A DNA stretch of 64,000 nt from Takakia lepidozioides. Its lineage: Eukaryota; Plantae; Bryophyta. How positions within the stretch are numbered: position 1 is the first letter of the stretch; each line of letters opens with the position of its first letter. Below the pieces are notes generated by a model. The model did no database searches. It was not told where the DNA came from and saw nothing but the letters and a program-made list of their open reading frames with translations. The translations under genes and the position numbers were made by a program. This document shows, piece after piece, positions 1-64,000 of this stretch. The stretch lies in the NCBI GenBank assembly GCA_030704615.1, contig CM060734.1, positions 44,888,001-44,952,000 on the forward strand. The letters are read 5' to 3'.

Positions 1-534
1 TCCACAAAGATCGGCGTATACCCACCTCTTGCATGTCGTCTCGAATGTTTTCAGTATCCTTCCAACCAAAGAGAAAACCCAACAGAGTAGTGCTAATATA
101 GACTGCCAATCAAATGATAAAACGATGGTGAACAGTATTGCAGTTGGCTCTGTCCCTGAGAATCAACAGACCAGGCACGCTTTTCGTGCCCCTCAGTGAT
201 GACGGCAAGGTGTCTTTTAGTCTGTTAGGCTGTAGTTGCTTCATACTGTGGTAGATATGGTGTGACGAGATACTCGCGCTGAGTGTCTTCTGATGGAGGG
301 GGTTTCTCCTAGGTTCCAAAGAGGTGGGGAATGATGAGGGTTTGGCATTTTGCAAGTGAAAGTACAAGGCAAGAGAGAACCCTAGAGAGCAAGGGATGTG
401 GGAGATGGCTGTGTGGGGGTGGGTAGACAGATGAGTAACGGTATTGTCGCTAACTTGTCGTTTCATTGAGAGATGGTGACAGACTGAGACAGAGCTGGGC
501 GTCGGGAGAGCTGGGTAGGGTGCATACTTTAGTG

Positions 535-2059
535 ATGACTGGAGTGGAAGCTGTGGTGAAGGGGAGCAGTGGTGATTTCAGGCGCAGCCTGCGCTCCAGC
601 TCGCGCGCGCTTCCTGTACCCACCTCGATGCAGGGGAATTTAGTCGATTCGAAGATCAAATTCAGGAAAGTAAAGAGTGTGAGTTCTAAGATAGGAAACA
701 AGTCTGCAAAAACTGGGCTCTTGTCCGGGGAGGGGAGACCTGATGGCTTGTCAAGTGGCCCAACGTCAGATGTCGAGCAAGATATGAAGACGGTTGCAGC
801 GGACCTGGGGAAGGTAAAAATGCGGGTTTCCATAGATACTATGGATATCAAGTTGAGGGCAGTCCAGGAGAGACTCAGTTTGAAGAGGGAGGGTTGGCAG
901 GTTATTTCTGTCACTGACAGAGAGGAGGGGTTGGGAAATACTGACATGGCAAATGCTGACACGGTCAGGGAAGGGTCAGGAAGAGGGAGGAGACAGAGGT
1001 CGCGTACTGGTGTTCTTGCAGCACCTCCTTCAATTCTACTTGCCTCTGAAGAATTAGATGGCGGTGTTCTAGGGGATGGGACTGTGATGGAGATAGGAAG
1101 CAATTCAGAGAGGGAGGTGGAAAGAAGGGATGGGCTGCAGAGTGCATGTGACATCTCGTGTCAATTACGACTTGGTATAGATGCTCAGGCACATGTGAAG
1201 ATAGCTACCTTGCCAATGAAAGAGATGGCTTGGAGCTTAAGTCTATTACATAGCGATACAATTGCGGCGGCCACAGAGCATCTGAAGGGGGCCGATGCAA
1301 GGCTGCGAGTAGTCATAGAAAGGCATAATCAAGGCCCCAAATTTGAACGATGCAGCAGTTGCTTTGCAGCATTGACTCGCAGCATCGTGTTCCAGCAGCT
1401 TGCCACCAAGGCTGCCTCTGCGGTCTATGCCCGTCTAGTGATCCTTTGTGGGGTACTTTCGCTGACTTCTTCTCGTCAATAAATATGCAGCTCCTTGCGA
1501 GTTCTCTTTTATAGATAGTTGCTGGGCAGAAGCTCATCTTCAGAACTGGGCGTAGGATTATAATTTTGGGTAGAAGCAGAACCTAGTATTTTGTTTTCTT
1601 CCGTTTTAACATTGGTTGTGGCAAAAGGGGGCAGATTGTGTGACGCCACAGACGGTAGCTGGGCTGACTGCGCTGCAGCTGCGGGAAAGCGGTATCTCAG
1701 GACGCAAGGCGAGCTATCTTCATGATCTGGCCCACAATTTTCTGTCAGGAGCTCTCTCTGACGACACCCTTTTGTCCATGGAGGAGGATGCACTCATGGT
1801 AGGGTTGACAGCAGTGAAGGGCATTGGAGTGTGGTCAGCACACATGTTTATGATATTTTGGCTGCATAAGGCTGATGTTCTCCCTGTTGGGGACTTGGCA
1901 GTTCGGAAAGGCTTCCAGAAGTTGTATCAGCTCAAGGCCTTACCATCACCCCCCCAGATGGAGGAGCTAGCAGCTTGTTGGCAACCTTATCGATCTTTAG
2001 GAGCATGGTACATGTGGCGCCTTCTGGATATGACTCTACCGTTTCCACCTCCTGCATAA
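535..2059 (+). CDS. DNA-3-methyladenine glycosylase (AlkA/MAG, HhH-GPD family); 2 exons: <=535..1452 and 1628..2059
   Basis: Exon 1 ends LTRSIVFQQLATKAASAVYARLVILCG at a GT donor (1453). An AAG acceptor at 1625-1627 continues in frame GADCVTP...GISGRKASYLHDLA...LTAVKGIGVWSAHMFMIF..LHKADVLPVGDLAVRKG (HhH and GPD motifs)...WQPYRSLGAWYMW. Start codon uncertain; first in-frame ATG about 535. Confidence 0.9.
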
Positions 2060-5000
2060 AGAGGAGATGCAGCCCACATCTTGTGATCAGGGTTGCATCA
2101 AGCCTTCCTTGAAATCAGGATGTTGTGGAAGAAGAAAATAGCCTTGGAGAAGATCCAAGATGATACTTTAAAAAGAAATTGAAAAGAAACATGTGATTTT
2201 CAGGTGGCCACTTTGAAGAGCCCATCCCCTGAGAACTCAAAAACCGCAGAAAAGCATAGGAACTTGGTTCCAGACATTTCTCATCTAGCCTTTGCGAAGA
2301 TTCCTGATCAGAATCCGTGATACGCTCCACCATGCATGGATGAGGATGTGGGTTCTGAATTGCTCAGTAGATCCTCCCCTAGGTTTTCTGTGGCGTGTGT
2401 TGGACAGTGGTGAAGGCCAAGGATTTTGCTATGATGTACGCATGACACATTAGAGTCCTACTCAATAATCCCTGCTACCCGCATTGTAGAAACTAAAACC
2501 ATATCAGACTCTTTGATCTCTCTCACCTGATATGCAATTCTGACCTTTTCCTCTCTCTCCTCTCCGTTCTATTTCAGCCATACTGTGGACGGGTGTACAT
2601 AAAGCTCAGAGTCCCCTATGCTTGCGTGAATGCAGTACCCGGGTACATGCCATTGGGTACCCATAGGCGGGGAGGGTCACCATCATCATCATCGTCCCCT
2701 CCCCAGCATTCCACATTGGGATTCTTTAACCCCTCCAGCTGGTCAAGAGTGAGAACACAATCCCCACAAGACTTAAACACACTCACATTCATCATCCCTG
2801 AAAGGTGTCTGGTCACTTGAGAGATCCAGCTCCAGCAATCATGGTCTAACAAAGACATTCTTATAGTCTCCCAACTGAGGAGTATGCATCTGGAGAATTG
2901 GCAGTAGTTTCACCACTCTGTTTCATCAGAGAAACAGGTCTAGAACCAGAAAGCTTAAAGGCGGGAACAAATGCCAAAAAATGGTGCCATGGAGATATTT
3001 ACAAGACATACAGGAAAAGGATCCAGTAAAATGAGTAATAAATCAACAGTGGCCTTCATGTAAAATTTCTACTGTTTCTTTCCTCCCACATGATCAGGAG
3101 TATGTATGCTTGCACCCTGGTACACACTGCAGGAAGCTACCATGACGCTTATTTGGAAAACCCACCATCTTTTGTAAAGCTTCTGGAAATAGAAAAGGCC
3201 AGCTTTATTCAAAATCATTGAAACAAATTGTGAGAACCACACCCAAACCCGCACCTTGTTAGCGAGTTTTAACCTCTTCTCCTCATTCTCCGACATCATG
3301 GAAGCAGATCCCAAAACCCTACGAATCTCCTCTTGCTGATTGCAAACCGAGTCTCATATCTTTCCAGTCTGCGAGATCCACGAGCAGGTCTTGAAAAGAG
3401 ACACGGAGTGAAATCTATGGGAGGGAAATGGACGAGGGGCAGCTGATGTAATGCCCCCTAACCGTCGTTCGCCTAATTGTCTAACCTCAGTGACTAAGTG
3501 GTGAAAAAATACCTCGCCAGGATATGAAAGTCATTCCAAGATTGCCGAAATGCTCTCAGCCTACCGAACCTTATGACGGATTGCGGAAGCAAGAGACTAA
3601 ACGACTAGTTGAACCCCCGAAAAACAAAACTACTGTAACCCTTGAATCTCTATCGGACTGGAGCAATGTATCCAACTACAACCCAAATTGCTAACAACAG
3701 ATGTGAGAACCCGAACTCATTCTAGAACCTTGTCGAATTCAACCCAACATCCAACAATCATACAATTTTCTACAAAACGAGAGTATTCCAACAACATTCG
3801 AATCCAGGTACCTTCCTACTATGATCATCGTTTCTACAGAAAAAACTAGGACCCAAGCGCTTGCATTGCCAGAGAGACTTTAGCTCATCCTGTGCACTAT
3901 CAAACTTGCACCCGGACACTTAACCCGACCAAGCGACTCTTCACCAAAGCCAGCACTCCCAGTAGCCACGTACACAAAGGCTCTCTCACCACATCTTGGC
4001 TGCTCCAATAAGCCTGATAAGCAAATCTTCCGAAGCCAAACTAGACGGACGGGTACGCGATGGATTTCACCAAAAAATTATGATTCCGAGGACGCACTGG
4101 AGAAGACTAAGTCGGTCTTAAACCTCAAAATGGCAGGAAAAACATTGGATGCGAAGAAACGAAATAGAATGGACGAGTAAAAAGTACATTGTAGACTGCA
4201 AACGTCGGGGTGCGTTCCCTCGCGAGTGGAGAAGAAGTGCATTTCACTATCACTCTGAAAGCTGCAACGCCTTGATCATTGCGACTGTTAAATGTTGGCA
4301 GAGACGCCAGACCCAAATGCTCCTTCCGCAAGCAGGCTGCAAGAGTACTGCCCTCAATAAATTCCGTCCCTATTGATCAGAAGGGCATAAATCTGAGAGG
4401 CACTTTACACTAGGGACAGCTGCCGTGACACTTCAAAAACAATTGAAGCTGTGGCGAAAGGCTGTTGGATTAAAAACCTCAGTGTCAGTTGGGCACTTCA
4501 CACACTACGGGTCAACTGACATATTAACTTACTCGGAGCAAATCGAGTACACTGCGCTTCAAAGTACCTTAAACCACCAGAAAGTCATGATTATTACAAC
4601 CTTGCTATCAGTGTTTCTCCGATACGCCTTGACTGCCTTCTTAAGGTATTCAGGCCCACCCTTCGTTGAGGCGTAGAAGTCAGAATGCCCTGGGCTCAAA
4701 GCATGTTGTTCCTGAAGCTGTTTCTACCATGTGTAGTGTGAAGCGTCGGTATATTACAGAAGCATTCACTCGGAGACAGAGTTCCGACATCAAGATGGGT
4801 GCCAGTAGAGATCAACTATACTTAGTCAAGTGATTCTGTAGAGGCATTGAAGTGAAAAACCTCCTTGTAATACTAGATCATTTTTTGGTGGAGATGATTC
4901 CCCCCATAAAGATGGGTCTTCTAACCCTCAAAGGCAATTATATTTTTGCACCCTTGACTGCAAATCCTGGAGGTTTATCCAGTCCTTTGGAAAGATCTCA

Positions 5001-5541
5001 GTTCGGGCTACAGGTTTGGTTTGCATGTCAATCAGATCGAAATCCAGGAAGATATTTGCTGTTGAGAAAAGAGTCACCGTGTCACCCAGTGACCGGCCTT
5101 GACGATTAAGAAAACCTCCATAATAAGCTTGCTACATCAACAATCTCGAAATAGAAAAGAGGATTCCCACGAGATCATCACTGTGGCAAGTACTTCAAAG
5201 GAAGAAATGAGACTCTAAAAATAAGAAACAGTAGGTACGTAACATGAAGTGCTTTTAAACAAAAGCAATAGAAAGTCCATCCTAAGATTATTGATATGAG
5301 CACTAAAAGAAACCTAAAAGCAAATCTATTTTAACTTGACTACTTTATGAACTGGTATAAGAGGGCTTATCGAGGTACAACAGTTCTTCTATCTCACTTT
5401 GTTTGTTTCAAAGTTCACGTGCTAGGTGAGATTCTTGACTATCGACGAAAGTTGTTTTATGATCCCAAGTTTCAGCTCTCATATCTTGTGGAGGTAGCGT
5501 TTGTTGTCATTCAACTAGTTGCAATATATTACCTACAAGCC

Positions 5542-6189
5542 ATGGCGTCAATCACTAGCAACCGTAGCATGACTGCCAAGACCATATATCAGCAGCGGGT
5601 AGATCTTTTGCCATTGATGATTGTTACTACTTGGGCGATCATGCTAGTAAGTCCAACCATGGCGGTTGCAGTCGCAAAGTTTGTGTATCCGGTGCCAGAC
5701 AACCTAGTTCCCCCAAACCAAAACAAAGTGCTCAATTTCTTTTTGCACGATGACTTGATGATTGGGCAGAATTCCAGTGCCATAACTATGGTGATGCCAG
5801 TGGCAGGATTCAATTCGACGTCACTAAAGAATCAAAGCTTCTTTGGATCGATTGTTGTTTTGGACGATGCTATCACTCAAGAGGCTGATTCTAACTCACT
5901 CGAATTGGGTCGAGGTCGGGGCTTCTACATTTGGGATGCAATGAATATTACTGGCCCGGGCATTGAGTTTGTGTTCACGGCAGTTTTCAATGAGGCCAGT
6001 GGATATGGCGGCAGCACACTGAGCTTCCGAGGTCATGATGTGGTAGTTGATCCGGTGCGAGAGCTGTCTATCAGCGGTGGTACTGGAGAGTTCCGTTTGG
6101 CTCAAGGGTGGGCTGTCATCACCACCTACACGTTGATCGGCGGAGCTGCAAATCTCAACATCACGGCCTATGTATTTACTGGTTGCTGA
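5542..6189 (+). CDS. Dirigent-like protein (copy 1), 215 aa
   Basis: Hydrophobic N-terminal segment, then LNFFLHD, FGSIVVLDDAIT, GRGRGFY, RELSISGGTGEFRLAQGWA dirigent motifs. The ATG at 5542 is preferred to 5347 because a TATAA lies at about 5357. Confidence 0.9.
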   Translation: MASITSNRSMTAKTIYQQRVDLLPLMIVTTWAIMLVSPTMAVAVAKFVYPVPDNLVPPNQNKVLNFFLHDDLMIGQNSSAITMVMPVAGFNSTSLKNQSFFGSIVVLDDAITQEADSNSLELGRGRGFYIWDAMNITGPGIEFVFTAVFNEASGYGGSTLSFRGHDVVVDPVRELSISGGTGEFRLAQGWAVITTYTLIGGAANLNITAYVFTGC

Positions 6190-6270
6190 CTCTGTAGTGC
6201 AGCTTGGGCTATACCATGTCCCAAGAATGTTTAGATATTAAATTGGACCAACCTTCTATCGAAACAGTCA

Positions 6271-6496
6271 GTAGCTCAATTGGATAGTGCACTGAATGCT
6301 AGCCAGATGGTTCAGGGTTCAAATTCTTCTATTTTGATGTGTGGGGTATGTTCTCTTCCCCCTTCTCTTGGGTGGTGTCCAATTCGGACTCCTTCATGGC
6401 GAGGTTACTGTGAAAGAGGTTGTTTTCTCCTCTCACTATTAAGGGGCCTGATTTGTGAGCGGTTGTGGCTCCCAGATGTTTCCTTTTAAAAAAAAA
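6271..6496 (+). mobile_element. tRNA-derived SINE
   Basis: A-box TAGCTCAATTGG, B-box GGTTCAAATTC, ~225-bp body, A-rich tail; homologous copies at 7191, ~14350 and ~60445 (minus). Confidence 0.7.
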
Positions 6497-6694
6497 CAAC
6501 TGAGGAATTTGCGTGTTTTAAAGATGCCCATTAAGGAACTGAGGAATTGGCTCCCAGGTCTTTCCTTTAAGAAAACAAAAAAAAAAAAACAACTGAGGAA
6601 TTTGCGTGTTTTAAAGATGCCCATGAAGGCCCCTATGCTTGATGAACATGTTACCCTATAGGCATGGCTTTTTCTATGCGAAACACACCGCTGA

Positions 6695-6922
6695 TTAGGT
6701 TTGTGCCCATATCACATATCATTTCTCAATGCGAAATTCAGTTTGTGCCCATATCAATATCATTTCTCATTGTGAACTCCACCTAAACTATCATTTCTCA
6801 ATACGAAATTCAGTTTGTGCCCCTAGCACATATAATTTCTCAATGCGAAATTCACCGAAACCATCATTTCTCACTGCGAAATTCAGTTTGTGGCCATAGC
6901 ACATATCATTTCTCGATGCAAA
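6695..6922. repeat. Degenerate ~40-bp tandem repeat (CAGTTTGTGCCCATATCACATATCATTTCTCAATGCGAAATT-like)
   Basis: About 4-5 imperfect units visible. Confidence 0.7.
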
Positions 6923-7129
6923 ATAATAGGATTTCTGGCTACACTACTGAAGGTTTCGCCTTGCTAAATTGGCACAGATGTACCATACAAATGCACTAAA
7001 AACTATACCCACTTATGGTTTTATTCCGTTTTGAAAACACATAACTCCTATGTCCGAGCTTTTAAAACATAAAACTCCGATGACCATGGGTTGTGCTCAT
7101 GCGAGCACAAGATACCAACCCCCTGGACT

Positions 7130-7785
7130 GAAACTCGTGAAACCCTTGCCCGCCAGTTCTTTACCCTTCACATAAATTATATCAACCGTTGGTAGCTCAG
7201 TTGGATAGTGCACTGAGTGCCACCCAGATGTGTCTAGGTCAAATCCTGCTACCTTAATGGCTGTGGTATGTTCTTCTCCCTCTTCCTTTGGGCAGTGGCC
7301 CATGCTAAAGCCTTCACAGAGAGGCTACTCTGAAAGAGGTTATTTTTTCCTCTCACTGTAATTAAGGGGCCTGATTTGTGAGCTGTCGCTCCCAGGTGTT
7401 TCCCTTTTGAAGGGGAAAAAAAACAATTTACGCTTTCCTTCATGAGGCGACACACTTTTTACTTTTTCTCACTTTTTGTCAAAGGATAAGGTACTATTCC
7501 GCCCTCGTCTCTACAGGGGGCTTCAACTCGTGAACCCCCTTTCCCCGTTTTACCTTTCACATAAAAAGTTATGCTTTCCTTCAGGAGGCATCATACTTTT
7601 TACTTTACTTTATTTGTTTTCAAAGGATAAAGGGTACTATTCCCCCTTAGTTCTATAGGGGGCTTCAGATGGTGAACGCCTTTCCCCGGTTCTTTACCCT
7701 TCACATCACATATATTACGCTTTCTTCAGGAGGCGTCATACTTTTTACTTTACTTTATTTCTTTTCAAATGATAGGGGTACTATA
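7130..7785. repeat. ~145-bp tandem repeat x3; first unit split by the SINE
   Basis: Recurring GTGAACCCC..TTTACCCTTCACAT..GCTTTCCTTCAGGAGGC..CTTTTTACTTT..CAAAGGATAAGG.TACTAT. Confidence 0.7.
7191..7423 (+). mobile_element. tRNA-derived SINE (second copy), inserted in a tandem repeat unit
   Basis: GGTAGCTCAGTTGGATAG...GGTCAAATCC head, shared 3' body AAGGGGCCTGATTTGTGAGC...CTCCCAG, A tail. Confidence 0.75.
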
Positions 7786-8822
7786 TAGGTCAGGTCTTGG
7801 AATACTTGACTCAATCCCAAGACTAGGGGCTCCTAACTAGTAACCAGGATGAATAGCCTCCTCGACCAGGCGTGAACAAAATATTGTGGTTGGAAATCCT
7901 GTTGCAACTTGCCTCTTGATCTGTGGATCCATGGGCCTTGGAAGTTGGGGGTCTGTTGTCAGTCCCTGAATGAAAAGTCTGCTCAGTAGAGACAATGAAC
8001 ATAAGACTAATATACTGTAGAATTTGGGGCTGTAGGGGGCACACTCGCGACCGTGGCTGTTGTCAGTCTAGTGTTGCTGCTCCTGTCGATGATTGTCTGC
8101 ATCAAGGCTGCAGTTGCCTTGGCCCAGGAAACAGCAAGTGCAGAATGACCTGGAACCTGTGTCTGAGCGTTTAGTAGTACTGCCCATCATTACGTACTCT
8201 GTCACATTATTGTACAGTCACTGCGCATGGAGAGTTGGCTGTTCTAAAAGTGAATTTTGATTTGTGATTGCGAATTTGAGGCGATACATCTGTCCACATA
8301 TGCAGCAACCGGGTGAGGATCATTATCAGCCCTCTGTCGATTAGGGGATCGTACGTTGTTTGAAGAGAATAAAAATGTGGTGGCCAGATATATGATAGTT
8401 GAAGAGAATATGATAACCATCGCCCAACACTGGTGTGCAGTTATCTGCACCGTGCAAACTGTATAGACTTGTCAAAGCTTTAGCTGTAGAACCCAGTTGC
8501 ATCGAGCTCAAACTTAGTTTCTTCATGTGAGAAGTTGCAAATTTTGTGAGTATGTTGTGAGGAACCAGGCTCATATAGAAGGAGATGACAGATTTGCACA
8601 TGAGCTGGATCCAGCTCAGATCTCAGACCTCCAGAGTGTAACCCTGGAGCGTTTTTCAATAACTGCTAATCGTTGCTGTCAATACAAATCGATTCAAACA
8701 TTAATCCAACTACCAGTTTATTGATCAGTGGTAGCATCCACACATGTTTCGAAATCCCCTAAGTAACAACAATGCTCAACTCTAATGTGAATCTGCATCT
8801 GTATACAAAATTGATCATTAAA

Positions 8823-10406
8823 TTACATCGTTTTCATCAGATTTGAGGAAGTTGGCACCTCCACGGGTAGCTGGTCTATGCAATCCGTCCAAGGGCCCAC
8901 AGTAGGACGCTTCACGCTGCGGAGAGCTCGCCAGACTGCACTATTACACTTGAATCCAGAACCGAACGCAATTTGCCACACCCGATCGCCTCGTCTAACT
9001 CTGCCCTTGGCCTCGGTGTACGCCAGCTCGTACCATGGGGAGCTGCTGGAAGTGTTCCCAAATCTATAAAGGGTCATGCGTGAGGGCTCCATGTGCCATT
9101 TAGTCAGCTTCAAGTTTTTCTCGATCTCATCCAAAACAGCTCTCCCTCCTGCGTGAATACAGAAATGCTCGATTGCGAGCGTGAAGTCGGGGATGTAAGG
9201 CTTCATGTTCATATTGAAAACCTTACGACCAACCAGGTTGGCAAAAAAGAGAATCTGCTCAGATAGAGGCAGGATTAATGGGCCGAGCGTCGTGATGTTC
9301 GCTTTCAGAGCATCTCCAGCGACGCTCATCAGGTCGCGTGATAGGGACACCCCTATAGCGCCGGTGTCGTCCTCCTCTTGATATACACACTGAAAGCACT
9401 TGTTATCAGCCCCCTTGTGGGTTCTCATGGTGTGCACTAATTCATACTTCGCCCTTCCCCTAAGGCTCCTTTTGTTGGAGAGAAGAATGGCGGCACCTCC
9501 CATGCGAAATAGACAATTGGACACTAGTTTCGAACGATCGTTCCCAAAGTACCAATTAAGAGTTATGTTCTCGAAGGACATCACAATGGCATACGAGTTC
9601 CTGCGAACTTGAAGCAGGTCCTTGGCTAGATCAATGGCTATCACACCAGCACTACAACCCATGCCTGCAAGGTTGATGCTCTGAATATTGCCTCGCATCT
9701 TATAATGGTTCACAATCATAGCTGAAAGCGATGGGGTCGGGTTGAACAAACTGCAGTTTACCACCAAAACTCCGATATCCTTTGGCCTCACTCCGGTCTT
9801 CTGAAAGAGTTCGTCTAGGGCGCCAAACATCACCGTCTCGGCTTCCAGGCGAGCTTCTTTCATGCAAGGATTGGGAGGAACACTTAAAACAGCCCTGGGA
9901 AGATAAGTCTCCTGGCCCAAGCCCGACCGCTCTACTATCTTCTGCTGAAACTCTAGGTTCTTCTCGTTGAACGCCCCGCATTGCACCGAGCGTTCAATAA
10001 ACAATTCTCTAGGGCACTTTCTCTCATCCTCTGGCTTGTAGCAAGCAAAGTCCATCAGGTAGACTGGGGAAGCCCTGGACATGAAAAAGAGGGTTCCTCC
10101 AAAAACCAAAGCTCCAGAACACAGCAGCACACTGACAAGATTGTACTGCAAATGCTCCCACAGCTGCACGATGTCTTCTAAACCCAGTCGACCGATTTCT
10201 GCAGCAATCATCACCACTACTGGAACCATTAACAGGTACATTGCGTGCGTGATAACATGGTGGTAACCGAGCTTCACATACTTCAGGTGCACAGACTGAA
10301 GAAAGTCTGGTAGTCTTGGCCTGATTTTGATTGTAGTAGTTGAGGATCCATGTCCAGTCTTAGAGACCGTCTCCACAGTGAATCTGTCGCCTTCTAGAGT
10401 GCCCAT
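8823..10406 (-). CDS. KCS: 3-ketoacyl-CoA synthase (FAE1/KCS very-long-chain fatty acid elongase condensing enzyme), 527 aa, intronless
   Basis: [18 protein letters not shown], two N-terminal TM segments, [19 protein letters not shown] (catalytic Cys), [30 protein letters not shown]; ATG at 10406. Confidence 0.97.
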
Positions 10407-13400
10407 CGATGCACAACTAAGTGAAAAAATCTGGTGAACTTTAGGGACCACTTAAAAATAACCGGGAGGTACTTTGAGAAAGGCAATCACATGAAGAAAA
10501 AATTGACACTAATGCTGGCCAACGAGAGCGGAAATCGCGCAACGGATTTTTGAAGAATAAGTGACTCCTACCCTTGCATTCTACAAACCACTTTGGAAGG
10601 CATATGCAGAATGCATCGATACAGTTCGAAATCCCCGTCCTTGTTCAGTAGGTTCCACTGTCTACAACGCTACTGATTTAAGAGAGAGAGACGAGTGATA
10701 TCAACAGAGCACTACAGAATAAATCTTAAAATGATCACCCCACTCAAACATCAAACAGCTAACTCAGACAACCACAATGTAGCAGTTGAGACCCAGCAGT
10801 GCGCTCTCTCGACACAAAACTATAGAATCCCCTAGCAACGAAGCTCTTTGGCCCTCTTTGGGTCAATGGCCGTGAGGCAATGGCGAGCCAAGTTACGTCC
10901 GCAGGGAACGGCATTCATGAGTACATTCTAGAGCTACCAGTCTTTCTGAAGAGACTATTCCCAGGGCACATGTCAAGTAGGTCTATATAGGAGTATGTAC
11001 TGTGTACAAGCCGGAGAGAAAGAGGGCAACACTCTGAATGGGCGAAGGGCACTAGGAAACGACTGCGAAGAGAAATGCGTGTACACAGACGCTCATGAGC
11101 TGGGGGTCCAGAAGATATAGCTAGAGACGACAAAATGGGAAGGAAAAACGAAGGTTGATTGTGGAGTTGAGTGCCTCCAAGTTGTCAAAGCATTACCTAG
11201 ATAGCATTACTGCCAGTAAGATGAAGACCACCAGGCAGGTGTTGAGGAAGAAGTGAACTCTGATTAGGAACTAGGATCTCCACTCGGTTGCCGATACTTG
11301 AATCTCTCTGAAGCGAGAGACTGCAGAGATAACGGACAGGGGGGTGGGCGGGGAATGGAGAGAAACTTAACCAACTTATCAAGTCGTGCACGTACAGCAG
11401 AGACGTCAGAGAGTAGGTACTAGCTGCCACCATACAGCTGTCCTTTACTTGTTCTTCTCTAAATATAACTAGTGCAGCTGCACTCAAGCGTGAATGATGT
11501 CATAGCCAAGTGTGAATACGGTTTAGCTACAGACTTGACCATAAACCTGCGCTTTATGGCGTGGGCAATGCTATGCGCCTCCGTTTGGAGTACAGGATCA
11601 CCATCATTCTGGCATCATAAATTCATCGTACCAACTTCCTCGTCCACGATGACGAAGGAAACCCACCATAATCTACATTCAACAGCGGCCTCAGAGGGAA
11701 GCAATTACAACTCAGTGGACACTGGAGACTGGAGACTGCAGTCTGGACATAAGACATAGAACTTAATCTACTCGGTGCTAGGCTCATAGAGCATGCACTT
11801 CCATCACCGCTGTGATGTGTGCAAGGCGCTGATAGGGTAGAAACACCCGTGTGGTGGGGCAGACACCGATTTTGTGGTGCACACATGTACCTCCATGGCG
11901 CCCCCATTTTGGAGATGTGGCAGAGCATATTTAAAAGCTGGGTGCACTACCTTTTAGGAATGAAAACCTTTGCTTTACACTCAAATTACCCTAGGTTATT
12001 GAACTCTATTGAAAATTGTTCCAAGTACAAAATGATGAGGCCCATAAAGAGCTTTCCAGTGGTATCTTTCTTTTCTAGAATGGTTACAACCCAAGTACCA
12101 ACAATGCAATTTAGCAGCAGCACCTGTTATGGTGACTTGTGAACCACCCAAATTACTCTAAGTACATGAGGTCTATTGACAATTGTTCCAACTACAAAAA
12201 GATGGGGCAGATGGAGAGCGCGGCTTTCCAATGTATCTTTCGCTTCTGGAATGGCTGTAATTACATGTTCCAAGGAACAAGTGCGCCACAATAGAGACAA
12301 GGTATGCCATAGTTACAACAGGATTTCCTCTTCTTACGATGAAGGCAGAATTTCTGTGCAAAAAGGCAGAATTTCAACTAAAGAAATCTGTCCTCGCTTT
12401 CTAAGTACCAAGGTATTACCTGACCTTATAGACAGATAGTTCTACTTGTACATGATATTTTACTAGCCTGTTGCGCCACCGCTGGTGTTCTAGTTTCTAG
12501 TTTCTACCCTAGCAGCAATGCCAAGCCAGGGAATGCCATGGGATGCATGCCTCTGTTTTATTAAACGCGGCCAGCCTCGCTCACGCGGTCTGGTCTTCCT
12601 TCCATACATATTAGTGCTTCATGCAATAACTAGTCATGAACTAACCAATCGGGTGACCATCTCACTGTCTCGCACGAGGGGGTTTGGGCTAGAGCTCTTA
12701 TGAACTTGCGGACTCTCCGTGCAACATGCGTCAATAACTAGTCGCTATTTTAACATAGTTAGCTGTTAGCTATAACCCAACCAACGTTATCAGACACAGT
12801 TGTCTCTACTCTCATCTGTACAAGAAAAGGAGTCACTCCGCATTCATCTGGCTCGGACGCGAAGATCTAGGCTACTTTAGGTGCATCTTGCAAACCCAAC
12901 TTTTCATAGAGGGCATATGTAAGTACACTGACACCGCAATGTGAGAGGACTGCCGAGAAGCGAAGGAATTTATGTTATGAAATCGAAGGTCCTACAAACA
13001 AACCATCTTATGTATAGCTACAAGCAGTGATCAAAAGAACAAGATGTGAAATTTATAGCGAAGCTTCAAGCAACTACATAGTATTCTATCACCACCACCT
13101 ACTTGCAATCCCACTGTACCACCTACAAGAGTGTGTGCTCATAATTAACTATGAGAGCCTGTAAGGATGAGTACTAAATGAGTACTAATGACCGAACTAG
13201 CTTCAAAAACAAATAAAGTCATGTGCCGGTGTTGTCAGAACAGCAGCTACACCCCAGGTATCTTTAGCTCAGCCGTTCATTTACGTGCGCCTGCTGTAAC
13301 CACCGGCTGATGCTACCATACACATTCAGTTGTCACCAATCAGTGCAGACCAGAAACAGCAGGCCATGAGCTTGTATGCCTCACTCCTCCTGTGCAGTAG

Positions 13401-14349
13401 CTGCATTTTAATGGTAGGGTTAAATTAATTTGGGTCCTCTGTTCGAAAGCAATGACAAAATCTCAGAGAGCTCTAAATCCAAGATGTGGGTCATGTTCTA
13501 CTGACAATGCAGTCCAGTCCAGGTCCAACCTCAACCAAGAGTCTGGAGAAGAGGCCTCTGTGTGGACAGTACCTACTTACCCATCCCGAGGAAGATTGAA
13601 CTGCAAGGTTGCTATTCCCCAAAAAGCGAAACCAAGATGCCTCAGGCACAGCAGCAGTGCGTGCTATCATTCAACGCTGCCTTCCTACCGGGCTTCATCC
13701 TACATTGTATAAGATTGGCTTTCAAGAGCCATTTCTCTTCCGGAGTAGTAAAAAGTGAAGACAAAATGTGATGGCATCCACCCCAAACGGTTCCATGGCT
13801 TCTTCTCCAACCCCCACTAACTCATGGGCGCCTAGTAAGGTCAGGCAGCAGAAAGAGATGGCAACGGAGGGCAGAATGGCTGCCCGAATCTTCCGGCAGG
13901 GAGGGTGGGTTGCTCCGGCCTATTTTTGGGGATGGTGGACCGCACCTGAGCTACATTATTATCGACGTGTAGTGTTATTTCATAAAGAAAGCCCTGCATG
14001 CATGCTACTCTTCTGTTTGCCAACAATCAATCCCAGATTCCGAAGGGTTGCACTCACAATTTGTGTGAGAGACCTAACTCATGTCAGTACAGTTATTCCC
14101 TCCACTGCTTCCCCCTGCTACTAATAAACCACGGCTACACCTGATCGACAAGCTTACCAACCAGTTACCATAAAACAAACGTCCATAAAAGAGCAAGTGG
14201 GTGGACTTAAGAAAAGTGGTGCCAACATAGTCAACATGAGTGAATGCCTTGACTCAGCAAGTCTTCAAAGTCAAGAGATCAGATGCACCCAACATACATA
14301 CATAGTTGACACAAGAGAGATCACAAGTACACGCACAGTGTGTCAACTT

Positions 14350-14503
14350 GGTCGTTGGGAATTCAAACCCGCTGCCCTGCCCCTTGTGTGGATTGTTCAT
14401 GGCGGTGACTGTTTCATGGCCCATGAATGAAAGGGGGTCCATATTTCCCCCTCCTCAGGGGCCTGAATTGTGGGCTGTCACTCCCAGGTTTCCTCTAAAG
14501 AAA
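14350..14503 (+). mobile_element. Degenerate SINE remnant of the same family
   Basis: GGGGCCTGAATTGTGGGCTGTCACTCCCAGGTTTCC matches the SINE 3' end; B-box-like ATTCAAACCC upstream. Confidence 0.45.
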
Positions 14504-15459
14504 GGATTTCATTCAAGATGAAACAGTGGTCACAGGGATGTAATTTCACTATATCCATTGTTAGGATCGGGCCAAGTTCCATTTATGTATTCCGGACGCA
14601 CTTTATCCGCCAGACATCCCTGAACTGAGGTGTCTGAGGGGGGGAGGCGAGGGGACTCTTTGGATGCCAACTAATGGAAATCCAGAAAGGAAGACCTGTC
14701 CAACGAATTGAGCACACAGGCCTCCCCAAGGGACCCAATGGACAATTGAAGGAATGTGTTGAAGGATGGAACACAACTCCCAACTGTCTAAATGACCAAT
14801 TAGCATTTGAAGTAAAGAACTCCCATTATAACAATTGGGGGCAGTTTAACATATAAAGGGGTACAGTGAATGCTATATATAGGGTTTTCCTGACATGTAG
14901 CCCAATCAATATATGAAGCAAGATGTTTGGTTTGTTTTGTTTTGTTTTGTTTGTTTTGTAGATTTGAGATGTCCCAAACTGCAGGCCCCACCCAGAGTGC
15001 TTGGTCCCGTGAAAGCCCTCGACGAGGAGGGGTGCACGGGCTTGGTCTTACGATTTTTGGACCTGAGATGTGGGAGATGTGGAATTTCAAGTACTTTGGG
15101 TCGTTGGAAATTCACGAAAAAATACAAAGTGGGCATTCCTGGGACAATGGTTGGAGCCTTGACAAGAGAGATATTAAGGGAAAGGTCTCCGGTTCAAATC
15201 TGGTCGTAGGCTATGAAGAAAAAAAATGCATTTAGACTTAGATGATGGATGGGCCAATGGCACAGGCTACCCTAGAGACGGGAGACATATCAATAATGAC
15301 TGGATATTACTACTCAATAAATTCATGAAAAATAAAATGGGGCTTTGACATGGGAGACGTACTTGGATACATAGGAGATTGCACATTGGGCTTAGATGGG
15401 CCTCGACATAGGAGACGCGGATACATAGGATATCGCACTTGGGAGTGGACACTTGGGCC

Positions 15460-16742
15460 TATGAATTCCAAAAAGGCCTTGATGTGAAATGCATCGCAAT
15501 TCACTTGATCACCCCCCTACAATTGTATTGCAAGGGCAATTCAATTGAACTGCTAAAAACTAGCTTGAAAATAACCCTAATTTGCAATTCAATTGAATTG
15601 TAGCACACGATTCAATTGAATTGGGAATTGGCAATTCAATTGAATTGTTGACTACAATTCAATTGAATTGTAATCTATAATTTTTAACTTATTTCTGTAT
15701 ATAATACATTATATATATATATATATATGTATATATTCAAATTATATTTATACACATATGAGAGTATAAGCTAAAAATACATGTTGCCCATCTATTCTTG
15801 CTGCCCCTCTTTCTTGTGCCCTTGAGGAAATTGTGGAGTTGTGAAGCCAGCGAGAAAGGGAGAGCCAGAGAGGGAGAGAGATCAGCAGCTTCCTGTGATC
15901 AGTAGCTTCCTGTGATTCACTGGCAAAAGAAACATGGCTGGCTCTGAAAGAAACAGACAAAATCAAACCTGACAATTGATGAAAGGCTTCCCCTCCATCA
16001 TCATGTAGTCCTCTAACACTAGTATCTGGCCCAGGACAAAGAAAACAAATGATATGTTCATCTTGAGAATTATCAAAAATAATATTGTTTGGATACCCTT
16101 ACAAAGGTATCATGTTGAAGTTGGGATGTGTGTTCCATATAAGTTTAATATATCAAACTCTTACACATTGATACTCTTACATTGGTATCATGTTTGGTAT
16201 ATGTACATAGCCATATATTGGCACCAACATCCACAAAGAGGGACAATCCCGCTTTTACAAGCGCTTCGTGACTTCCTCTCTCTCTCTCCCTCTCTCGCTC
16301 TCCCTTAGGCTTATCTCGGGCTGAAGCCTTATCACGGGCAAAGGATTGACAGACGGACAGCAAGAATAGACGGGCAACATGTATTTTTAGCTTATACTTT
16401 GGTATGCGTATATGTATAATTTAAATATGTACATATATATACAATATGTACATAAATAAGTTAAAAATTATTCAATTCAATTGTAGTCAGCAATTCAATT
16501 CAATTGCCAACTAGCAATTCAATTGATTTGCAAATTCATAATTCAATTGAATTGCAGTCAACAATTCAATTCAATTGTCAATTCGCAATTCAATTGAATC
16601 GTGTGCTGACAATTCAATTCAATTGCAAATTAGGGTTGTTTTCAAGCTAGTTTTATCAGTTCAATTGAATTGTGCACTTTTAGGGGTGATCAAGTGAATT
16701 GCAATGCATTTCACATCAAGGCCTTTTTGGAATTCCCTAGGG
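15460..16742. mobile_element. Non-autonomous foldback/long-TIR element; ~350-390-bp inverted arms (15460-15803, 16358-16742) with CAATTCAATTGAATTG sub-repeats
   Basis: Arms are reverse complements, the spacer is ~550 bp with no convincing ORF, and the element sits within a direct-repeat array (ACTTGGATACATAGGAGATTGC units at 15340-15455 and 16745-16925). TSD not resolved. Confidence 0.65.
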
Positions 16743-19707
16743 CCTCTACATGGGGGATGCACTTGGATACATAGAAGATTGCACTTGGATTTAGATGGGC
16801 CTCGACATAGGAGACGCACAGGGATCTTAGATTTCACACATGGACCAACGGCAGAGGCTACCCTAGAGATCGCACTTGGGCTTGGACATGGGAGAAGTAC
16901 TTGGATACATAGGAGATTGCTTTTGGGCCAAGGGCACATGCTGTGTTGGGTGATTATTAAGTTTTCAGGGTATGAAAACCAGGTTATCAACCCGGTTATC
17001 AATACATTGATACCGAAACCGACAATTTTTTTTAAAATGTGATATTGATAATCAATGGTTATGTGGTTTTTGATAACCAAGCTATATTGATAACAATGTC
17101 CCTAGGTTATAAGCTAATAAATAACCACAAAGAACCGGATAAGGGAAATGAAAATGCCAGTTATGTGTGCATACAAGTGTTCGTCTGGTATGGGTAGCTG
17201 ACCCAAGTATCAACCTTGGTATGAGGGACCATACCATCCTAGTCCTAAATTCTACATACCCAAGGCGATTCCATTGTTTGGCTTAGGATAGGGTTTCTCC
17301 TTTTTCAATGGTATCAATTCTTGCTGAGGGGAAGTAGGAAAGGGTGTTATGGCAGCCTACAAAACAATACAAAACAAATGCTACCATAGAACAAAAACTG
17401 TAAATTTTATGGCAAATATAGAAGACTTACACCATGTCAAAGTCCTCACCAAGGATGGGGGATCCATGTATCATAAGGATCAAGATTTGCCTGTCCACTA
17501 ACCAGCAAAGGAATTATTTTTTAGGGCTGCTCTTATAACACCCTTCAAAGATGTCGCTTGGTAATAATATGCTACTGGTGTTTTATTTTATTCCATAATG
17601 TGCTATGCCACCTTTTATTTTCAAACAAAAGTAGTTACTGCTTGGTGCAGTTGAAGAGCTTCCACAGAAAGATTGTAGTCCAGATTGAGAGCCTTCCAAC
17701 ACCACATCTCTGAGCTTCATTGGCCAAAATGGGACAAAGTTATGGCTGCTGAAAGTCCGAAATTCATGAAACGGCATCCACATATAGCCTGGGATTTTGT
17801 GCCTGCTGCCCGAATGTGGTAGCTTGCCTAATTTACTGGTGGCCAAGTACACTTGCTTGGCACCTTGGGCCAATATGTTGGGTAGGCGAGGGGTGAGGTG
17901 ATCCGCCCTTCGTTCATAGGGTTATTGGTGGATGAGCCCCAAGAAACAGAGCTGTGAAATTGAAGGTTAAGAAGGGGCAGCCCCAAACTCTAGTGTTTCT
18001 CTTGCATGGATTTCATGCAAATTTTTCACTAAAGCTAATTGAATAGGAAGTCTTTCACCAAGAAACAAATTTTTCATTGATTCAATATGAAAAGGGTGAC
18101 TACATGCCCAAAATATCTTAGGACCACTTTCCATGTGAACCCTTTCCCATTCGTTGACATCGAATAAGATGGGATTGACCAAAGGTTCTATCCATTGACT
18201 CTTTGGATTATCCTTCCATGTGCAAACCAATATCTAAACCCGTTTTACTATGTGCAATGTGGAAGATTAGTGCGAGAATGTGATGTGGAGTTTGAATAAG
18301 GAATCGGTGACCTCTTTAGCAAGTGAATCAATTTTTGACCTGCTAGGGCAAGTCATAATATGAGAACTGGGACCTGCCAACCAACCCTTACATTGAGGTG
18401 AGGGTTGCGCAACATGGGACCCAATTACCGTTGCACGGGTGTGCATGCACATGAAAGTGCCTCTTCAGACCCATGCTCCCATGCTCTGTGACATCAGCAG
18501 CACGGGAAAGGGGTCTACATGCTTAGTGGCCCTTACTACTAAGACTTGTAGCCCAGTGGTAATGGGTACATAGAGTGGTTGTGGCTTCAATCCACCGATT
18601 GGTGAGATCACAAAGATGTCCACCTTCTGTAACCCTTCGAGGTGAAGAGACTCCATAATTTATGCTTTCTTCGGGAAGCATCAAATATATATACCCAGGT
18701 CTGTTGTAGATGAGTCACTACAAAGGAGGCGGTACCCCAAGAGTTTGCGCAAAATTTCAGAATTTATAGGGATGGGTGGAGAACATGATGAGGTAGGTTA
18801 TATGTGCATTTCGATAGGGTTACTTGTGAAAATTTTATGTTGAATTCCAAGTTATAGCTCACAAAACATTCATCTTGAAATCCATACAGTGAAACTCTAT
18901 TCAAAATTTTATGTTGTATAGATCGCAGATGTAGTTAGCAACTTGACTCACATAATGGGTGATATCCAACATAAACTATAGCTTTGAACGGTTCATGATC
19001 AACCATTTATAAAGTAGCTCGTGGGAAAAAATGGGCTCGTAACCTCCACCTTAGCTAGTTCTAGTTTTATGGTTTTTGTTGTTTGTTATCATAATCCTTT
19101 TTTTTTGCTCCTCCCTAAGGAGAGACACGGCATCGATTATTTTCTCCTCGTGTACCTTCGCCAGTTAAATTTACCTATCTATCAAGATCATCCCTTCCCC
19201 AATAAATAGACACTTTTCAGTAGACTCTACATTCTCCTCTGCATGTTGTTACCCATTCATTCCTAACTTGGTGAGTGCTATATCTGCATGCAGTGGGGGA
19301 GGTTCTGTATCACTTGGTGAGCTGCTCTATCTGCATCCAGTTTTGGGAGGTTTTTTCTTCTTACTTTTCTCCACATCAGTTTGGGGTTGCTACTCCGGGA
19401 GGTTGTGAAGCGGTGTGTCAAGTTATTTTACCACTAGTGTGAAACTAGCTAGGAAATAGCTAGCTTTTACATATTGACATTTGGGATTGGCCCAAGTGTC
19501 AATCTAGGGGTCAAGGCAGATTTAGGCCCTGGAGCGGTTATCTTCACAGCAAGCGCGGGAGGCTCATTTTTCTCGAGTTGAGCCTCACCGCGCCTAGCTA
19601 TGGCGCCGTAGTGTGGATTCCCCATGGCGTGGGGTGCACTTGGCTTAACTTGTATTTGAGTGATGAGTTTATATATGCATGAGTTTATGCTTCAGCTTTG
19701 TGAGCTC

Positions 19708-19873
19708 TGTCGTATGCATACATATCGCTACACAACTACATCGCTGTCCAAAACCACACAACACATGTGCACACCACACACTAGTATACCACTAGTCCAC
19801 CACTAGGCTACAACTAGTCAGTCACTAGGCTGCCACTATGCTGCCCACTATGGCAGTCACTAGTCCACACAAT
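19708..19873 (-). repeat. Terminal repeat B2 (U5-like, 3' terminus)
   Basis: Matches 20193-20382 apart from two extra 12-bp ACTAGTCCAACC units there and a few substitutions. Confidence 0.9.
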
Positions 19874-19874
19874 A

Positions 19875-20190
19875 GATAAAGAAGAAGAATACAAGCACGA
19901 GCTCACAAATCTGAAGCATAAACTCATGCATATATAACCTCATCACTCAAATACAAGTCAAGCCAAGTGCACCCCACGCCATGGGGAATCCAAACTACGG
20001 CGCCATAGCTAGGCGCGGTGAGGCTCAACTCGAGAAAGATGAGCATCCCGCGCTTGCCGTGAAGATAACCACTCCAGGGCCTAAATCTGCCTTGACCCCT
20101 GGATTGACACTTGGGCCAATCCCAAATATCAATATGTAAAAGCTAGCTATTTCCTAGCTAGTTTCACACTAGTGGTAAGATAACTTGACA
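19875..20190 (-). repeat. Terminal repeat A2 (U3/R-like, 316 bp)
   Basis: Direct match to 52832-53147 and inverted match to 19416-19707. Confidence 0.9.
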
Positions 20191-20192
20191 GC

Positions 20193-20382
20193 TGTCGTGC
20201 GCATACATATTGCTACACAACTACATCGCTGTCCAAAACCACACAACACATATGCACACCACACACTAGTATACCACTAGTCCACCACTAGTCCAACCAC
20301 TAGTCCAACCACTAGGCTACAACTAGTCAGTCACTAGGCTGCCACTATGCTGCCCACTATGGCAATCACTAGTCCACACAAT
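20193..20382 (-). repeat. Internal repeat B1, immediately downstream of the PPT
   Basis: Copy of 19708-19873, joined to A2 through the dinucleotide GC. Confidence 0.9.
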
Positions 20383-20391
20383 CGCCCCCCT
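20381..20391 (-). promoter_or_regulatory. Polypurine tract of the DNMT element
   Basis: Minus strand AGGGGGGCGAT directly precedes TGTGTGG at the start of B1. Confidence 0.6.
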
Positions 20392-22537
20392 AGCTGGTGC
20401 TTAGGTCCCTCTAAGTCCAGGTAGCCACAAGATGTGATAGTGACCATAGCCTCACTAAGTCCTCCACCACTATCCCTACTACACTCAAACTCGATAGATC
20501 AAGAGGCCGGGTGCAAGAGTTGCCCCATCGTTAATCGCCATCTTGCAACCTGTGAACTTGAGCTTGGGATCTCATGTATTGACTCCTATGAGCTTGGCCT
20601 CCCATGTCTTCACTAGAAGCATTCGTGTCATTTACCACTGGGGTAACGACTCATTTTGAGTCATAAAAGTCAAAAAACTGGGATCGACTGGAAGTTACAA
20701 CAGACTAGTTACAACAGAAGTGGTAGTTGGGTTGGACATCCAATTATTGGAGTGGTAAATGACACAGACGCACGAACAACTGCTCAGCGATTAATGCGAT
20801 TAATGCTGAAGAACCACGTGGCGTAACCAGGCGGGCCGCCCGTGTGTCTGACCTTTTGGGCTGACTTTGACTTTTCCCTCCGGATGAGTGGACTGACGCA
20901 CCCGGGGTGCGGTGACATATGGACGCGGACGTGGATGCGGACGTGGATGCCGATGTGGCGGCGCCGCGACGAGCGGCAATGCTGCCGCGTGGCCACGAGC
21001 CCAAGACGCCACATTGCAGTCGGCCACATCACTTGGAGTGCTGCATGTGACGTCGCAACAGCCACTGGCGAAGTCAACTGCACAACTTCCGGCAGACGAA
21101 TCCACGGGGACCACGTGGAGAGTGTGTGGGTCAACGCGTGGCGTCGTCCCCACGCAATGGCAGTGACGGGTACGTCTTCTAGTGGAAAGACGCAGAGTGC
21201 TTGTGCCATCTCGGGACTGCTTTGGCCAACTCCGCTGCCACTGTGCTAGTTGGTTGCACTACAGTAGGAAAGCACGAAAAATGAGGACTTGTAGTGTTTT
21301 GTGTGAGTTTCCAACTGACCTGCATTCTAAGCTAAAAATATGGTTCTGATGCATTCTACTGGTTTTAGTGGTTCACCCATATGCAGGGGGAATTGAGAAG
21401 CAATGATATTGGGCGAAACTGAGAACACAGACCACGATGCATGCACAACATCACGCTAATGAACCAAATTAAAGAGGCAACAGGGAGACCAAAGACCATC
21501 ACACATACACATAGAAGGTGGACGGACACGACGACAAGTCAGGAAATGTGATATTACATTCAAATTAGAGACCGTCACAGCACACCTGCATATGAGCAAG
21601 ACTAAATGCCAACATACATGGTTGCCGGACATCACTTAAACTGTCATGGCCCAAATGTTCAAAACTGGTAACGTGAGTATCATACACACTTCTATGAGTA
21701 TCATTACACACCCAACAGGGACTACAAACATGAAATGTCACTTGATACTTTCACTTTTCCTCATACTCTTCTCTGGCCACAGAGTCACCGTGCCTTTCAC
21801 ATGCGCTAGTGTGGTCTGGGGGGGGGCATCGTCCACATTTGGGCAAGGCAATATAACACTTGGAAGCATCTTTCACCTTGTACCACCCGGATCGAATGTC
21901 CTTGCAGTGGAACTTGTCAACCCCGGCTATTCCCACCACTTCCGCCTTGGCGGCGGCTGTCTTTGACCGCTTGTCATGGGGGTTCAGGAGAAACACAGGA
22001 TCTGATATCTGCAGACACCAACATCAGGGTCCACTCAGCAACAAACATAGCAATGACAAGGTGAAAGTCAAGCGCAGCTGGGCATGGAAACGATCTTGGT
22101 TGCCACAATACTGAATCAGCAGCCAATTCACGGTGTACCAACGTACCTTGAAGCGAAGCTCGTCGCTGAGGGTGGCAACTGAGGAAAGCTGCCCACATGT
22201 CTTCAACTGCAGCAGCAAAAAGAGGTTTAGTCAGACGGATAAGAATAACATGAACTCTGGTGGTTGCAATGGTATAAACACACCTCCACGGAGCAAGCTA
22301 ACAAACACCCTGCTCAGACCCTAGCACTACAACTTCCTGGCAAAAATAACCCTACTAAAAACCAGCCAGGCAAAGCAAGGAGCCATGAATGCATGCCTGG
22401 GGAACCACGTCCTGCTGCGATGATGGTGCCGGGAACAGCCCACTCCTCTTGCTCACCTGCAATGAATACACATTGCAACGCTTCAGGAAGTGTATCCATA
22501 AAGGAAACCAACTAAGTAAGTTTGCGGAGAGGGGCTG

Positions 22538-23264
22538 TGTCGCGCACCTCACTTCGGTAAGCTCCCCCTCAAGTCATAGTTACTCGCTTTGATGCGCGCG
22601 CCTGACTCCCAACCTGGCCGCTGGGCCAACTTGGAGCTTCGGCTGCTCACCGGGGCATAACGGTCCCCCTTTGTTCTCCCAAAGAACCCTCCACCGATTT
22701 GGAACCAGCGGGAATTCCCTTTGGTAGTTGGCAGTCCGGAACAGCTCCCCACTCTTTGGTCGCTTTCCGGCTCGCTCGCTTACTCACTAGTTTTTGGTCA
22801 CCAACGGGCTTGCACCGTTCTCGGGGTTACTACTCCCTATATATATTTTTGTAGCTGTCCGCGGGGGTTTCACAAGCAGCCATGCCATTTTATGGCGAAC
22901 CACCACGAAAACCCTCGACTCCCGGTGATGAGTCGCGGTGAGTCTTGGCCCACTCACCACGACCCCTATGGACCGTGATGAGTCCCAAGACTCCCCACGA
23001 CTCCCACCACAAGGTCTCCGCCCCCATGGTGAGTCCTATGCCACCCCCACTAAGTCCCGCTAAGCTACCACCACCCCTTGTGGAGCCACCCCCACCGCAA
23101 CCCGGTGTGCGGGGCTCCACCTAGTGAGCGCCCCCGCCTCCTTGAGTGCCTTGGGCACTCAAGGGTGCTTCAGCCCCCCATACCTATCGCTGCCGCTGCC
23201 CCCACCACAGGGGCAGCCCCTCATGTGTCCCGACCCCCTGCCCTCAAGGCAAAGGGCCGCGACA
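22538..23264 (-). repeat. Complete 3' LTR (727 bp) of the chromovirus, TATA at ~22838-22846
   Basis: TG..CA ends with 7-bp inverted repeats; 22850-23264 matches 28597-29006; preceded by PPT-like GGTAGGGGTGTG. Confidence 0.9.
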
Positions 23265-24169
23265 CACACCCCTACCAACACGGAGTTGATGTCCTCATCG
23301 ACTTGTCCATTTTGTAGAAACGAACATCCAAGTTGTGGCGTCCCACATCAAGGAGTTTGTTTCCGTACCATGGCGTCCCATGGCAAAGAACCAAACCCCA
23401 CACTTGACTCTACTCTCCACTAGCTAGTTCGGCCGACTTCCTCCAAGTCCCGGCCAGGGGTGGAGCATCTCAAGCTCCTCCCAGTGCACTCTTCTTGGCC
23501 TTCTTCAAGGTCAAGGAACGATCCTCCCCAAGGATCGAATCGCCTTACTGCAACAACATTGCTTGCGACCGCTCATGATGCCGCTTTTGGCATCACCTTG
23601 AGCAAGGGTTCACCTGGAACCCTCTTTGACTAGGAAGATAACCTTGAACCAACCGTGCGCCCCAATCACTACAATTGGGTCCGCCTTGGAATGCTGGCCT
23701 GAGGTATGGGAACACGCCGAAGCCGCACTACGACTTCGTCCCGAGGCTACACGATTATAGTACGTGAACGGGAGTACTTAGCTTCCGCGTTAGCCCGCAC
23801 TACAAGGCAACCCCCTCGGTAGCGCAGTTATAGTACGCGCACGCGCCAGGTGCGCACTAGCACGTGAACTCCCAAAGAAGGCGCAAGTTTCCTTGCCCCT
23901 TGGATGGGGGTCACCCGATTTCGGCACTACGCAAATACACGATTAACCCAATTTACCTCTCCCACTTTTATAAGCTAGCATGCATTCTACACACTAGCCA
24001 ACCATACCATGCATCACCATTCCAAACAAAATAGGACGCACAACATTTGGAAGCCATTTCATTTATAGCACGTTTTGTACAATACGAGTTTTTGCAATTG
24101 GATTCCTAAGCTGGCTAAGCCGGGCTAAGCATGCATTTCCTCCCCCACGCTCCAAGGTTGATGTCCCCA

Positions 24170-27100
24170 TCAACGCTTCTTCCGCTTTTGAGGTCGCCCT
24201 TGGAAAGCTGCAACCGGTTCAGATGCGTTACCCATTTCTGAGGCACGCACCCAAGATGCCTCCACATGATGATAGCCCTTCCATTTGACGAGATACTCCG
24301 TTTCTCGGTTCCTGAACCTCCTCGACTTAAGTATTGCCTCCACCTCGTACTCAGGTTCATTTTCATGATCCAACAGCATAGGTGGCGGACGCAACACTTG
24401 ATGCCGATTCGGACGTGCTTCATCTTTGAAGTAAGGCTTCAAAAGGGAGACATGGAATACTGGGTGCACCTTGCTGTTTGCCGGCAGCTCCAATTCATAC
24501 ACATCCTCATTCATTACCTTCCGAATGCGAAAGGGTCCCGCATACGGAGGTATGAACTTCGGACTCACCTCCAGAGGTAGTTGGAAATTCTTGATCTTCA
24601 ACCAGACCTCTGTGCCCGCCTCAAACTTCACTTCCCTCCGCTTCCGATTCGTCTGCCTTTCATACCGTTTCCTAGCTTTGGCAATGTTGTACTTTGCGAG
24701 CTTCAACAAACGCTCGCGTTCTTCCAGTACCGCCGCTACTGCCGGTTCCTCAACGTCCTGGGCGGCCCAACTTGTCGGCACCAGAGGTGCTTTTCCATAG
24801 ACCAATACGAAAGGGGAAACTCCCATTGCGGAGTGTTCTGTGTTATTATAACAGAACTCCGCCGCGTCTAAGTGTTCCACCCAGTCTGTTTGGTCTGCCG
24901 ACACGTAATTCCGCAAGATTTGCTTCACTACGGAATTCACTCTTTCTATTTGGCCGTCGGTCGTAGGTCGGAAGGCGGTGCTCATCTTCAGCCTCGTCCC
25001 CATCTTCTTCCAAAGTGCCCTCCAAAATTTACTCGTAAACTTTGGATCGCGGTCCGAGACAATATCCTTCGGGACTCCATGATGCTTTAAGACGTGGGCG
25101 AAGTAATGTCGCCCTGTCTCCTGCGCCGTTGCCGTCTCTTTGGTGGGGATGAAATGGCCCATTTTACTGAACCTATCCACCACCACCATGATTGCATCGA
25201 ATCCTTTTGACAGCGGCATAGCAGTCATGAAATCCATCGAGACGCTCTCCCAAGTCCCTTCTGGAATCGGCAAGGGCTGTAACATCCCCGCTTGCTTTTT
25301 GTACTCGCTCCGGTTTTGTTGGCATGTGGTGCATGTCTTGACATACTCCTCTGCCTCCTCCCTCAGTTTGGGCCAGAAATACTCTTTCTTCAAGAGTGCC
25401 GCAGTGCGCTTGGCTCCGCCGTGGCCTGCAAGCGGGCTGTCATGGCATTATCTCAAGAGACTATCTCTGATCCCTCCCTTCGGCACGTAGAGGCGCTTTT
25501 GCTTATACCGGAGCAGTCCATTTTGCAAGTGGAACTGCGATTTAACCCCCATCCTCAAGTCTTGCATCACGGACTTCGCCAGCTCATCCTTCTGGCAAGC
25601 CTTCCGGATCTTACTTTGGAGCGTCGTCTCGCCCCTGTATACCAACAGGAGCTGCTGCTTTCTACTTAAAGCATCGGCCACCACATTGTCCCGTCCCGGT
25701 TTGTACTGGATATCCACGTCGAACACCGCCAAAGTATCTTGCCACCTAAGTTGTTTTGGAGACAACTTGGGCTGTGTGGCAAAATACTTCACTGTGACAT
25801 TGTCCGTGAACACCTTCACTGGGTTGGAACCAACATAGTGGTGCCAAAGCTCAAGGCAATGCACCACCGCCTTCATCTCTTTTTCGTGCGTCGGCCATCG
25901 TCGCTCCACTTCATTCAGTTTCTTACTTTCGTAAGCCACTGGACGTCCATCTTGCATAAGTACACCCCCAATCGCGAAGTCCGACGCATCTGTATGAATC
26001 TCAAATGGGCGATCGAACTCCGGGATTTTCAAGACTGGAGCTTCCGCCATCCGCTGCTTCAATTCAGCAAAAGCTTGGCCACAACATGTGTTCCATACCC
26101 AGACTTTGGATTTACACAGAAGGTCCGACAGCGGCCCCGCGATCTTGGCAAAATTTCTCACATACTTCCGGTAATAGGAGGCAAGTCCTAGGAAGGATCG
26201 CACTCCCGGGACCGAAGTCGGAGGCTCCCAGTCCAAGATCGCCCTCACCTTTCTGTCATCCATTTTGATCCCATCCTGTGTAATCACATGCCCCAAGAAC
26301 TCCACTTTCGTGACCCCAAATTCGCACTTTGAAGCTTTGGCGTATAGCTTTCCTTCCCGCAACTTTTGGAACACCCTTTTGAGGTGCTCCAGGTGCTCCT
26401 CCTTTGTTTTCGAGTACACCAAGATGTCGTCGATGTACACGATCACAAAGTCATCCAACCACTCCTGAAAAAGGTTGTTCATCAGCGTGCTAAAGGTCGC
26501 AGGTGCATTGGTGAGCCCAAAAGGCATCACCAAGAACTCATATAAACCATACCTTGTCCTGCACGCGGTCTTCTCCTCATCTCCTTCCACCACCCGAATT
26601 TGATGATAGCCGGAGCGCAAGTCGATCCGGCTGAAATACTTCGCTCCTGCCAACCGGTCGAAAAGGTCGTCGATCCTTGGCAAAGGGTACCGGTTTTTAA
26701 TAGTCACCTTATTCAAAGCCCTGTAATCGACACACATCCGCAGCGTCCCATCCTTCTTGTCTGCGAATAGCACCGGGGCTCCGTAACGTGACTTACTCGG
26801 CCGGATGTACCCCTTTGATATTAGATCCTTGAGCTGAGTCTTCAGCTCAACCAACTCCCTGTGGCTCAACCGGTAGGCTGCCTTGGCAGGCGGTTCCGAT
26901 CCCGGTATCACCTCAATCTTGTGGTCAACTCCTCTTCGCGGTGGCAAGCCGCTTGGTAAATCCTCCGGCATCACATCCTGGTATTTCTCCAAGATCCCCT
27001 TGATCCAATCTGGGCTCGGCTCCCCATCGCCTTCTCCCTTCACTTCTCTAATGTAAAGCAAAAACTGGGGCTCGTGTGCCTCCTCCACGGCCCACTCCCT

Positions 27101-28508
27101 TGCTGACAGAAGGTTTATTCGCCCTCCCACGGATTTGGGCGTTTTCGACACTCGTAAGACCTCGCCACCATTCCCACATGGCAGCGTGACTACTCTCTTG
27201 CGGCCATCTATGACCGCTCCGGATTTGCTCAAAAAGGTCATCCCCAAAATGAGATCCACTCCATCGATCTCGCAGATGGTGAAGTTCTCACGTCCCTCCC
27301 AACTCCCCAGTTGAAGAGGAACATCAAACGCCAACCTTGTCGCCAACTGTGGTTCTCCTTTGGCAGAACGCACCTCAATAGAGGCCCCCACGTCATTTGT
27401 TGGGAGTCCCAACTTTCGCGCTGTCGCCGGCGTCATGAAGGAGTGCGACGCTCCTGTGTCCACCAACAACGACACGTTAGTTCCGGATATTATCCCATCC
27501 ACGAACAATAACTGACTCCATTTACGCAGGGCGCCAGTTTCCTGATACAACTCACAAGAATAGTTGCCTACCTTGCAAGTCCTGGCGACCACCGCTTCCA
27601 CCAAGCGACTGATGGTATCTTCCGACAGCTCCGTGGTTGCCCGAGTCATGTTCAATTGTCGAGGTTTCGTGCACTTCTTGGCCATGTGCCCGGGCTCCCC
27701 GCAATTGAAACACACTCCATCAAAGGTCGCCTTCTGTCCGCCATAAGCCGCTCCACCCGCTTTTCCTTTCGAAGCACCGGGTGCCGCCTTGACGTGTGAA
27801 GGCCCTCCCTTCGATTTCCACGTGCCATTGTCGCCGCGTGGCCTATCCCACTTCTTTTCCGGTCGGAAGGAGTCACCTTCCTGCCGGGTCTTCTTGTGGT
27901 TCAGCTCCGTACGGCCTTGTCTCTCACCCCTAGGGACATCCGAGAAACATTCAGCCCTCTCAATTGCCTCGTTCAAAGTCTTGGGTGGCTTCTCCTCCAA
28001 CTTCCGCCTGGCCCATGGGCCAGTCCCGCCACAAAGTTGAAGACCATTTCTGGTTCTGCCATGTCCGCGACTTGAGCAACAGCACATTGAAAGCCTGGAC
28101 ATACCCCCGAATGTCATCTGTTTGCTTCAAATTCCTCATCTTGTCCCGGGCAAGCCAGGACGCGTTGAGGGGCACAAACTGTCTCTTCATCAATTCGTTG
28201 AACCCACTCGAGTTCAAGGTTTCCGGGCTTGGACCTCGGTCGTGAAGGCGTTTCTGCCACCATTGTTGAGCATAGCCCCTCAAATAGGTGGGAGCCACTT
28301 CCACCCGATCCTCGTCACTCAACTTGGCCGCTCGCAAGTACTGCTCTAGCTCCAGGAGCCAGGTGTTGAGTGCCTTCCAATTTCGGATGCCCTCGAAGGT
28401 GCCGGGTTCCTTAGGCTTCACCTTAAACTTTGCCTTAGTGGAAGTGGCATTAGCCGCCTTCAACACCTCTTTCAACGTCCCGCCAAACTGCGCCAACAAC
28501 CCTTCCAA
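24170..28508 (-). pseudogene. Chromovirus gag-pol: Gag (CCHC), protease, RT, RNase H, integrase, chromodomain
   Basis: [67 protein letters not shown]. In-frame TAA at 25448-25450 in the integrase zinc finger; frameshifts in gag near 28020-28060. Confidence 0.95.
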
Positions 28509-28596
28509 AAGGCTGCCGGCATGGGAAGCATCTCTTGGTTTGTCGGAGCTCTCAAGGATTCCTCGGGCTCCGACTCCTCGGATTCCTCCCGCTCTC

Positions 28597-29006
28597 TGTA
28601 GCTGTCCGCGGGGGTTTCACAACCAGCCATGCCATTTTATGGCGAACCACCACGACAACCCTCGACTCCCGGTGATGAGTCGCGGTGAGTCTTGGCCCAC
28701 TCACCACGACCCCTATGGACCGTGATGAGTCCCAAGACTCCCCAAGACTCCCACCACGAGGTCTCTGCCCCCATGGTGAGTCCTATGCCACCCCACTAAG
28801 TCCCGCTAAGCTACCACCACCCCTTGTGGAGCCACCCCCACCGCAACCCGGTGTGCGGGGCTCCACCTAGTGAGCGCCCCCGCTCCTTGAGTGCCTTGGC
28901 ACTCAAGGGTGCTTCAGCCCCCATACCTATCGCTGCCGCTGCCCCCACCACAGGGGCAGCCCCTCATGTGTCCCGACCCCTGCCCTCAAGGCAAAGTGCC
29001 GCGACA
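28597..29006 (-). repeat. Truncated 5' LTR of the chromovirus (U3 only)
   Basis: Matches 22850-23264 and is then joined directly to gag-region sequence. Confidence 0.9.
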
Positions 29007-29299
29007 GGCTGGGAACAACCATACCTTGGGCGCTGCCTCCTCATGCCGGGGGGGGAATCCGGAATGCTGACGCCGTACCACTATGGTCGTAAGCGCAGGA
29101 CCCACCTTCTTCACATTCGACCCCACTGCCACTCCCTGTACATGTGGTCCTGCAAAACATATAGTGCCAGCCTTGCGTGAGAGGGCATCCGGGGGGAACA
29201 AAACAAACATGGACTTTGGCTTCGATGTCATGTTTCAAACAGTAAGGTTAGTTTCACCTGCATGGGCGCAGAAGTACTTCCCCCAACGACCCCATCCTC

Positions 29300-29900
29300 T
29301 CCCACATTCAAGCTGCCAGTCGGGGTCAGCTTCTGCGTGCTTGTGAAGACACGCACATCCTTGGAGCAAAACAAATCTTGGCAGTAGGGCCAGACTGTTT
29401 CTAAAAGGTAGTCTGAATCGGGCCCCTCACTGACATTGCCAGTGACATCAAACGACAATGGATGGACCATGTTCAAAGGGGAGTTCCCCCTCCCCTTGTG
29501 TGGTGAATCATCCACTAGGAGGGTGTTGGATTCGTTAAATCCAGAAAATTCCAACCACACCCTCGACAGTCTCTTCTGTAAGTTCTGTACGGCAGCCCTT
29601 TTGTGGGGTGTGGCTCTGTCAAGGGGTCACACTCCTCTTGTGACCACACAAAGAGGGGAGAACCCTTGACCCCCTGCATGACCACTTTGAAGATGTCTGC
29701 AACATTCCCCTTGGAAGCACAGGACCATATCCCAACGTAGAAATACCGGAAGAGAAGGTTTAAAAACTCGCAGACCTGGGGCCTTGGGAAAACATACTTG
29801 TTGGTGGTCAACACCCATGGCCAATGACGCCTCGGGTTGGGCTGAAAGTTAGGAATAGAGTGGCACAGAATCCCGTTCAGGTCTAGAACAATTAGTTTCG
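29300..29900 (-). pseudogene. FCP1/NIF (HAD-superfamily) phosphatase-like domain, frameshifted
   Basis: KLIVLDLNGIL, VFPRPQVCEFL..FYVGIWS, LFVWSQEEC, NTLLVDDSPHKG. Confidence 0.8.
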
Positions 29901-32297
29901 ACTTTTCTATGAAAGGAGCTTTTGAAGGGGTGTCACGGGGTCTCACCTCAGTGGGTTGGGAGACAACAGTCACCCCGGAGGGCAAAGTTTCGGTCCCCCT
30001 GCAGCCTGGACCAGGCAAACTACCACCCTCTCCCCCTACAGCTTCCCTTTTCCCCCATCATGAGCAATGACCCCCCCATCGTCCATGTCATCCCCACCAA
30101 CTTGCTGGACCTCTCCCTCTTCAACGAGTGGACCCTGCCCCCCACTGTGAATATCATCAACAACAGCCCGGACCTCTGTCACATCCCTACCCACTACAAT
30201 TATTTCCTCCTTGTCAGGTACAATGGTCGCAGCAGGGGGGTCTTCCATAATGCCACCCGTCACACCCCCTTTTTGCCCCATCATGAGTTCCACTATCTTC
30301 TTCAGTTGTGCTTCCATTCCCCTCTCCCGCTCCGCAGAGAGAGCCGCAAGCCTCTCCAGGGCCCCGATGCGGGCTGCCATTGAGTTCCCCGCTCCCTACG
30401 CATACAAACACCCACCCGTACTGTTAAAAACCAGAAGAAGAGGCCGAATGTGCAGGATTTCAGGCATTCGGAGATGGCTAGGTTTGGCATAACACCCCTC
30501 GTGTACCATGCGTGGGGGCCCCACATACCCACCAAATCTTAGTACAACAACAGATTCATGAATGGAAACCGGACTTCAAAACATACCTGGCTCAAAACAG
30601 ACTCTGATGGGGTGCCAGTCGCAGCGTTCTTGCACTCCGCCCCGAGCTCGGACAGTGACGGGCTCCGCGCTTTGCGTCTTTTCTGTATTTGCCCATCCAC
30701 ACACTGTCAGTACAAAATGCCAGGAGCATATGGACAAAGCACTGCCCTGCATATCACATAACAACTAATTCTGCACAAGCAATAAAACCCACTCGTGGGT
30801 GTCTCTTCCATCAGAACATGCCACAACGTAAGAGCAATGAGAAGGGGGTGAGGGAGATTACCAAACGGGCTGCTTGGCCTGCAACTCCTGCCCGGCCCCA
30901 ACGCGAGGGGTTCGTGACACAAGCACGCGCTTGCTTCATCCCTTCAGCCTTTGCAAGTCCACGAGGGGACTCCCAGTAGGCAACAAGCTTATCCCAATAG
31001 GCGGGTTCAGTGTTCATTGGCCTCACACCAGTCTTCGCCCATTTATCTTTCAGTTTTGCTCTTTCTCCTTTCATTATCTTCCCACATTGCTTCACTATAA
31101 AATCACGATTGGCAGGGATAGGTGTGTACTCGTACATTCCATTTATGCCCTCTATTACTGTTGACATGGCACTCTGGGACTGCTGGTCAATGTCTTGTAC
31201 GCTTGAGTCAAGGTAACGCAATGCCAGGCCACGCAAATCACGCTGCCAGTGTTCCTTACCTTCGCAGCCAGCATTGATGACTCCATTTCCATGCACCTCC
31301 ACCTTGTGGCGCTTTAGCCCTGCAGCCACCCTTCCCTCTCCATCTCCTTCCCATTGTTTCATGGCATGACGTCGTTCCTTCCTCAGCTCTGATGTCCGTT
31401 TCCTGCCCCCATGCTCTGGAGCAGCGCCGTCATACGTTGTGGGGGGTGACTGATGTGTGCCGGAGGGGGGAGGGCCGTATGGAGATGTGGGAGGCCCCCA
31501 TTGTGACGTGGCAACATCAGGAAGCCAGCGCCACGACCCCGAAGCAGGGGGGGCTCCCCATGGTGCACTCTGTTGTGGAGACCATCCGGCAGGGGGTGGG
31601 TGCCAAGGTTGGTGTTGGTTGGCATTGTGTGGTGGCTGTGAGTGCTTTGCTGCAGCTTCACTCCCCTTCCGCTGCCAAAAACATCCCACACACAAGGTGC
31701 ATCAGCTGTAGTCCTACTGAACACAACGTCACCAGAGCACAAACCATCCCACAACCACAACTATGGATTGGCTGACCTCAAACCCACTCCCCTGCAGCGC
31801 AAGTGCCAAAAACTGAAAAGGAGAGGGACAGAATGTCCTCATAACATGTAAGCCCATTCATTGGTGAAGAAACAGAATGTGGGCGGGTTCACATCAGTAC
31901 CACATGAAACTTACCAGGAAACAGAACATCCATCCGGGTTTTGCACATATCCAGTGGACATCTATTCACACAATCAGCAAATGGCTGTATGGCGGAGCCC
32001 AGCAACGGAGCCCCAAAAGGCCTAAAGACTCTCAATGTTGGTAAACACAGGTGCAGACACAATTCAATTGAAAGGATATTGCAGACCTAGCCTCGTTGGA
32101 GTTATCAACGCATATAGCAAATGCGTACTCCAACGCAGGTGCAATGACGTGACAAAGCAACATTTCCTTGACCTAAAAACTAGTCCCTCTGCACACAGTG
32201 GTAGACCTGAAGGTTTTTCCACGATGTCCTCCCCCATGACACAAATTGAAAACATGTTCAGGGATGTTTTCTGCCTAACTTCATTTTCTGCCCAATC

Positions 32298-33420
32298 AGA
32301 TCTCCTCTACGCTGATGATGTTGCCCTTTTGGCACAATCCCCGGTCTTTCTGCAACGCCATATCAAAATTTTGGAACAGTTCTGCAAAGACTATGGGATG
32401 CAAGTCAATCTTAGCAAGACCAAGATCATGGTCTTCAATGGCCAGGCTGATCGTAGATTCATCTTCAACCAGCAGGAAATTGAGATTGTCAAATCATACC
32501 GGTACCTAGGTCTGGTTATCCACTCCCCCAAGTTTCACTTTGCAGCCACTGCCTTGGACAGATTGACTAAAGGTAAGGCGGCCTCCGTCCGCCTTCACGC
32601 CAAATGCAAGCAAATACATCTGCGGCATCCCCCGACCAAAAAGTGGTTGTTTGACACCGTCGTCAGCCCTGCTACCATCAATGGTTGTGAGTTCTGGGCA
32701 CCTGGTGTCCCTGTCTCCTGGTGGGAAAAGAATTTGGAACCATTACAGTCATCTTTTCTCCAAGCAATGCTTGGCGCCAGGAGCACAACTCCATCTCAGA
32801 TCCTAGGTGCAGAGTTCGCATGTGTACCATTGCAATCCGAGGCACAGTTCAGGCTTACAATCTTTCTCCATAGATTGCAGGCCCTTCCACCCAAAGGGCT
32901 AGTGGCAAGGGCCCTCACAACATCTATGAGGCTCAAAGCTGCAGGTTTCGGGAACTCCTGGTATGCTCGAGTGGACAGTTTATTGAAACGTAACGGACTT
33001 TCTACTGCTTTCCTATTACCAATGAACCCACATGAGGTGGACATCACATCCAGACATGACCGCAACAGACTCATTCGGAGAGAGCTTATGGAATTACATG
33101 TCAAGAGAACTTGGATGCTACCCAATCTCACAACAAAGCTCCACTTCTATCGAGAGACATTCTTGGTGCTCCGCGATGATAGAATCTTCAGACCAAATTA
33201 CCTTTCAGCACCCTTACCTCCTTCCCTCTTGAGGGCATTGGGGCGGTTCAGGGTGGGTTCCCACAACCTACGGATAGAGACTGGCAGATGGGAAAACCTG
33301 CAACGGGAGGACCGCCTATGTCCAGCTTGCATAGGGCGCAGCAAGGAAATTGAAACTGAAGAACACTTCTTCTTCTACTGCCCTGTATACTACGACATCC
33401 GTTTGAACAACTTTGTGGAT
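32298..33420 (+). mobile_element. 5'-truncated non-LTR retrotransposon (LINE; RTE/RTEX-like) ORF2 fragment in tnpA intron 1
   Basis: LLYADDVALL, VNLSKTKIMVFN, YRYLG, RFRVGSHNLRIETGRW..RLCPAC..ETEEHFFFYC. The 600-aa ORF in the track is a chimera with flanking sequence. Confidence 0.85.
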
Positions 33421-35506
33421 ATGTGCATCCCAGTTTCAGTTTCAGGAGAACTCAACGCCCAGAAAACAAGAACACAAGTAGGGGTAGAACTCACCTCATG
33501 CGCAGCGGTTTTGTGCCGTTTGCGCACCTTTTGGAGAGACTCTGCAGATGGAGGTGCAATTTCCTCCGAACTGTCCTCCACCTCATCGTCGTCGCCCATG
33601 CTATACTCGCTTGTGTCAAAATCCGAACTCGAAGACCGCCCACCGCTCTGCCTTCCCTCTCGCACCGACGCCATCTGTACCGGATTCAGTCGAGCCAGGC
33701 GGGGGCTCCTTCGCACCGCGGGGCTGGAATGTGCAGAAGTGGGAGGAGGTGATGCTGCCTCGGCGGTCGAGCGCTTCTTACTAGGCGTGGACATAGACCA
33801 TGACAAAGATGAAGACGAGCGAGGACATAGACCATGACCAAGACAAAGACGAGCGAGGAAGACCAAGACATGCAAAGGAGGAAAGAAGGACAAGGAGGGG
33901 AGTGTGATCACACACCCCCCCGATCTGTAGTGAAGATCCGGCCGTTGTTGATTTCAAATATGAACACGTGTCGTGCATCCGACACTATGGCCTTTTCGAC
34001 TTTGAGACGTTAAACCCTAAACCACTTACAATCCTCCAGACAACTAGATGTAGTGATTCACACAACTGACATGGATCCGTTAACTTTTTTTCGTTCAAAA
34101 TTAGGCGAAGGAAACACACTGCAATGATGCCGTGTATGGCTCCGCTTTACATGCATTCTTGGAGAAAATGCGCATGATGTGTGAGAAGTGAACACAGTGC
34201 TCTGCCAAATGATTCAGCAAAAACAAACTCAACTGTAGTGGTTCTCCCATCGCAGAGAAGGGTCCATTCGACACCCATCGCACCATGCCAGGTTGAGGTC
34301 CTCACACACACACCTACACACCGAGAATTTGCGAACCCACATCAGCTGGGAGAACATGGAAATTACCCCGTGGATCACATGCAAGCATGAATGAGAAATG
34401 GGTTTATGTTACATGGGAGATTTTGGTGTACCTGCGCGACATGCAACTCTGTCTACATACTCCATAAGTCGCTGTCCCAAGACCCAAGTGGACAGGGGAG
34501 GCCGGTGAGTCTGTACCACAAATGGTAATCATACAGCAGAGGGTACTGCTGCCCAACGTGCAAAAGCCGCCGGCTGCAGGATGCTAGGCATGCGAACTCG
34601 GGCACAACACGCCTCCTCTGCACCCCACTCCGTCCCAACCAGTGCAAAACAACCGTGCATGCATTGACTGCCCTCTGGCTTTCTCTCCAGGCATTTGGGG
34701 GTCTGCGATCTGCTACACGTAAGTGTCTTTGAATGCGACGATCAAAGGATCCGGTCACTTGCAGTTGCCGTCTCAAGGGCAGCATTGCAAGAATCAGAAT
34801 TAAGTAAGAAAGATGGTGGAAGAAGCTGCAAACAGCAAATGAGTGAAGTGGCAGGGCGATGCTCCATTTTTAACATGCTCCCCTTCCCGCCATGGTGATA
34901 GAGCCACACAAATGGACTCCCTTCCCGCCACGGTGCAATTTCACGGCAACGGAACGGGATTGTCCGCCGAAACGTGATTTGGAGATGGCCTAAGACAAGT
35001 GGCGCAGGTTCTGGCCTTGTAGTCAGGTTGTTCACACTTCAATGCACACATTTCATACACATTCAACCATATGCCCAAGATCACAACGTCGTCAATCGTG
35101 AAAATTGAAATTCCACGTACGTCCTCCGATTCCTCACACACACACGAACTGTAGAGACAGGTCGTTTTCCAGGATGTCGTTGTTTGAGTCGATTTTGGTC
35201 ATTTCTCTCAGTGTCTTGTTGAAAAGATTCTAGTTATGATGGGAAGCATCGTGATGGCTTTTAAATGGTTTGCTGTTGAGTGTAACTTTTCATCATGTTG
35301 TGGAATCTACCGGTTGGTATAAAATGTCAACTGTCTTCTCTGCCAAAGGATGTGCGGCTGAACCTTTCAAATTGAGATTGCAGGAGGAGGGAATTGACGG
35401 TAGTGAAATGGGAGTGGCAGAGCCAAATTGAGGAATCTCTGCAAAGGAGAATCCGGCCCCCTGCAACGGCGTGCACAAACAGCATTGAAGAGGCTCCCCA
35501 ACAAAA

Positions 35507-38500
35507 ATGAGTTCCCCTCGCCCATGCGGAGGACTTCCAATTAATCACCCCTGTAGACAGAACACCCGAGATGACAGGTTGTGGGAAAGAGAAGTGGCAC
35601 GTGCCCGAGCCCTTGGGCTTTCAAGGATGCCATGCCCATGTGAACGTTGTTTGGGCACTACAAGTAGATCTGAGGACGGTGTGCGCACACATCTCCTTCA
35701 CCACAAAAGACATGAAGCATTTCGGGTGTGGATTGGAGATGGACCTGCAGACGAAGACGATGAGGAGTGGGCACAATTGGACAATGCACACCCCCGAGGG
35801 AGCCATACAGACAGGCCAGACGAGGACTATGTCATGGGCGCAGGACATGAACCAGGCATGGACGGAGGGGTGGAGATTACTCGAATGTTGCAGGAAGCAT
35901 TCCACATCATGGACGATGCTGAAGAGGGGGACGGCGCTGCGACAACTGGGGATGGTGATGACGCAGGAAATGAAGGCATTCACGTGGGGGAAGGCGTGGA
36001 AGGAGGTGGAGATGGAGAATTGAATTCTGCACACATGACACTAGAAGAAGCATGTGTGCCACTGTACGAGGGATGCAAATCCACAAAGCTTGCTGCCACC
36101 ATGCTGTTGATGAACCTGTGCACAACCCACGGTGTCTCAGACCATTTTGTGGACGAGTTGTTCTCTTTGCTTCGGCTGAACTTGCTTCCACAACCAAATG
36201 AAATGCCAAAAAGCTGTCACATGGCCAACCAAATGATTGGGAAGCTCGGCCTCAACTACGTGAAAATACATGCATGTCCAAAAGGACATGTACTTTTCAG
36301 AAGAGAGTACAAGGATGCTATGGAGTGCCCCAAATGCGGTGCAGCCCGATACCATGATGTGGGCAGGTTACAACAGCCAGCCAAGGTGTTGAGGCACTTT
36401 CCCCTTATCCCCCGTCTATTACGAATGTACAAATGCAAGACCATTAGTGAGCTCATGACTTGGCATTCCAGGAATGCCTCAAACGATGGTTTGGTAAGGC
36501 ATGTCCCAGATTCCCTTGCATGGAAGCATATAGATGCAACTTGGCCCGATTTTGCCGAGGACCCACGCAATGTGCGATTGGCTGTATCTACGGATGGAGT
36601 AAACCCATACGGATCAAAGAGTTGCACATGGTCCACATGGCCCGTGCAGTTGGTGGCATACAACCTGCCACCATGGTTGACAACAAAGAAATTCTTTGTC
36701 ATGTTGTCTCTCTTGATTCCAGGCAAGGAGTCCGTGACAAATGCAAACATAGATGTGTATTTGCAACCATTGATTGAAGAGCTACAGGAACTATGGATTG
36801 GAGTTGAAGCTTACGACATTTTGAAACCAGTAGGGCAACGGAGTTTCACCCTCCGTGCCATACTCATGTGGTCAATCCACGATTTCCCCGCATATGGCCT
36901 TGTTGCGGGTTGCAAGACGAAGGGCTACAAAGGGTGCCCCATTTGTGGGCCCTATGTGGATTCACGGCACTCAAAGCCACTAGGGAAGACAATATACATG
37001 GGGCATCGACGTTACCTTGCAAGAAACCACCCCTACCGACGAGCAGGAAGGCACTTCAATGGATGTGTTGAAAAGAGAATGGCACCAAATGCTGTGACAC
37101 CGGAGGAGACATTGCAATTTGCAAAGGAGAAAGAGGCGTTCATGGAGATTGGAGGGAGAGACGGAAGTAGTGCGGATCCAGCCATGGAGCACGGGGTGAA
37201 GCGCCGGACAATCCTTTGGGATTTGCCATACTGGAAGGTGCATGAATCCCCCCCCCCCATTCACTCACTTTCTTTCACATTGTGCTTCCTGGAATTACCT
37301 TTACTGTCAGGAGTCCTTCCACCAACTCCTAAGTCAGTGTAACTACTATGCAGTAGATGTTGAAGTCGTACACCTCACTGTGGAGAGGATCGTGGAGTTG
37401 TTGAAAGCAGAATGTAGTAACATGGACAACTTCTGCCACATATTCTACTTTTTTTGCCCATAGAACTTGGTCTCATGGGAGGACATTTGGCATTTCAGAA
37501 CCTCTTGCAGCGGTACCTCCTGGACCCCATGCATTGTGAGAAGAACTTCTGCGAGAACATTCTGAAGACTATCTTTGGGGAGAAGGATACGATAAACGTA
37601 CGAAAGGACATGGAGATTGAAGGGATACGGTCACATCTGTGGCTAAGGCCTGATCCAAATAGACCAGGCAAAGTGCTCATGCCAGCAGCATCATACGTCC
37701 TGACCAAATCAGAGCAAGAGGATTTTTTGAAGACATTGGGAGCCATGAAAGTGCCAACCGGATTCTCGGGTGCTTTCCAAAAGCATGCCATAAACAAGAA
37801 ATGGTCGGGGATGAAGTCACATGATCTACACGTGATGATGCAACAGATTTTGCCAGTGTGCATTCGGGGTACGATGGCGCCAGGTCCTCGAACAGCCATA
37901 ATGCGTGTAAGTCGAGTGTTTAGGAAGATTTGTGCGAAGGTGTGGGATCCGAGGGACATTACATCGTTGCATGAGGATGTGGCTATGACCCTATGTTTGC
38001 TGGAGAAAGAATTCCCTCCATCATTCTTTGACGTCATGACGCACTTGCTAGTGCATCTTGTAGAGGAGTTGCATGTGTGTGGGCCCGTAGCCAGCCGGTG
38101 GATGTACCCCATGGAGAGGTACATGAAGGATCTGAAGGGGTATGTACGCAACATGGCACGGCCAGAGGGGAGTATGGCGGAGGGCTACATCCGCGACGAA
38201 GCCCTGGGCTTCATGACAGAGTATATGTCTTCATTTGATGCAATACAACGACGGGTGTGGGACGAGAACGAGGAAGAAGGAGTTGTAGGCGAGGTCCTAG
38301 AAGGTGGTGGAACAAAGCGTGCCATGAGCCCGCGCCTTCGGGATGTGGCACATGATTATGTGCTGAACAACACAACAACCATGACACCATGGAGACAGTG
38401 GGTGCCAACTTACATCCCTCCTGTGCTATTCTTAATGGTCTTTGTATGCTGGAATTACATATATATTGTCACAAGTCATTCCGGCCACTATGGGAGTGGG

Positions 38501-39582
38501 ATCGTGTACTAACAGGGTGCTTCAGACGACTACAGAGGGTGTTTCGTAGATCTTGGTTGTTGCTTGCAAGTGATTATGAAGTAGGCTGCATCACTACAGT
38601 GTGCTTGAAAGGACACACACTCTGCATGTGGCATGCATGTACAGCACGGTGTTGGTCAGGGGGACTGAGTTGCAGCTTCTATTTGGTTTCTGCCAGAAAG
38701 TACGCAGCGGAGAAGGTCCGCCTGAAAACGGAACGGAGTGCATTTGCAAAAGCATGGCGGAGGGGCGGTCGTAGGCGCAGATCCCCGGTGGAGTACCCCA
38801 CAACAATGGAGGAGCTGCAGCCCTTTACAGTGTGGGTCAGATCTGCAATTGCAGTGTACGCATCAGAGAACGAGGACCCAGATGAGGGCATGGTGAGTCT
38901 GTCATTCCCCCCAGGGCTGATTGCCACTTCGTACCGGTCAATGAAAGCATATGGCAATCACTATAGAGTGGACGATGCCAACACCAGCCTCCTGGTGACT
39001 TATGACAGCGGAGTGGCATCATTTTTTGAACAAGAGAGTAGGAGCTGTGCACGAGATCAGAATCCAATTTCATGCCATGTGCAATATGTAGGAGTGATCA
39101 AAGAGATCCTTAAACTAGACTATGGTCTTGTGAAGCCAATTCTATTCCGTTGTTCTTGGGTAAAAGCCAATATGGTAGGAGAGAATGCCACCATGAAACG
39201 GGATGAGTACGGGTTCCTCCTTGCTGATTTCAGAAAAATGCTACCACAAGATGAAGAGCCATTCATCTTCCCATCGCAAGTTGAGCAAGTTTTCTTTTCA
39301 GATGACACCCATGCGCCGGGATGGAAGGTGGTTCTTCACAAGGACCCCCGGGCCAAACGAGTCGTGGCCGACGTCCATGATCTGGACCTAGGGGAGAATG
39401 CCGACCACGAGGGTCTGAGGGAACCACGAAATCTACCAGATACGGCCGAACCAGTCTCTTTGGAAGGAGCAGTTACCTTTAATGAGGAAGACATTCCAGG
39501 GTTGGTAATTACCGCAAGGCAAATTGCAGATGTGGGTAGTGAAGGGGAAGATTATTTGGATATAGATAGTGAGCCCAGCTGA
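35507..39582 (+). CDS. En/Spm TnpD-type transposase; 3 exons (35507-37237, 37499-38397, 38697-39582), ~1171 aa, apparently intact
   Basis: CPCERC, IHACPKGHVLF..CPKCGAARY, LAVSTDGVNPY, YNLPPW, SIHDFPAYG, LDPMHCEKN, GMKSHDLH, RWMYPMERY, EPFIFPSQVEQVFF. GT/AG junctions preserve the frame. Confidence 0.92.
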
Positions 39583-40414
39583 ATCTCAGTGTCCATTAAG
39601 CCAGCAGCTCATAGACGAGAGCTATGCTAAGGACTCTTACTGTCCTTAGAACCCATTTTGTACAGTCCTGCAAGCGCGCAAGGGCGAGACAGTTAATAGT
39701 ATCGATAATGTCCCGGTATGTGGTCCGTACTGTCTTGTGAACAAACCTTTTTTTGTTCTGCCAATATTGTTTCTGACATGTGAGGAGAGGATCGTCTTCA
39801 TGTACGGGAAGTAGACGTGAATGTGTGCATGCATTTTCTGGCCCAGCTGCATGCTTTCCAGGAACAAAGACCAGTGGAATGGGGGGTGTCTCCAAAGGAG
39901 CAGGACCGAACGACACCTTTTTGTGCTTCCCTTGCTTTCCTTCTCACCGTTGTTGCATTCTCCCACCTGCCCAACAGCAGCACTCTCGAAGCAATAGCAT
40001 GACATATGTTGCAACATGGTCTTCTTCACCAGCGAATGAGCTTTTTTGCTACATGTACTGCCACGTCCACATTAACGTTGATCCCTGCAAGCACTTGGCA
40101 AGACACCCCAGAGCCGCAAATCCAGCAACCACCACAAACACATCTAACTGATTGTAGTGACACGGGAATAGCTCACTTGTAGAGGAATTGAACCTCCAGC
40201 CAAATGAATGGCTCTGCCCCTTGTAGCACAAGTGCGATGCAAAAACAAGGTGAGTACAAAATGAAGAAGCACTTACGAGGTCCCCATCCCTCGGATGGGC
40301 TCCCACTTGTGCTCTGGAACTGTGCAGGCCTGACTAGCACCAAATTGCATGAATCCTAAGCCTGAATGTCAAATGCAGGTTTATGTCGCGATGCAGCACG
40401 CCATCATCTAACCT

Positions 40415-41120
40415 GTAGTTTCCAGTTTCACTGGTGTCACAACTGCCTTCAAGTCAACATCAAAATTAAGTCCACCTATGCGCAAATCGCAGAATGTCTC
40501 ATGACACCATCTGCCGCCGCTGGTTTGGCATGATATGATTGTAGTTCACAACCTTAATGAACGCTTTCAGCCTTGACCTCTTTGCGATCTTCTTCTGTGA
40601 CTGCTTCTTCATAATTTATGAAAGGGAAAAGCAGCTACACATCAAATTCTTGCAAGTACAGGGGGGTACTCAGGCCTCCTTGGGAGAAAGAGTGCCATAA
40701 ACACAGACACATCCTTAAATGTAAAAATTGGAGAAGCGAACGTCTGGTGGCAATAACTGCCTAAACCAGAATTATACTCCATTCCAGCGCACATGTAAAG
40801 GGTCGGATGATAACTCGGAATCCCAGTTGGAGATAATGAGACGAATACATGACTATCTTGCGAGTTTCAACTTTCTTGGAGGTAGTTTCCAGTTTCTCTG
40901 GTGTCACAACTGCCTTCAAGCTGGGTTTAGAGGAATTAAGTCCCACTCGCAAATGCAGAATGTCTCCCTCATCTGCGTGGGCAAAATGGGGTTTGGCATG
41001 ATATGATTGTAGTTCACAACCAAAGGGCATATTCTTCAGCCTTGACGTCTTTGCGATCTTCTTCTGTGACGCCTTCTGCATAACTTGTGAAATGGAAAAG
41101 CAGCTACACATCAAATTATT
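40415..41120. repeat. ~230-bp direct repeat (40415-40650 and 40885-41120) within the transposon
   Basis: Shared GGTGTCACAACTGCCTTCAAG, GTTTGGCATGATATGATTGTAGTTCACAACC and GAAAAGCAGCTACACATCAAATT. Confidence 0.8.
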
Positions 41121-41929
41121 GCGATGCCACTCAATGGCACTATGAACGTTTCGAGCATGCTGTCAGAAAACTAGACGGGCAAAAACCCAATTCAGCAGCC
41201 TCACCTTGCGTGGATACTTGGGAATTGATGCCAGAAGGGCATGCCCGTATGCGCGCTCCATCGTGCCTCCATCCAGCACATTCTGTAAATGATGAATGAC
41301 CAAGACCCCGATGTCACACCGTTCTGAGAAGCCACTACGCGCGCTCACAGTATACGAAGGCCTTGCCGTGTCAGGATTTCCATTCCCACGTCCCGCCATG
41401 TCCGACGCAGCACTTGCATCCTTGTCTCTGCCAGGTGGAGGCAGCACGTATTAAAATATCTATTCCCCCAAGGCCACATTTTGTTTACCTCTTTTTGTGA
41501 AAGCCACGTCAGCAAATGTGCTGCCGAGTCATGGGTGCAATGAATGCGCAGTGGTTCATGGAGTCGTTGAGTCGACTACATATTCACTTTAATGAATAAA
41601 TATCTTTATTCCATTAATCGAATTAGGAAAGAAAATTTGTAGTCGCATGTGCAGTAATTACAACCACTTGTAATTTTGGCTTTTTCAAATTTTATGTATT
41701 TACGCAATTCGTAAAATAGCCCGGAATTCTGCTACGACTCCGGAGTCGTTGACCCCACTTCTGTCCGCCGTCTGAAATGCCCCCGTGGGCCCACATTGTC
41801 TGTTTCGACTCTCCAGTAGTCCCGTTTACTACCAAGTGGTTCCCGGAGTGGTCGCGGACATGCAGTCGAATCGGAAAAGACACTGATGCTAACAAGCTTG
41901 TTAGCTGCCTCCAGTCATGTCCACTGCCA

Positions 41930-42565
41930 CTATCCCAAGCAGTGTGGACACAACCAATCTCCGTTAGGAACCTTCTCAAGAGGTGGTGTCAAGCATCCCA
42001 TATGCCAACCCCTTGAGCATCGATCACACACCAGCATGGTGGCTGCCCCTTTGGCAGACCCACAGAGCATGCACCTCAAACCTGCAGGTACCACTGCCAA
42101 GTTTGGGTCAACTCTGCCATCGACATTGGGAAGGTGACATAGCGCACAATTACGCACATGGTCCTTCCAAGTCATGCCATCCCGACCCTCCAAGATCAGG
42201 ACCCCTGAGGGCAACACCTCTCGAACCCTCAGAATAACACGCCCTGCAGTAACATCCAGAGTCGTAGGAGCAGTCTGCTGCAAATAAACATAGTCACCAG
42301 GGCTAAACCTCCGAACCCCAGGACGATATCCTCCACCACGTATAGTGGCATACCTCAACGTATCACGGTGCTGTGCAATGGCAAGGTTCTCAAAAGCCAT
42401 GGGCATGACTTTCTTGAACAACTCTGTACGCTGATCACATGCACGTACCCACACGTCCGGATCGTCAAGGTTAAGGACTTGAGCAGTGTCCCTACGAATG
42501 GCTGCAGGCAAATCCGGCTCTCGGCCAAAAAGAAGGAAATATGGTGAGAAGGAGGCAAGTGACAA
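41930..42565 (-). pseudogene. Integrase C-terminal region with PHD finger (DNMT element)
   Basis: FSPYFLLFGREP (end of the rve core), FSPGDYVYL, CMLC..MLVCDRCSRGWHMGCLTPPLEKVPNGDWLCPHC (C4HC3). Confidence 0.88.
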
Positions 42566-42799
42566 GAAGTCAAGGTCGGCGTGGCCGAATGCATGGTAGG
42601 TGAACATGAATCAAGATGATCTTTATAACAATGGACAAGAGTACAAAATACTGGAACTCGACTCGGATACTGGAATGCTGGAAACTGGACTGGATACTGG
42701 AAGCTGGACTGGAGTACTGGACTTGGAACAAGAGTAGCTTGAACTTGTGTTGGCGAGACTGAAGAGTGTCCAGTCTCACCTTCTATATATACTGGCTAC

Positions 42800-43680
42800 T
42801 AAGATGCTTCCCCAATGTACGAAATACTCAAGACGTTTATACTTGATGCGAGGGTCTAGGACTTCGTCGACTTCATACTCAATTTCCTGATTGACTTTGA
42901 TTGGTGGAGGTGGTACGGAAACTCTCCCTGGAATATTCGATGGATGATACAACTCCAATAGTGAAACATGAAAGACTGGATGGATGCGCATATTTCGTGG
43001 GAGTTCCAGCCGAAAACTGACCGGATTTATTTGTCGAATAATTTTGAAAGGTCCCAGGCGTTGATAATCCAACTTCTTTGATGGTCGCGAGGTTTGTATG
43101 TCCCGTCGAAGAAGCCACACACGATCTCCGACCTTGAACTGGGGTTGGAGTTGGCGACGTTGATCTGCATACTCCTTGTATTGTTTTTGAGCTTCTGCGA
43201 GGTGGGATGTAAGCTCCTTGTGAATCGTAGCAACATGAGTAGCAAGGTTTTTTGCAGCAGGGCTTCCAGCAGTTTTCATGTGGACATGGTTTACTCGAGG
43301 ATGATCACCATAATTGGAGAAAAATGGAGTTTGTTTGGTCGAAGAATGTATAGTGTTATTGTAGGCAAACTCAGCCACTGACAGAAGGTCCGTCCAATTA
43401 TCTTGGTGATAATTTATCGTACAGCGAAGATACTGCTCCAAACTCTGGTTTACACGTTCGGTTTGACCATTAGTCTGTGGATGATGAGCTGTAGAGAGGT
43501 TGATCTTAGTATCCAATATGTGAAATAACCCCCTCCAGAAATTTGATATGAACTGTGGTCCTCGATCAGAAACGATGTCCTTCGGGAGTCCATGAATGCG
43601 GTAGATATTATTGAGGAAGAATCTTGCAGTTTCCTCGCCGGTAACCGTTTTATTACATGGAATGAAATGTGTCGCATTGA
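42800..43680 (-). pseudogene. Fragment of a second chromovirus integrase and the start of its chromodomain
   Basis: HFIPC..IVSDRGPQF..STAHHPQTNGQTERVNQ..LGPF..IHPVFHVSLL..EYEVDEVLD..YFVHW; sequence distinct from the 24170 integrase. Confidence 0.88.
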
Positions 43681-43795
43681 ATGCAAAATACGTACTGCTT
43701 AATAAGCACGAGTGCGAAACCATTGAACTACCGTTATCGTTCTGGCATCATAATTGTTATTTGTAATTCGTTTTTACTCATCCCTACTTTGATCA

Positions 43796-45130
43796 ATGCA
43801 GCAAGAACTGGCAGAGGCAGCTGAGACGGGGAAATCCGAATACTACCGCACTACAACAGAGGAACTTAGGACATCAAAGGGTGTGGAGGCAGCAATAAAG
43901 AAGGAGTATGAAATCCGGAGAACCAAACTGATGTCCGCCTTCTCTAAGCAGCTTAGAATAGTAGATCCTAGCCTTGGAGAGGAGTTCCTTCTGCAGATCA
44001 AATCTCACTATGACAAGCATGTGCACCCGGAGATGCAGCAGGAGAAATTGCACCGGCTGGCCATCTCCATGGTTGACCCCCAAACCAAAATTAGATGGTT
44101 GGAGATTTGGAACTCAGATCAGACAGTGAAGGACTTGAATCAGGTCCCTAAGAGCACTATACAGCCTGGCACAAAGGTGGAGGGAATCAGTGATATTGTG
44201 TTTGACAACTGACTTCACAAGGCTACATTTTGGAGTCAGGTGTGTATTCATTGAAGTTTCATCTTTGTTGACTTCATGAATGTAATGACTAACTTATTTG
44301 CAAAACTGACAAATGTACCCTTTGCAGCTGAAGAAGCGCGCCATCCTTGTGCTCGAGCAGAATTTGAAGGACTTGAATATTTCTATTGTTTCCCCGCCTC
44401 AAATGACATTGGAGGCATACATCAGAAAGTGGAGAGGTCTCACTTGGCGATACTGTTTTTTCCGGGAGTTTTCGAAGGATGGTAACATTTTGCGGTCCAA
44501 CAACTTTGACAGTCAGGTTGGGGGGGAGTGGGCCATGATGCGAGTTGTGTACAATTGCATTTCCAACTAGAAACTATATTGCATCTTGTGAGAAATCCTT
44601 AGGCGTTGTTAGAAGGGCTCTTCACTGATAGGAGGTGAATGTCGGTGCCGACATTCACTTCCATGGCTGTGAGCCCCTATGGACAGAGATTTCATTCACA
44701 TGGATTAGGGAACTTAGGGTGTGTTGGCAGTGTTCTTGAATGGAATTTTGTGAATGTCGTTGACGACCATCACATCCAAAGCTATTGTGAGCTTCTATAC
44801 CGAGAGATTTCTTGTACGTTTTCTAGGGTGCCCAATAGTTATATGCAGTGTTACTCTCACGAATTTTCTGAATGTCGGTGCTGACATTCACTTTGAGAGC
44901 AATGGGCTTCTGCATAGAGAGATTGATTTCCAATTTGTCTCGTGGTTTGCAGGTACACAAAATATGTGCTGATGGATGGAAATCACCTCAGTGGTGTCCC
45001 AGATTATCTTGACATGTGGTCGGACCCGGGAAACGATCCAACCATATATACTTCAGGGATATTGAAGGACTGGAGTCCTGCACACTTTGTCAAGGACGAG
45101 AACATGACAGAACACAAACAAGAGATCAGA
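43796..45130 (+). other. Unidentified spliced gene-like fragment
   Basis: 138-aa ORF plus exon-like segments with AG/GT sites (about 44329-44515 and 44953 onward); no family recognised. Confidence 0.3.
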
Positions 45131-45134
45131 CTAG

Positions 45135-45788
45135 ACTCCTCATGGGCATGCCGCACTAACCGTGCACGCTGTGTGGGGTGAGGCACAATCCTCACCCGAC
45201 CATCCTCCCACACTCGAAGTAGGTGTATCCCCTCCCACTTGAACCTCTTGGCTCGTTGCAGGATCCGATCCCTCTCCCTGGCAGTCACAGTGGCTGTCGT
45301 GTCTCCCTTGCGGAGGTAGTCCAACACAGCCAAATCCTCATGTATAACTCTGGCACCACCTGGCTCATCACTAGCCTCAGGGTCCTCAGACACTCCGTCT
45401 ACAGTCATCCCTGTTGTAGGTCCAACCTGACCTCCCGATGCCAAGATACACAAAAATGCAGATGCGTACCATCCCGACACCATCTCCTCGTCCGTCTCAC
45501 CATACCACCGAGCTCCAGTGTCATCCTGCTAGCTCGTGCATGGATTGCGACTCAATCCATCCGCATCCCGATTGACCAAACCCGGTTGATGCACAACCTG
45601 AACATGTCTCTCATGCTCCTCCACCATAGCATGAGAGGCAAAGCAATTCCTGTAAGCCTCAGGAACCGCCGTATACGTCGTCTCTCTCCTCTAGTGACAA
45701 TAGGTCCATTGTTAGGCTCCCAATTGCCCTTCGTAACTGCAACCTTAAGTCCAGCAAACTTAGAGGTAGAGGACGCGTCCCGTGGTTG
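45135..45788 (-). pseudogene. Deleted RT/RNase H remnant and integrase N-terminus (DNMT element, - copy)
   Basis: Aligns to 57078-58979 with two large internal deletions; retains DADGLSRNP and RLVRHAHEE. Confidence 0.85.
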
Positions 45789-46016
45789 CTATGCCGCAAC
45801 CTCTTGAGCAGTACTCCCTGCCTGCTCAGTCAATGACAAGGCCTCATCCTGCCCCATCATCTCATCCTTGAGGACCTCCTCAACCCGAGAAGAATCCCCA
45901 ACCTCATCCATTACAGCCGCCTTGGCTGCCAACTCCCTCTGAACCTCGAGCACCTCCCACGTGTGCCATGGATGCATGCACCCTGTGGTCCTCACATGCT
46001 CGCCCCCACTCACTGC

Positions 46017-47360
46017 CTATACCGTCTCGGTAGGCAGAGAGACCATCAAGGGAAGTGTACTCCACACTCTGTGTTGCTCAGCCATAGCCAAGCTGATAAT
46101 CCAGGTCAAGCAATTGAGATCCATTGTTTGCCCCAACACTTGACGACGTGATGCCTCAGAAAGAGACGACACTGCCGTGATACCAGTGGTAAAACCCATA
46201 GCCCACTCTCGCTCGTCGGCATTAGGCTCCACTAACTGTTGCAACTGAGCATCCCACAGGAGGCCAGGTCCGCTATCCCGGAAAGCATGCGATCCTGGGA
46301 AGCTGAGCAGTGTAGGTAGTGCTGCTTGTGGTCGACCCACCTTGTTGACCACTGCCAAAGGCGAACGGTCATCGTGTCTCACACACTGAGACTGCCTCCC
46401 TGTGTCCAAAATGCTATCCACTGTGAGGTGTGCTGGCCGCTGCACCCCATCAAATGCACGCTTAAGCAGTGCGGGTGACATCAAGTTAGTCCACCATAAC
46501 TGTGGACGATGAGCCCGTGACCCCACTGCAACTGCATCCAGCAACACTGCTGACCCAAGCCATGACCGGACTTGATGCACACTGGCCATCACCCTGGTCC
46601 AAGAATTGCCCATCAGTGGTACATTCTCCAAGATGTATGCTGGAGATACAGCTTGATGAAGCTGCAAGTGGCGCAAAACCCGCACCATCACCCAAAACAG
46701 ACCCGACCTCGAGTCTCGCAATCCATTGCCATGCCCGGCTGATGAATGCCCTTGGCAGGGCCAACCTGCCACTACCAGATCAATGGAGCCAACCCGCTCC
46801 AAATCCTGCGCCCCCCACAACGAAATGTTTTCTGGCAAAGCCTGCTGATATCCACGAATTGCAGAAACCGACAACAACTCAGGGTACCGCTGCACCAACT
46901 GAGCAACATGGCGAAGTGAAACACGTCGTGCAGTCTCATCCCTCTCCACATACAGGTAACGCCGAACTCGTACACCTGCTTGTAACACAGCAGCCAATCC
47001 GGTGCTGATCCCGCCAAACAAGTCCAGAAGACAAATCCCTTCATCCGGATACTGCCACACAATAGGTGTGGTGTCCAATGGAGACAACTGAGGTGGTCCT
47101 GGTGCAATCCCCGCACTCTCATCCTCTCCTGACGGTACAAAAGCCTCCACCCAGGCTTGTTGCACCCGTCGATCAGCATCCCGCTGCAAATCCTTGCTCG
47201 TGCCCCACAATGGAGTCTGAGCAACCATGGTAGGCAACTCCGCCATACCATACATGTCATCCTGCTCTCCCGGAGGTGGCACATCCTCTGAATGAGCGTT
47301 GCCCTCAAGCAACTCTCTAGGCCAACTCACTGCCGCTATGAATGCTGCTAGTGTCGGCAT
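46017..47360 (-). CDS. DNMT3-like C5 cytosine DNA methyltransferase domain of the retroelement polyprotein (domain uninterrupted)
   Basis: Motif I LDLFGGIS, II YVERD, IV AGWPCQGHS, VI ILENV, VIII RAHRPQLWWTN, IX EREWAMGF, X RRQVLGQ. Confidence 0.92.
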   Translation of the reverse strand: MPTLAAFIAAVSWPRELLEGNAHSEDVPPPGEQDDMYGMAELPTMVAQTPLWGTSKDLQRDADRRVQQAWVEAFVPSGEDESAGIAPGPPQLSPLDTTPIVWQYPDEGICLLDLFGGISTGLAAVLQAGVRVRRYLYVERDETARRVSLRHVAQLVQRYPELLSVSAIRGYQQALPENISLWGAQDLERVGSIDLVVAGWPCQGHSSAGHGNGLRDSRSGLFWVMVRVLRHLQLHQAVSPAYILENVPLMGNSWTRVMASVHQVRSWLGSAVLLDAVAVGSRAHRPQLWWTNLMSPALLKRAFDGVQRPAHLTVDSILDTGRQSQCVRHDDRSPLAVVNKVGRPQAALPTLLSFPGSHAFRDSGPGLLWDAQLQQLVEPNADEREWAMGFTTGITAVSSLSEASRRQVLGQTMDLNCLTWIISLAMAEQHRVWSTLPLMVSLPTETV

Positions 47361-47366
47361 CTTGCC

Positions 47367-49932
47367 TCATTGGGCAACCGCAACTCCTCCTCTAAACGTC
47401 ATAGGGAGCTGCACACGCCGGCCATCCCTTAACTGCCATGCAGGCCTATAGAAAGCTGACTCCTCCCAAAAATCGAGGGTGAAGCCCATGGGATACAACA
47501 CTGCCCTACCAACCAGGACATCGTATGAGACCGCGTCTGTCACAATGGCCTTGGCTCGCATCACTGAGCCATCTGTAGGGTGATCCGGCCGTAGTCTGAT
47601 AGCCAACTCACGCCGTGTCATGCCCGAGCCTGCTCCGATCCTCCTAGAGACGTCTGTATCTGGAAAGGACAAGGCTCCATATCCGCCTCCGTGAGGCCCA
47701 AGCCTGCAATAGCAGCTCTGCCCAGCATCAATGGCTGAGCTCCCGAGTCCAACAAGACCCGCAGTGGCCGGTACCTCTTGCCTGCCGGTCCACTCAAACA
47801 GAAAATGTCATCCTGGTTGTCTAACATGACAACTCCAGGTGTCACCATGGCGCGCTCAATGGCTGGCCTAGCTGGCAGCTCCATCAACCTGGCAGCTGCA
47901 GCTTGCCATGGCGCCGCCGTGGCAGTCTTGACCCTCAAATCCGAGGATCCCTCCGGCACTACACCTCCCACTATCTCCGCAGAAGATGAAGTAACCTTCC
48001 CACTATCACAGAGTGTAGCTGCCAGCCTGAACACCTCAGCTGGTCTTACCCCCGGCGTCGCAATCATGGTAGCCGAGAACAATGGAGCCTGGCACATAGA
48101 TGTGGCCGCTCATAGCAGCACACTAGCTGCCGTAGCCTTAGCAACACTAGGTAGTGGTGCTACCCGTGTAGCTCTCCCCAATGACATAGTAACCTCCGCC
48201 TCGGTAACAGTCGGGCGAGAACTATGTACCATGGATGGCGTCGACACTGTCTCCGCCAATGTGAATGACTGAGGAAGCCTAGCCTGATGGCTTGCCTCCC
48301 CACGCTGTGGATCCAACTCCACCTCTATACCTCGTGGCTCAAGAACTCGTGCTGCTCCTCGAGTCACGGCTGCAGCAGACTCCACCTGCACTAGTGGTAG
48401 TGCTGCTCCACACATGAATCCCATGCCTCCCATATCTCCTCCCTCAGGAGGTGGACCATCCGGCCTTAGAGCCGGTACCACCTGAGCTGTAGTCATGGCA
48501 GCGAGCCTCTGCTCTAGCTGCTGAAGCCGGTTGGCCATGCCTTGGTCAACACCCTGACCTCCGCGTCCTTGGCCATGTTGAGCTTGCCCTTGGCCTGCAC
48601 CTCGTGGCTGGCCACCTCGCCCCCGGCCACCATTGTTCCCTTGGAACTGGCCTGGGCGCAACTTAGGATGCAAACCATAACACTGGGCCTCTCCATGCCC
48701 GTGCTTGCCACAATGCCTACACTGCAACTGTGCAGGCTGTGCATATGCCGGCCCTTTGCCTCCCTCTGAGCAATCCTTCTTGACATGGGGTCCTCCACAT
48801 GTCCAGCACACCACATCCGCCGTTGTTGGCCAGCAATGAAGGGAGAGACCCCTGCATCTGAGGTCCTCTCTGCCCTTCCCTGAGCTTCACATGAGCCCCC
48901 TTGTTGCCTTGAGCACGTTGAGGTAGTGGTTGGCTAGGAGCACCACTACCCCGTGGTGTCTCCTTAGCAAATCCCACCATGACCACTCGTTCCTCCACCA
49001 TGTTGAGCTCTATCCGCTCTGCCAGCAAACACATTTGCTAAGGTGGGTTGGGCGCTTGTAGGAGAGTTGCATCCCGCACCCTTCTCCTTAGCTCCTTGTC
49101 CAATATCCCATACCAGAATTGGACTGCCTGAGCTTCCGTAACCCCTTGGTTACATTTATCAAGCGCCTCATGCGAGTGAAAGCCTCCCTCATGCTCTCGG
49201 TCGGCTTCTGTTGGAACTCTTGCAAGCTCCGCAACTTCTCTGTCCTCACCCCTTGGTAGTTCCCTCTCAATTCTTCGAAGAACTCCACAACAGGGTTGAA
49301 GGCAGGCACGGGTACTAGTGCTGGTGTGGTAGTGGCTTGGGTGGATGTCGTAGCTACTGTACCACCAGTCCCACTAGTCCCACTGCTACTCACTGAAGCT
49401 GCCGGTGCAGCGGCAGGTGTAGCCACTGCCCTCGTGGCTCTAGTGCCCCTAGTGATGGAGACATAGTCGGTGACCAGTACATCCTCCACTCCTCGATCTC
49501 AACCTCATGCCCCCGCCTGAACTCATGGTAATCATCCATAGGCGGCCCCTCAAGGTGCTGAAACAGCCCCTTCCATGCCATGAAAGGCGTAAATAGTTGT
49601 GGATTGCGCATTTGCTGCAAATCACACCAACTATCAAACTCTTGGATAAAATCATCCAACTCGATGGTGCCCACCGCCCCAGAGTACCTTCGTGGCCCCT
49701 TGGTAGCTCCATACATCTCCTCCATTGTGTCCCACAACAATGGCAAAGAAACAACTTGCACCGCCGGTATGAGTCCTCTTGATTCACAATCCGAATCAGA
49801 ACCTTCCGTAGAAGACACAGGAGGTGAAGGTGGCCTAAACCGCACACCTTGTCTCGTGTACCCACTAGTATCGCTAGCGCTCGAACCGGCACTGTCCCCA
49901 GCAACTAGTGGCACCTCCGTGTTGACACTCAA
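47367..49932 (-). pseudogene. Gag (two zinc knuckles) and aspartic protease of the DNMT element, with frameshifts and stops
   Basis: YSGAVGTIELDDFIQEFDSW, FQQKPTESMREAFTR, CWTCGGPHVKKDC, CRHCGKHGHGEAQC, VLLDSGAQP, YDVLVG. Confidence 0.85.
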
Positions 49933-50169
49933 CCGTCATGAATATGTCCCTAACCCCCTCTCCACAAGGTAACCGGGTAGAGAACCTGTTGCGGCTTATG
50001 GTTTGGAATACTAAGTTCCTAACATAGCCTACACCTGTACTTGCATGACCATGGTATATCATGAAGATACTCCTCAAACCGCCCTCCACGAGCTTCAAAA
50101 TTCGGCCTTCAAGACCACATGCCAGTCCTTAGGCAGTCCACTAGTGCCTCCACGAGTCAGCACAGGCCG

Positions 50170-51250
50170 TCCACAGGTCAACCGGGCCACCACAGACCAG
50201 CACAGGCCCCACAGCTCACTGGTCACAGCCGTCACAGTCCCACAGGCCACTGGGCACAGCCTGTCACGGCCTGTCACAGCCCCACAGGCCACAGGGCACA
50301 GCCCCGCACAGCCGTCACAGTCCCACAGGCCACTGGGCACAGCCTGTCAGCCTGTCACACCCACAGCCCACAGGCCACAGGGCACAGCCCCGCACAGCCC
50401 GTCACAGCCCCAAAGGCCTCAGGCACGGCCTTCACAGCCCTCACAGCCCCTCACAGCCCTAAAGGCCGGGCACAGGCGGCACAGCCCCCACAGCCAAAGG
50501 CCTCAGGCACGGCCTGACATAGCCCCTCACAGTCCGTCACAGCCCCAAGCCTCAGGCACGGCTTGTCACAGCCCCTCACAACCCCTCACACCATGCCCCA
50601 CAGGCCCACTGGGCACAAGCCTGTCACAGGCCCCTCACAGCCCGTCACAGCTTGCCACACCCCTCACAAGCCCCCAGGGCCTCAGGCACGGCCTGTCACA
50701 GCTTCTCAACAACAGCCCATCACAACAGCCCCAAAGTCCCTCAGGCACGTCCCTCAGAACATCCCGTCACAGCCCGTCACAATATCTTGCCACAACAGGC
50801 CCCTCACCAGCCACCACAGCCCCCAAGGCCTTAGGCAACGGCCTGTCACAACTTCTGCTCACAGCCCGTCACAGCCCCAACGGCCTCAGGCACGGCCTGT
50901 CACAGCCCACTCACAACCCATCACAGCCCCAAAGGCCACGGGGCACACACATCCTGTCCACAGTCCCTCACAGCCCGCACAGCCCAAAGCCTCAGGCCGG
51001 CCTGTCACACATTCGCCCCTCAACAAACCCCTCACAAAGACAAAGCCCCAAAGGCCATGTGCACAAACCGCCGATCACAAGATCACACACACAGCACAGC
51101 GCCCTCCAAATCACAATCCCCTCCAACATACCCCAGCCCCCACAAGCCACTGGCACAGCCTGTCACAGCCCCTCACCAATCCGCCAGAGGACCCCCTTCA
51201 CACCCGCTCCGACGGCCCCCGGCAACACGCCCTCACAAACCACACACAAA
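50170..51250. repeat. Degenerate ~10-bp-based tandem array (GTCACAGCCC / CACAGGCC) in the element 5' leader
   Basis: Visible periodicity; mirrored at 54470-54940. Confidence 0.9.
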
Positions 51251-52831
51251 AGCCCCATCCATGGCCGCTCTGGCAGTTTAGCCATTTCTCCAAGGGGTTT
51301 AGCCACGCCAAGCTAGGGTTGTGTCTCTTGGACTCTAGGCTTCTTTCCACCGAGCTATGGCGGCTGTGAGGAAATCAGCAAGGTCTTTCGGCTCCCACAC
51401 AAACCACCCATAGTAGCCCTAAGCCATGAGGTGGTTGCCCACAAACCAAGCCTTCTTTCTCACTTAGCCTCCCCAAACCACCGCCACTAAACTCAATGGC
51501 AAACAACCAAGGCCCTGTGGTTCCCAGCCCTTGTGAACACTCATTCAAGCTTTCTCCTTGGCCATAGCATCTGTCTTAGAGCCTATTCTAGCCCTCTACA
51601 CCTGCTGCTTCAAGAGTTGCACTCCCTTCAGCTTGAAGTTGAACCCCAACTCACATAGGCCCTACAAGTGCTTTTCTTTCATTTCAAGTGGAAACCAGCC
51701 CTAGACCTTCCGTTCTAGCTCTCTAAGCTTGAAAACAAGAGCCTCAATGGCTGAAGGCATGCTCCACACATGCCCTAACTCTCACCATAAGAGAAATCAG
51801 CTCCTTTGCTTCATTTCTTGCACCCACAAACCTGAAAATACAAGCTTCAGCAGGTTGAAAGCATGCTCCACATGCCCTACAGGGAACCAGCCCTTCCTTC
51901 CTTTCTTGCACTCTCCAACACCTGAAAGTGCAAGCCTTCACCAGGCTGATAGCATGCTCCACACATGCATTGCCCTCACATAAGGAAGTCAGCCTTCCTC
52001 TCCTTGCTTGCCCTCCAAGCTTGAAGATGGAGCTTCAATGAGCTGAATACATGCTCCACACATGCAACCTCTTCACACAAGAGATATCATCCCCCTATCT
52101 TTGGCTCCTTGGCTCCTTGATGCTCTCTAAGACAAAGACTAGGACTCCACACTTTCCACAGCCCTTGCCAAGCTCCTGAAACCCTAAGGCTATATTTCCA
52201 GCCACAAGACACTCCTCTTGTGGTGCAAGAACTTTTCTCCAAGCTCTGAAACCCTAGGTGCACATTCCAGGCTTTGCCGCACCTCTTAGCTCCTGTTCCA
52301 GCCCCGCTCTTGGCCATGGCAAGAGTCCTCATACGCTAGAGTTTCAGATTGAACCCCCAACTCAACATAGCCACAAATGCATTGGCTTGCATACAAGAGA
52401 AATCAGCCATCTCTTTTCACTCAGACCTCCTTATGAGCTTGAAGTTGGAGCTCTCCCGATAACTGTGACGTAGATTTAACACCCTCGTAGCCTCCACATT
52501 GCTGCACTCCTTACTTGGCCCTGCAGCTGAAGAGACGACCACCAGTTCACCCCACTCGAGAACCAGCATCTCCCCCGCTTCACACTAGAAGCCCAAACTT
52601 GGTTGCCATAGCATTGAGCTATGCAACGCCGCTCTTCAACATAGACTCTACCCTTCCAACCCCTCTCTATCCATTGCAAACCTGCAACCTGTTCGCCTTT
52701 GCACTCTATCCACTTTGGATAGGCTCATGCACGGATCCCTGCACTCTAGGCTGAACCGCTTCTCATGAAAACACAAGTGCTACAAGCACTCGAACCTGGC
52801 ACTCATATACTCGAGCTGATCTTTCTCAAGT

Positions 52832-53147
52832 GATAAAGAAGAAATACAAGCACGAGCTCACAAATCTGAAGCATAAACTCATGCATATATAACCTCATCA
52901 CTCACATACAAGTCAAGCCAAGTGCACCCCACGCCATGGGGAATCCACACTACGGCGCCATAGCCTAGGCGCGGTGAGCCTCAACTCGAGAAAATGAGCC
53001 TCCCGCGCTTGCCGTGAAGATAACCACTCTCCAGGGCCTAAATCTGCCTTGACCCCTGGATTGACACTTGGGCCAATCCCAAATATCAATATGTAAAAGC
53101 TAGCTATTTCCTAGCTAGTTTCACACTAGTGGTAAGATAACTTGACA
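52832..53147 (-). repeat. Terminal repeat A1 (5' terminus; TATA-like TTATATAT at ~52885-52892)
   Basis: Begins TGTCAAG on the minus strand; matches A2; not followed by B. Confidence 0.9.
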
Positions 53148-54469
53148 ACTCGCATGAGCTCGTGCTTGTATTCTGTCTTTTTTTACACTCGAGAAAGATG
53201 AGCTCGTATCTGTGATTGCAGATACGAGTTTCTTGGTTAGCACTTGTGTGTTTTCAGATGAGAAGCAACTCAGCTTAGAGTGCAGGGATCAATGCATGAG
53301 CCTATCCAAAGCGGATAGGGTACGATGGCGAACATGTTTAAGGTTGCAATGGATATAGAGGCGGCAGCCTGTGTTGAAGAGCGTGTTCATAGCTCAACGC
53401 TATGGCAGCCATTGTAGTGAGTGTGGAGCTGCGAGGGTGTTTAGATTGCAAATCACAGTTATCCGGGAGCTCCCAACTTCAAGCTCATAAGGAGGTATGA
53501 ATGAAGAGAGATGGCTGATTTCTCTTGTATGCAAGCCAAAGCATTTGTGGCTATGTTGAGTTGGGGGTTTCAATCTGAAACTCCAGCGGTAAGAGGGCTC
53601 TTGTCATGGCAAGAGCAGGGTTGGAACAGGAGCTAATAGGTGTGGCAAGGCCATGGATGCCCCTAGGTTTCAGAGCTTGGAAGAAGAGCTCTTGCACCAC
53701 AAGAGGATGTCTTGTGTCTGGAAATGTAAGCTTTAGGGTTTCTGGAGCTTGGCAAAAGCTTGTGGATTGCTTAGTCTTGTCTTAGAGAGCATCAAGGAGC
53801 CAAGATAGGGGGCTGATACCTCTTGTGTGAAGAGGTGGCATGTGTGGAGCATGTATTCAGCTCATTGAAGCTTCCATCTTCAAGCTTGGAGGCAAGCAAG
53901 GAAGAGGGAACGGCTGACTTCCCTTATGTGAGGGCAATGCATGTGTGGAGCATGCTTTCAGCCTGTTGAAGGCTTGTACTTTCAGGTTTGGGAGTGCAAG
54001 AAGATAAGGTAAGGGGCTGATCTGTTCTTATGTGACAGTCCGACACTTGTAGAGCGTGTTCTGAGTTGGGGTTTCAACCTCAAGCCTAGATAGAGCATGG
54101 CTCTTGAAGTGGCAGGTGTAGGGGGCTGGAATAGGCTCTAAGACAGATGCTATGGCTAATGAAAACGCTTGAATGAGTGCTCACAAGGGCTGGAAACCAG
54201 CAAGGCTTGGTTGTTTGCCATTGAGGTTAGTGGTGTGTTTGGGGAGTCTAAGTGAGAAAGAAGGCTTGGTTTGTGGCAACCATCTTCCTCATGGCTTAGG
54301 GCTACTATTGGTGGAGTGTGGGAGCCGAAAGAGGAAGAATACCTTGCTGATTTCTTCACAGCCGCCATAGCTCGGTGCAAAGAAGCCTAGAGTCCAAGAG
54401 ACAACAAACCCTAGCTTGGCGTGGCTAACCCCTTGGAGAATGGCTAAACTGTCATGAGTGTGGCCATGG

Positions 54470-54940
54470 ATGGGGCTGTGATGGGTTGTGATGGGCTGTG
54501 ACAGGCTGTGGTGAGCTGTGACAGGCTGTGACGGGCTGTGCCCTGTGGTCTGTGGGGCTGTGACAGGCTGTGCCCTAGCTTGGCGTGGCTAAACCCCTTG
54601 GAGAAATGGCTAAACTGTCATGAGTGGCCATGAATGGGGCTGTGACGGGCTGTGACAGGCTGTGGCGAGCTGTGACCGGCTGTGATGGGCTGTGATGGGC
54701 TGTGGCGGGCTGTGACAGGCTGTGCCATGTGGCCTGTGGGGCTATGACGGGCTGTGACAGGTGCTGTGCCCTGTGGGCCTATGGGGCTGTGAGGGGCTGT
54801 GAGGGGCTGTGACAGGCTGCGGCCTGTGGGCTATGACCCTGTGACCTGTGTGAGGGCTGTGACAAGCTGTGGCCTGTGTGGGGCTGTGACGGCTGTGACC
54901 AGTGATCTGTGTGGGCCTGTGCTGGTCTGTGGTGGCCTAT
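54470..54940. repeat. Tandem array (GGGCTGTGAC) in the leader of the + copy
   Basis: Reverse complement of the 50170-51250 array, shorter. Confidence 0.9.
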
Positions 54941-55029
54941 GTTGACCTATGGACGACTTGTGCTGACTCGTGGAGGCACTGGTGGACTGCCTAAAGACTG
55001 GCATGTGGTCTTGAAGGCCGAATTTTGAA

Positions 55030-57077
55030 CATGGAGTTGTCATGTTAGACAACCAGGATGGCATTTTCTGTTTGAGTGGACCGGCAGGCAAGAGGTACCG
55101 GCCATTGCGGGTCTTGTTGCACTCGGGACTCAGGCCATTGATGCTGGGCAGCTGCTATTGTAAGCTTGGGCCTCACGGAGGCGGATATGGAGCCTTGTCT
55201 TTTCCAGATACAAACGTCTCTGGGAGGATTGGAGCAGGCTCGGGGCATGACACGACGTGAGTTGGCTATCAGACTACGGCCGGATCACCCCACAGATGGC
55301 TCACTGATGCGAGCCAAGGCCATTGTGACAGACGCGGTCTCGTACGATATTCTGGTTGGTGGGGTAGTGTTGTACCCCATGGGCTTCACCCTAGATTTTT
55401 TGGAGGAGTCAGCTTCCTATAGGCCTGGATGGCAGTCAGGGGAGGGTCGGCGTGTGCAGCTCCCTATGACATTCATAGGAGGAATTGCGGTTGCCCATCG
55501 AGGCAAGATGCCGACACTAACAGCATTCACAGCTGCAGTGAGTTGGCCTAGAGAGTTGCTTGAGGGCAACGCTCATTCAGAGGATGTGTCACCTCTGGGA
55601 GAGCAGGATGACATGCATGGTATGGCGGAGTTGCCTTCCATGATTGCTCAGACTCCATTGTGGGGCACGAGCAAGGATTTGCAGCAGGTTGTGATCGACG
55701 GGTGCAACAAGCCTGGGTAGAGGCTTTTGTACCATCAGGAGAGGAGGAGAGTGCGGGGATTGCACCAAGACCACCTCAGTTGTCTCCATTGGACACCACA
55801 CCTATTGTGTGGCAGTATCCGGATGAAGGCATTTGTCTTCTGGACTTGTTTGGCGGGATCAGCACCGGATTGGCTGTTGTGTTACAGGCAAGTATACGAG
55901 TTTAGCATTACCTGTATATGGAGAGAGATGAGACTACACGACATGTTTCACTTCGCCATGTTGCTCAGTTGGTGCAGCAGTACCTTGAGTTGTTGCAGGT
56001 ATCTGCAGTTCGTGGATATCAGCAGGCCTTGCCAGCAGACATTTCGTTGCTGGGGGCGCAGGATTTGGAGCGGGTTGGCTCCATTGATCTGGTAGTGGCA
56101 GGTTGGCCCTGCCAAGGATATTCATCAGCCGGGCATGACAATGGATTGTGAGACTCGAGGTCGGGTCTGTTTTGGGAGATGGTGCAGGTTTTGCGCCACT
56201 TGCAGCTTCATCAAGCTGTATCTCCAGCATACATCTTGGAGAATGTGCCACTGATGGCGATTCTCGGGCCAGGATGATGGCCAGTGTGTATCAAGTCCGG
56301 TCGTGGCTTGGGTCAGCAGTGTTGCTAGATGCAGCTACAGTGGGGTCACGGGCTCATCGTCCACGGCTATGGTGGACTAACTTGATGCCACCCGCACTGC
56401 TCAAGCGTGCATTTGATGGGGTGCAGCGGCCGGCACACCTCACAGTGGATAGCATTTTGGACACATGGAGGCAGTCTCAGCGTGTGAGACACGATGACTG
56501 TTCGCCTTTGGCAGTGGTCAACAAGGTGGGTCAACCACGAACAGCATTACCTACACTGCTCAGCTTCCCAGGATCGCATGCTTTCCGGGATAGTGGACCT
56601 GGCCTCCTGTGGGATGCTCAGTTGCAGCAATTAGTGGAACCTAATGCTGACAAGCGTGAGCGGGCAATGGGTTTTACCACTGGTACCACGGCAGTGCCGT
56701 CTCTTTCTGAGGCATCTCGTCGTCAGGTGTTGGGGCAAGCAATGGATCTCAATTGCTTGACCTGGATTATTAGCTTGGCTATGGCTGAGCAACGCAGAGT
56801 GCGGAGTACATTTCCCTCGATGGTCTCTCTGCCTACCGAGACGGTACAGGCAGTGAGTGGGGACGAGCATGAGAGGACCACAGGGTCCAGGCATCCATGG
56901 CACACGTGAGAGATGCTCAAGGTTCAGAGGGAGTTGGCAGCCAGGGCGGCGGTGATGGATGAGGTTGGGGATTTTTCTCGGGTTGAGGAAGTCCTCGAGG
57001 ATGAGATGATAGGGCAGGATGAGGCCTTGTCATTGACTGAGCAGGCAGGGAGTACTGCTCAAGAGGTTGCAACATAG
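55030..57077 (+). pseudogene. Protease and DNMT3-like methyltransferase of the + copy (stops and frameshifts)
   Basis: VLLHSG (degenerate DSG), LDLFGGIS, AGWPCQG, RAHRPRLWWTN, RRQVLGQAMD. Confidence 0.88.
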
Positions 57078-58989
57078 CAACCACTGGACGCGTCCTCTAC
57101 CTTTAAGCCCACTGGACTTAAGGTTGCAGTTACAGAGGTCAATTGGGAGCCTGACATTGGACCCATTGCCACCGGAGGAGAGAGACAACGTATACGGCGG
57201 TTCCTGAGGGCTTACAGGAATTTCTTTGCCTTCAGTTTGAAGGACTTGGGAGCACTGAAGGGTCAAGAGATTCGTATTGAGTTGGCCACTGACACGCCAA
57301 TCTTTCGGAGACCCTATAGATACAGTAACATGAAGAGGTCTTTGATTCATATGAGGACTCAAGATCTCTGGGAGGCTGGTTTGGTGGAGCTCTCTGGTGG
57401 AGAGTATGCTTCAGCCACAGTGATGCCAGCCAAGAAGGATGTCTATGGCAATTGGACGGAGAGACGTATGTGCGGTGATTACCGGCTTGTAAATCGTCAG
57501 ACCAAGTCCGATAAGTATGCCATGCCAACACTAGAGGAGATCTTTGATGCCATCAGGCATACTAAGGTCTTTAGCACTTTGGATTTACGATCCGGATATC
57601 ATCAGTTGCCAATCAAGGAGGCAGACAAGCAGAAGACGACATTCTGGGGGTTCAATGAGCACGGCAAGGATTGCCTATATCAGTGGCGGTTCTTACCATT
57701 TGGGCTTAAGAATGCTGCTGCAGAGTTTCAGAGAGTCATGGATAGGATTCTAGCAAGGGTGGACTTTGCTTGGTGCTATATAGATGACATCATCATCTTT
57801 AGTGCTACGGTGGAGGAGCATGAGATACACCTTCAGGTGGTATTGGAGCGTTTGAGAGCACACGGATTGAAGTTGCATCCGGGGAAGTGCAAGTTTTCCC
57901 ACAACCAGATTGAGTATCTGGGTCACATGATATATCCTGGAGGATTGGGGGTACAGCAGACTAAGGTAGAGACCATTGCACAAATTCCACACCCAACGGA
58001 TGTGAGCCGAGTTTGAGCTTTCATGGGGTTGGCAAACTATTATAGACGGGTTGTCAAGGGATTTAGTGCCATTGCAAAGGCTCTAATCAAGCTGACCAAG
58101 GTGGACCAGGACTGGTAGTGGGAAGATAAGCAGGAACGAGTTTTTCAAGAGCTCAAGGCGAGGTTGACCTCGGCGCCTATCGTGAGACGACCTATCAGGG
58201 GGCGTCCCTTTCAGCTGCATACGGATTGGAGCATGCTGGGGCTTGGAGTGGTGCTCACATAGGTGGATGATGAGGGAAGAGAGTTCGTAGTGGCTTATAC
58301 TAGCCGCTCGAACAACGCTGCAGAGGCTAAGTATAGCTCATATGAGGGAGATTGCTTAGCTGCAGTGTGGGCCGTGACACACTTCAGGTGCTATCTATAC
58401 GACAATCTCTTCACCCTTGTCACGGATCACCAGCCACTCAAGTGGTTGATGGAGTCAGACAAGCTTACGGGGAAGCTTGCACGGTGGGCACTCGTACTCC
58501 AGGAGTATGACTTTCAGGTTGTGCATCGACCAGGTTTGGTCAATCGGGATGCGGATGGATTGAGTCGCAATCCATGCACGAGCCAGCAGGATGACACTGG
58601 AGCTCGGTGGCATGGTGAGACGGATGAGGAGATGGTGACGGGATGACACGCATCTACATTTTGTGTATCTTGGCATCGGGAGGTCAGGTTGGACCTACAA
58701 CAGGGATGACTATAGACGGAGTGTCTGAGGACCCTGAGGCTAGTGATGAGCCAGGTGGTGCCAAAGATATACATGAGGATTCAGCTGTGTTGGACTACCT
58801 CCACACGGAAGACACGACAGCCACTGTGACTGCCAGGGAGAGGGATCAGATCCTGCAACGAGCCAAGAGATTCAAGTGGGAGGGGATACACCTGCTCCAA
58901 GTATGGGAGGATGGTCGGGTGAAGATTGTGCCTCACCCCACACAGCGTGCACGGTTAGTGCGGCATGCCCATGAGGAGTTGGGGCATTT
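57078..58989 (+). pseudogene. RT, RNase H and integrase N-terminus of the + copy
   Basis: [70 protein letters not shown] (Ty3/gypsy RT-RH-IN order). Confidence 0.92.
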
Positions 58990-60444
58990 ACTTTGGTTTT
59001 TTCTTCTTGGGGATAGTTAGACCCATTTGTACAGTCACCCCACTTTGGTCTTTTATAAAGCTATGCAGGTTCTCTTCTTTTGCTATAGTTTCATTATGTT
59101 CAGTTCTATTACATTCAGTTCCCTTCAGATTTATTCCTTCAGTTCTATTATATTCAGTTCCCTTCATATTTATCCCTTCAGCTCTATTCTATTCATTTTC
59201 TCTCAATTTTATCACAATGACTTACATTATATTTAGTTCCTTTCAGTTTTATCACATTGAATTCTATTCTATCTATATTTAGTTCTCTTCCAATGCTATC
59301 AAATTCAATTTTATCTTTTCGCATTTTCTCCTTGCATTTATGTTCTTATTATGATTTTCTATCGAGGTGAAAACACAGAATATCTAGATTCTAAATTTTA
59401 CCTTTACTTTTAAATTTTTATCCTCATGGATTTTTTTCAGTGCTGACAGTTCTGATTTTATGTCTCAAATATTAATAATTTTTTATTTCAATAAAATCAG
59501 GACAGAGAGGACTAGCGTTCCAATTGTGTAATTAGGGTGGAGACATTACGCGACTAGCTGATTGTCTTTTTCTCCTTCTCTCCAAGAATGTTATTAAGAA
59601 AATTATTTGTTTTTCCTTTTTTATTTTTATGGTTCTTCTCTACTTTGAATACTCTACCTCGAAACTCAAAGAAAACTAAGAATATTTAATAAGTATATAT
59701 CTACCTCTAAGGGCAATTGGACTCACATATCTTAATCTAATCATTTAGAAAAACAAAATTCCGAAATTCATATGTAGCTGCTATTTTGAGTATGTTTGTT
59801 ATAAGATGGCTCAAACACATTGACTTGTGAAATTCTCAAAAGCTTGATCAATTTCACCAACAAATGTTAGTAAGGAATCCTATCACAACAACCCAACATC
59901 TTAGTATCTAAATAAGGTGAGGTGGAAGAAGCAGTTCCTATATGAAGTATGGACACCAAATTAGCACATCATGATCCTTATGTTTCACATAAAACTTTTG
60001 TTTTGTTTTTTAAATGATTTGATTCCAAATGTACTACTAAGCTTTGCATAACATAAATATTATAAAAAAAATATGTATTTGAATCAACTAATACTACTCC
60101 TTCTTCCCAGGGACAAACTCCATCCACACAATCTCCAGAATCCCATCTCCTAGACAAACATCCACACCGCTCCAGTGGGCTCGATTGAACGACTCGTTGA
60201 AGCGATGTATTCTGATTGTCAATGATGATTTGTCATACAAATCAAGGAACTTGCAGGCTTCATCGAAAGCCACTAAATCGTAACCTCGGAAAATTTCCAG
60301 AACCTGGCCAGACTTCAAGTACACAACCTTCCACATGATAGACAAACATTTCAAGATTATTAAAAAAAAATGTAACCTCATTTTTATGGCATGAGCATTA
60401 ATGTTAGTCTCATGAGCATCTTTAGAACACACAAATTCCCCAGT

Positions 60445-60660
60445 TTTTATTTTGAAAAAGGAAACACCTGGGTGCCACAGCCGCTCACAAATCAGGCCCC
60501 TTAGCGACAGGAGAAAATAACCTCTGTCACAGTAACCTTGCCATGAAGGAGTCCGAATTGGACACCCACCCAGGGAAGGTGGAGGAGCACATACCACACC
60601 CCTCAAGATAGCGGGATTTGACCCTAGAATCATCTAGGTAGCAGTCAGTGCAGTATCTAT
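60445..60660 (-). mobile_element. SINE copy in the duplicated dirigent 3' flank
   Basis: Reverse complement homologous to 6271-6496. Confidence 0.65.
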
Positions 60661-60742
60661 CTGACTGTTTCAACTACATAATTTCTCCAATTCATTATCT
60701 AACGTTCTTGGGACATGGTATAGCCCAAGCTGCACTACAGAG

Positions 60743-61390
60743 TCAGCAACCAGTAAATACATAGGCCGTGATGTTGAGATTTGCAGCTCCGCCGATCAAC
60801 GTGTAGGTGGTGATGACAGCCCACCCTTGAGCCAAACGGAACTCTCCAGTACCACCGCTGATAGACAGCTCTCGCACCGGATCAACTACCACATCATGAC
60901 CTCGGAAGCTCAGTGTGCTGCCGCCATATCCACTGGCCTCATTGAAAACTGCAGTGAACACAAACTCAATGGCCGGGCCAGTAATATTCATTGCATCCCA
61001 AATGTAGAAGCCCCGACCTCGACCCAATTCGAGTGAGTTGGAATCAGCCTCTTGAGTGATAGCATCGTCCAAAAGAACAATCGATCCAAAGAAGCTTTGA
61101 TTCTTTAGTGACGTCGAATTGAATCCTGCCACCGGCATCACCATGGTTATGGCACTGGAATTCTGCCCAATCATCAAGTCATCGTGCAAAAAGAAATTGA
61201 GCACTTTGTTTTGGTTTGGGGGAACTAGGTTGTCTGGCACCGGATACACAAACTTTGCGACTGCAACCGCCATGGTTGGACTTACTAGCATGATCGCCCA
61301 AGTAGTAACAATCATCAATGGCAAAAGATTTACCCGCTGCTGATATATGGTCTTGGCAGTCATGCTACGGTTGCTAGTGATTGACGCCAT
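60743..61390 (-). CDS. Dirigent-like protein (copy 2), 215 aa
   Basis: Differs from copy 1 at 3 residues (D/N, V/L, G/A). Confidence 0.9.
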   Translation of the reverse strand: MASITSNRSMTAKTIYQQRVNLLPLMIVTTWAIMLVSPTMAVAVAKFVYPVPDNLVPPNQNKVLNFFLHDDLMIGQNSSAITMVMPVAGFNSTSLKNQSFFGSIVLLDDAITQEADSNSLELGRGRGFYIWDAMNITGPAIEFVFTAVFNEASGYGGSTLSFRGHDVVVDPVRELSISGGTGEFRLAQGWAVITTYTLIGGAANLNITAYVFTGC

Positions 61391-64000
61391 GGCTTGTAGG
61401 TAATATATTGCAACTAGTTGAATGACAACAAACGCTACCTCCACAAGATATGAGAGCTGAAACTTGGGATCATAAAACAACTTTCGTCGATAGTCAAGAA
61501 TCTCACCTAGCACGTGAACTTTGAAACAAACAAAGTGAGATAGAAGAACTGTTGTACCTCGATAAGCCCTCTTATACCAGTTCATAAAGTAGTCAAGTTA
61601 AAATAGATTTGCTTTTAGGTTTCTTTTAGTGCTCATATCAATAATCTTAGGATGGACTTTCTATTGCTTTTGTTTAAAAGCACTTCATGTTAAGTACCTA
61701 CTGTTTCTTATTTTTAGAGTCTCATTTCTTCCTTTGAAGTACTTGCCACAGTGATGATCTCGTGGGAATCCTCTTTTCTATTTCGAGATTGTTGATGTAG
61801 CAAGCTTATTATGGAGGTTTTCTTAATCCTAAAGACCGGTCACCGAGACCCAAACCGGGTGACACGGTGACACTCTTTTTTCAACAGCAAATATCTTCCT
61901 AGATGTCCGTCTCATTGACATGGATTGGAAACCAAACCTGTAGACCGAACTGAGATCTTTCCAAAGGAATCGTGATTGGATTAACCTCCAGGAATATATT
62001 GCCTTTGAGGGGTAGAAGACCCATCTTTATGGGAGGGAATCATCTCCACCAAAAAATGATCTAGTATTACAAGGAGGTTCTTCACTGCAATGCCTCTACA
62101 GAATCACTTGACTAAGTATAGTTGATCTCTACTGCACCCATCTTGATGTCGGAACTCTGTCTCCGAGTGAATGCTGTGTAAAGAATCATATCTCAAGTCA
62201 AAAGAATCTTTCCCATGAATAACAGAATATTTGACAGTGATTCTAGAATATAGCTTGGTAACAGCATGGCCCTTAATGAATACCTGAGATAATAGAATAT
62301 TCTTTTAATATCTAGCCCCCAGCCATCCTCATAATCTTGGATAAGAGAATATTTTCCCAGGCCCAAAGAATCTTTGGTACAGCATATGAATCTTTCCATG
62401 CACCACAGTTGGCCTAGGCTTAATCCTTAAATCCATAACTATTGTTTTGGGGGCTGCCCGATTATTAAAGATAATAAAGATATAGATAAAGATAAAGATA
62501 TGTACATGTACAGAAAATTGTATGCAGGCACAATGGAGTATTATACCCTGTTTTCCAACGTCCTAGTATGAAATGCCAGGGGTTTTTTTTTTTCTTGGTG
62601 CCATGTCTCCACCTGTCATCCAAATAACAGAATTTGTCTCAAGCTGGGGAAAATTCCTTACAAGTTGGGACCCTTGAGTGGCCTAGGGCCCTCAGGACCG
62701 TCCTAGGGAATCCGAAACAGCCCTATGTACTGGTATTGATTCTAAACATTGGGAAAAGATGCCAAAAACCACATAGGAATATTCCTCAAGCCCCCTTCAT
62801 TCACACATTTTTGAAAATATGTTTCACTAATCTTCAGACAACATGGTTAGTTTTCAAATTCATGTTCCCCAACCAAAAGGTAAAGCCGCGCACAGGCCTA
62901 ATCTCTCCCCCCGCATCAGAATTGACGCTGCTAGAAGACTCAGAACATCCAAATCCCTTTCTCCAACATCCAGAATCCCAATGTCCATGTATTTGAAAGA
63001 GACCCACCTGCACCATATGTGAAGAACTCGCATGTTCTTTCCATCAGTCTTAGGACGGTTGTGACTGAACTCCTGAAAGGCTCTCTTGGCACATTCCGTA
63101 TAGAGTTTATTCCAAGACTCCTCCCCTATACATAACATTCGAAGTAGACTTGCTGCCCAGTTTCCGAGGGTCTGTGACTGCTTTCGCTTATAGTCTGGAG
63201 AGAGGTCAAACCATCGATTTCGTGCTGTAAAGAGCACTCTTTTTAACCAACTTCTGCTCAGCATTATGACTTGTACACAGAATGTTGACCTCCATCTCTG
63301 TGCATCTCCTCAACTGCTGACCGAGTTGGGGGCTACAGTGGGAGTGCTGGAACCAACTGTAGTTTGCAGCAAGATGCCTGGACCAGATGGTACATCAACT
63401 GCTACATGCCCTCCTCTGACCACATTGTTACTTGCAGTGCACAAGCATTTCTGGCATGTCTCACATATATACCCTGCTGGTCTACAAGCGCGTCTCTCAT
63501 CTCCTTCAGATAAGGAAGGCCAGCACAAATTTCTATTGGGGCCACACTCTATTTATCTACTCCATCTCAACTGGGTCTGAGATGTCTAGCTAAGAAAAAT
63601 TGCTCTGCCAGTTAAACCATTCCATCTCATGTACAATGCAGCCATGGCAACCACCAAATCAACTTGTTTTACTGTACAGTCCTGAGGAAATTCTGCTCAA
63701 GCTTCGTAGATCCAGCATTGAAGAGAATGATGGCCTAAAGGTACAGAGAGTTAGCAAAGATTATGCCGCGCCGTATGCTCTCACTGCCAGCTGCAAACTT
63801 CTTCTCCAGATCTGGGTTACCAATTGCTTCAGCTGCAGCCATTAACTATCCCATACGCCCACACACCAGTGTGGAAAATTAGATGTGCTAATATTCCAGT
63901 CCCAGCTCTCATGCAGTGAAACTAGTCCTGCCTCTGAAACTTTTGAAGGCAGGTTGAATCTCCGACAAAGAGGACAAGCTGATTAGAATGCAGATGGAGA

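Follow-up and report, generated by a model that had tools for sequence, protein, structure and literature searches.

The element found in the window (the whole 64,000-nucleotide stretch of the Takakia lepidozioides contig that was analysed) is a broken bryophyte copy of a Ty3/gypsy retrotransposon encoding a Dnmt3-type DNA methyltransferase. Its ends are split direct repeats in the order A...B-A-B, and this arrangement is the normal genomic form of the family. The explanation that we favour as a whole, with a probability of about 60%, is that the window holds a defective copy of the KnitGypsy-Dnmt3-like kind, whose permuted ends are normal for the family and arise by the route proposed below. 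That this layout goes together with integrase-type insertion is highly probable. Two identical LTRs serve both to define LTR retrotransposons and to detect them, and an element with split repeats is usually classed with the tyrosine-recombinase elements. The family described here breaks the two-LTR rule, yet it retains a DDE integrase and target-site duplications (TSDs); annotation tools based on LTR pairs may therefore miss or misclassify it.

Two copies of the element are present in the window. The inner copy, which is defective and comprises ~12 kb of its own sequence, interrupts the A repeat of an older, outer copy, and was itself split later by a CACTA transposon. The end repeats of the inner copy are the following (window coordinates):

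52832-53147, minus strand: A1, the 5' terminal repeat, starting TGTCAAG
20383-20611, minus strand: 3' untranslated region, with the polypurine tract AGGGGGGCG (20391-20383) at its end
20193-20382, minus strand: B1, from the first base after the polypurine tract to ...GCACGACA
19875-20190, minus strand: A2, linked to B1 via GC
19708-19873, minus strand: B2, the 3' terminal repeat, with the element terminus ...ACGACA at 19708

Sequence comparison confirmed these four repeats, which had been recognized in the preliminary description together with the TGTC...GACA termini and the plus-strand flanks GCTC/ACTC. On the minus strand, the order is A1 ... PPT-B1-GC-A2-B2 (20391-19708 for the 3' part) and the flanks read GAGT/GAGC, i.e. 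they are equal at 3 of 4 positions; relative to an uninterrupted A, the insertion site contains 10 extra nt. A1 and A2 are 96.9% identical (316-319 nt compared), and B1 and B2 are 96-99% identical when a 24-nt indel inside a 12-nt internal repeat is excluded. The B1-A2 joint reads ACGACA-GC-TGTCAAG and forms the palindrome GACAGCTGTC (20187-20196), while the A|B joint carries one additional T. B2 adjoins the A of the outer copy in inverted orientation. At the other end, A1, which is presumed to contain the promoter, R and U5, borders the leader at 52832/52831.

Between these repeats, the following segments were distinguished:

50094-52814, minus strand: leader with arrays of ~10-nt repeats (GGGCTGTGAC-like on the plus strand, ~50094-51000), aligning blockwise with 53155-55029 of the outer copy
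49063-49686, minus strand: gag-like region with broken frames, 73-76% match to the gag of Calypogeia L004
47394-47875, minus strand: aspartic protease region (tblastn to the protease part of P0012 and P0002; weak Asp_protease_2 match)
46020-47366, minus strand: Dnmt3-type cytosine-5 DNA methyltransferase, a 449-codon open frame (Pfam DNA_methylase)
45602-45632, minus strand: deletion point, with ~1.28 kb of RT-RNase H missing (RT-RH is found here in the outer copy, at 57234-58513, and in contig L005)
45135-45360, minus strand: remnant of the N-terminal zinc finger of the family integrase (tblastn P0013, P0015, P0022, P0025; 90% to L005 3026-3493)
42563-45134, minus strand: foreign block (2.57 kb) in place of the integrase core (L005 3493-4092 has no counterpart here)
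42779-43747, minus strand: chromovirus-type integrase fragment inside the foreign block, with the start of a chromodomain
41920-42562, minus strand: C-terminal part of the integrase and PHD finger, end of pol (Pfam PHD; 89% to L005 4092-4734; tblastn P0013, P0015, P0022)
20612-41896, plus strand: nested CACTA DNA transposon of 21.3 kb, foreign to the element (Pfam Transposase_21, DUF4218, DUF4216)
35507-39582: Tnp2 transposase of the nested CACTA
22850-29006, minus strand: complete chromovirus carried, with other fragments, by the CACTA (LTRs 22850-23264 and 28597-29006, 97% identical)

The broken frames were searched piece by piece, and the sequences were neither mended nor made into a consensus. 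The gag-like region gave a weak Retrotrans_gag match at 49091-49498. The methyltransferase contains all of the FGG, PCQ and ENV motifs, its best solved-structure matches are DNMT3A/3B, and many of its 3169 homologues lie within gypsy polyproteins. Pfam scans of the broken frames at 43750-46020 returned no matches because RT-RH is deleted there. The ORF at 42779-43747 was rejected as the element's own integrase: it shows 38% identity to the integrase of the nested chromovirus and 25% to that of the family, and it leads into a chromodomain. The inverted terminal repeat of the CACTA, CACTAGAAGCATT, begins at 20612 and AAG stands on either side of the insert; at the 5' boundary of the insert no clean CACTA end was found. 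The 33-kb span had initially been read as a single gag-pol body. This reading does not hold, since the CACTA and the chromovirus are nested inside it, and most of the integrase and gag-pol visible in the window belongs to nested foreign elements. Contig L005 (~90% identical) joins the sequence at window position 41920 directly to that at 20610, so that the two halves of the element fit across the CACTA insertion without loss; it is only because of this bridge that A1 and B1-A2-B2 can be assigned to one element.

The outer copy is composed of:

19416-19707, plus strand: A', interrupted where the inner copy inserted, with 95-96% identity to A1 and A2, starting TGTCAAG after an unrelated flank
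53156-58990, plus strand: continuation, 90.6% identical to L005 over 3.5 kb and breaking off afterwards
53156-53186, plus strand: remainder of A'
53187-53203, plus strand: PBS-like segment, complementarity 17/17
55166-56840, plus strand: PR-DNMT
57087-58670, plus strand: RT-RH
58739-58990, plus strand: integrase zinc finger

A second copy starting with TGTCAAG at 19416 and lacking B after A had been noted before, and this proved correct: the copy resumes at 53156, where A passes directly into the same leader as in the inner copy. It is more than the bare A repeat that was then recognized, as it extends to 58990 with the domain order PR-DNMT-RT-RH-IN(Zn), although ~2.25 kb of gag is missing. 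Both copies are defective, and therefore nothing in the window shows current activity.

Comparison with related loci revealed the family order gag-PR-Dnmt3-RT-RH-IN(HHCC, DD35E)-PHD. The order PR-RT-RNase H-IN with Gypsy-type RT/RNase H, which characterizes Ty3/gypsy elements, is present: RVT_1, RT_RNaseH and RT_RNaseH_2 are followed by Integrase_H2C2 and rve in P0012, P0013, P0015, L005 and L007. In the outer copy, L005, L004, L006 and P0012, the methyltransferase is placed between PR and RT. HHCC and the D, D, E residues with their 35-residue spacing are invariant across the family, whereas a Phage_integrase (tyrosine recombinase) domain was detected in none of the ORFs scanned in the window or its relatives. 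Liverworts, Sphagnum, Closterium, Scenedesmus, Monoraphidium and many metagenomes yielded polyproteins combining DNMT and gypsy domains, and the family appears to be ancient and broadly distributed among green plants and algae.

The split-repeat layout recurs in relatives from three genera. Sphagnum L006 has A...B-A-B with a perfect 4-bp TSD (ATTC) outside TGTC...GACA, Calypogeia L004 has A...B-A-B-A-B with the perfect 4-bp TSD AGGT in the same position, and Riccia L007 has B-A-B at its 3' end. In L004 and L006, the two complete relatives with clean flanks that provide the TSD evidence, the coding space is occupied by gag-pol. The third unit of L004 diverges from the others as much as they do from each other (97-98% identity), and is therefore not a recent duplication. 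Two identical full LTRs were thus not the arrangement observed: the 5' end is a plain A in 4/4 cases seen, and the 3' end has B-A-B or, in L004, B-A-B-A-B. Other features are those of Ty3/gypsy elements, namely a DD35E integrase with a short TSD in the family (3/4 for the flanks of the window copy), a polypurine tract by the 3' repeat, and a PBS-like segment by the 5' repeat that is self-complementary and not of the tRNA type. The recurrence of A...B-A-B in other copies, 4-bp TSDs and a DDE core without a tyrosine recombinase, which the preliminary description had named as checks on its reading, were all found.

Several further loci contribute less. Marchantia L003 and L008 and Calypogeia L002 are too degraded or truncated to display both ends, while the terminus of L002 is still ...GCGCACGACA. 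No long-range repeats were found within the contigs of L011 and L012 (RT-RH-DNMT-IN-PHD), which are therefore uninformative on the layout. L009 consists of an 8262-bp unit repeated head to tail, which may represent a circle, a tandem array or an assembly loop, and its repeat arrangement was kept out of the evidence. The metagenomic contig L010 carries additional A/B units on both sides, which is not a simple fit to the model.

The window element is of the same kind as KnitGypsy-Dnmt3 of the alga Klebsormidium nitens, for which the layout has been known since 2018: the legend to Fig. 4c of de Mendoza et al. (2018, Nat Commun 9:1341; PMC5890265) gives this element a DIRS repeat structure together with Gypsy domains. 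As described there, the two share a Dnmt3-type methyltransferase within the Pol of an LTR Gypsy element and the repeat order A-coding-B-A-B, a likeness that we take from the published description; no K. nitens protein or locus was among our named matches. They differ in host: the window element comes from a bryophyte-grade land plant, with relatives in liverworts and Sphagnum. The passages of PMC5890265 that concern KnitGypsy-Dnmt3 are silent on priming, end sequences and the origin of the layout; the term "target site" does not occur in the text or supplements of that paper, nor "LTR" in the supplements. The preliminary description knew of no described case, and in this respect it is superseded. 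The family-wide layout with a DDE integrase is the part of its overall interpretation that finds support; the lack of precedent and the PBS-independence do not.

The edges of the repeats follow simple rules. An A|B joint is available in five lineages (window, L004, L006, L007, L010). In 5/5, B begins immediately downstream of the polypurine tract and, at the joint, its first base adjoins the last base of A; the last base of A was compared with the PBS edge in the lineages that have a 5' A (all but L007). The polypurine tract AGGGGGGCG adjoins B1 in all lineages, and ~45 nt including this tract are nearly invariant among the window, L004, L005, L006 and L007. The last ~45 nt of B are likewise conserved between genera. 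At the B|A joint stands a conserved palindrome (...GCACGACAG|CTGTCA..., i.e. GACAG|CTGTC), whose 10 nt also occur at B|A in the distant metagenomic relatives L009 and L010. Genomic copies run from the TGTC of A to the GACA of B, with 4-bp TSDs, and as judged from these alignments the inserted ends sit at this palindrome between B and A.

The absence of a tRNA primer site had been interpreted as PBS-independent replication. Neither a tRNA gene nor a tRNA-type PBS was found in the window, so the observation stands, but in four lineages the leader is self-complementary. The relevant segments of the inner copy are:

52815-52831, minus strand: PBS-like leader segment ACTTGAGAAAGATCAGC directly after A1, complementary at 15/17 nt to A2 positions 147-163
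52984-52999, minus strand: A1 segment GCTCATTTTCTCGAGT, just upstream of the conserved TTGAGCC and complementary to the leader after A
20028-20044: the A2 equivalent of this segment

The 15/17 complementarity was equalled in 3/2000 shuffles. In four lineages, a stretch of 12-20 nt directly following A can pair with a segment inside A, and its sequence differs between lineages (covariation); per lineage, this complementarity was equalled in 0-4/2000 shuffles. In three relatives this pairing is what closes the minimum-energy fold, and in three genera the primer segment is preceded, at a distance of 27-31 nt, by a TATA box (GGGGTATA). The GCTCATTTTCTCGAGT segment is the presumed 5' end of the transcript and self-primer, and Tf1-like self-priming, rather than PBS-independence, is probable. 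Self-priming has been described for Tf1/Sushi elements and predicted for Tcn1 in mosses, according to the survey PMC6317226, in whose text neither DNMT nor PHD occurs. Like the window family, Tf1/sushi elements and the plant Tcn1 clade lack a tRNA-type PBS and have a post-U5 segment that can pair with the presumed start of the transcript; unlike it, they have two ordinary LTRs, and the likeness lies in the priming features.

A route to the permuted ends can be proposed. Transcription would begin within A1, ~30 nt past the TATA box, and the 5' end of the RNA would fold back onto the leader and prime the minus strand as in Tf1. Ordinary strong-stop transfers would give DNA with the repeat unit B+A; as B starts at the polypurine tract and A ends at the self-priming segment, it is reverse transcription that defines this unit. 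A head-to-tail A|B joint would then arise through formation of a two-LTR circle or through template switching from end to end. The integrase would use the inner palindrome, and not the ends made by reverse transcription, as a paired att site, and the inserted DNA would hence be the permuted form A...B-A-B. Cleavage of a tandem-LTR intermediate at the palindrome is a tentative proposal, to which we give somewhat less than even odds. The broader idea, that the recognition sites of the integrase have moved from the ends of reverse transcription to a palindrome inside the LTR unit, with an obligatory tandem-LTR intermediate cut by the DDE integrase, is slightly more doubtful still. If circles were cut at either palindrome, A-B-A...B should be about as common as A...B-A-B; all four observed 5' ends are plain A, so that a bias must be assumed under circle cutting. 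The flanks of the window copy, equal at 3 of 4 positions and accompanied by 10 extra nt, likewise weigh against the explanation.

Cutting of palindromic LTR-LTR junctions by integrases has a published precedent. For foamy virus and HIV-1 integrase in vitro, PMC1180852 and PMC1905944 describe cleavage of the palindrome of abutted att ends (...CA..TG...), which gives insertion-competent ends; the same cut is proposed here for GACAG|CTGTC. In retroviral circles, that palindrome is where the two ends made by reverse transcription meet, and the route has at most a secondary role, whereas in the window family the palindrome lies within the B+A unit and every genomic copy keeps the A|B joint, at which those ends meet. 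If the broader idea above is right, the family would exemplify in nature the old "circle junction as att site" route, stable since before the moss/liverwort split, and this could explain why an integrase element looks DIRS-like.

A different origin of the same ends, which we regard as unlikely, is reverse transcription of the DIRS/PAT type combined with an integrase. RNA would start within A1 and extend into or past B2, the B1-A2 joint would bridge as template and restore the missing ends, and a linear cDNA from the start of A to the end of B would be inserted by the DDE integrase. Neither a circle nor internal cleavage is needed, the layout is that described for PAT, Ngaro and SymbioDIRS elements, and both the strong conservation of the B|A joint and the absence of A-B-A...B copies among the four 5' ends agree with it. 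Against this, every left edge of B, the terminal one included, is the polypurine-tract edge and every right edge of A is the PBS-like edge; these edges result from ordinary plus- and minus-strand priming, and bridging has no need of them. Moreover, the conserved self-complementary leader suits a normal PBS position, and a primer site beyond B2 is absent, because the flanks differ among copies.

Mobilization in trans by the tyrosine recombinase of true DIRS/PAT elements, the family's own integrase being irrelevant, is very improbable. Split direct repeats (A1...B1-A2-B2) are otherwise known only in tyrosine-recombinase retroelements, i.e. PAT, Ngaro and DIRS-type elements (including TOC1 and SymbioDIRS-Dnmt3), some of which likewise carry a DNA methyltransferase. 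These elements have a tyrosine recombinase and are not known to make a TSD, whereas the window family has Gypsy-type RT-RH-IN with a DD35E integrase, whose triad is kept across a wide family. Its TGTC...GACA ends (TG...CA) and the perfect 4-bp TSDs of L004 and L006 are marks of a DDE integrase, and no scanned ORF encodes a Phage_integrase. Equally improbable is an ordinary B+A...B+A insertion converted to A...B-A-B by later recombination. Unequal exchange between LTR units can alter their number, and L004 has an additional unit, but that unit is no younger than the others, TSD bases directly flank the start of A and the end of B in two species, and none of the four copies has a 5' B. A local accident or assembly artefact (a two-LTR element rearranged at 19.4-20.4 kb, or A1 and A2 from separate copies), conceivable in a dense transposon nest where 33 kb separates A1 from A2 and B2 directly adjoins a second copy, is the least probable of all and already fails on the same order and junction sequences in the Calypogeia, Sphagnum and Riccia assemblies and metagenomic contigs, on the layout reported for K. 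nitens, and on the fit of L005 to both halves across the CACTA insertion.

With respect to the favoured reading, self-priming followed by cleavage at the palindrome, the junction rules (B at the polypurine tract, A at the self-priming site, the A|B joint and the B|A palindrome) turn a side remark of 2018 into a testable model, which bears on integrase action at an internal att-att site. The element's own Dnmt3 and PHD finger also bear on the interplay of transposons with host chromatin silencing. As a separate observation, the KCS gene shows 77-81% identity to bryophyte proteins.

The split direct repeats of the preliminary description were borne out at their original coordinates. A1 (52832-53147) and A2 (19875-20190) are 96.9% identical, while B1 (20193-20382) and B2 (19708-19873) share 96-99% identity outside a 24-nt indel located within a short internal repeat; similarity over such lengths is far beyond chance. 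Read on the minus strand, this inner copy (A1...B1-A2-B2) has a 3' end composed of the polypurine tract AGGGGGGCG, B1, GC, A2, a single T and B2; it starts with TGTCAAG and ends with ACGACA. A third A repeat, on the plus strand (19416-19707), likewise starts with TGTCAAG. The flanks of the inner copy agree at three of four positions (GAGT/GAGC), and its insertion carries 10 extra nucleotides relative to an uninterrupted A. GAGCTC is found on either side of the point where the inner copy entered the A of the second, outer copy (19702-19707 and 53156-53161), and 8-10 extra nucleotides (ACTCGCAT..) adjoin its 5' end (53148-53155), so a clean 4-bp duplication is lacking here. The leaders of both copies contain arrays of approximately 10-nt repeats resembling GGGCTGTGAC (plus strand), at 50094-51000 and 54440-54900.

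A single gag-pol body had been proposed across the 33 kb, but the analysis revealed a nest of elements. L005, a Logan assembly contig approximately 90% identical to the window copies, encodes an unbroken DNMT-RT-RH-IN-PHD order (DNMT, Dnmt3-type DNA methyltransferase) and connects window position 41920 straight to 20610. This bridge assigns A1 and B1-A2-B2 to a single element, whose own length is approximately 12 kb. The intervening sequence is a CACTA-type transposon, whose inverted terminal repeat CACTAGAAGCATT begins at 20612, with AAG on both sides. One of its termini is a clean CACTAGAAGCATT repeat and the other lacks the first ~7 nt.

Features of the nest and its surroundings (window coordinates, strand)
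1610-2056, plus: HhH-GPD glycosylase-like fragment
8826-10451, minus: uninterrupted 3-ketoacyl-CoA synthase ORF of the FAE1/KCS type, 77-81% identical to bryophyte proteins
20612-41896, plus: CACTA-type transposon of 21.3 kb, splitting the inner copy
22850-29006, minus: complete chromovirus (Ty3/gypsy) within the CACTA element, with gag, PR-RT-RH and IN-chromodomain ORFs
29515-30018, minus: NIF-phosphatase-like fragment within the CACTA element
32035-33837, plus: RVT_1 fragment within the CACTA element
35507-39582: CACTA Tnp2 transposase, DUF4218 and DUF4216 ORFs

The chromovirus has its own LTRs (22850-23264 and 28597-29006), which are 97% identical. The inner copy is defective: approximately 1.28 kb of RT-RNase H is gone at 45602/45632, and the integrase core has been swapped for a 2.57-kb block (42563-45134), in which an integrase ORF (42779-43747) shows 38% identity to the integrase of the nested chromovirus versus only 25% to that of the family. 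The integrase fragment of this block is chromovirus-like, carrying SH3_Tf2-1 and the beginning of a chromodomain; the block may have arrived by insertion or by recombination between elements. The broken frames were searched piece by piece in the unmended sequence. The inner copy retains gag-like and protease sequence, a DNMT frame open over 449 codons, a remnant of the integrase zinc finger, and the PHD end. The outer copy, whose A was invaded by the inner one, resumes on the plus strand after 53148 and ends at 58990, covering the remainder of A, a leader shared with the inner copy, PR-DNMT, RT-RH and the start of integrase. It is more than a stray A, and A therefore passes directly into the leader, without B, in two independent copies.

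The DNMT frame has 3169 homologues in a representative library, many of them within polyproteins of 1300-3400 residues. Pfam analysis distinguished two orders, CCHC-PR-DNMT-RT-RH-H2C2-rve(-PHD), which is that of the window, and RT-RH-DNMT-H2C2-rve-PHD, and detected a tyrosine recombinase in neither. The HHCC and DD35E residues of the family integrase are invariant, L005 included, and the methyltransferase is Dnmt3-like, its best matches among solved structures being DNMT3A/3B. Close relatives were found in Calypogeia fissa, Marchantia polymorpha, Riccia sorocarpa and Sphagnum species, and more distant ones in Closterium, Scenedesmus and Monoraphidium.

The same layout recurs in related copies. 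The Calypogeia copy L004 reads AGGT|TGTCACACGG (A)...polypurine tract|B-A-B-A-B...GCACGACA|AGGT, and the Sphagnum copy L006 reads ATTC|TGTCATGACC (A)...polypurine tract|B-A-B...GCACGACA|ATTC. The 3' end of the Riccia copy (L007) is again polypurine tract|B-A-B, and a truncated Calypogeia copy (L002) likewise terminates in ...GCGCACGACA. Integrase-type insertion of a split-repeat element, as originally suggested, is well supported by the intact DD35E and the 4-bp target-site duplications (AGGT and ATTC). All B|A joints carry the 10-nt palindrome GACAGCTGTC. L009 and L010, distant relatives from metagenomes, also have it, and a single chance match per 20 kb is very unlikely there. Between liverworts and Sphagnum, the last ~45 nt of B and the ~45 nt up to the end of the polypurine tract are nearly invariant. 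The 3' end of L004 (Calypogeia fissa CBCUJL010000032.1, 15454-16429) is one unit longer than that of the window; its three units are equally diverged (97-98% alike). The additional one therefore did not arise by recent duplication, and the number of units seems to have been variable at the time of insertion. L009 (ENA ERZ25067493 contig ctg159469_5x_c, 1-18357) encodes an intact DNMT-gypsy polyprotein of 2358 residues and contains an 8262-bp head-to-tail repeat with 99.8% identical units and a single B|A palindrome per unit; this repeat may represent a one-LTR circle, a tandem array or a loop in the assembly.

A tRNA-type PBS was not found in these elements. The leader opens, directly behind A, with 12-20 nt complementary to an inner A segment located 150-195 nt before the end of A.

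Complementarity of the PBS-like segment to inner A (paired positions; matching shuffles)
Window, outer copy: 17/17; 0/2000
Window, inner copy: 15/17; 3/2000
Calypogeia: 12/12; 1/2000
Sphagnum: 14/15; 0/2000
Metagenomic L010: 20/20; 0/2000

The paired sequences differ wholly between lineages, i.e. the leader/A pairing covaries, and when the presumed 5' RNA is folded to minimum energy, this pairing closes the domain in each of the three relatives tested. The inner segment of the three bryophyte relatives is immediately followed by an invariant GTTGAGCCT, and a GGGGTATA box lies 27-31 nt upstream of it. This arrangement fits a transcript start at the inner A segment and putative Tf1-like self-priming; among plant lineages, Tcn1 and TAR have been predicted to self-prime (PMC6317226). 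The proposal of PBS-independent replication is thus not supported, the leader after A being self-complementary to inner A. In L004 (7000-7022) and L006 (5893-5918) an inverted copy of the primer segment stands before it inside A, and the two make up a local hairpin (e.g. TTAGAGAACTAG-TT-TAGTTCTCTAAG) that the A of the window lacks.

B starts at the base following the polypurine tract in each of the five lineages that possess an A|B joint (window, L004, L006, L007, L010), and A ends at the base preceding the PBS-like segment in the window, L004, L006 and L010 (L007 has no 5' A). At the joint, the last base of A abuts the first base of B, exactly in L004, L006, L007 and L010 and with one additional T in the window. 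These edges are those made by plus- and minus-strand priming, which indicates that the unit of reverse transcription is B+A; the A|B joint resembles the two termini of a full-length DNA joined head to tail. The ends at insertion, by contrast, bear the TG...CA signature and are found at the palindrome that separates B from A; the genomic copy would thus be a permuted reverse-transcription product. The intermediate would be a two-LTR circle, or a molecule whose right end was lengthened by end-to-end template switching, and if cut at the palindrome closest to the PBS side it would yield exactly A...B-A-B. Cleavage of palindromic LTR-LTR junctions is reported for the foamy virus and HIV-1 integrases (PMC1180852, PMC1905944), which makes, by analogy, cutting of the B|A palindrome chemically plausible. 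The main weakness of the circle model is that random palindrome choice should also yield A-B-A...B copies, a form absent among the four 5' ends. L010 (ENA ERZ25039523 contig_43623), with extra units on both sides, does not readily fit either. Upstream of its ORF (8592-9940) a variant A is followed by B-A, and downstream (17146-18801) B-A-B is accompanied by the variant A; one palindrome has a 5-nt deletion, and part of A then follows in inverted orientation.

Direct production of linear A...B-A-B cDNA by DIRS-like bridging is rather unlikely; it leaves unexplained the coincidence of repeat edges with priming sites. Local rearrangement or assembly artefact, a tyrosine recombinase supplied in trans, and post-insertion conversion to A...B-A-B each conflict with the recurring layout and with duplications that border the start of A and the end of B.

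The preliminary description knew of no comparable case. However, its central observation has a precedent in KnitGypsy-Dnmt3 of Klebsormidium nitens, which carries Dnmt3 inside Gypsy Pol (de Mendoza et al. 2018, PMC5890265) and is described as having a DIRS retrotransposon repeat structure and typical Gypsy domains (Fig. 4c legend, PMC5890265). By this published description, it shares with the window family both the DNMT in Gypsy Pol and the DIRS-like repeats, and we rate the window element as belonging with such Dnmt3-carrying Gypsy elements. Our literature search found the name KnitGypsy-Dnmt3 in no other paper, and no description of Dnmt-carrying Gypsy elements in bryophytes, Marchantia included. 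In the available parts of PMC5890265, treatment of the end sequences, duplications or priming of this element was not found, and the terms 'target site' and 'LTR' are absent from the available supplementary text. The present analysis adds junction rules, which make the mechanism of Dnmt3-Gypsy split repeats testable.

The window is of plant and not of human origin; besides the CACTA transposase, it holds a 3-ketoacyl-CoA synthase gene and dirigent genes. The synthase ORF and the glycosylase-like fragment are host genes beside the transposon nest. A 1.8-kb inverted duplication (4754-6531 and 60412-62181, 92.9% identity) bears a dirigent-like ORF of 284 codons on each arm, and these arms enclose the entire transposon-rich region.

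Follow-up and report, generated by a model that had tools for sequence, protein, structure and literature searches.

A DNMT3-like cytosine methyltransferase (DNMT) is carried by a family of retrotransposons that is abundant in bryophytes. This enzyme is likely, with a probability of roughly 0.6, made at the level of Gag as the end of a Gag-protease-DNMT polyprotein, and its substrate would be the cDNA of the element itself, methylated in the particle ahead of integration. The window analysed here is a 64,000-nucleotide stretch of the Takakia lepidozioides genome, which holds one copy of the element on each strand; as judged from their sequences, both copies are dead.

The Methyltransferase Domain

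The DNMT domain of the minus copy (46053–47072, minus strand) lies in a frame of 449 codons from stop to stop (46017–47366, minus strand), which spans the whole domain and bears out the claim of an earlier note that the domain is uninterrupted in this copy. The frame matches the Pfam DNA_methylase profile, a check which that note had proposed, with an E value of 8.6e-11 and 42.3 bits against a cut-off of 22. C5-MTase motifs I (47010–47027), II (46938–46952), IV (PC; 46749–46766), VI (ENV; 46617–46631), VIII (46485–46511), the IX region (46191–46229), and X (46116–46136) were all located in the canonical order that had been described. Since this order is non-rearranged, a DRM arrangement is excluded.

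The best PDB sequence matches of the domain are to DNMT3A (E 1.6e-8). Its predicted structure has a pLDDT of 87, and the best Foldseek matches of this model are DNMT3A/3B (E 5e-18), every match listed being a DNMT3. In VIA-align, the model scores Z 27.4 with DNMT3B (rmsd 2.9, 279 aligned) and 26.8 with DNMT3A, compared to 23.7 with M.MpeI, 21.9 with M.HhaI, 19.2 with DNMT1, and 17.9 with ZMET2. Among the C5 methyltransferases compared, DNMT3 therefore comes nearest to the modelled fold.

As had been stated, the copies differ in motif VIII: the minus copy has HRPQ, the plus copy HRPR. Gln replaces the second Arg of this motif (RxR) in the former and in 13 of 60 loci, and Arg is kept in the plus copy, in 46 of 60 loci, and in Marchantia Mp4g09160, where the motif is HRARLWWTN. 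By sequence, both motif VIII arginines hold for the family and not for the dead minus copy. The DNMT3-style label ERxMGF given earlier suits the plus copy better, and the minus copy has EREWAMGF. The catalytic Cys is found in 58 of 58 loci and the Glu in 56 of 59; among diverse proteins, 14 of 15 have the Cys and all of 16 have EN.

DNMT3L, which has lost the catalytic motifs, scores Z 10.6–11, compared to 27 for active DNMT3. This argues against the quite improbable reading that the element domain is kept for binding and not for catalysis, either as a nucleic-acid clamp in the particle or as a DNMT3L-like decoy for host DNMT3, and so does the retention of the SAM-binding motif, catalytic Cys, ENV, and first motif VIII Arg across moss, liverwort, and distant lineages. 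Such a role would nevertheless suit a target-recognition region unlike that of DNMT3A, the weaker constraint on DNMT than on RT among close loci (see below), and the lack of activity in yeast reported for the Klebsormidium enzyme (PMC5890265). An active enzyme that methylates cDNA is preferred here.

A Conserved Stop Between DNMT and RT

The element family has a stop codon that closes ORF1, comprising Gag, zinc knuckle (ZnK), protease (PR), and DNMT. In the minus copy, this stop and its hexamer, TAG CAA CCA, lie 87 codons past the DNMT (45783–45791, minus strand; stop at 45789–45791), and the same letters are conserved in the plus copy (57075–57083, plus strand; stop at 57075–57077). The earlier view that both copies run in frame from protease through DNMT to RT fails because each copy is broken by stops or frameshifts; independently of this decay, the family-wide stop keeps DNMT out of the ORF that holds RT.

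All 50 loci that cover the linker, counting duplicates, have the stop, and 41 of 42 non-redundant loci have it in the same register, compared to at most 13 of 45 for other linkers. Annotated Marchantia, Calypogeia, and Sphagnum proteins (P0123, P0124, P0128, P0122, P0028, P0092, and P0113) end 70–72 residues past the DNMT domain. The plant readthrough context is defined as UAG-CARYYA (PMC4132726). CAR-YY follows the stop in 38 of 40 sequences, which represent about four lineages, and stands behind 11 of 618 decay stops. Of the 40, only 4 have the strict CARYYA hexamer and 32 have CAA CCC. Stable RNA structure past the stop was not found in the window copies (z +0.75 and −0.07), and six relatives gave z values from −1.0 to −3.4.

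From this context, RT, RNase H (RH), integrase (INT), and the PHD finger behind it would probably be reached by leaky readthrough of the stop. DNMT would then exceed RT and integrase in amount, because the pol side depends on readthrough, and it is likely made at Gag level, because the conserved in-frame stop separates it from RT.

An unlikely alternative leaves the role of the enzyme unchanged and has the stop bypassed by splicing, as in Ogre elements, or by re-initiation. An ATG does lie two codons past the stop in 35 of the 40 sequences, and in gene models P0129 and P0148 DNMT is fused to RT and the linker is missing. However, this ATG belongs to one lineage only, and it is missing from the window copies and from L007, L072, and L051, all of which keep CAR-YYA or a one-letter variant. 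Moreover, the two gene models omit different stretches, as prediction artefacts would, and the frame is the same on either side of the stop in 32 of 43 loci, which favors readthrough.

Relatives, Domain Order, and Selection

The earlier note had allowed that the domain might occur only in the two window copies or evolve neutrally. The search returned 120 plus 54 homologues of the DNMT domain and 80 loci. Relatives were found in Marchantia polymorpha, M. paleacea, Riccia sorocarpa, Calypogeia fissa, four Sphagnum species, and Closterium; identity to the Marchantia, Riccia, Calypogeia, and Sphagnum relatives is about 60–73%, and the Closterium relatives are distant and sit on long branches. Persistence of the lineage in an embryophyte, as had been proposed, is upheld by its presence in mosses and liverworts, although it proves bryophyte-wide and not a single survivor. 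The host 3-ketoacyl-CoA synthase (KCS) gene (8823–10409, minus strand), which had been suggested as a guide to taxonomy, groups with Ceratodon (100/97) and points to a moss-side bryophyte, as far as one paralogue-prone gene can.

In run X1, 67,800 contigs match 8.7 kb of the element region compared to 9 on 3.5 kb around KCS, figures that are not copy numbers, and depth is similar over gag, DNMT, and INT-PHD; X1 may stem from the same source as the window. A scan of IMG/VR for the element gave 1 pattern match and no relative, and the ESM Atlas gave generic DNA_methylase clusters only, the first of which is Streptophyta.

Domain order was scored in the 64 non-redundant of the 80 loci, wherever a locus was long enough. 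Around the DNMT, PR lies upstream in 37 of 45, RT downstream in 39 of 45, the integrase core in 19 of 24, and the PHD tail in 15 of 18. The order is fixed as Gag-ZnK-PR-DNMT-stop-RT-RH-INT-PHD in a single reading frame.

When the window copies were compared with 62 non-redundant loci, median dN/dS was 0.11 and 0.10 for DNMT, 0.10 for RT, 0.07 for RH, 0.16 for INT-PHD, 0.11 for gag, and 0.14 and 0.20 for PR, ratios that are rough because dS between lineages is near saturation (median 2.3–3.0, with 9 and 25 of 62 pairs saturated). From L007, L072, and L051, the DNMT ratio is 0.19–0.21. Between the two window copies it is 0.59, and among close loci it is 0.56–0.68, above that of RT (0.42–0.62). 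The DNMT sequences thus indicate purifying selection between lineages, and neutral evolution of the domain is not what was found.

DNMT and RT trees both split a bryophyte PR-DNMT-RT group (99; 100) from an RH-DNMT-INT group (99; 99); the DNMT tree comprises element sequences only, with host DNMT3, DRM, and the K. nitens protein outside it. Within bryophytes, the DNMT tree departs from the species tree. The decay of both window copies would fit a host DNMT gene captured by chance or mis-assembled and carried as a neutral passenger, but this hardly credible reading is contradicted by dN/dS of about 0.1 and by the conserved order, with the same position in dozens of loci from several genera. The matching DNMT and RT trees and the even contig depth across domains also speak against it.

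Structure and Decay of the Window Copies

The minus copy extends from 53147 to 19708 and encloses a 21-kb nested block. Its 5′ repeat, A1 (52832–53147, minus strand), begins with TGTC and is 96.6% identical to A2, with GAGT/GAGC as flanking 4-mers. A long leader follows (49726–52831, minus strand), with a degenerate array of 10-nt repeats at about 50190–51200. The region of gag, zinc knuckle, and linker (47800–49725, minus strand) carries several frameshifts and stops, and tblastn aligned it to Marchantia Mp4g09160 at 41–79% identity. The aspartic protease (LLDSGA; approximately 47450–47800, minus strand) has a frameshift near 47622; this piece of the window has no Pfam match itself, and Asp_protease_2 matches relatives P0137, P0138, P0140, and P0165.

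Two premature stops on the minus strand are specific to this copy and open in the plus copy, one in the protease-DNMT linker (47367–47369) and one downstream of the DNMT domain (46017–46019). The ATG at 47360 lies behind the stop in the linker and is no natural start. The stretch 45135–45788 (minus strand) holds an N-terminal remnant of RT, a deletion in RT/RNase H, the end of RNase H, and the start of the integrase zinc finger. Nearly all of RT/RNase H is missing at the deletion junction 45602/45636, between which a contig of run X13 carries ~1.28 kb more. In place of the integrase core stands a foreign insert (42563–45134, minus strand) with an integrase/SH3 piece of another Ty3 element. The C-terminal region of integrase (41930–42562, minus strand; 76% to Marchantia Mp7g09570) ends in a PHD finger (41939–42073).

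The nested block (20608–41896) interrupts the 3′ UTR and contains a CACTA end (CACTAG near 20611), an LTR chromovirus, a LINE piece, and a CACTA transposase; run X6 has loose ends at 41897 whose sequence corresponds to positions 20591–20607 of the window. The remaining 3′ UTR (20383–20607, minus strand), in which blocks are conserved with relative L055, includes the polypurine tract (about 20383–20391). The 3′ split direct repeats (19708–20380, minus strand) are B1 (20193–20380), A2 (19874–20190), and B2 (19708–19871).

The first 292 nt of an A repeat (19416–19707, plus strand), cut by the minus copy, are likely the 5′ end of the plus copy; the rest of this repeat continues at 53148–53185, and the minus copy likely sits within the 5′ repeat of the plus copy. 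The plus copy resumes at 53148–58979 (plus strand) with leader, protease, broken DNMT, RT-RNase H, and the start of integrase, and is then truncated. Its gag is deleted at 55029. Two stops (55903 and 56149) and a 1-nt gap near 56256 break its DNMT (55795–56813), and stops also interrupt its RT-RNase H (57078–58630). The integrase core is absent from both copies.

Terminal Repeats and Element Class

The order gag, PR, RT, RNase H, and integrase (H2C2 and rve core) fits Ty3/gypsy. No single pair of identical direct LTRs was found; instead, split direct repeats in the form A..B-A-B occur in L039, L055, L066, and the window element. By its protein sequences, the element is thus of Ty3/gypsy type, and it is filed outside canonical LTR elements because the split repeats replace the LTR pair. 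Its termini are TGTC..GACA (TG..CA), some of them decayed. Of 7 loci in which both ends are present, 6 have a perfect 4-bp target duplication, and the seventh, like the window, has 3 of 4 letters. A G-rich polypurine tract precedes B1, and complete loci have only about 180 nt between the end of PHD and B1. A tRNA primer-binding site (TGG...) was not found after A1 in the window, L055, L066, or L025. DIRS elements carry a tyrosine recombinase; no recombinase family was found among 31 homologues scanned, and DIRS/Ngaro membership was rejected on this ground and on the target duplications.

The B1|A2 junction is a palindrome, GACA-GC-TGTC (20187–20196), and the minus copy ends in GACA. It is possible, if tentative, that this internal palindrome templates both ends and gives integrase its TGTC..GACA ends. 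Split repeats with a DDE-type integrase and 4-bp duplications, and with no tRNA primer site, suggest an undescribed route of replication.

Several other accounts were rejected. An origin of A..B forms from a one-LTR circle was set aside since L022, with B only, has a flank in common with L067, with B-A-B, and this indicates assembly collapse or recombination. Symmetric cutting of a two-LTR circle is disfavored, no locus having B before the 5′ A. For a site preference through self-targeting into the A repeat there is only one likely case, that of the window (3 of 4 duplication letters and 10 extra nt; leaders 77–86% alike, A 96%). The inverted piece of L008/L013, considered as a nested insertion, is merely a 240-nt tail fragment.

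The PHD Finger

The PHD finger at the integrase C-terminus matches Pfam PHD with an E value of 6.2e-11 and is, by PDB matches, of the CHD4/KDM5-PHD1/PHF21A/BAZ2/AIRE type. It lacks Trp-x-His, the aromatic-cage signature of PHD fingers. The ADD domain of animal DNMT3 reads the H3K4-unmethylated state, and the PHD finger may, on balance, steer integrase to H3K4-unmethylated chromatin. The earlier note had mentioned neither this finger nor the split direct repeats nor the nesting.

Proposed Role of the Methyltransferase

In the proposed mechanism, DNMT would be the last domain of a Gag-protease-DNMT polyprotein made at Gag level, and leaky readthrough would yield RT-RH-INT-PHD and leave DNMT in excess. 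The protease would probably free DNMT inside the particle, and DNMT may then methylate new element cDNA, a step for which the odds are balanced. New copies would then arrive marked; among methylated chromatin they would be inconspicuous, and their output would be self-limited. CpG o/e is 0.46–0.57 for the element, compared to 0.87 and 0.96 for two other Ty3 elements in the window, and this depletion does not single out self-methylation because CACTA (0.56) and LINE (0.47) are equally depleted.

Alternatively, an active, free nuclear enzyme might act on chromosomal DNA, methylating integrated copies or nearby host chromatin and braking a transposition burst. Placed ahead of the stop, DNMT would be made in amounts far beyond what a single cDNA per particle requires, and transitions between the window copies are highest at CG (22/160, compared to 15/274 at CHG and 22/655 at CHH), as in methylated DNA; self-limitation is also raised as a possibility by de Mendoza et al. 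(PMC5890265). This alternative is unlikely, however, as ORF1 has no targeting domain, PHD lies on the integrase side of the stop, and host MET1, CMT, and DNMT3 suffice for methylation of integrated copies in mosses according to PMC6453930. Methylation of cDNA in the particle thus remains favored over a chromosomal target.

A wider and rather doubtful proposal is that an ancient green-lineage clade of Ty3/gypsy type with split direct repeats combines active DNMT3, loaded into the particle at Gag stoichiometry via UAG readthrough, with an H3K4me0-type PHD on integrase, such that copies would be born methylated and placed in silent chromatin, and the host methylome might be shaped where the clade is abundant.

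Why a transposon carries an enzyme that silences it has been a question since 2018, previously posed from algae without genetics. The family is now found in mosses and liverworts, including Marchantia, where methylation mutants exist. Marchantia polymorpha has natural genes with all catalytic motifs (e.g., Mp4g09160), and therefore retrotransposon self-methylation can be tested in a land plant. The conserved stop puts the methyltransferase on the abundant Gag side and not on the Pol side, so that each particle should contain many enzymes and a specific readthrough is to be expected. In addition, search tools based on LTR pairs would miss or mislabel split-repeat elements, and gene catalogues may count element DNMT domains as host methyltransferases.

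Comparison with Known Systems

Tobacco mosaic virus and other plant viruses likewise have an in-frame stop followed by CAA-CCA or CAA-CTA and an open frame (PMC4132726), and the gag-pol stop of Candida Tca2 also has an open frame behind it (PMC2194720). In contrast, the bryophyte stop follows protease and a captured enzyme, not gag, and the largest subfamily has CAA-CCC. Gypsy-7a_cRei of Chlamydomonas shares an accessory PHD finger in the Gypsy polyprotein, with a proposed effect on insertion, whereas a methyltransferase and split repeats are not described in the available portions of the sources (bioRxiv 2022.06.16.496473, PMC8557442).

The catalytic domain of animal DNMT3A/DNMT3B and host plant DNMT3 resemble the element domain in fold (Z 27.4), motif order, and the HRxRxWxN form of motif VIII. 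The element domain differs in its low identity (~20%), the lack of PWWP or ADD, an extra helix past motif II, another target-recognition loop, and its place within a Gag polyprotein.

SymbioDIRS-Dnmt3 of Symbiodinium also has a DNMT3-type domain in a split-repeat retrotransposon, and it methylates CG de novo in yeast; its capture was independent according to the authors (PMC5890265). It is a DIRS element, whereas the bryophyte element has a DDE-type integrase, TG..CA ends, and target duplications.

A literature search, with most subscription journals outside it, found nothing on DNMT-bearing retrotransposons in bryophytes or on a stop between DNMT and RT; within the same scope, the name "KnitGypsy" is confined to PMC5890265, and no paper mentions any of six Marchantia gene ids. 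PMC12344493, in its available text, speaks of "streptophytes".

The closest comparison is KnitGypsy-Dnmt3 of Klebsormidium nitens, in which, as described in PMC5890265, an intronless, non-rearranged DNMT3-like domain lies in a Gypsy-type element with DIRS-like repeats, A1/A2 flanking the ORFs and two B flanking A2. Its DNMT is under purifying selection, and the DNMT ratios of the window copies against the loci, rough as they are, also fall under a Ka/Ks of 0.2. The K. nitens enzyme produced no methylation in yeast, a result called inconclusive, and DNMT3B failed there too (PMC5890265). The authors assign the K. nitens DNMT to the Pol ORF, together with RT and RNase H (PMC5890265), whereas the bryophyte DNMT precedes a conserved stop; the former element is algal, and the bryophyte family is abundant in mosses and liverworts. 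The available text, on which the comparison by description is based, mentions no PHD finger, 4-bp duplication, or readthrough context (PMC5890265). As likened by published description, the bryophyte element is a land-plant variant of the KnitGypsy-Dnmt3 kind.

The methyltransferase domain and its distribution

The DNMT domain of the minus copy (46053-47072, minus strand), one of two window copies of a bryophyte Ty3/gypsy-type element, lies in an open frame of 449 codons (46017-47366, minus strand), and it is uninterrupted, as the earlier note had claimed. A profile search, which that note had recommended, gives a Pfam DNA_methylase match in this frame (E 8.6e-11). The C5-methyltransferase motifs likewise follow the canonical order reported before, and therefore the domain is not a DRM. 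The closest solved structure is DNMT3A by sequence and DNMT3A/3B by fold. A structure predicted from a 16-row alignment (pLDDT 87) matches DNMT3A/3B in Foldseek (E 5e-18), and VIA-align ranks DNMT3B (Z 27.4) above M.MpeI (23.7) and M.HhaI (21.9). The window domain is a real DNMT3-like C5-methyltransferase domain.

A DNMT-domain search returned 120 near-length and 54 longer homologues. The named ones come from Marchantia polymorpha, M. paleacea, Riccia sorocarpa, Calypogeia fissa, Sphagnum troendelagicum, S. tenellum, S. jensenii, S. fallax and Closterium, with no vascular plants among the named matches. A metagenome scan (best 80 of 100 loci kept; 64 non-redundant at 99%) added related loci, two of which (L001, L004) cluster with named Sphagnum proteins in the DNMT tree. 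With these homologues and 80 loci, the domain is not confined to the two copies, and the proposal that embryophytes carry a retrotransposon-borne DNMT3-like enzyme is supported by relatives in several moss and liverwort genera. Within the limits of literature coverage, no published account of this bryophyte family or of its conserved stop was found.

The host was placed, as had been suggested, through the 3-ketoacyl-CoA synthase gene KCS (8823-10409, minus strand). In a tree of 37 rows picked among 120 matches listed, it clusters with Ceratodon (100/97), separate from liverworts and vascular plants; on this one gene, the host is therefore a moss-side bryophyte. The KCS region is found with zero differences in one contig of sequencing run X1, which may have been the source of this DNA. 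This run has 67,800 contigs over 8.7 kb of the element region compared to 9 over 3.5 kb around KCS, which is not a copy number. Contig depth is similar across gag, DNMT and INT-PHD. The DNMT is a constant component of what is an abundant family.

Element architecture and the window copies

The domains run from Gag through zinc knuckle, protease, DNMT, RT, RNase H and integrase to PHD. Among loci long enough, protease lies upstream in 37/45, RT downstream in 39/45, and the PHD tail is present in 15/18. The window INT-PHD tail (41930-42562) has 76% identity to Marchantia Mp7g09570, and its PHD is closest to the PHD fingers of CHD4, KDM5A/B, PHF12, ATXR5, PHF21A, BAZ2 and AIRE. Many fingers of this set read unmodified H3K4.

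Split direct repeats in the layout A..B-A-B occur in the complete relatives L039, L055 and L066 and in the window element. The termini are TGTC..GACA, and the B1/A2 joint reads GACA-GC-TGTC in the window, L003, L015 and L055, with one-letter variants in L035, L039, L066 and L067. A G-rich tract precedes B1; no tRNA primer site (TGG) was found after A1. The 4-base target duplication is perfect in six of seven loci having both ends. L008 (6230-6342), L013 (6240-6352) and L045 (12572-13468) are rearranged copies, in which 3′ tails or parts of the A repeat stand inverted close to the repeats. More distant neighbour elements (RH and integrase 55–62%) are seen in L037 (14637-16496; INT-PHD tail 43%) and L016 (1-1896).

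Both window copies are dead. In the minus copy the protease is frameshifted, stops flank the DNMT domain on both sides, and almost all of RT/RNase H is gone; the plus copy (from 53148 onward, plus strand) is without gag and has two stops and a frameshift within DNMT. The single frame from protease through DNMT to RT that had been described for both copies therefore fails. The copies are K2P 0.073 apart.

The 5′ repeat A1 of the minus copy lies at 52832-53147 and its B1-A2-B2 at 20380-19708, so this copy, interrupted by a nested block of 21 kb, stretches over 33.4 kb. It is likely inserted within the A repeat of the plus copy, the first 292 nt of which would be those at 19416-19707. DNA upstream of the window B1-A2-B2 aligns with the 3′ UTR of L055. 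Here, window 20383-20550 and L055 10058-10245 share two blocks, one of ~45 nt and one of ~50 nt before the polypurine tract; both stay near-identical between lineages with near-saturated synonymous sites and are likely functional RNA or priming signals.

The nested block contains a LINE RT fragment (32026-33837) and a CACTA transposase (35489-39582). A young Ty3 chromovirus (22850-29006) has LTRs differing by 1.5%, an integrase with chromodomain, and CpG o/e 0.87. An unclassified AT-rich inverted-repeat element with arrays rich in ATTCAATT lies at 15337-16926. An inverted duplicate of a dirigent gene (4761-6531 and 60412-62175; 99% over 1143 nt, K2P 0.011) lies ~54 kb apart with the whole transposon nest between.

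A conserved stop between DNMT and RT

In both window copies, TAG CAA CCA occurs 87 codons 3′ of the DNMT domain. The stop is present in all 50 linker-spanning loci and in a single register in 41/42 non-redundant loci, compared to at most 13/45 at any other linker position. Of 40 non-redundant sequences (38 loci and the two window copies), 29 have TAG at this position and 11 have TAA; the next bases are CAR-YY in 38/40, versus 11/618 for decay stops. PMC4132726 gives UAG-CARYYA as the context in which tobacco mosaic virus and further plant viruses read through a stop. In Marchantia, Calypogeia and Sphagnum, seven annotated proteins terminate 70–72 residues past the DNMT domain; five gene models (P0126, P0129, P0131, P0134, P0148) continue further, and the two examined omit the linker.

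Several features, however, count against readthrough: the strict CARYYA hexamer is present in only 4/40 sequences, an ATG stands two codons after the stop in 35/40, the 40 sequences represent about four lineages, and no RNA structure was found 3′ of the stop in the window copies. It is unlikely that the stop is instead bypassed by splicing or re-initiation, which would fit either enzyme role.

Constraint, decay and the proposed role of the enzyme

Against 62 loci, the window copies have median dN/dS of 0.11 and 0.10 for DNMT, 0.10 for RT, 0.07 for RNase H and 0.16 for INT-PHD (Nei-Gojobori method; dS is close to saturation, and pairs at saturation were kept out of the ratio), and the neutral evolution that the earlier note had allowed for is contradicted. 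DNMT dN/dS is 0.59 between the window copies and 0.56–0.68 among close loci, as expected for decay of dead copies; at matching distances the RT values are a little lower. Motif VIII arginines are kept in 39 and 46 of ~60 loci, and their losses are those expected of methyl-CpG decay. The minus-copy Gln is common to 13 loci.

The bryophyte PR-DNMT-RT group is split from an RH-DNMT-INT group in quick trees of both DNMT and RT, built from element sequences with rows below 280 or 300 aligned residues left out. The latter clade (99 in both trees; P0151-P0163, P0166-P0168, P0170, P0078, L078, L079) has the order RT-RH-DNMT-INT-PHD within one predicted protein, so the domain occurs at two positions in related elements. 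Protein P0171 (1053 aa) joins PHD, PCIF1_WW (Pfam PF12237) and the same DNMT type, and may represent a further mobile element, one that bears two domains related to methyltransferases. In the DNMT tree, the window element falls outside a Calypogeia, Sphagnum and Marchantia group (98). This placement leaves room for several old lineages or for transfer among bryophytes. The element family is real, ancient and constrained.

The observed domain, its position and constraint, the stop and the repeats are the base of a proposed mechanism, to which we give a probability of roughly 0.58. ORF1 would yield Gag-protease-DNMT, and occasional readthrough would append RT-RH-INT-PHD. The protease would release many DNMT molecules inside the particle, where new cDNA would be the nearest unmethylated substrate. 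The PHD may steer integrase toward H3K4-unmethylated chromatin, and the B1/A2 palindrome may provide the element ends.

Two other roles can be considered. The DNMT may act on chromosomal copies instead, which is unlikely. CpG o/e is 0.46–0.57 in the element, 0.47–0.56 in the LINE and CACTA, and 0.87–0.96 in two other Ty3 elements, and this depletion does not decide between enzyme roles. A non-catalytic role, for a domain with its catalytic Cys in 58/58 loci and ENV Glu in 56/59, is more improbable still.

Comparison with known systems

Parts of this architecture have precedents. PHD fingers are reported in algal transposons (PMC8557442, bioRxiv 2022.06.16.496473), and moss host DNMT3 is treated in PMC6453930. 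KnitGypsy-Dnmt3 of Klebsormidium has DIRS-like repeats, Ka/Ks <0.2 and DNMT within the Pol ORF, and its enzyme gave no activity in yeast (PMC5890265); the description is repeated for “streptophytes” in PMC12344493. In the accessible portion of PMC5890265, Marchantia is absent from the main text, Marchantia and Sphagnum from the peer-review file and species table, and Physcomitrella is one species-table row.

The A..B-A-B repeats of the bryophyte element match the DIRS-like layout of KnitGypsy-Dnmt3 as described in PMC5890265. In KnitGypsy-Dnmt3, however, DNMT shares an ORF with RT, while in the bryophyte element the conserved stop lies between them. The bryophyte element also departs from a canonical LTR element. 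It is therefore set apart as a variant that works like KnitGypsy-Dnmt3, but without the same-ORF feature.
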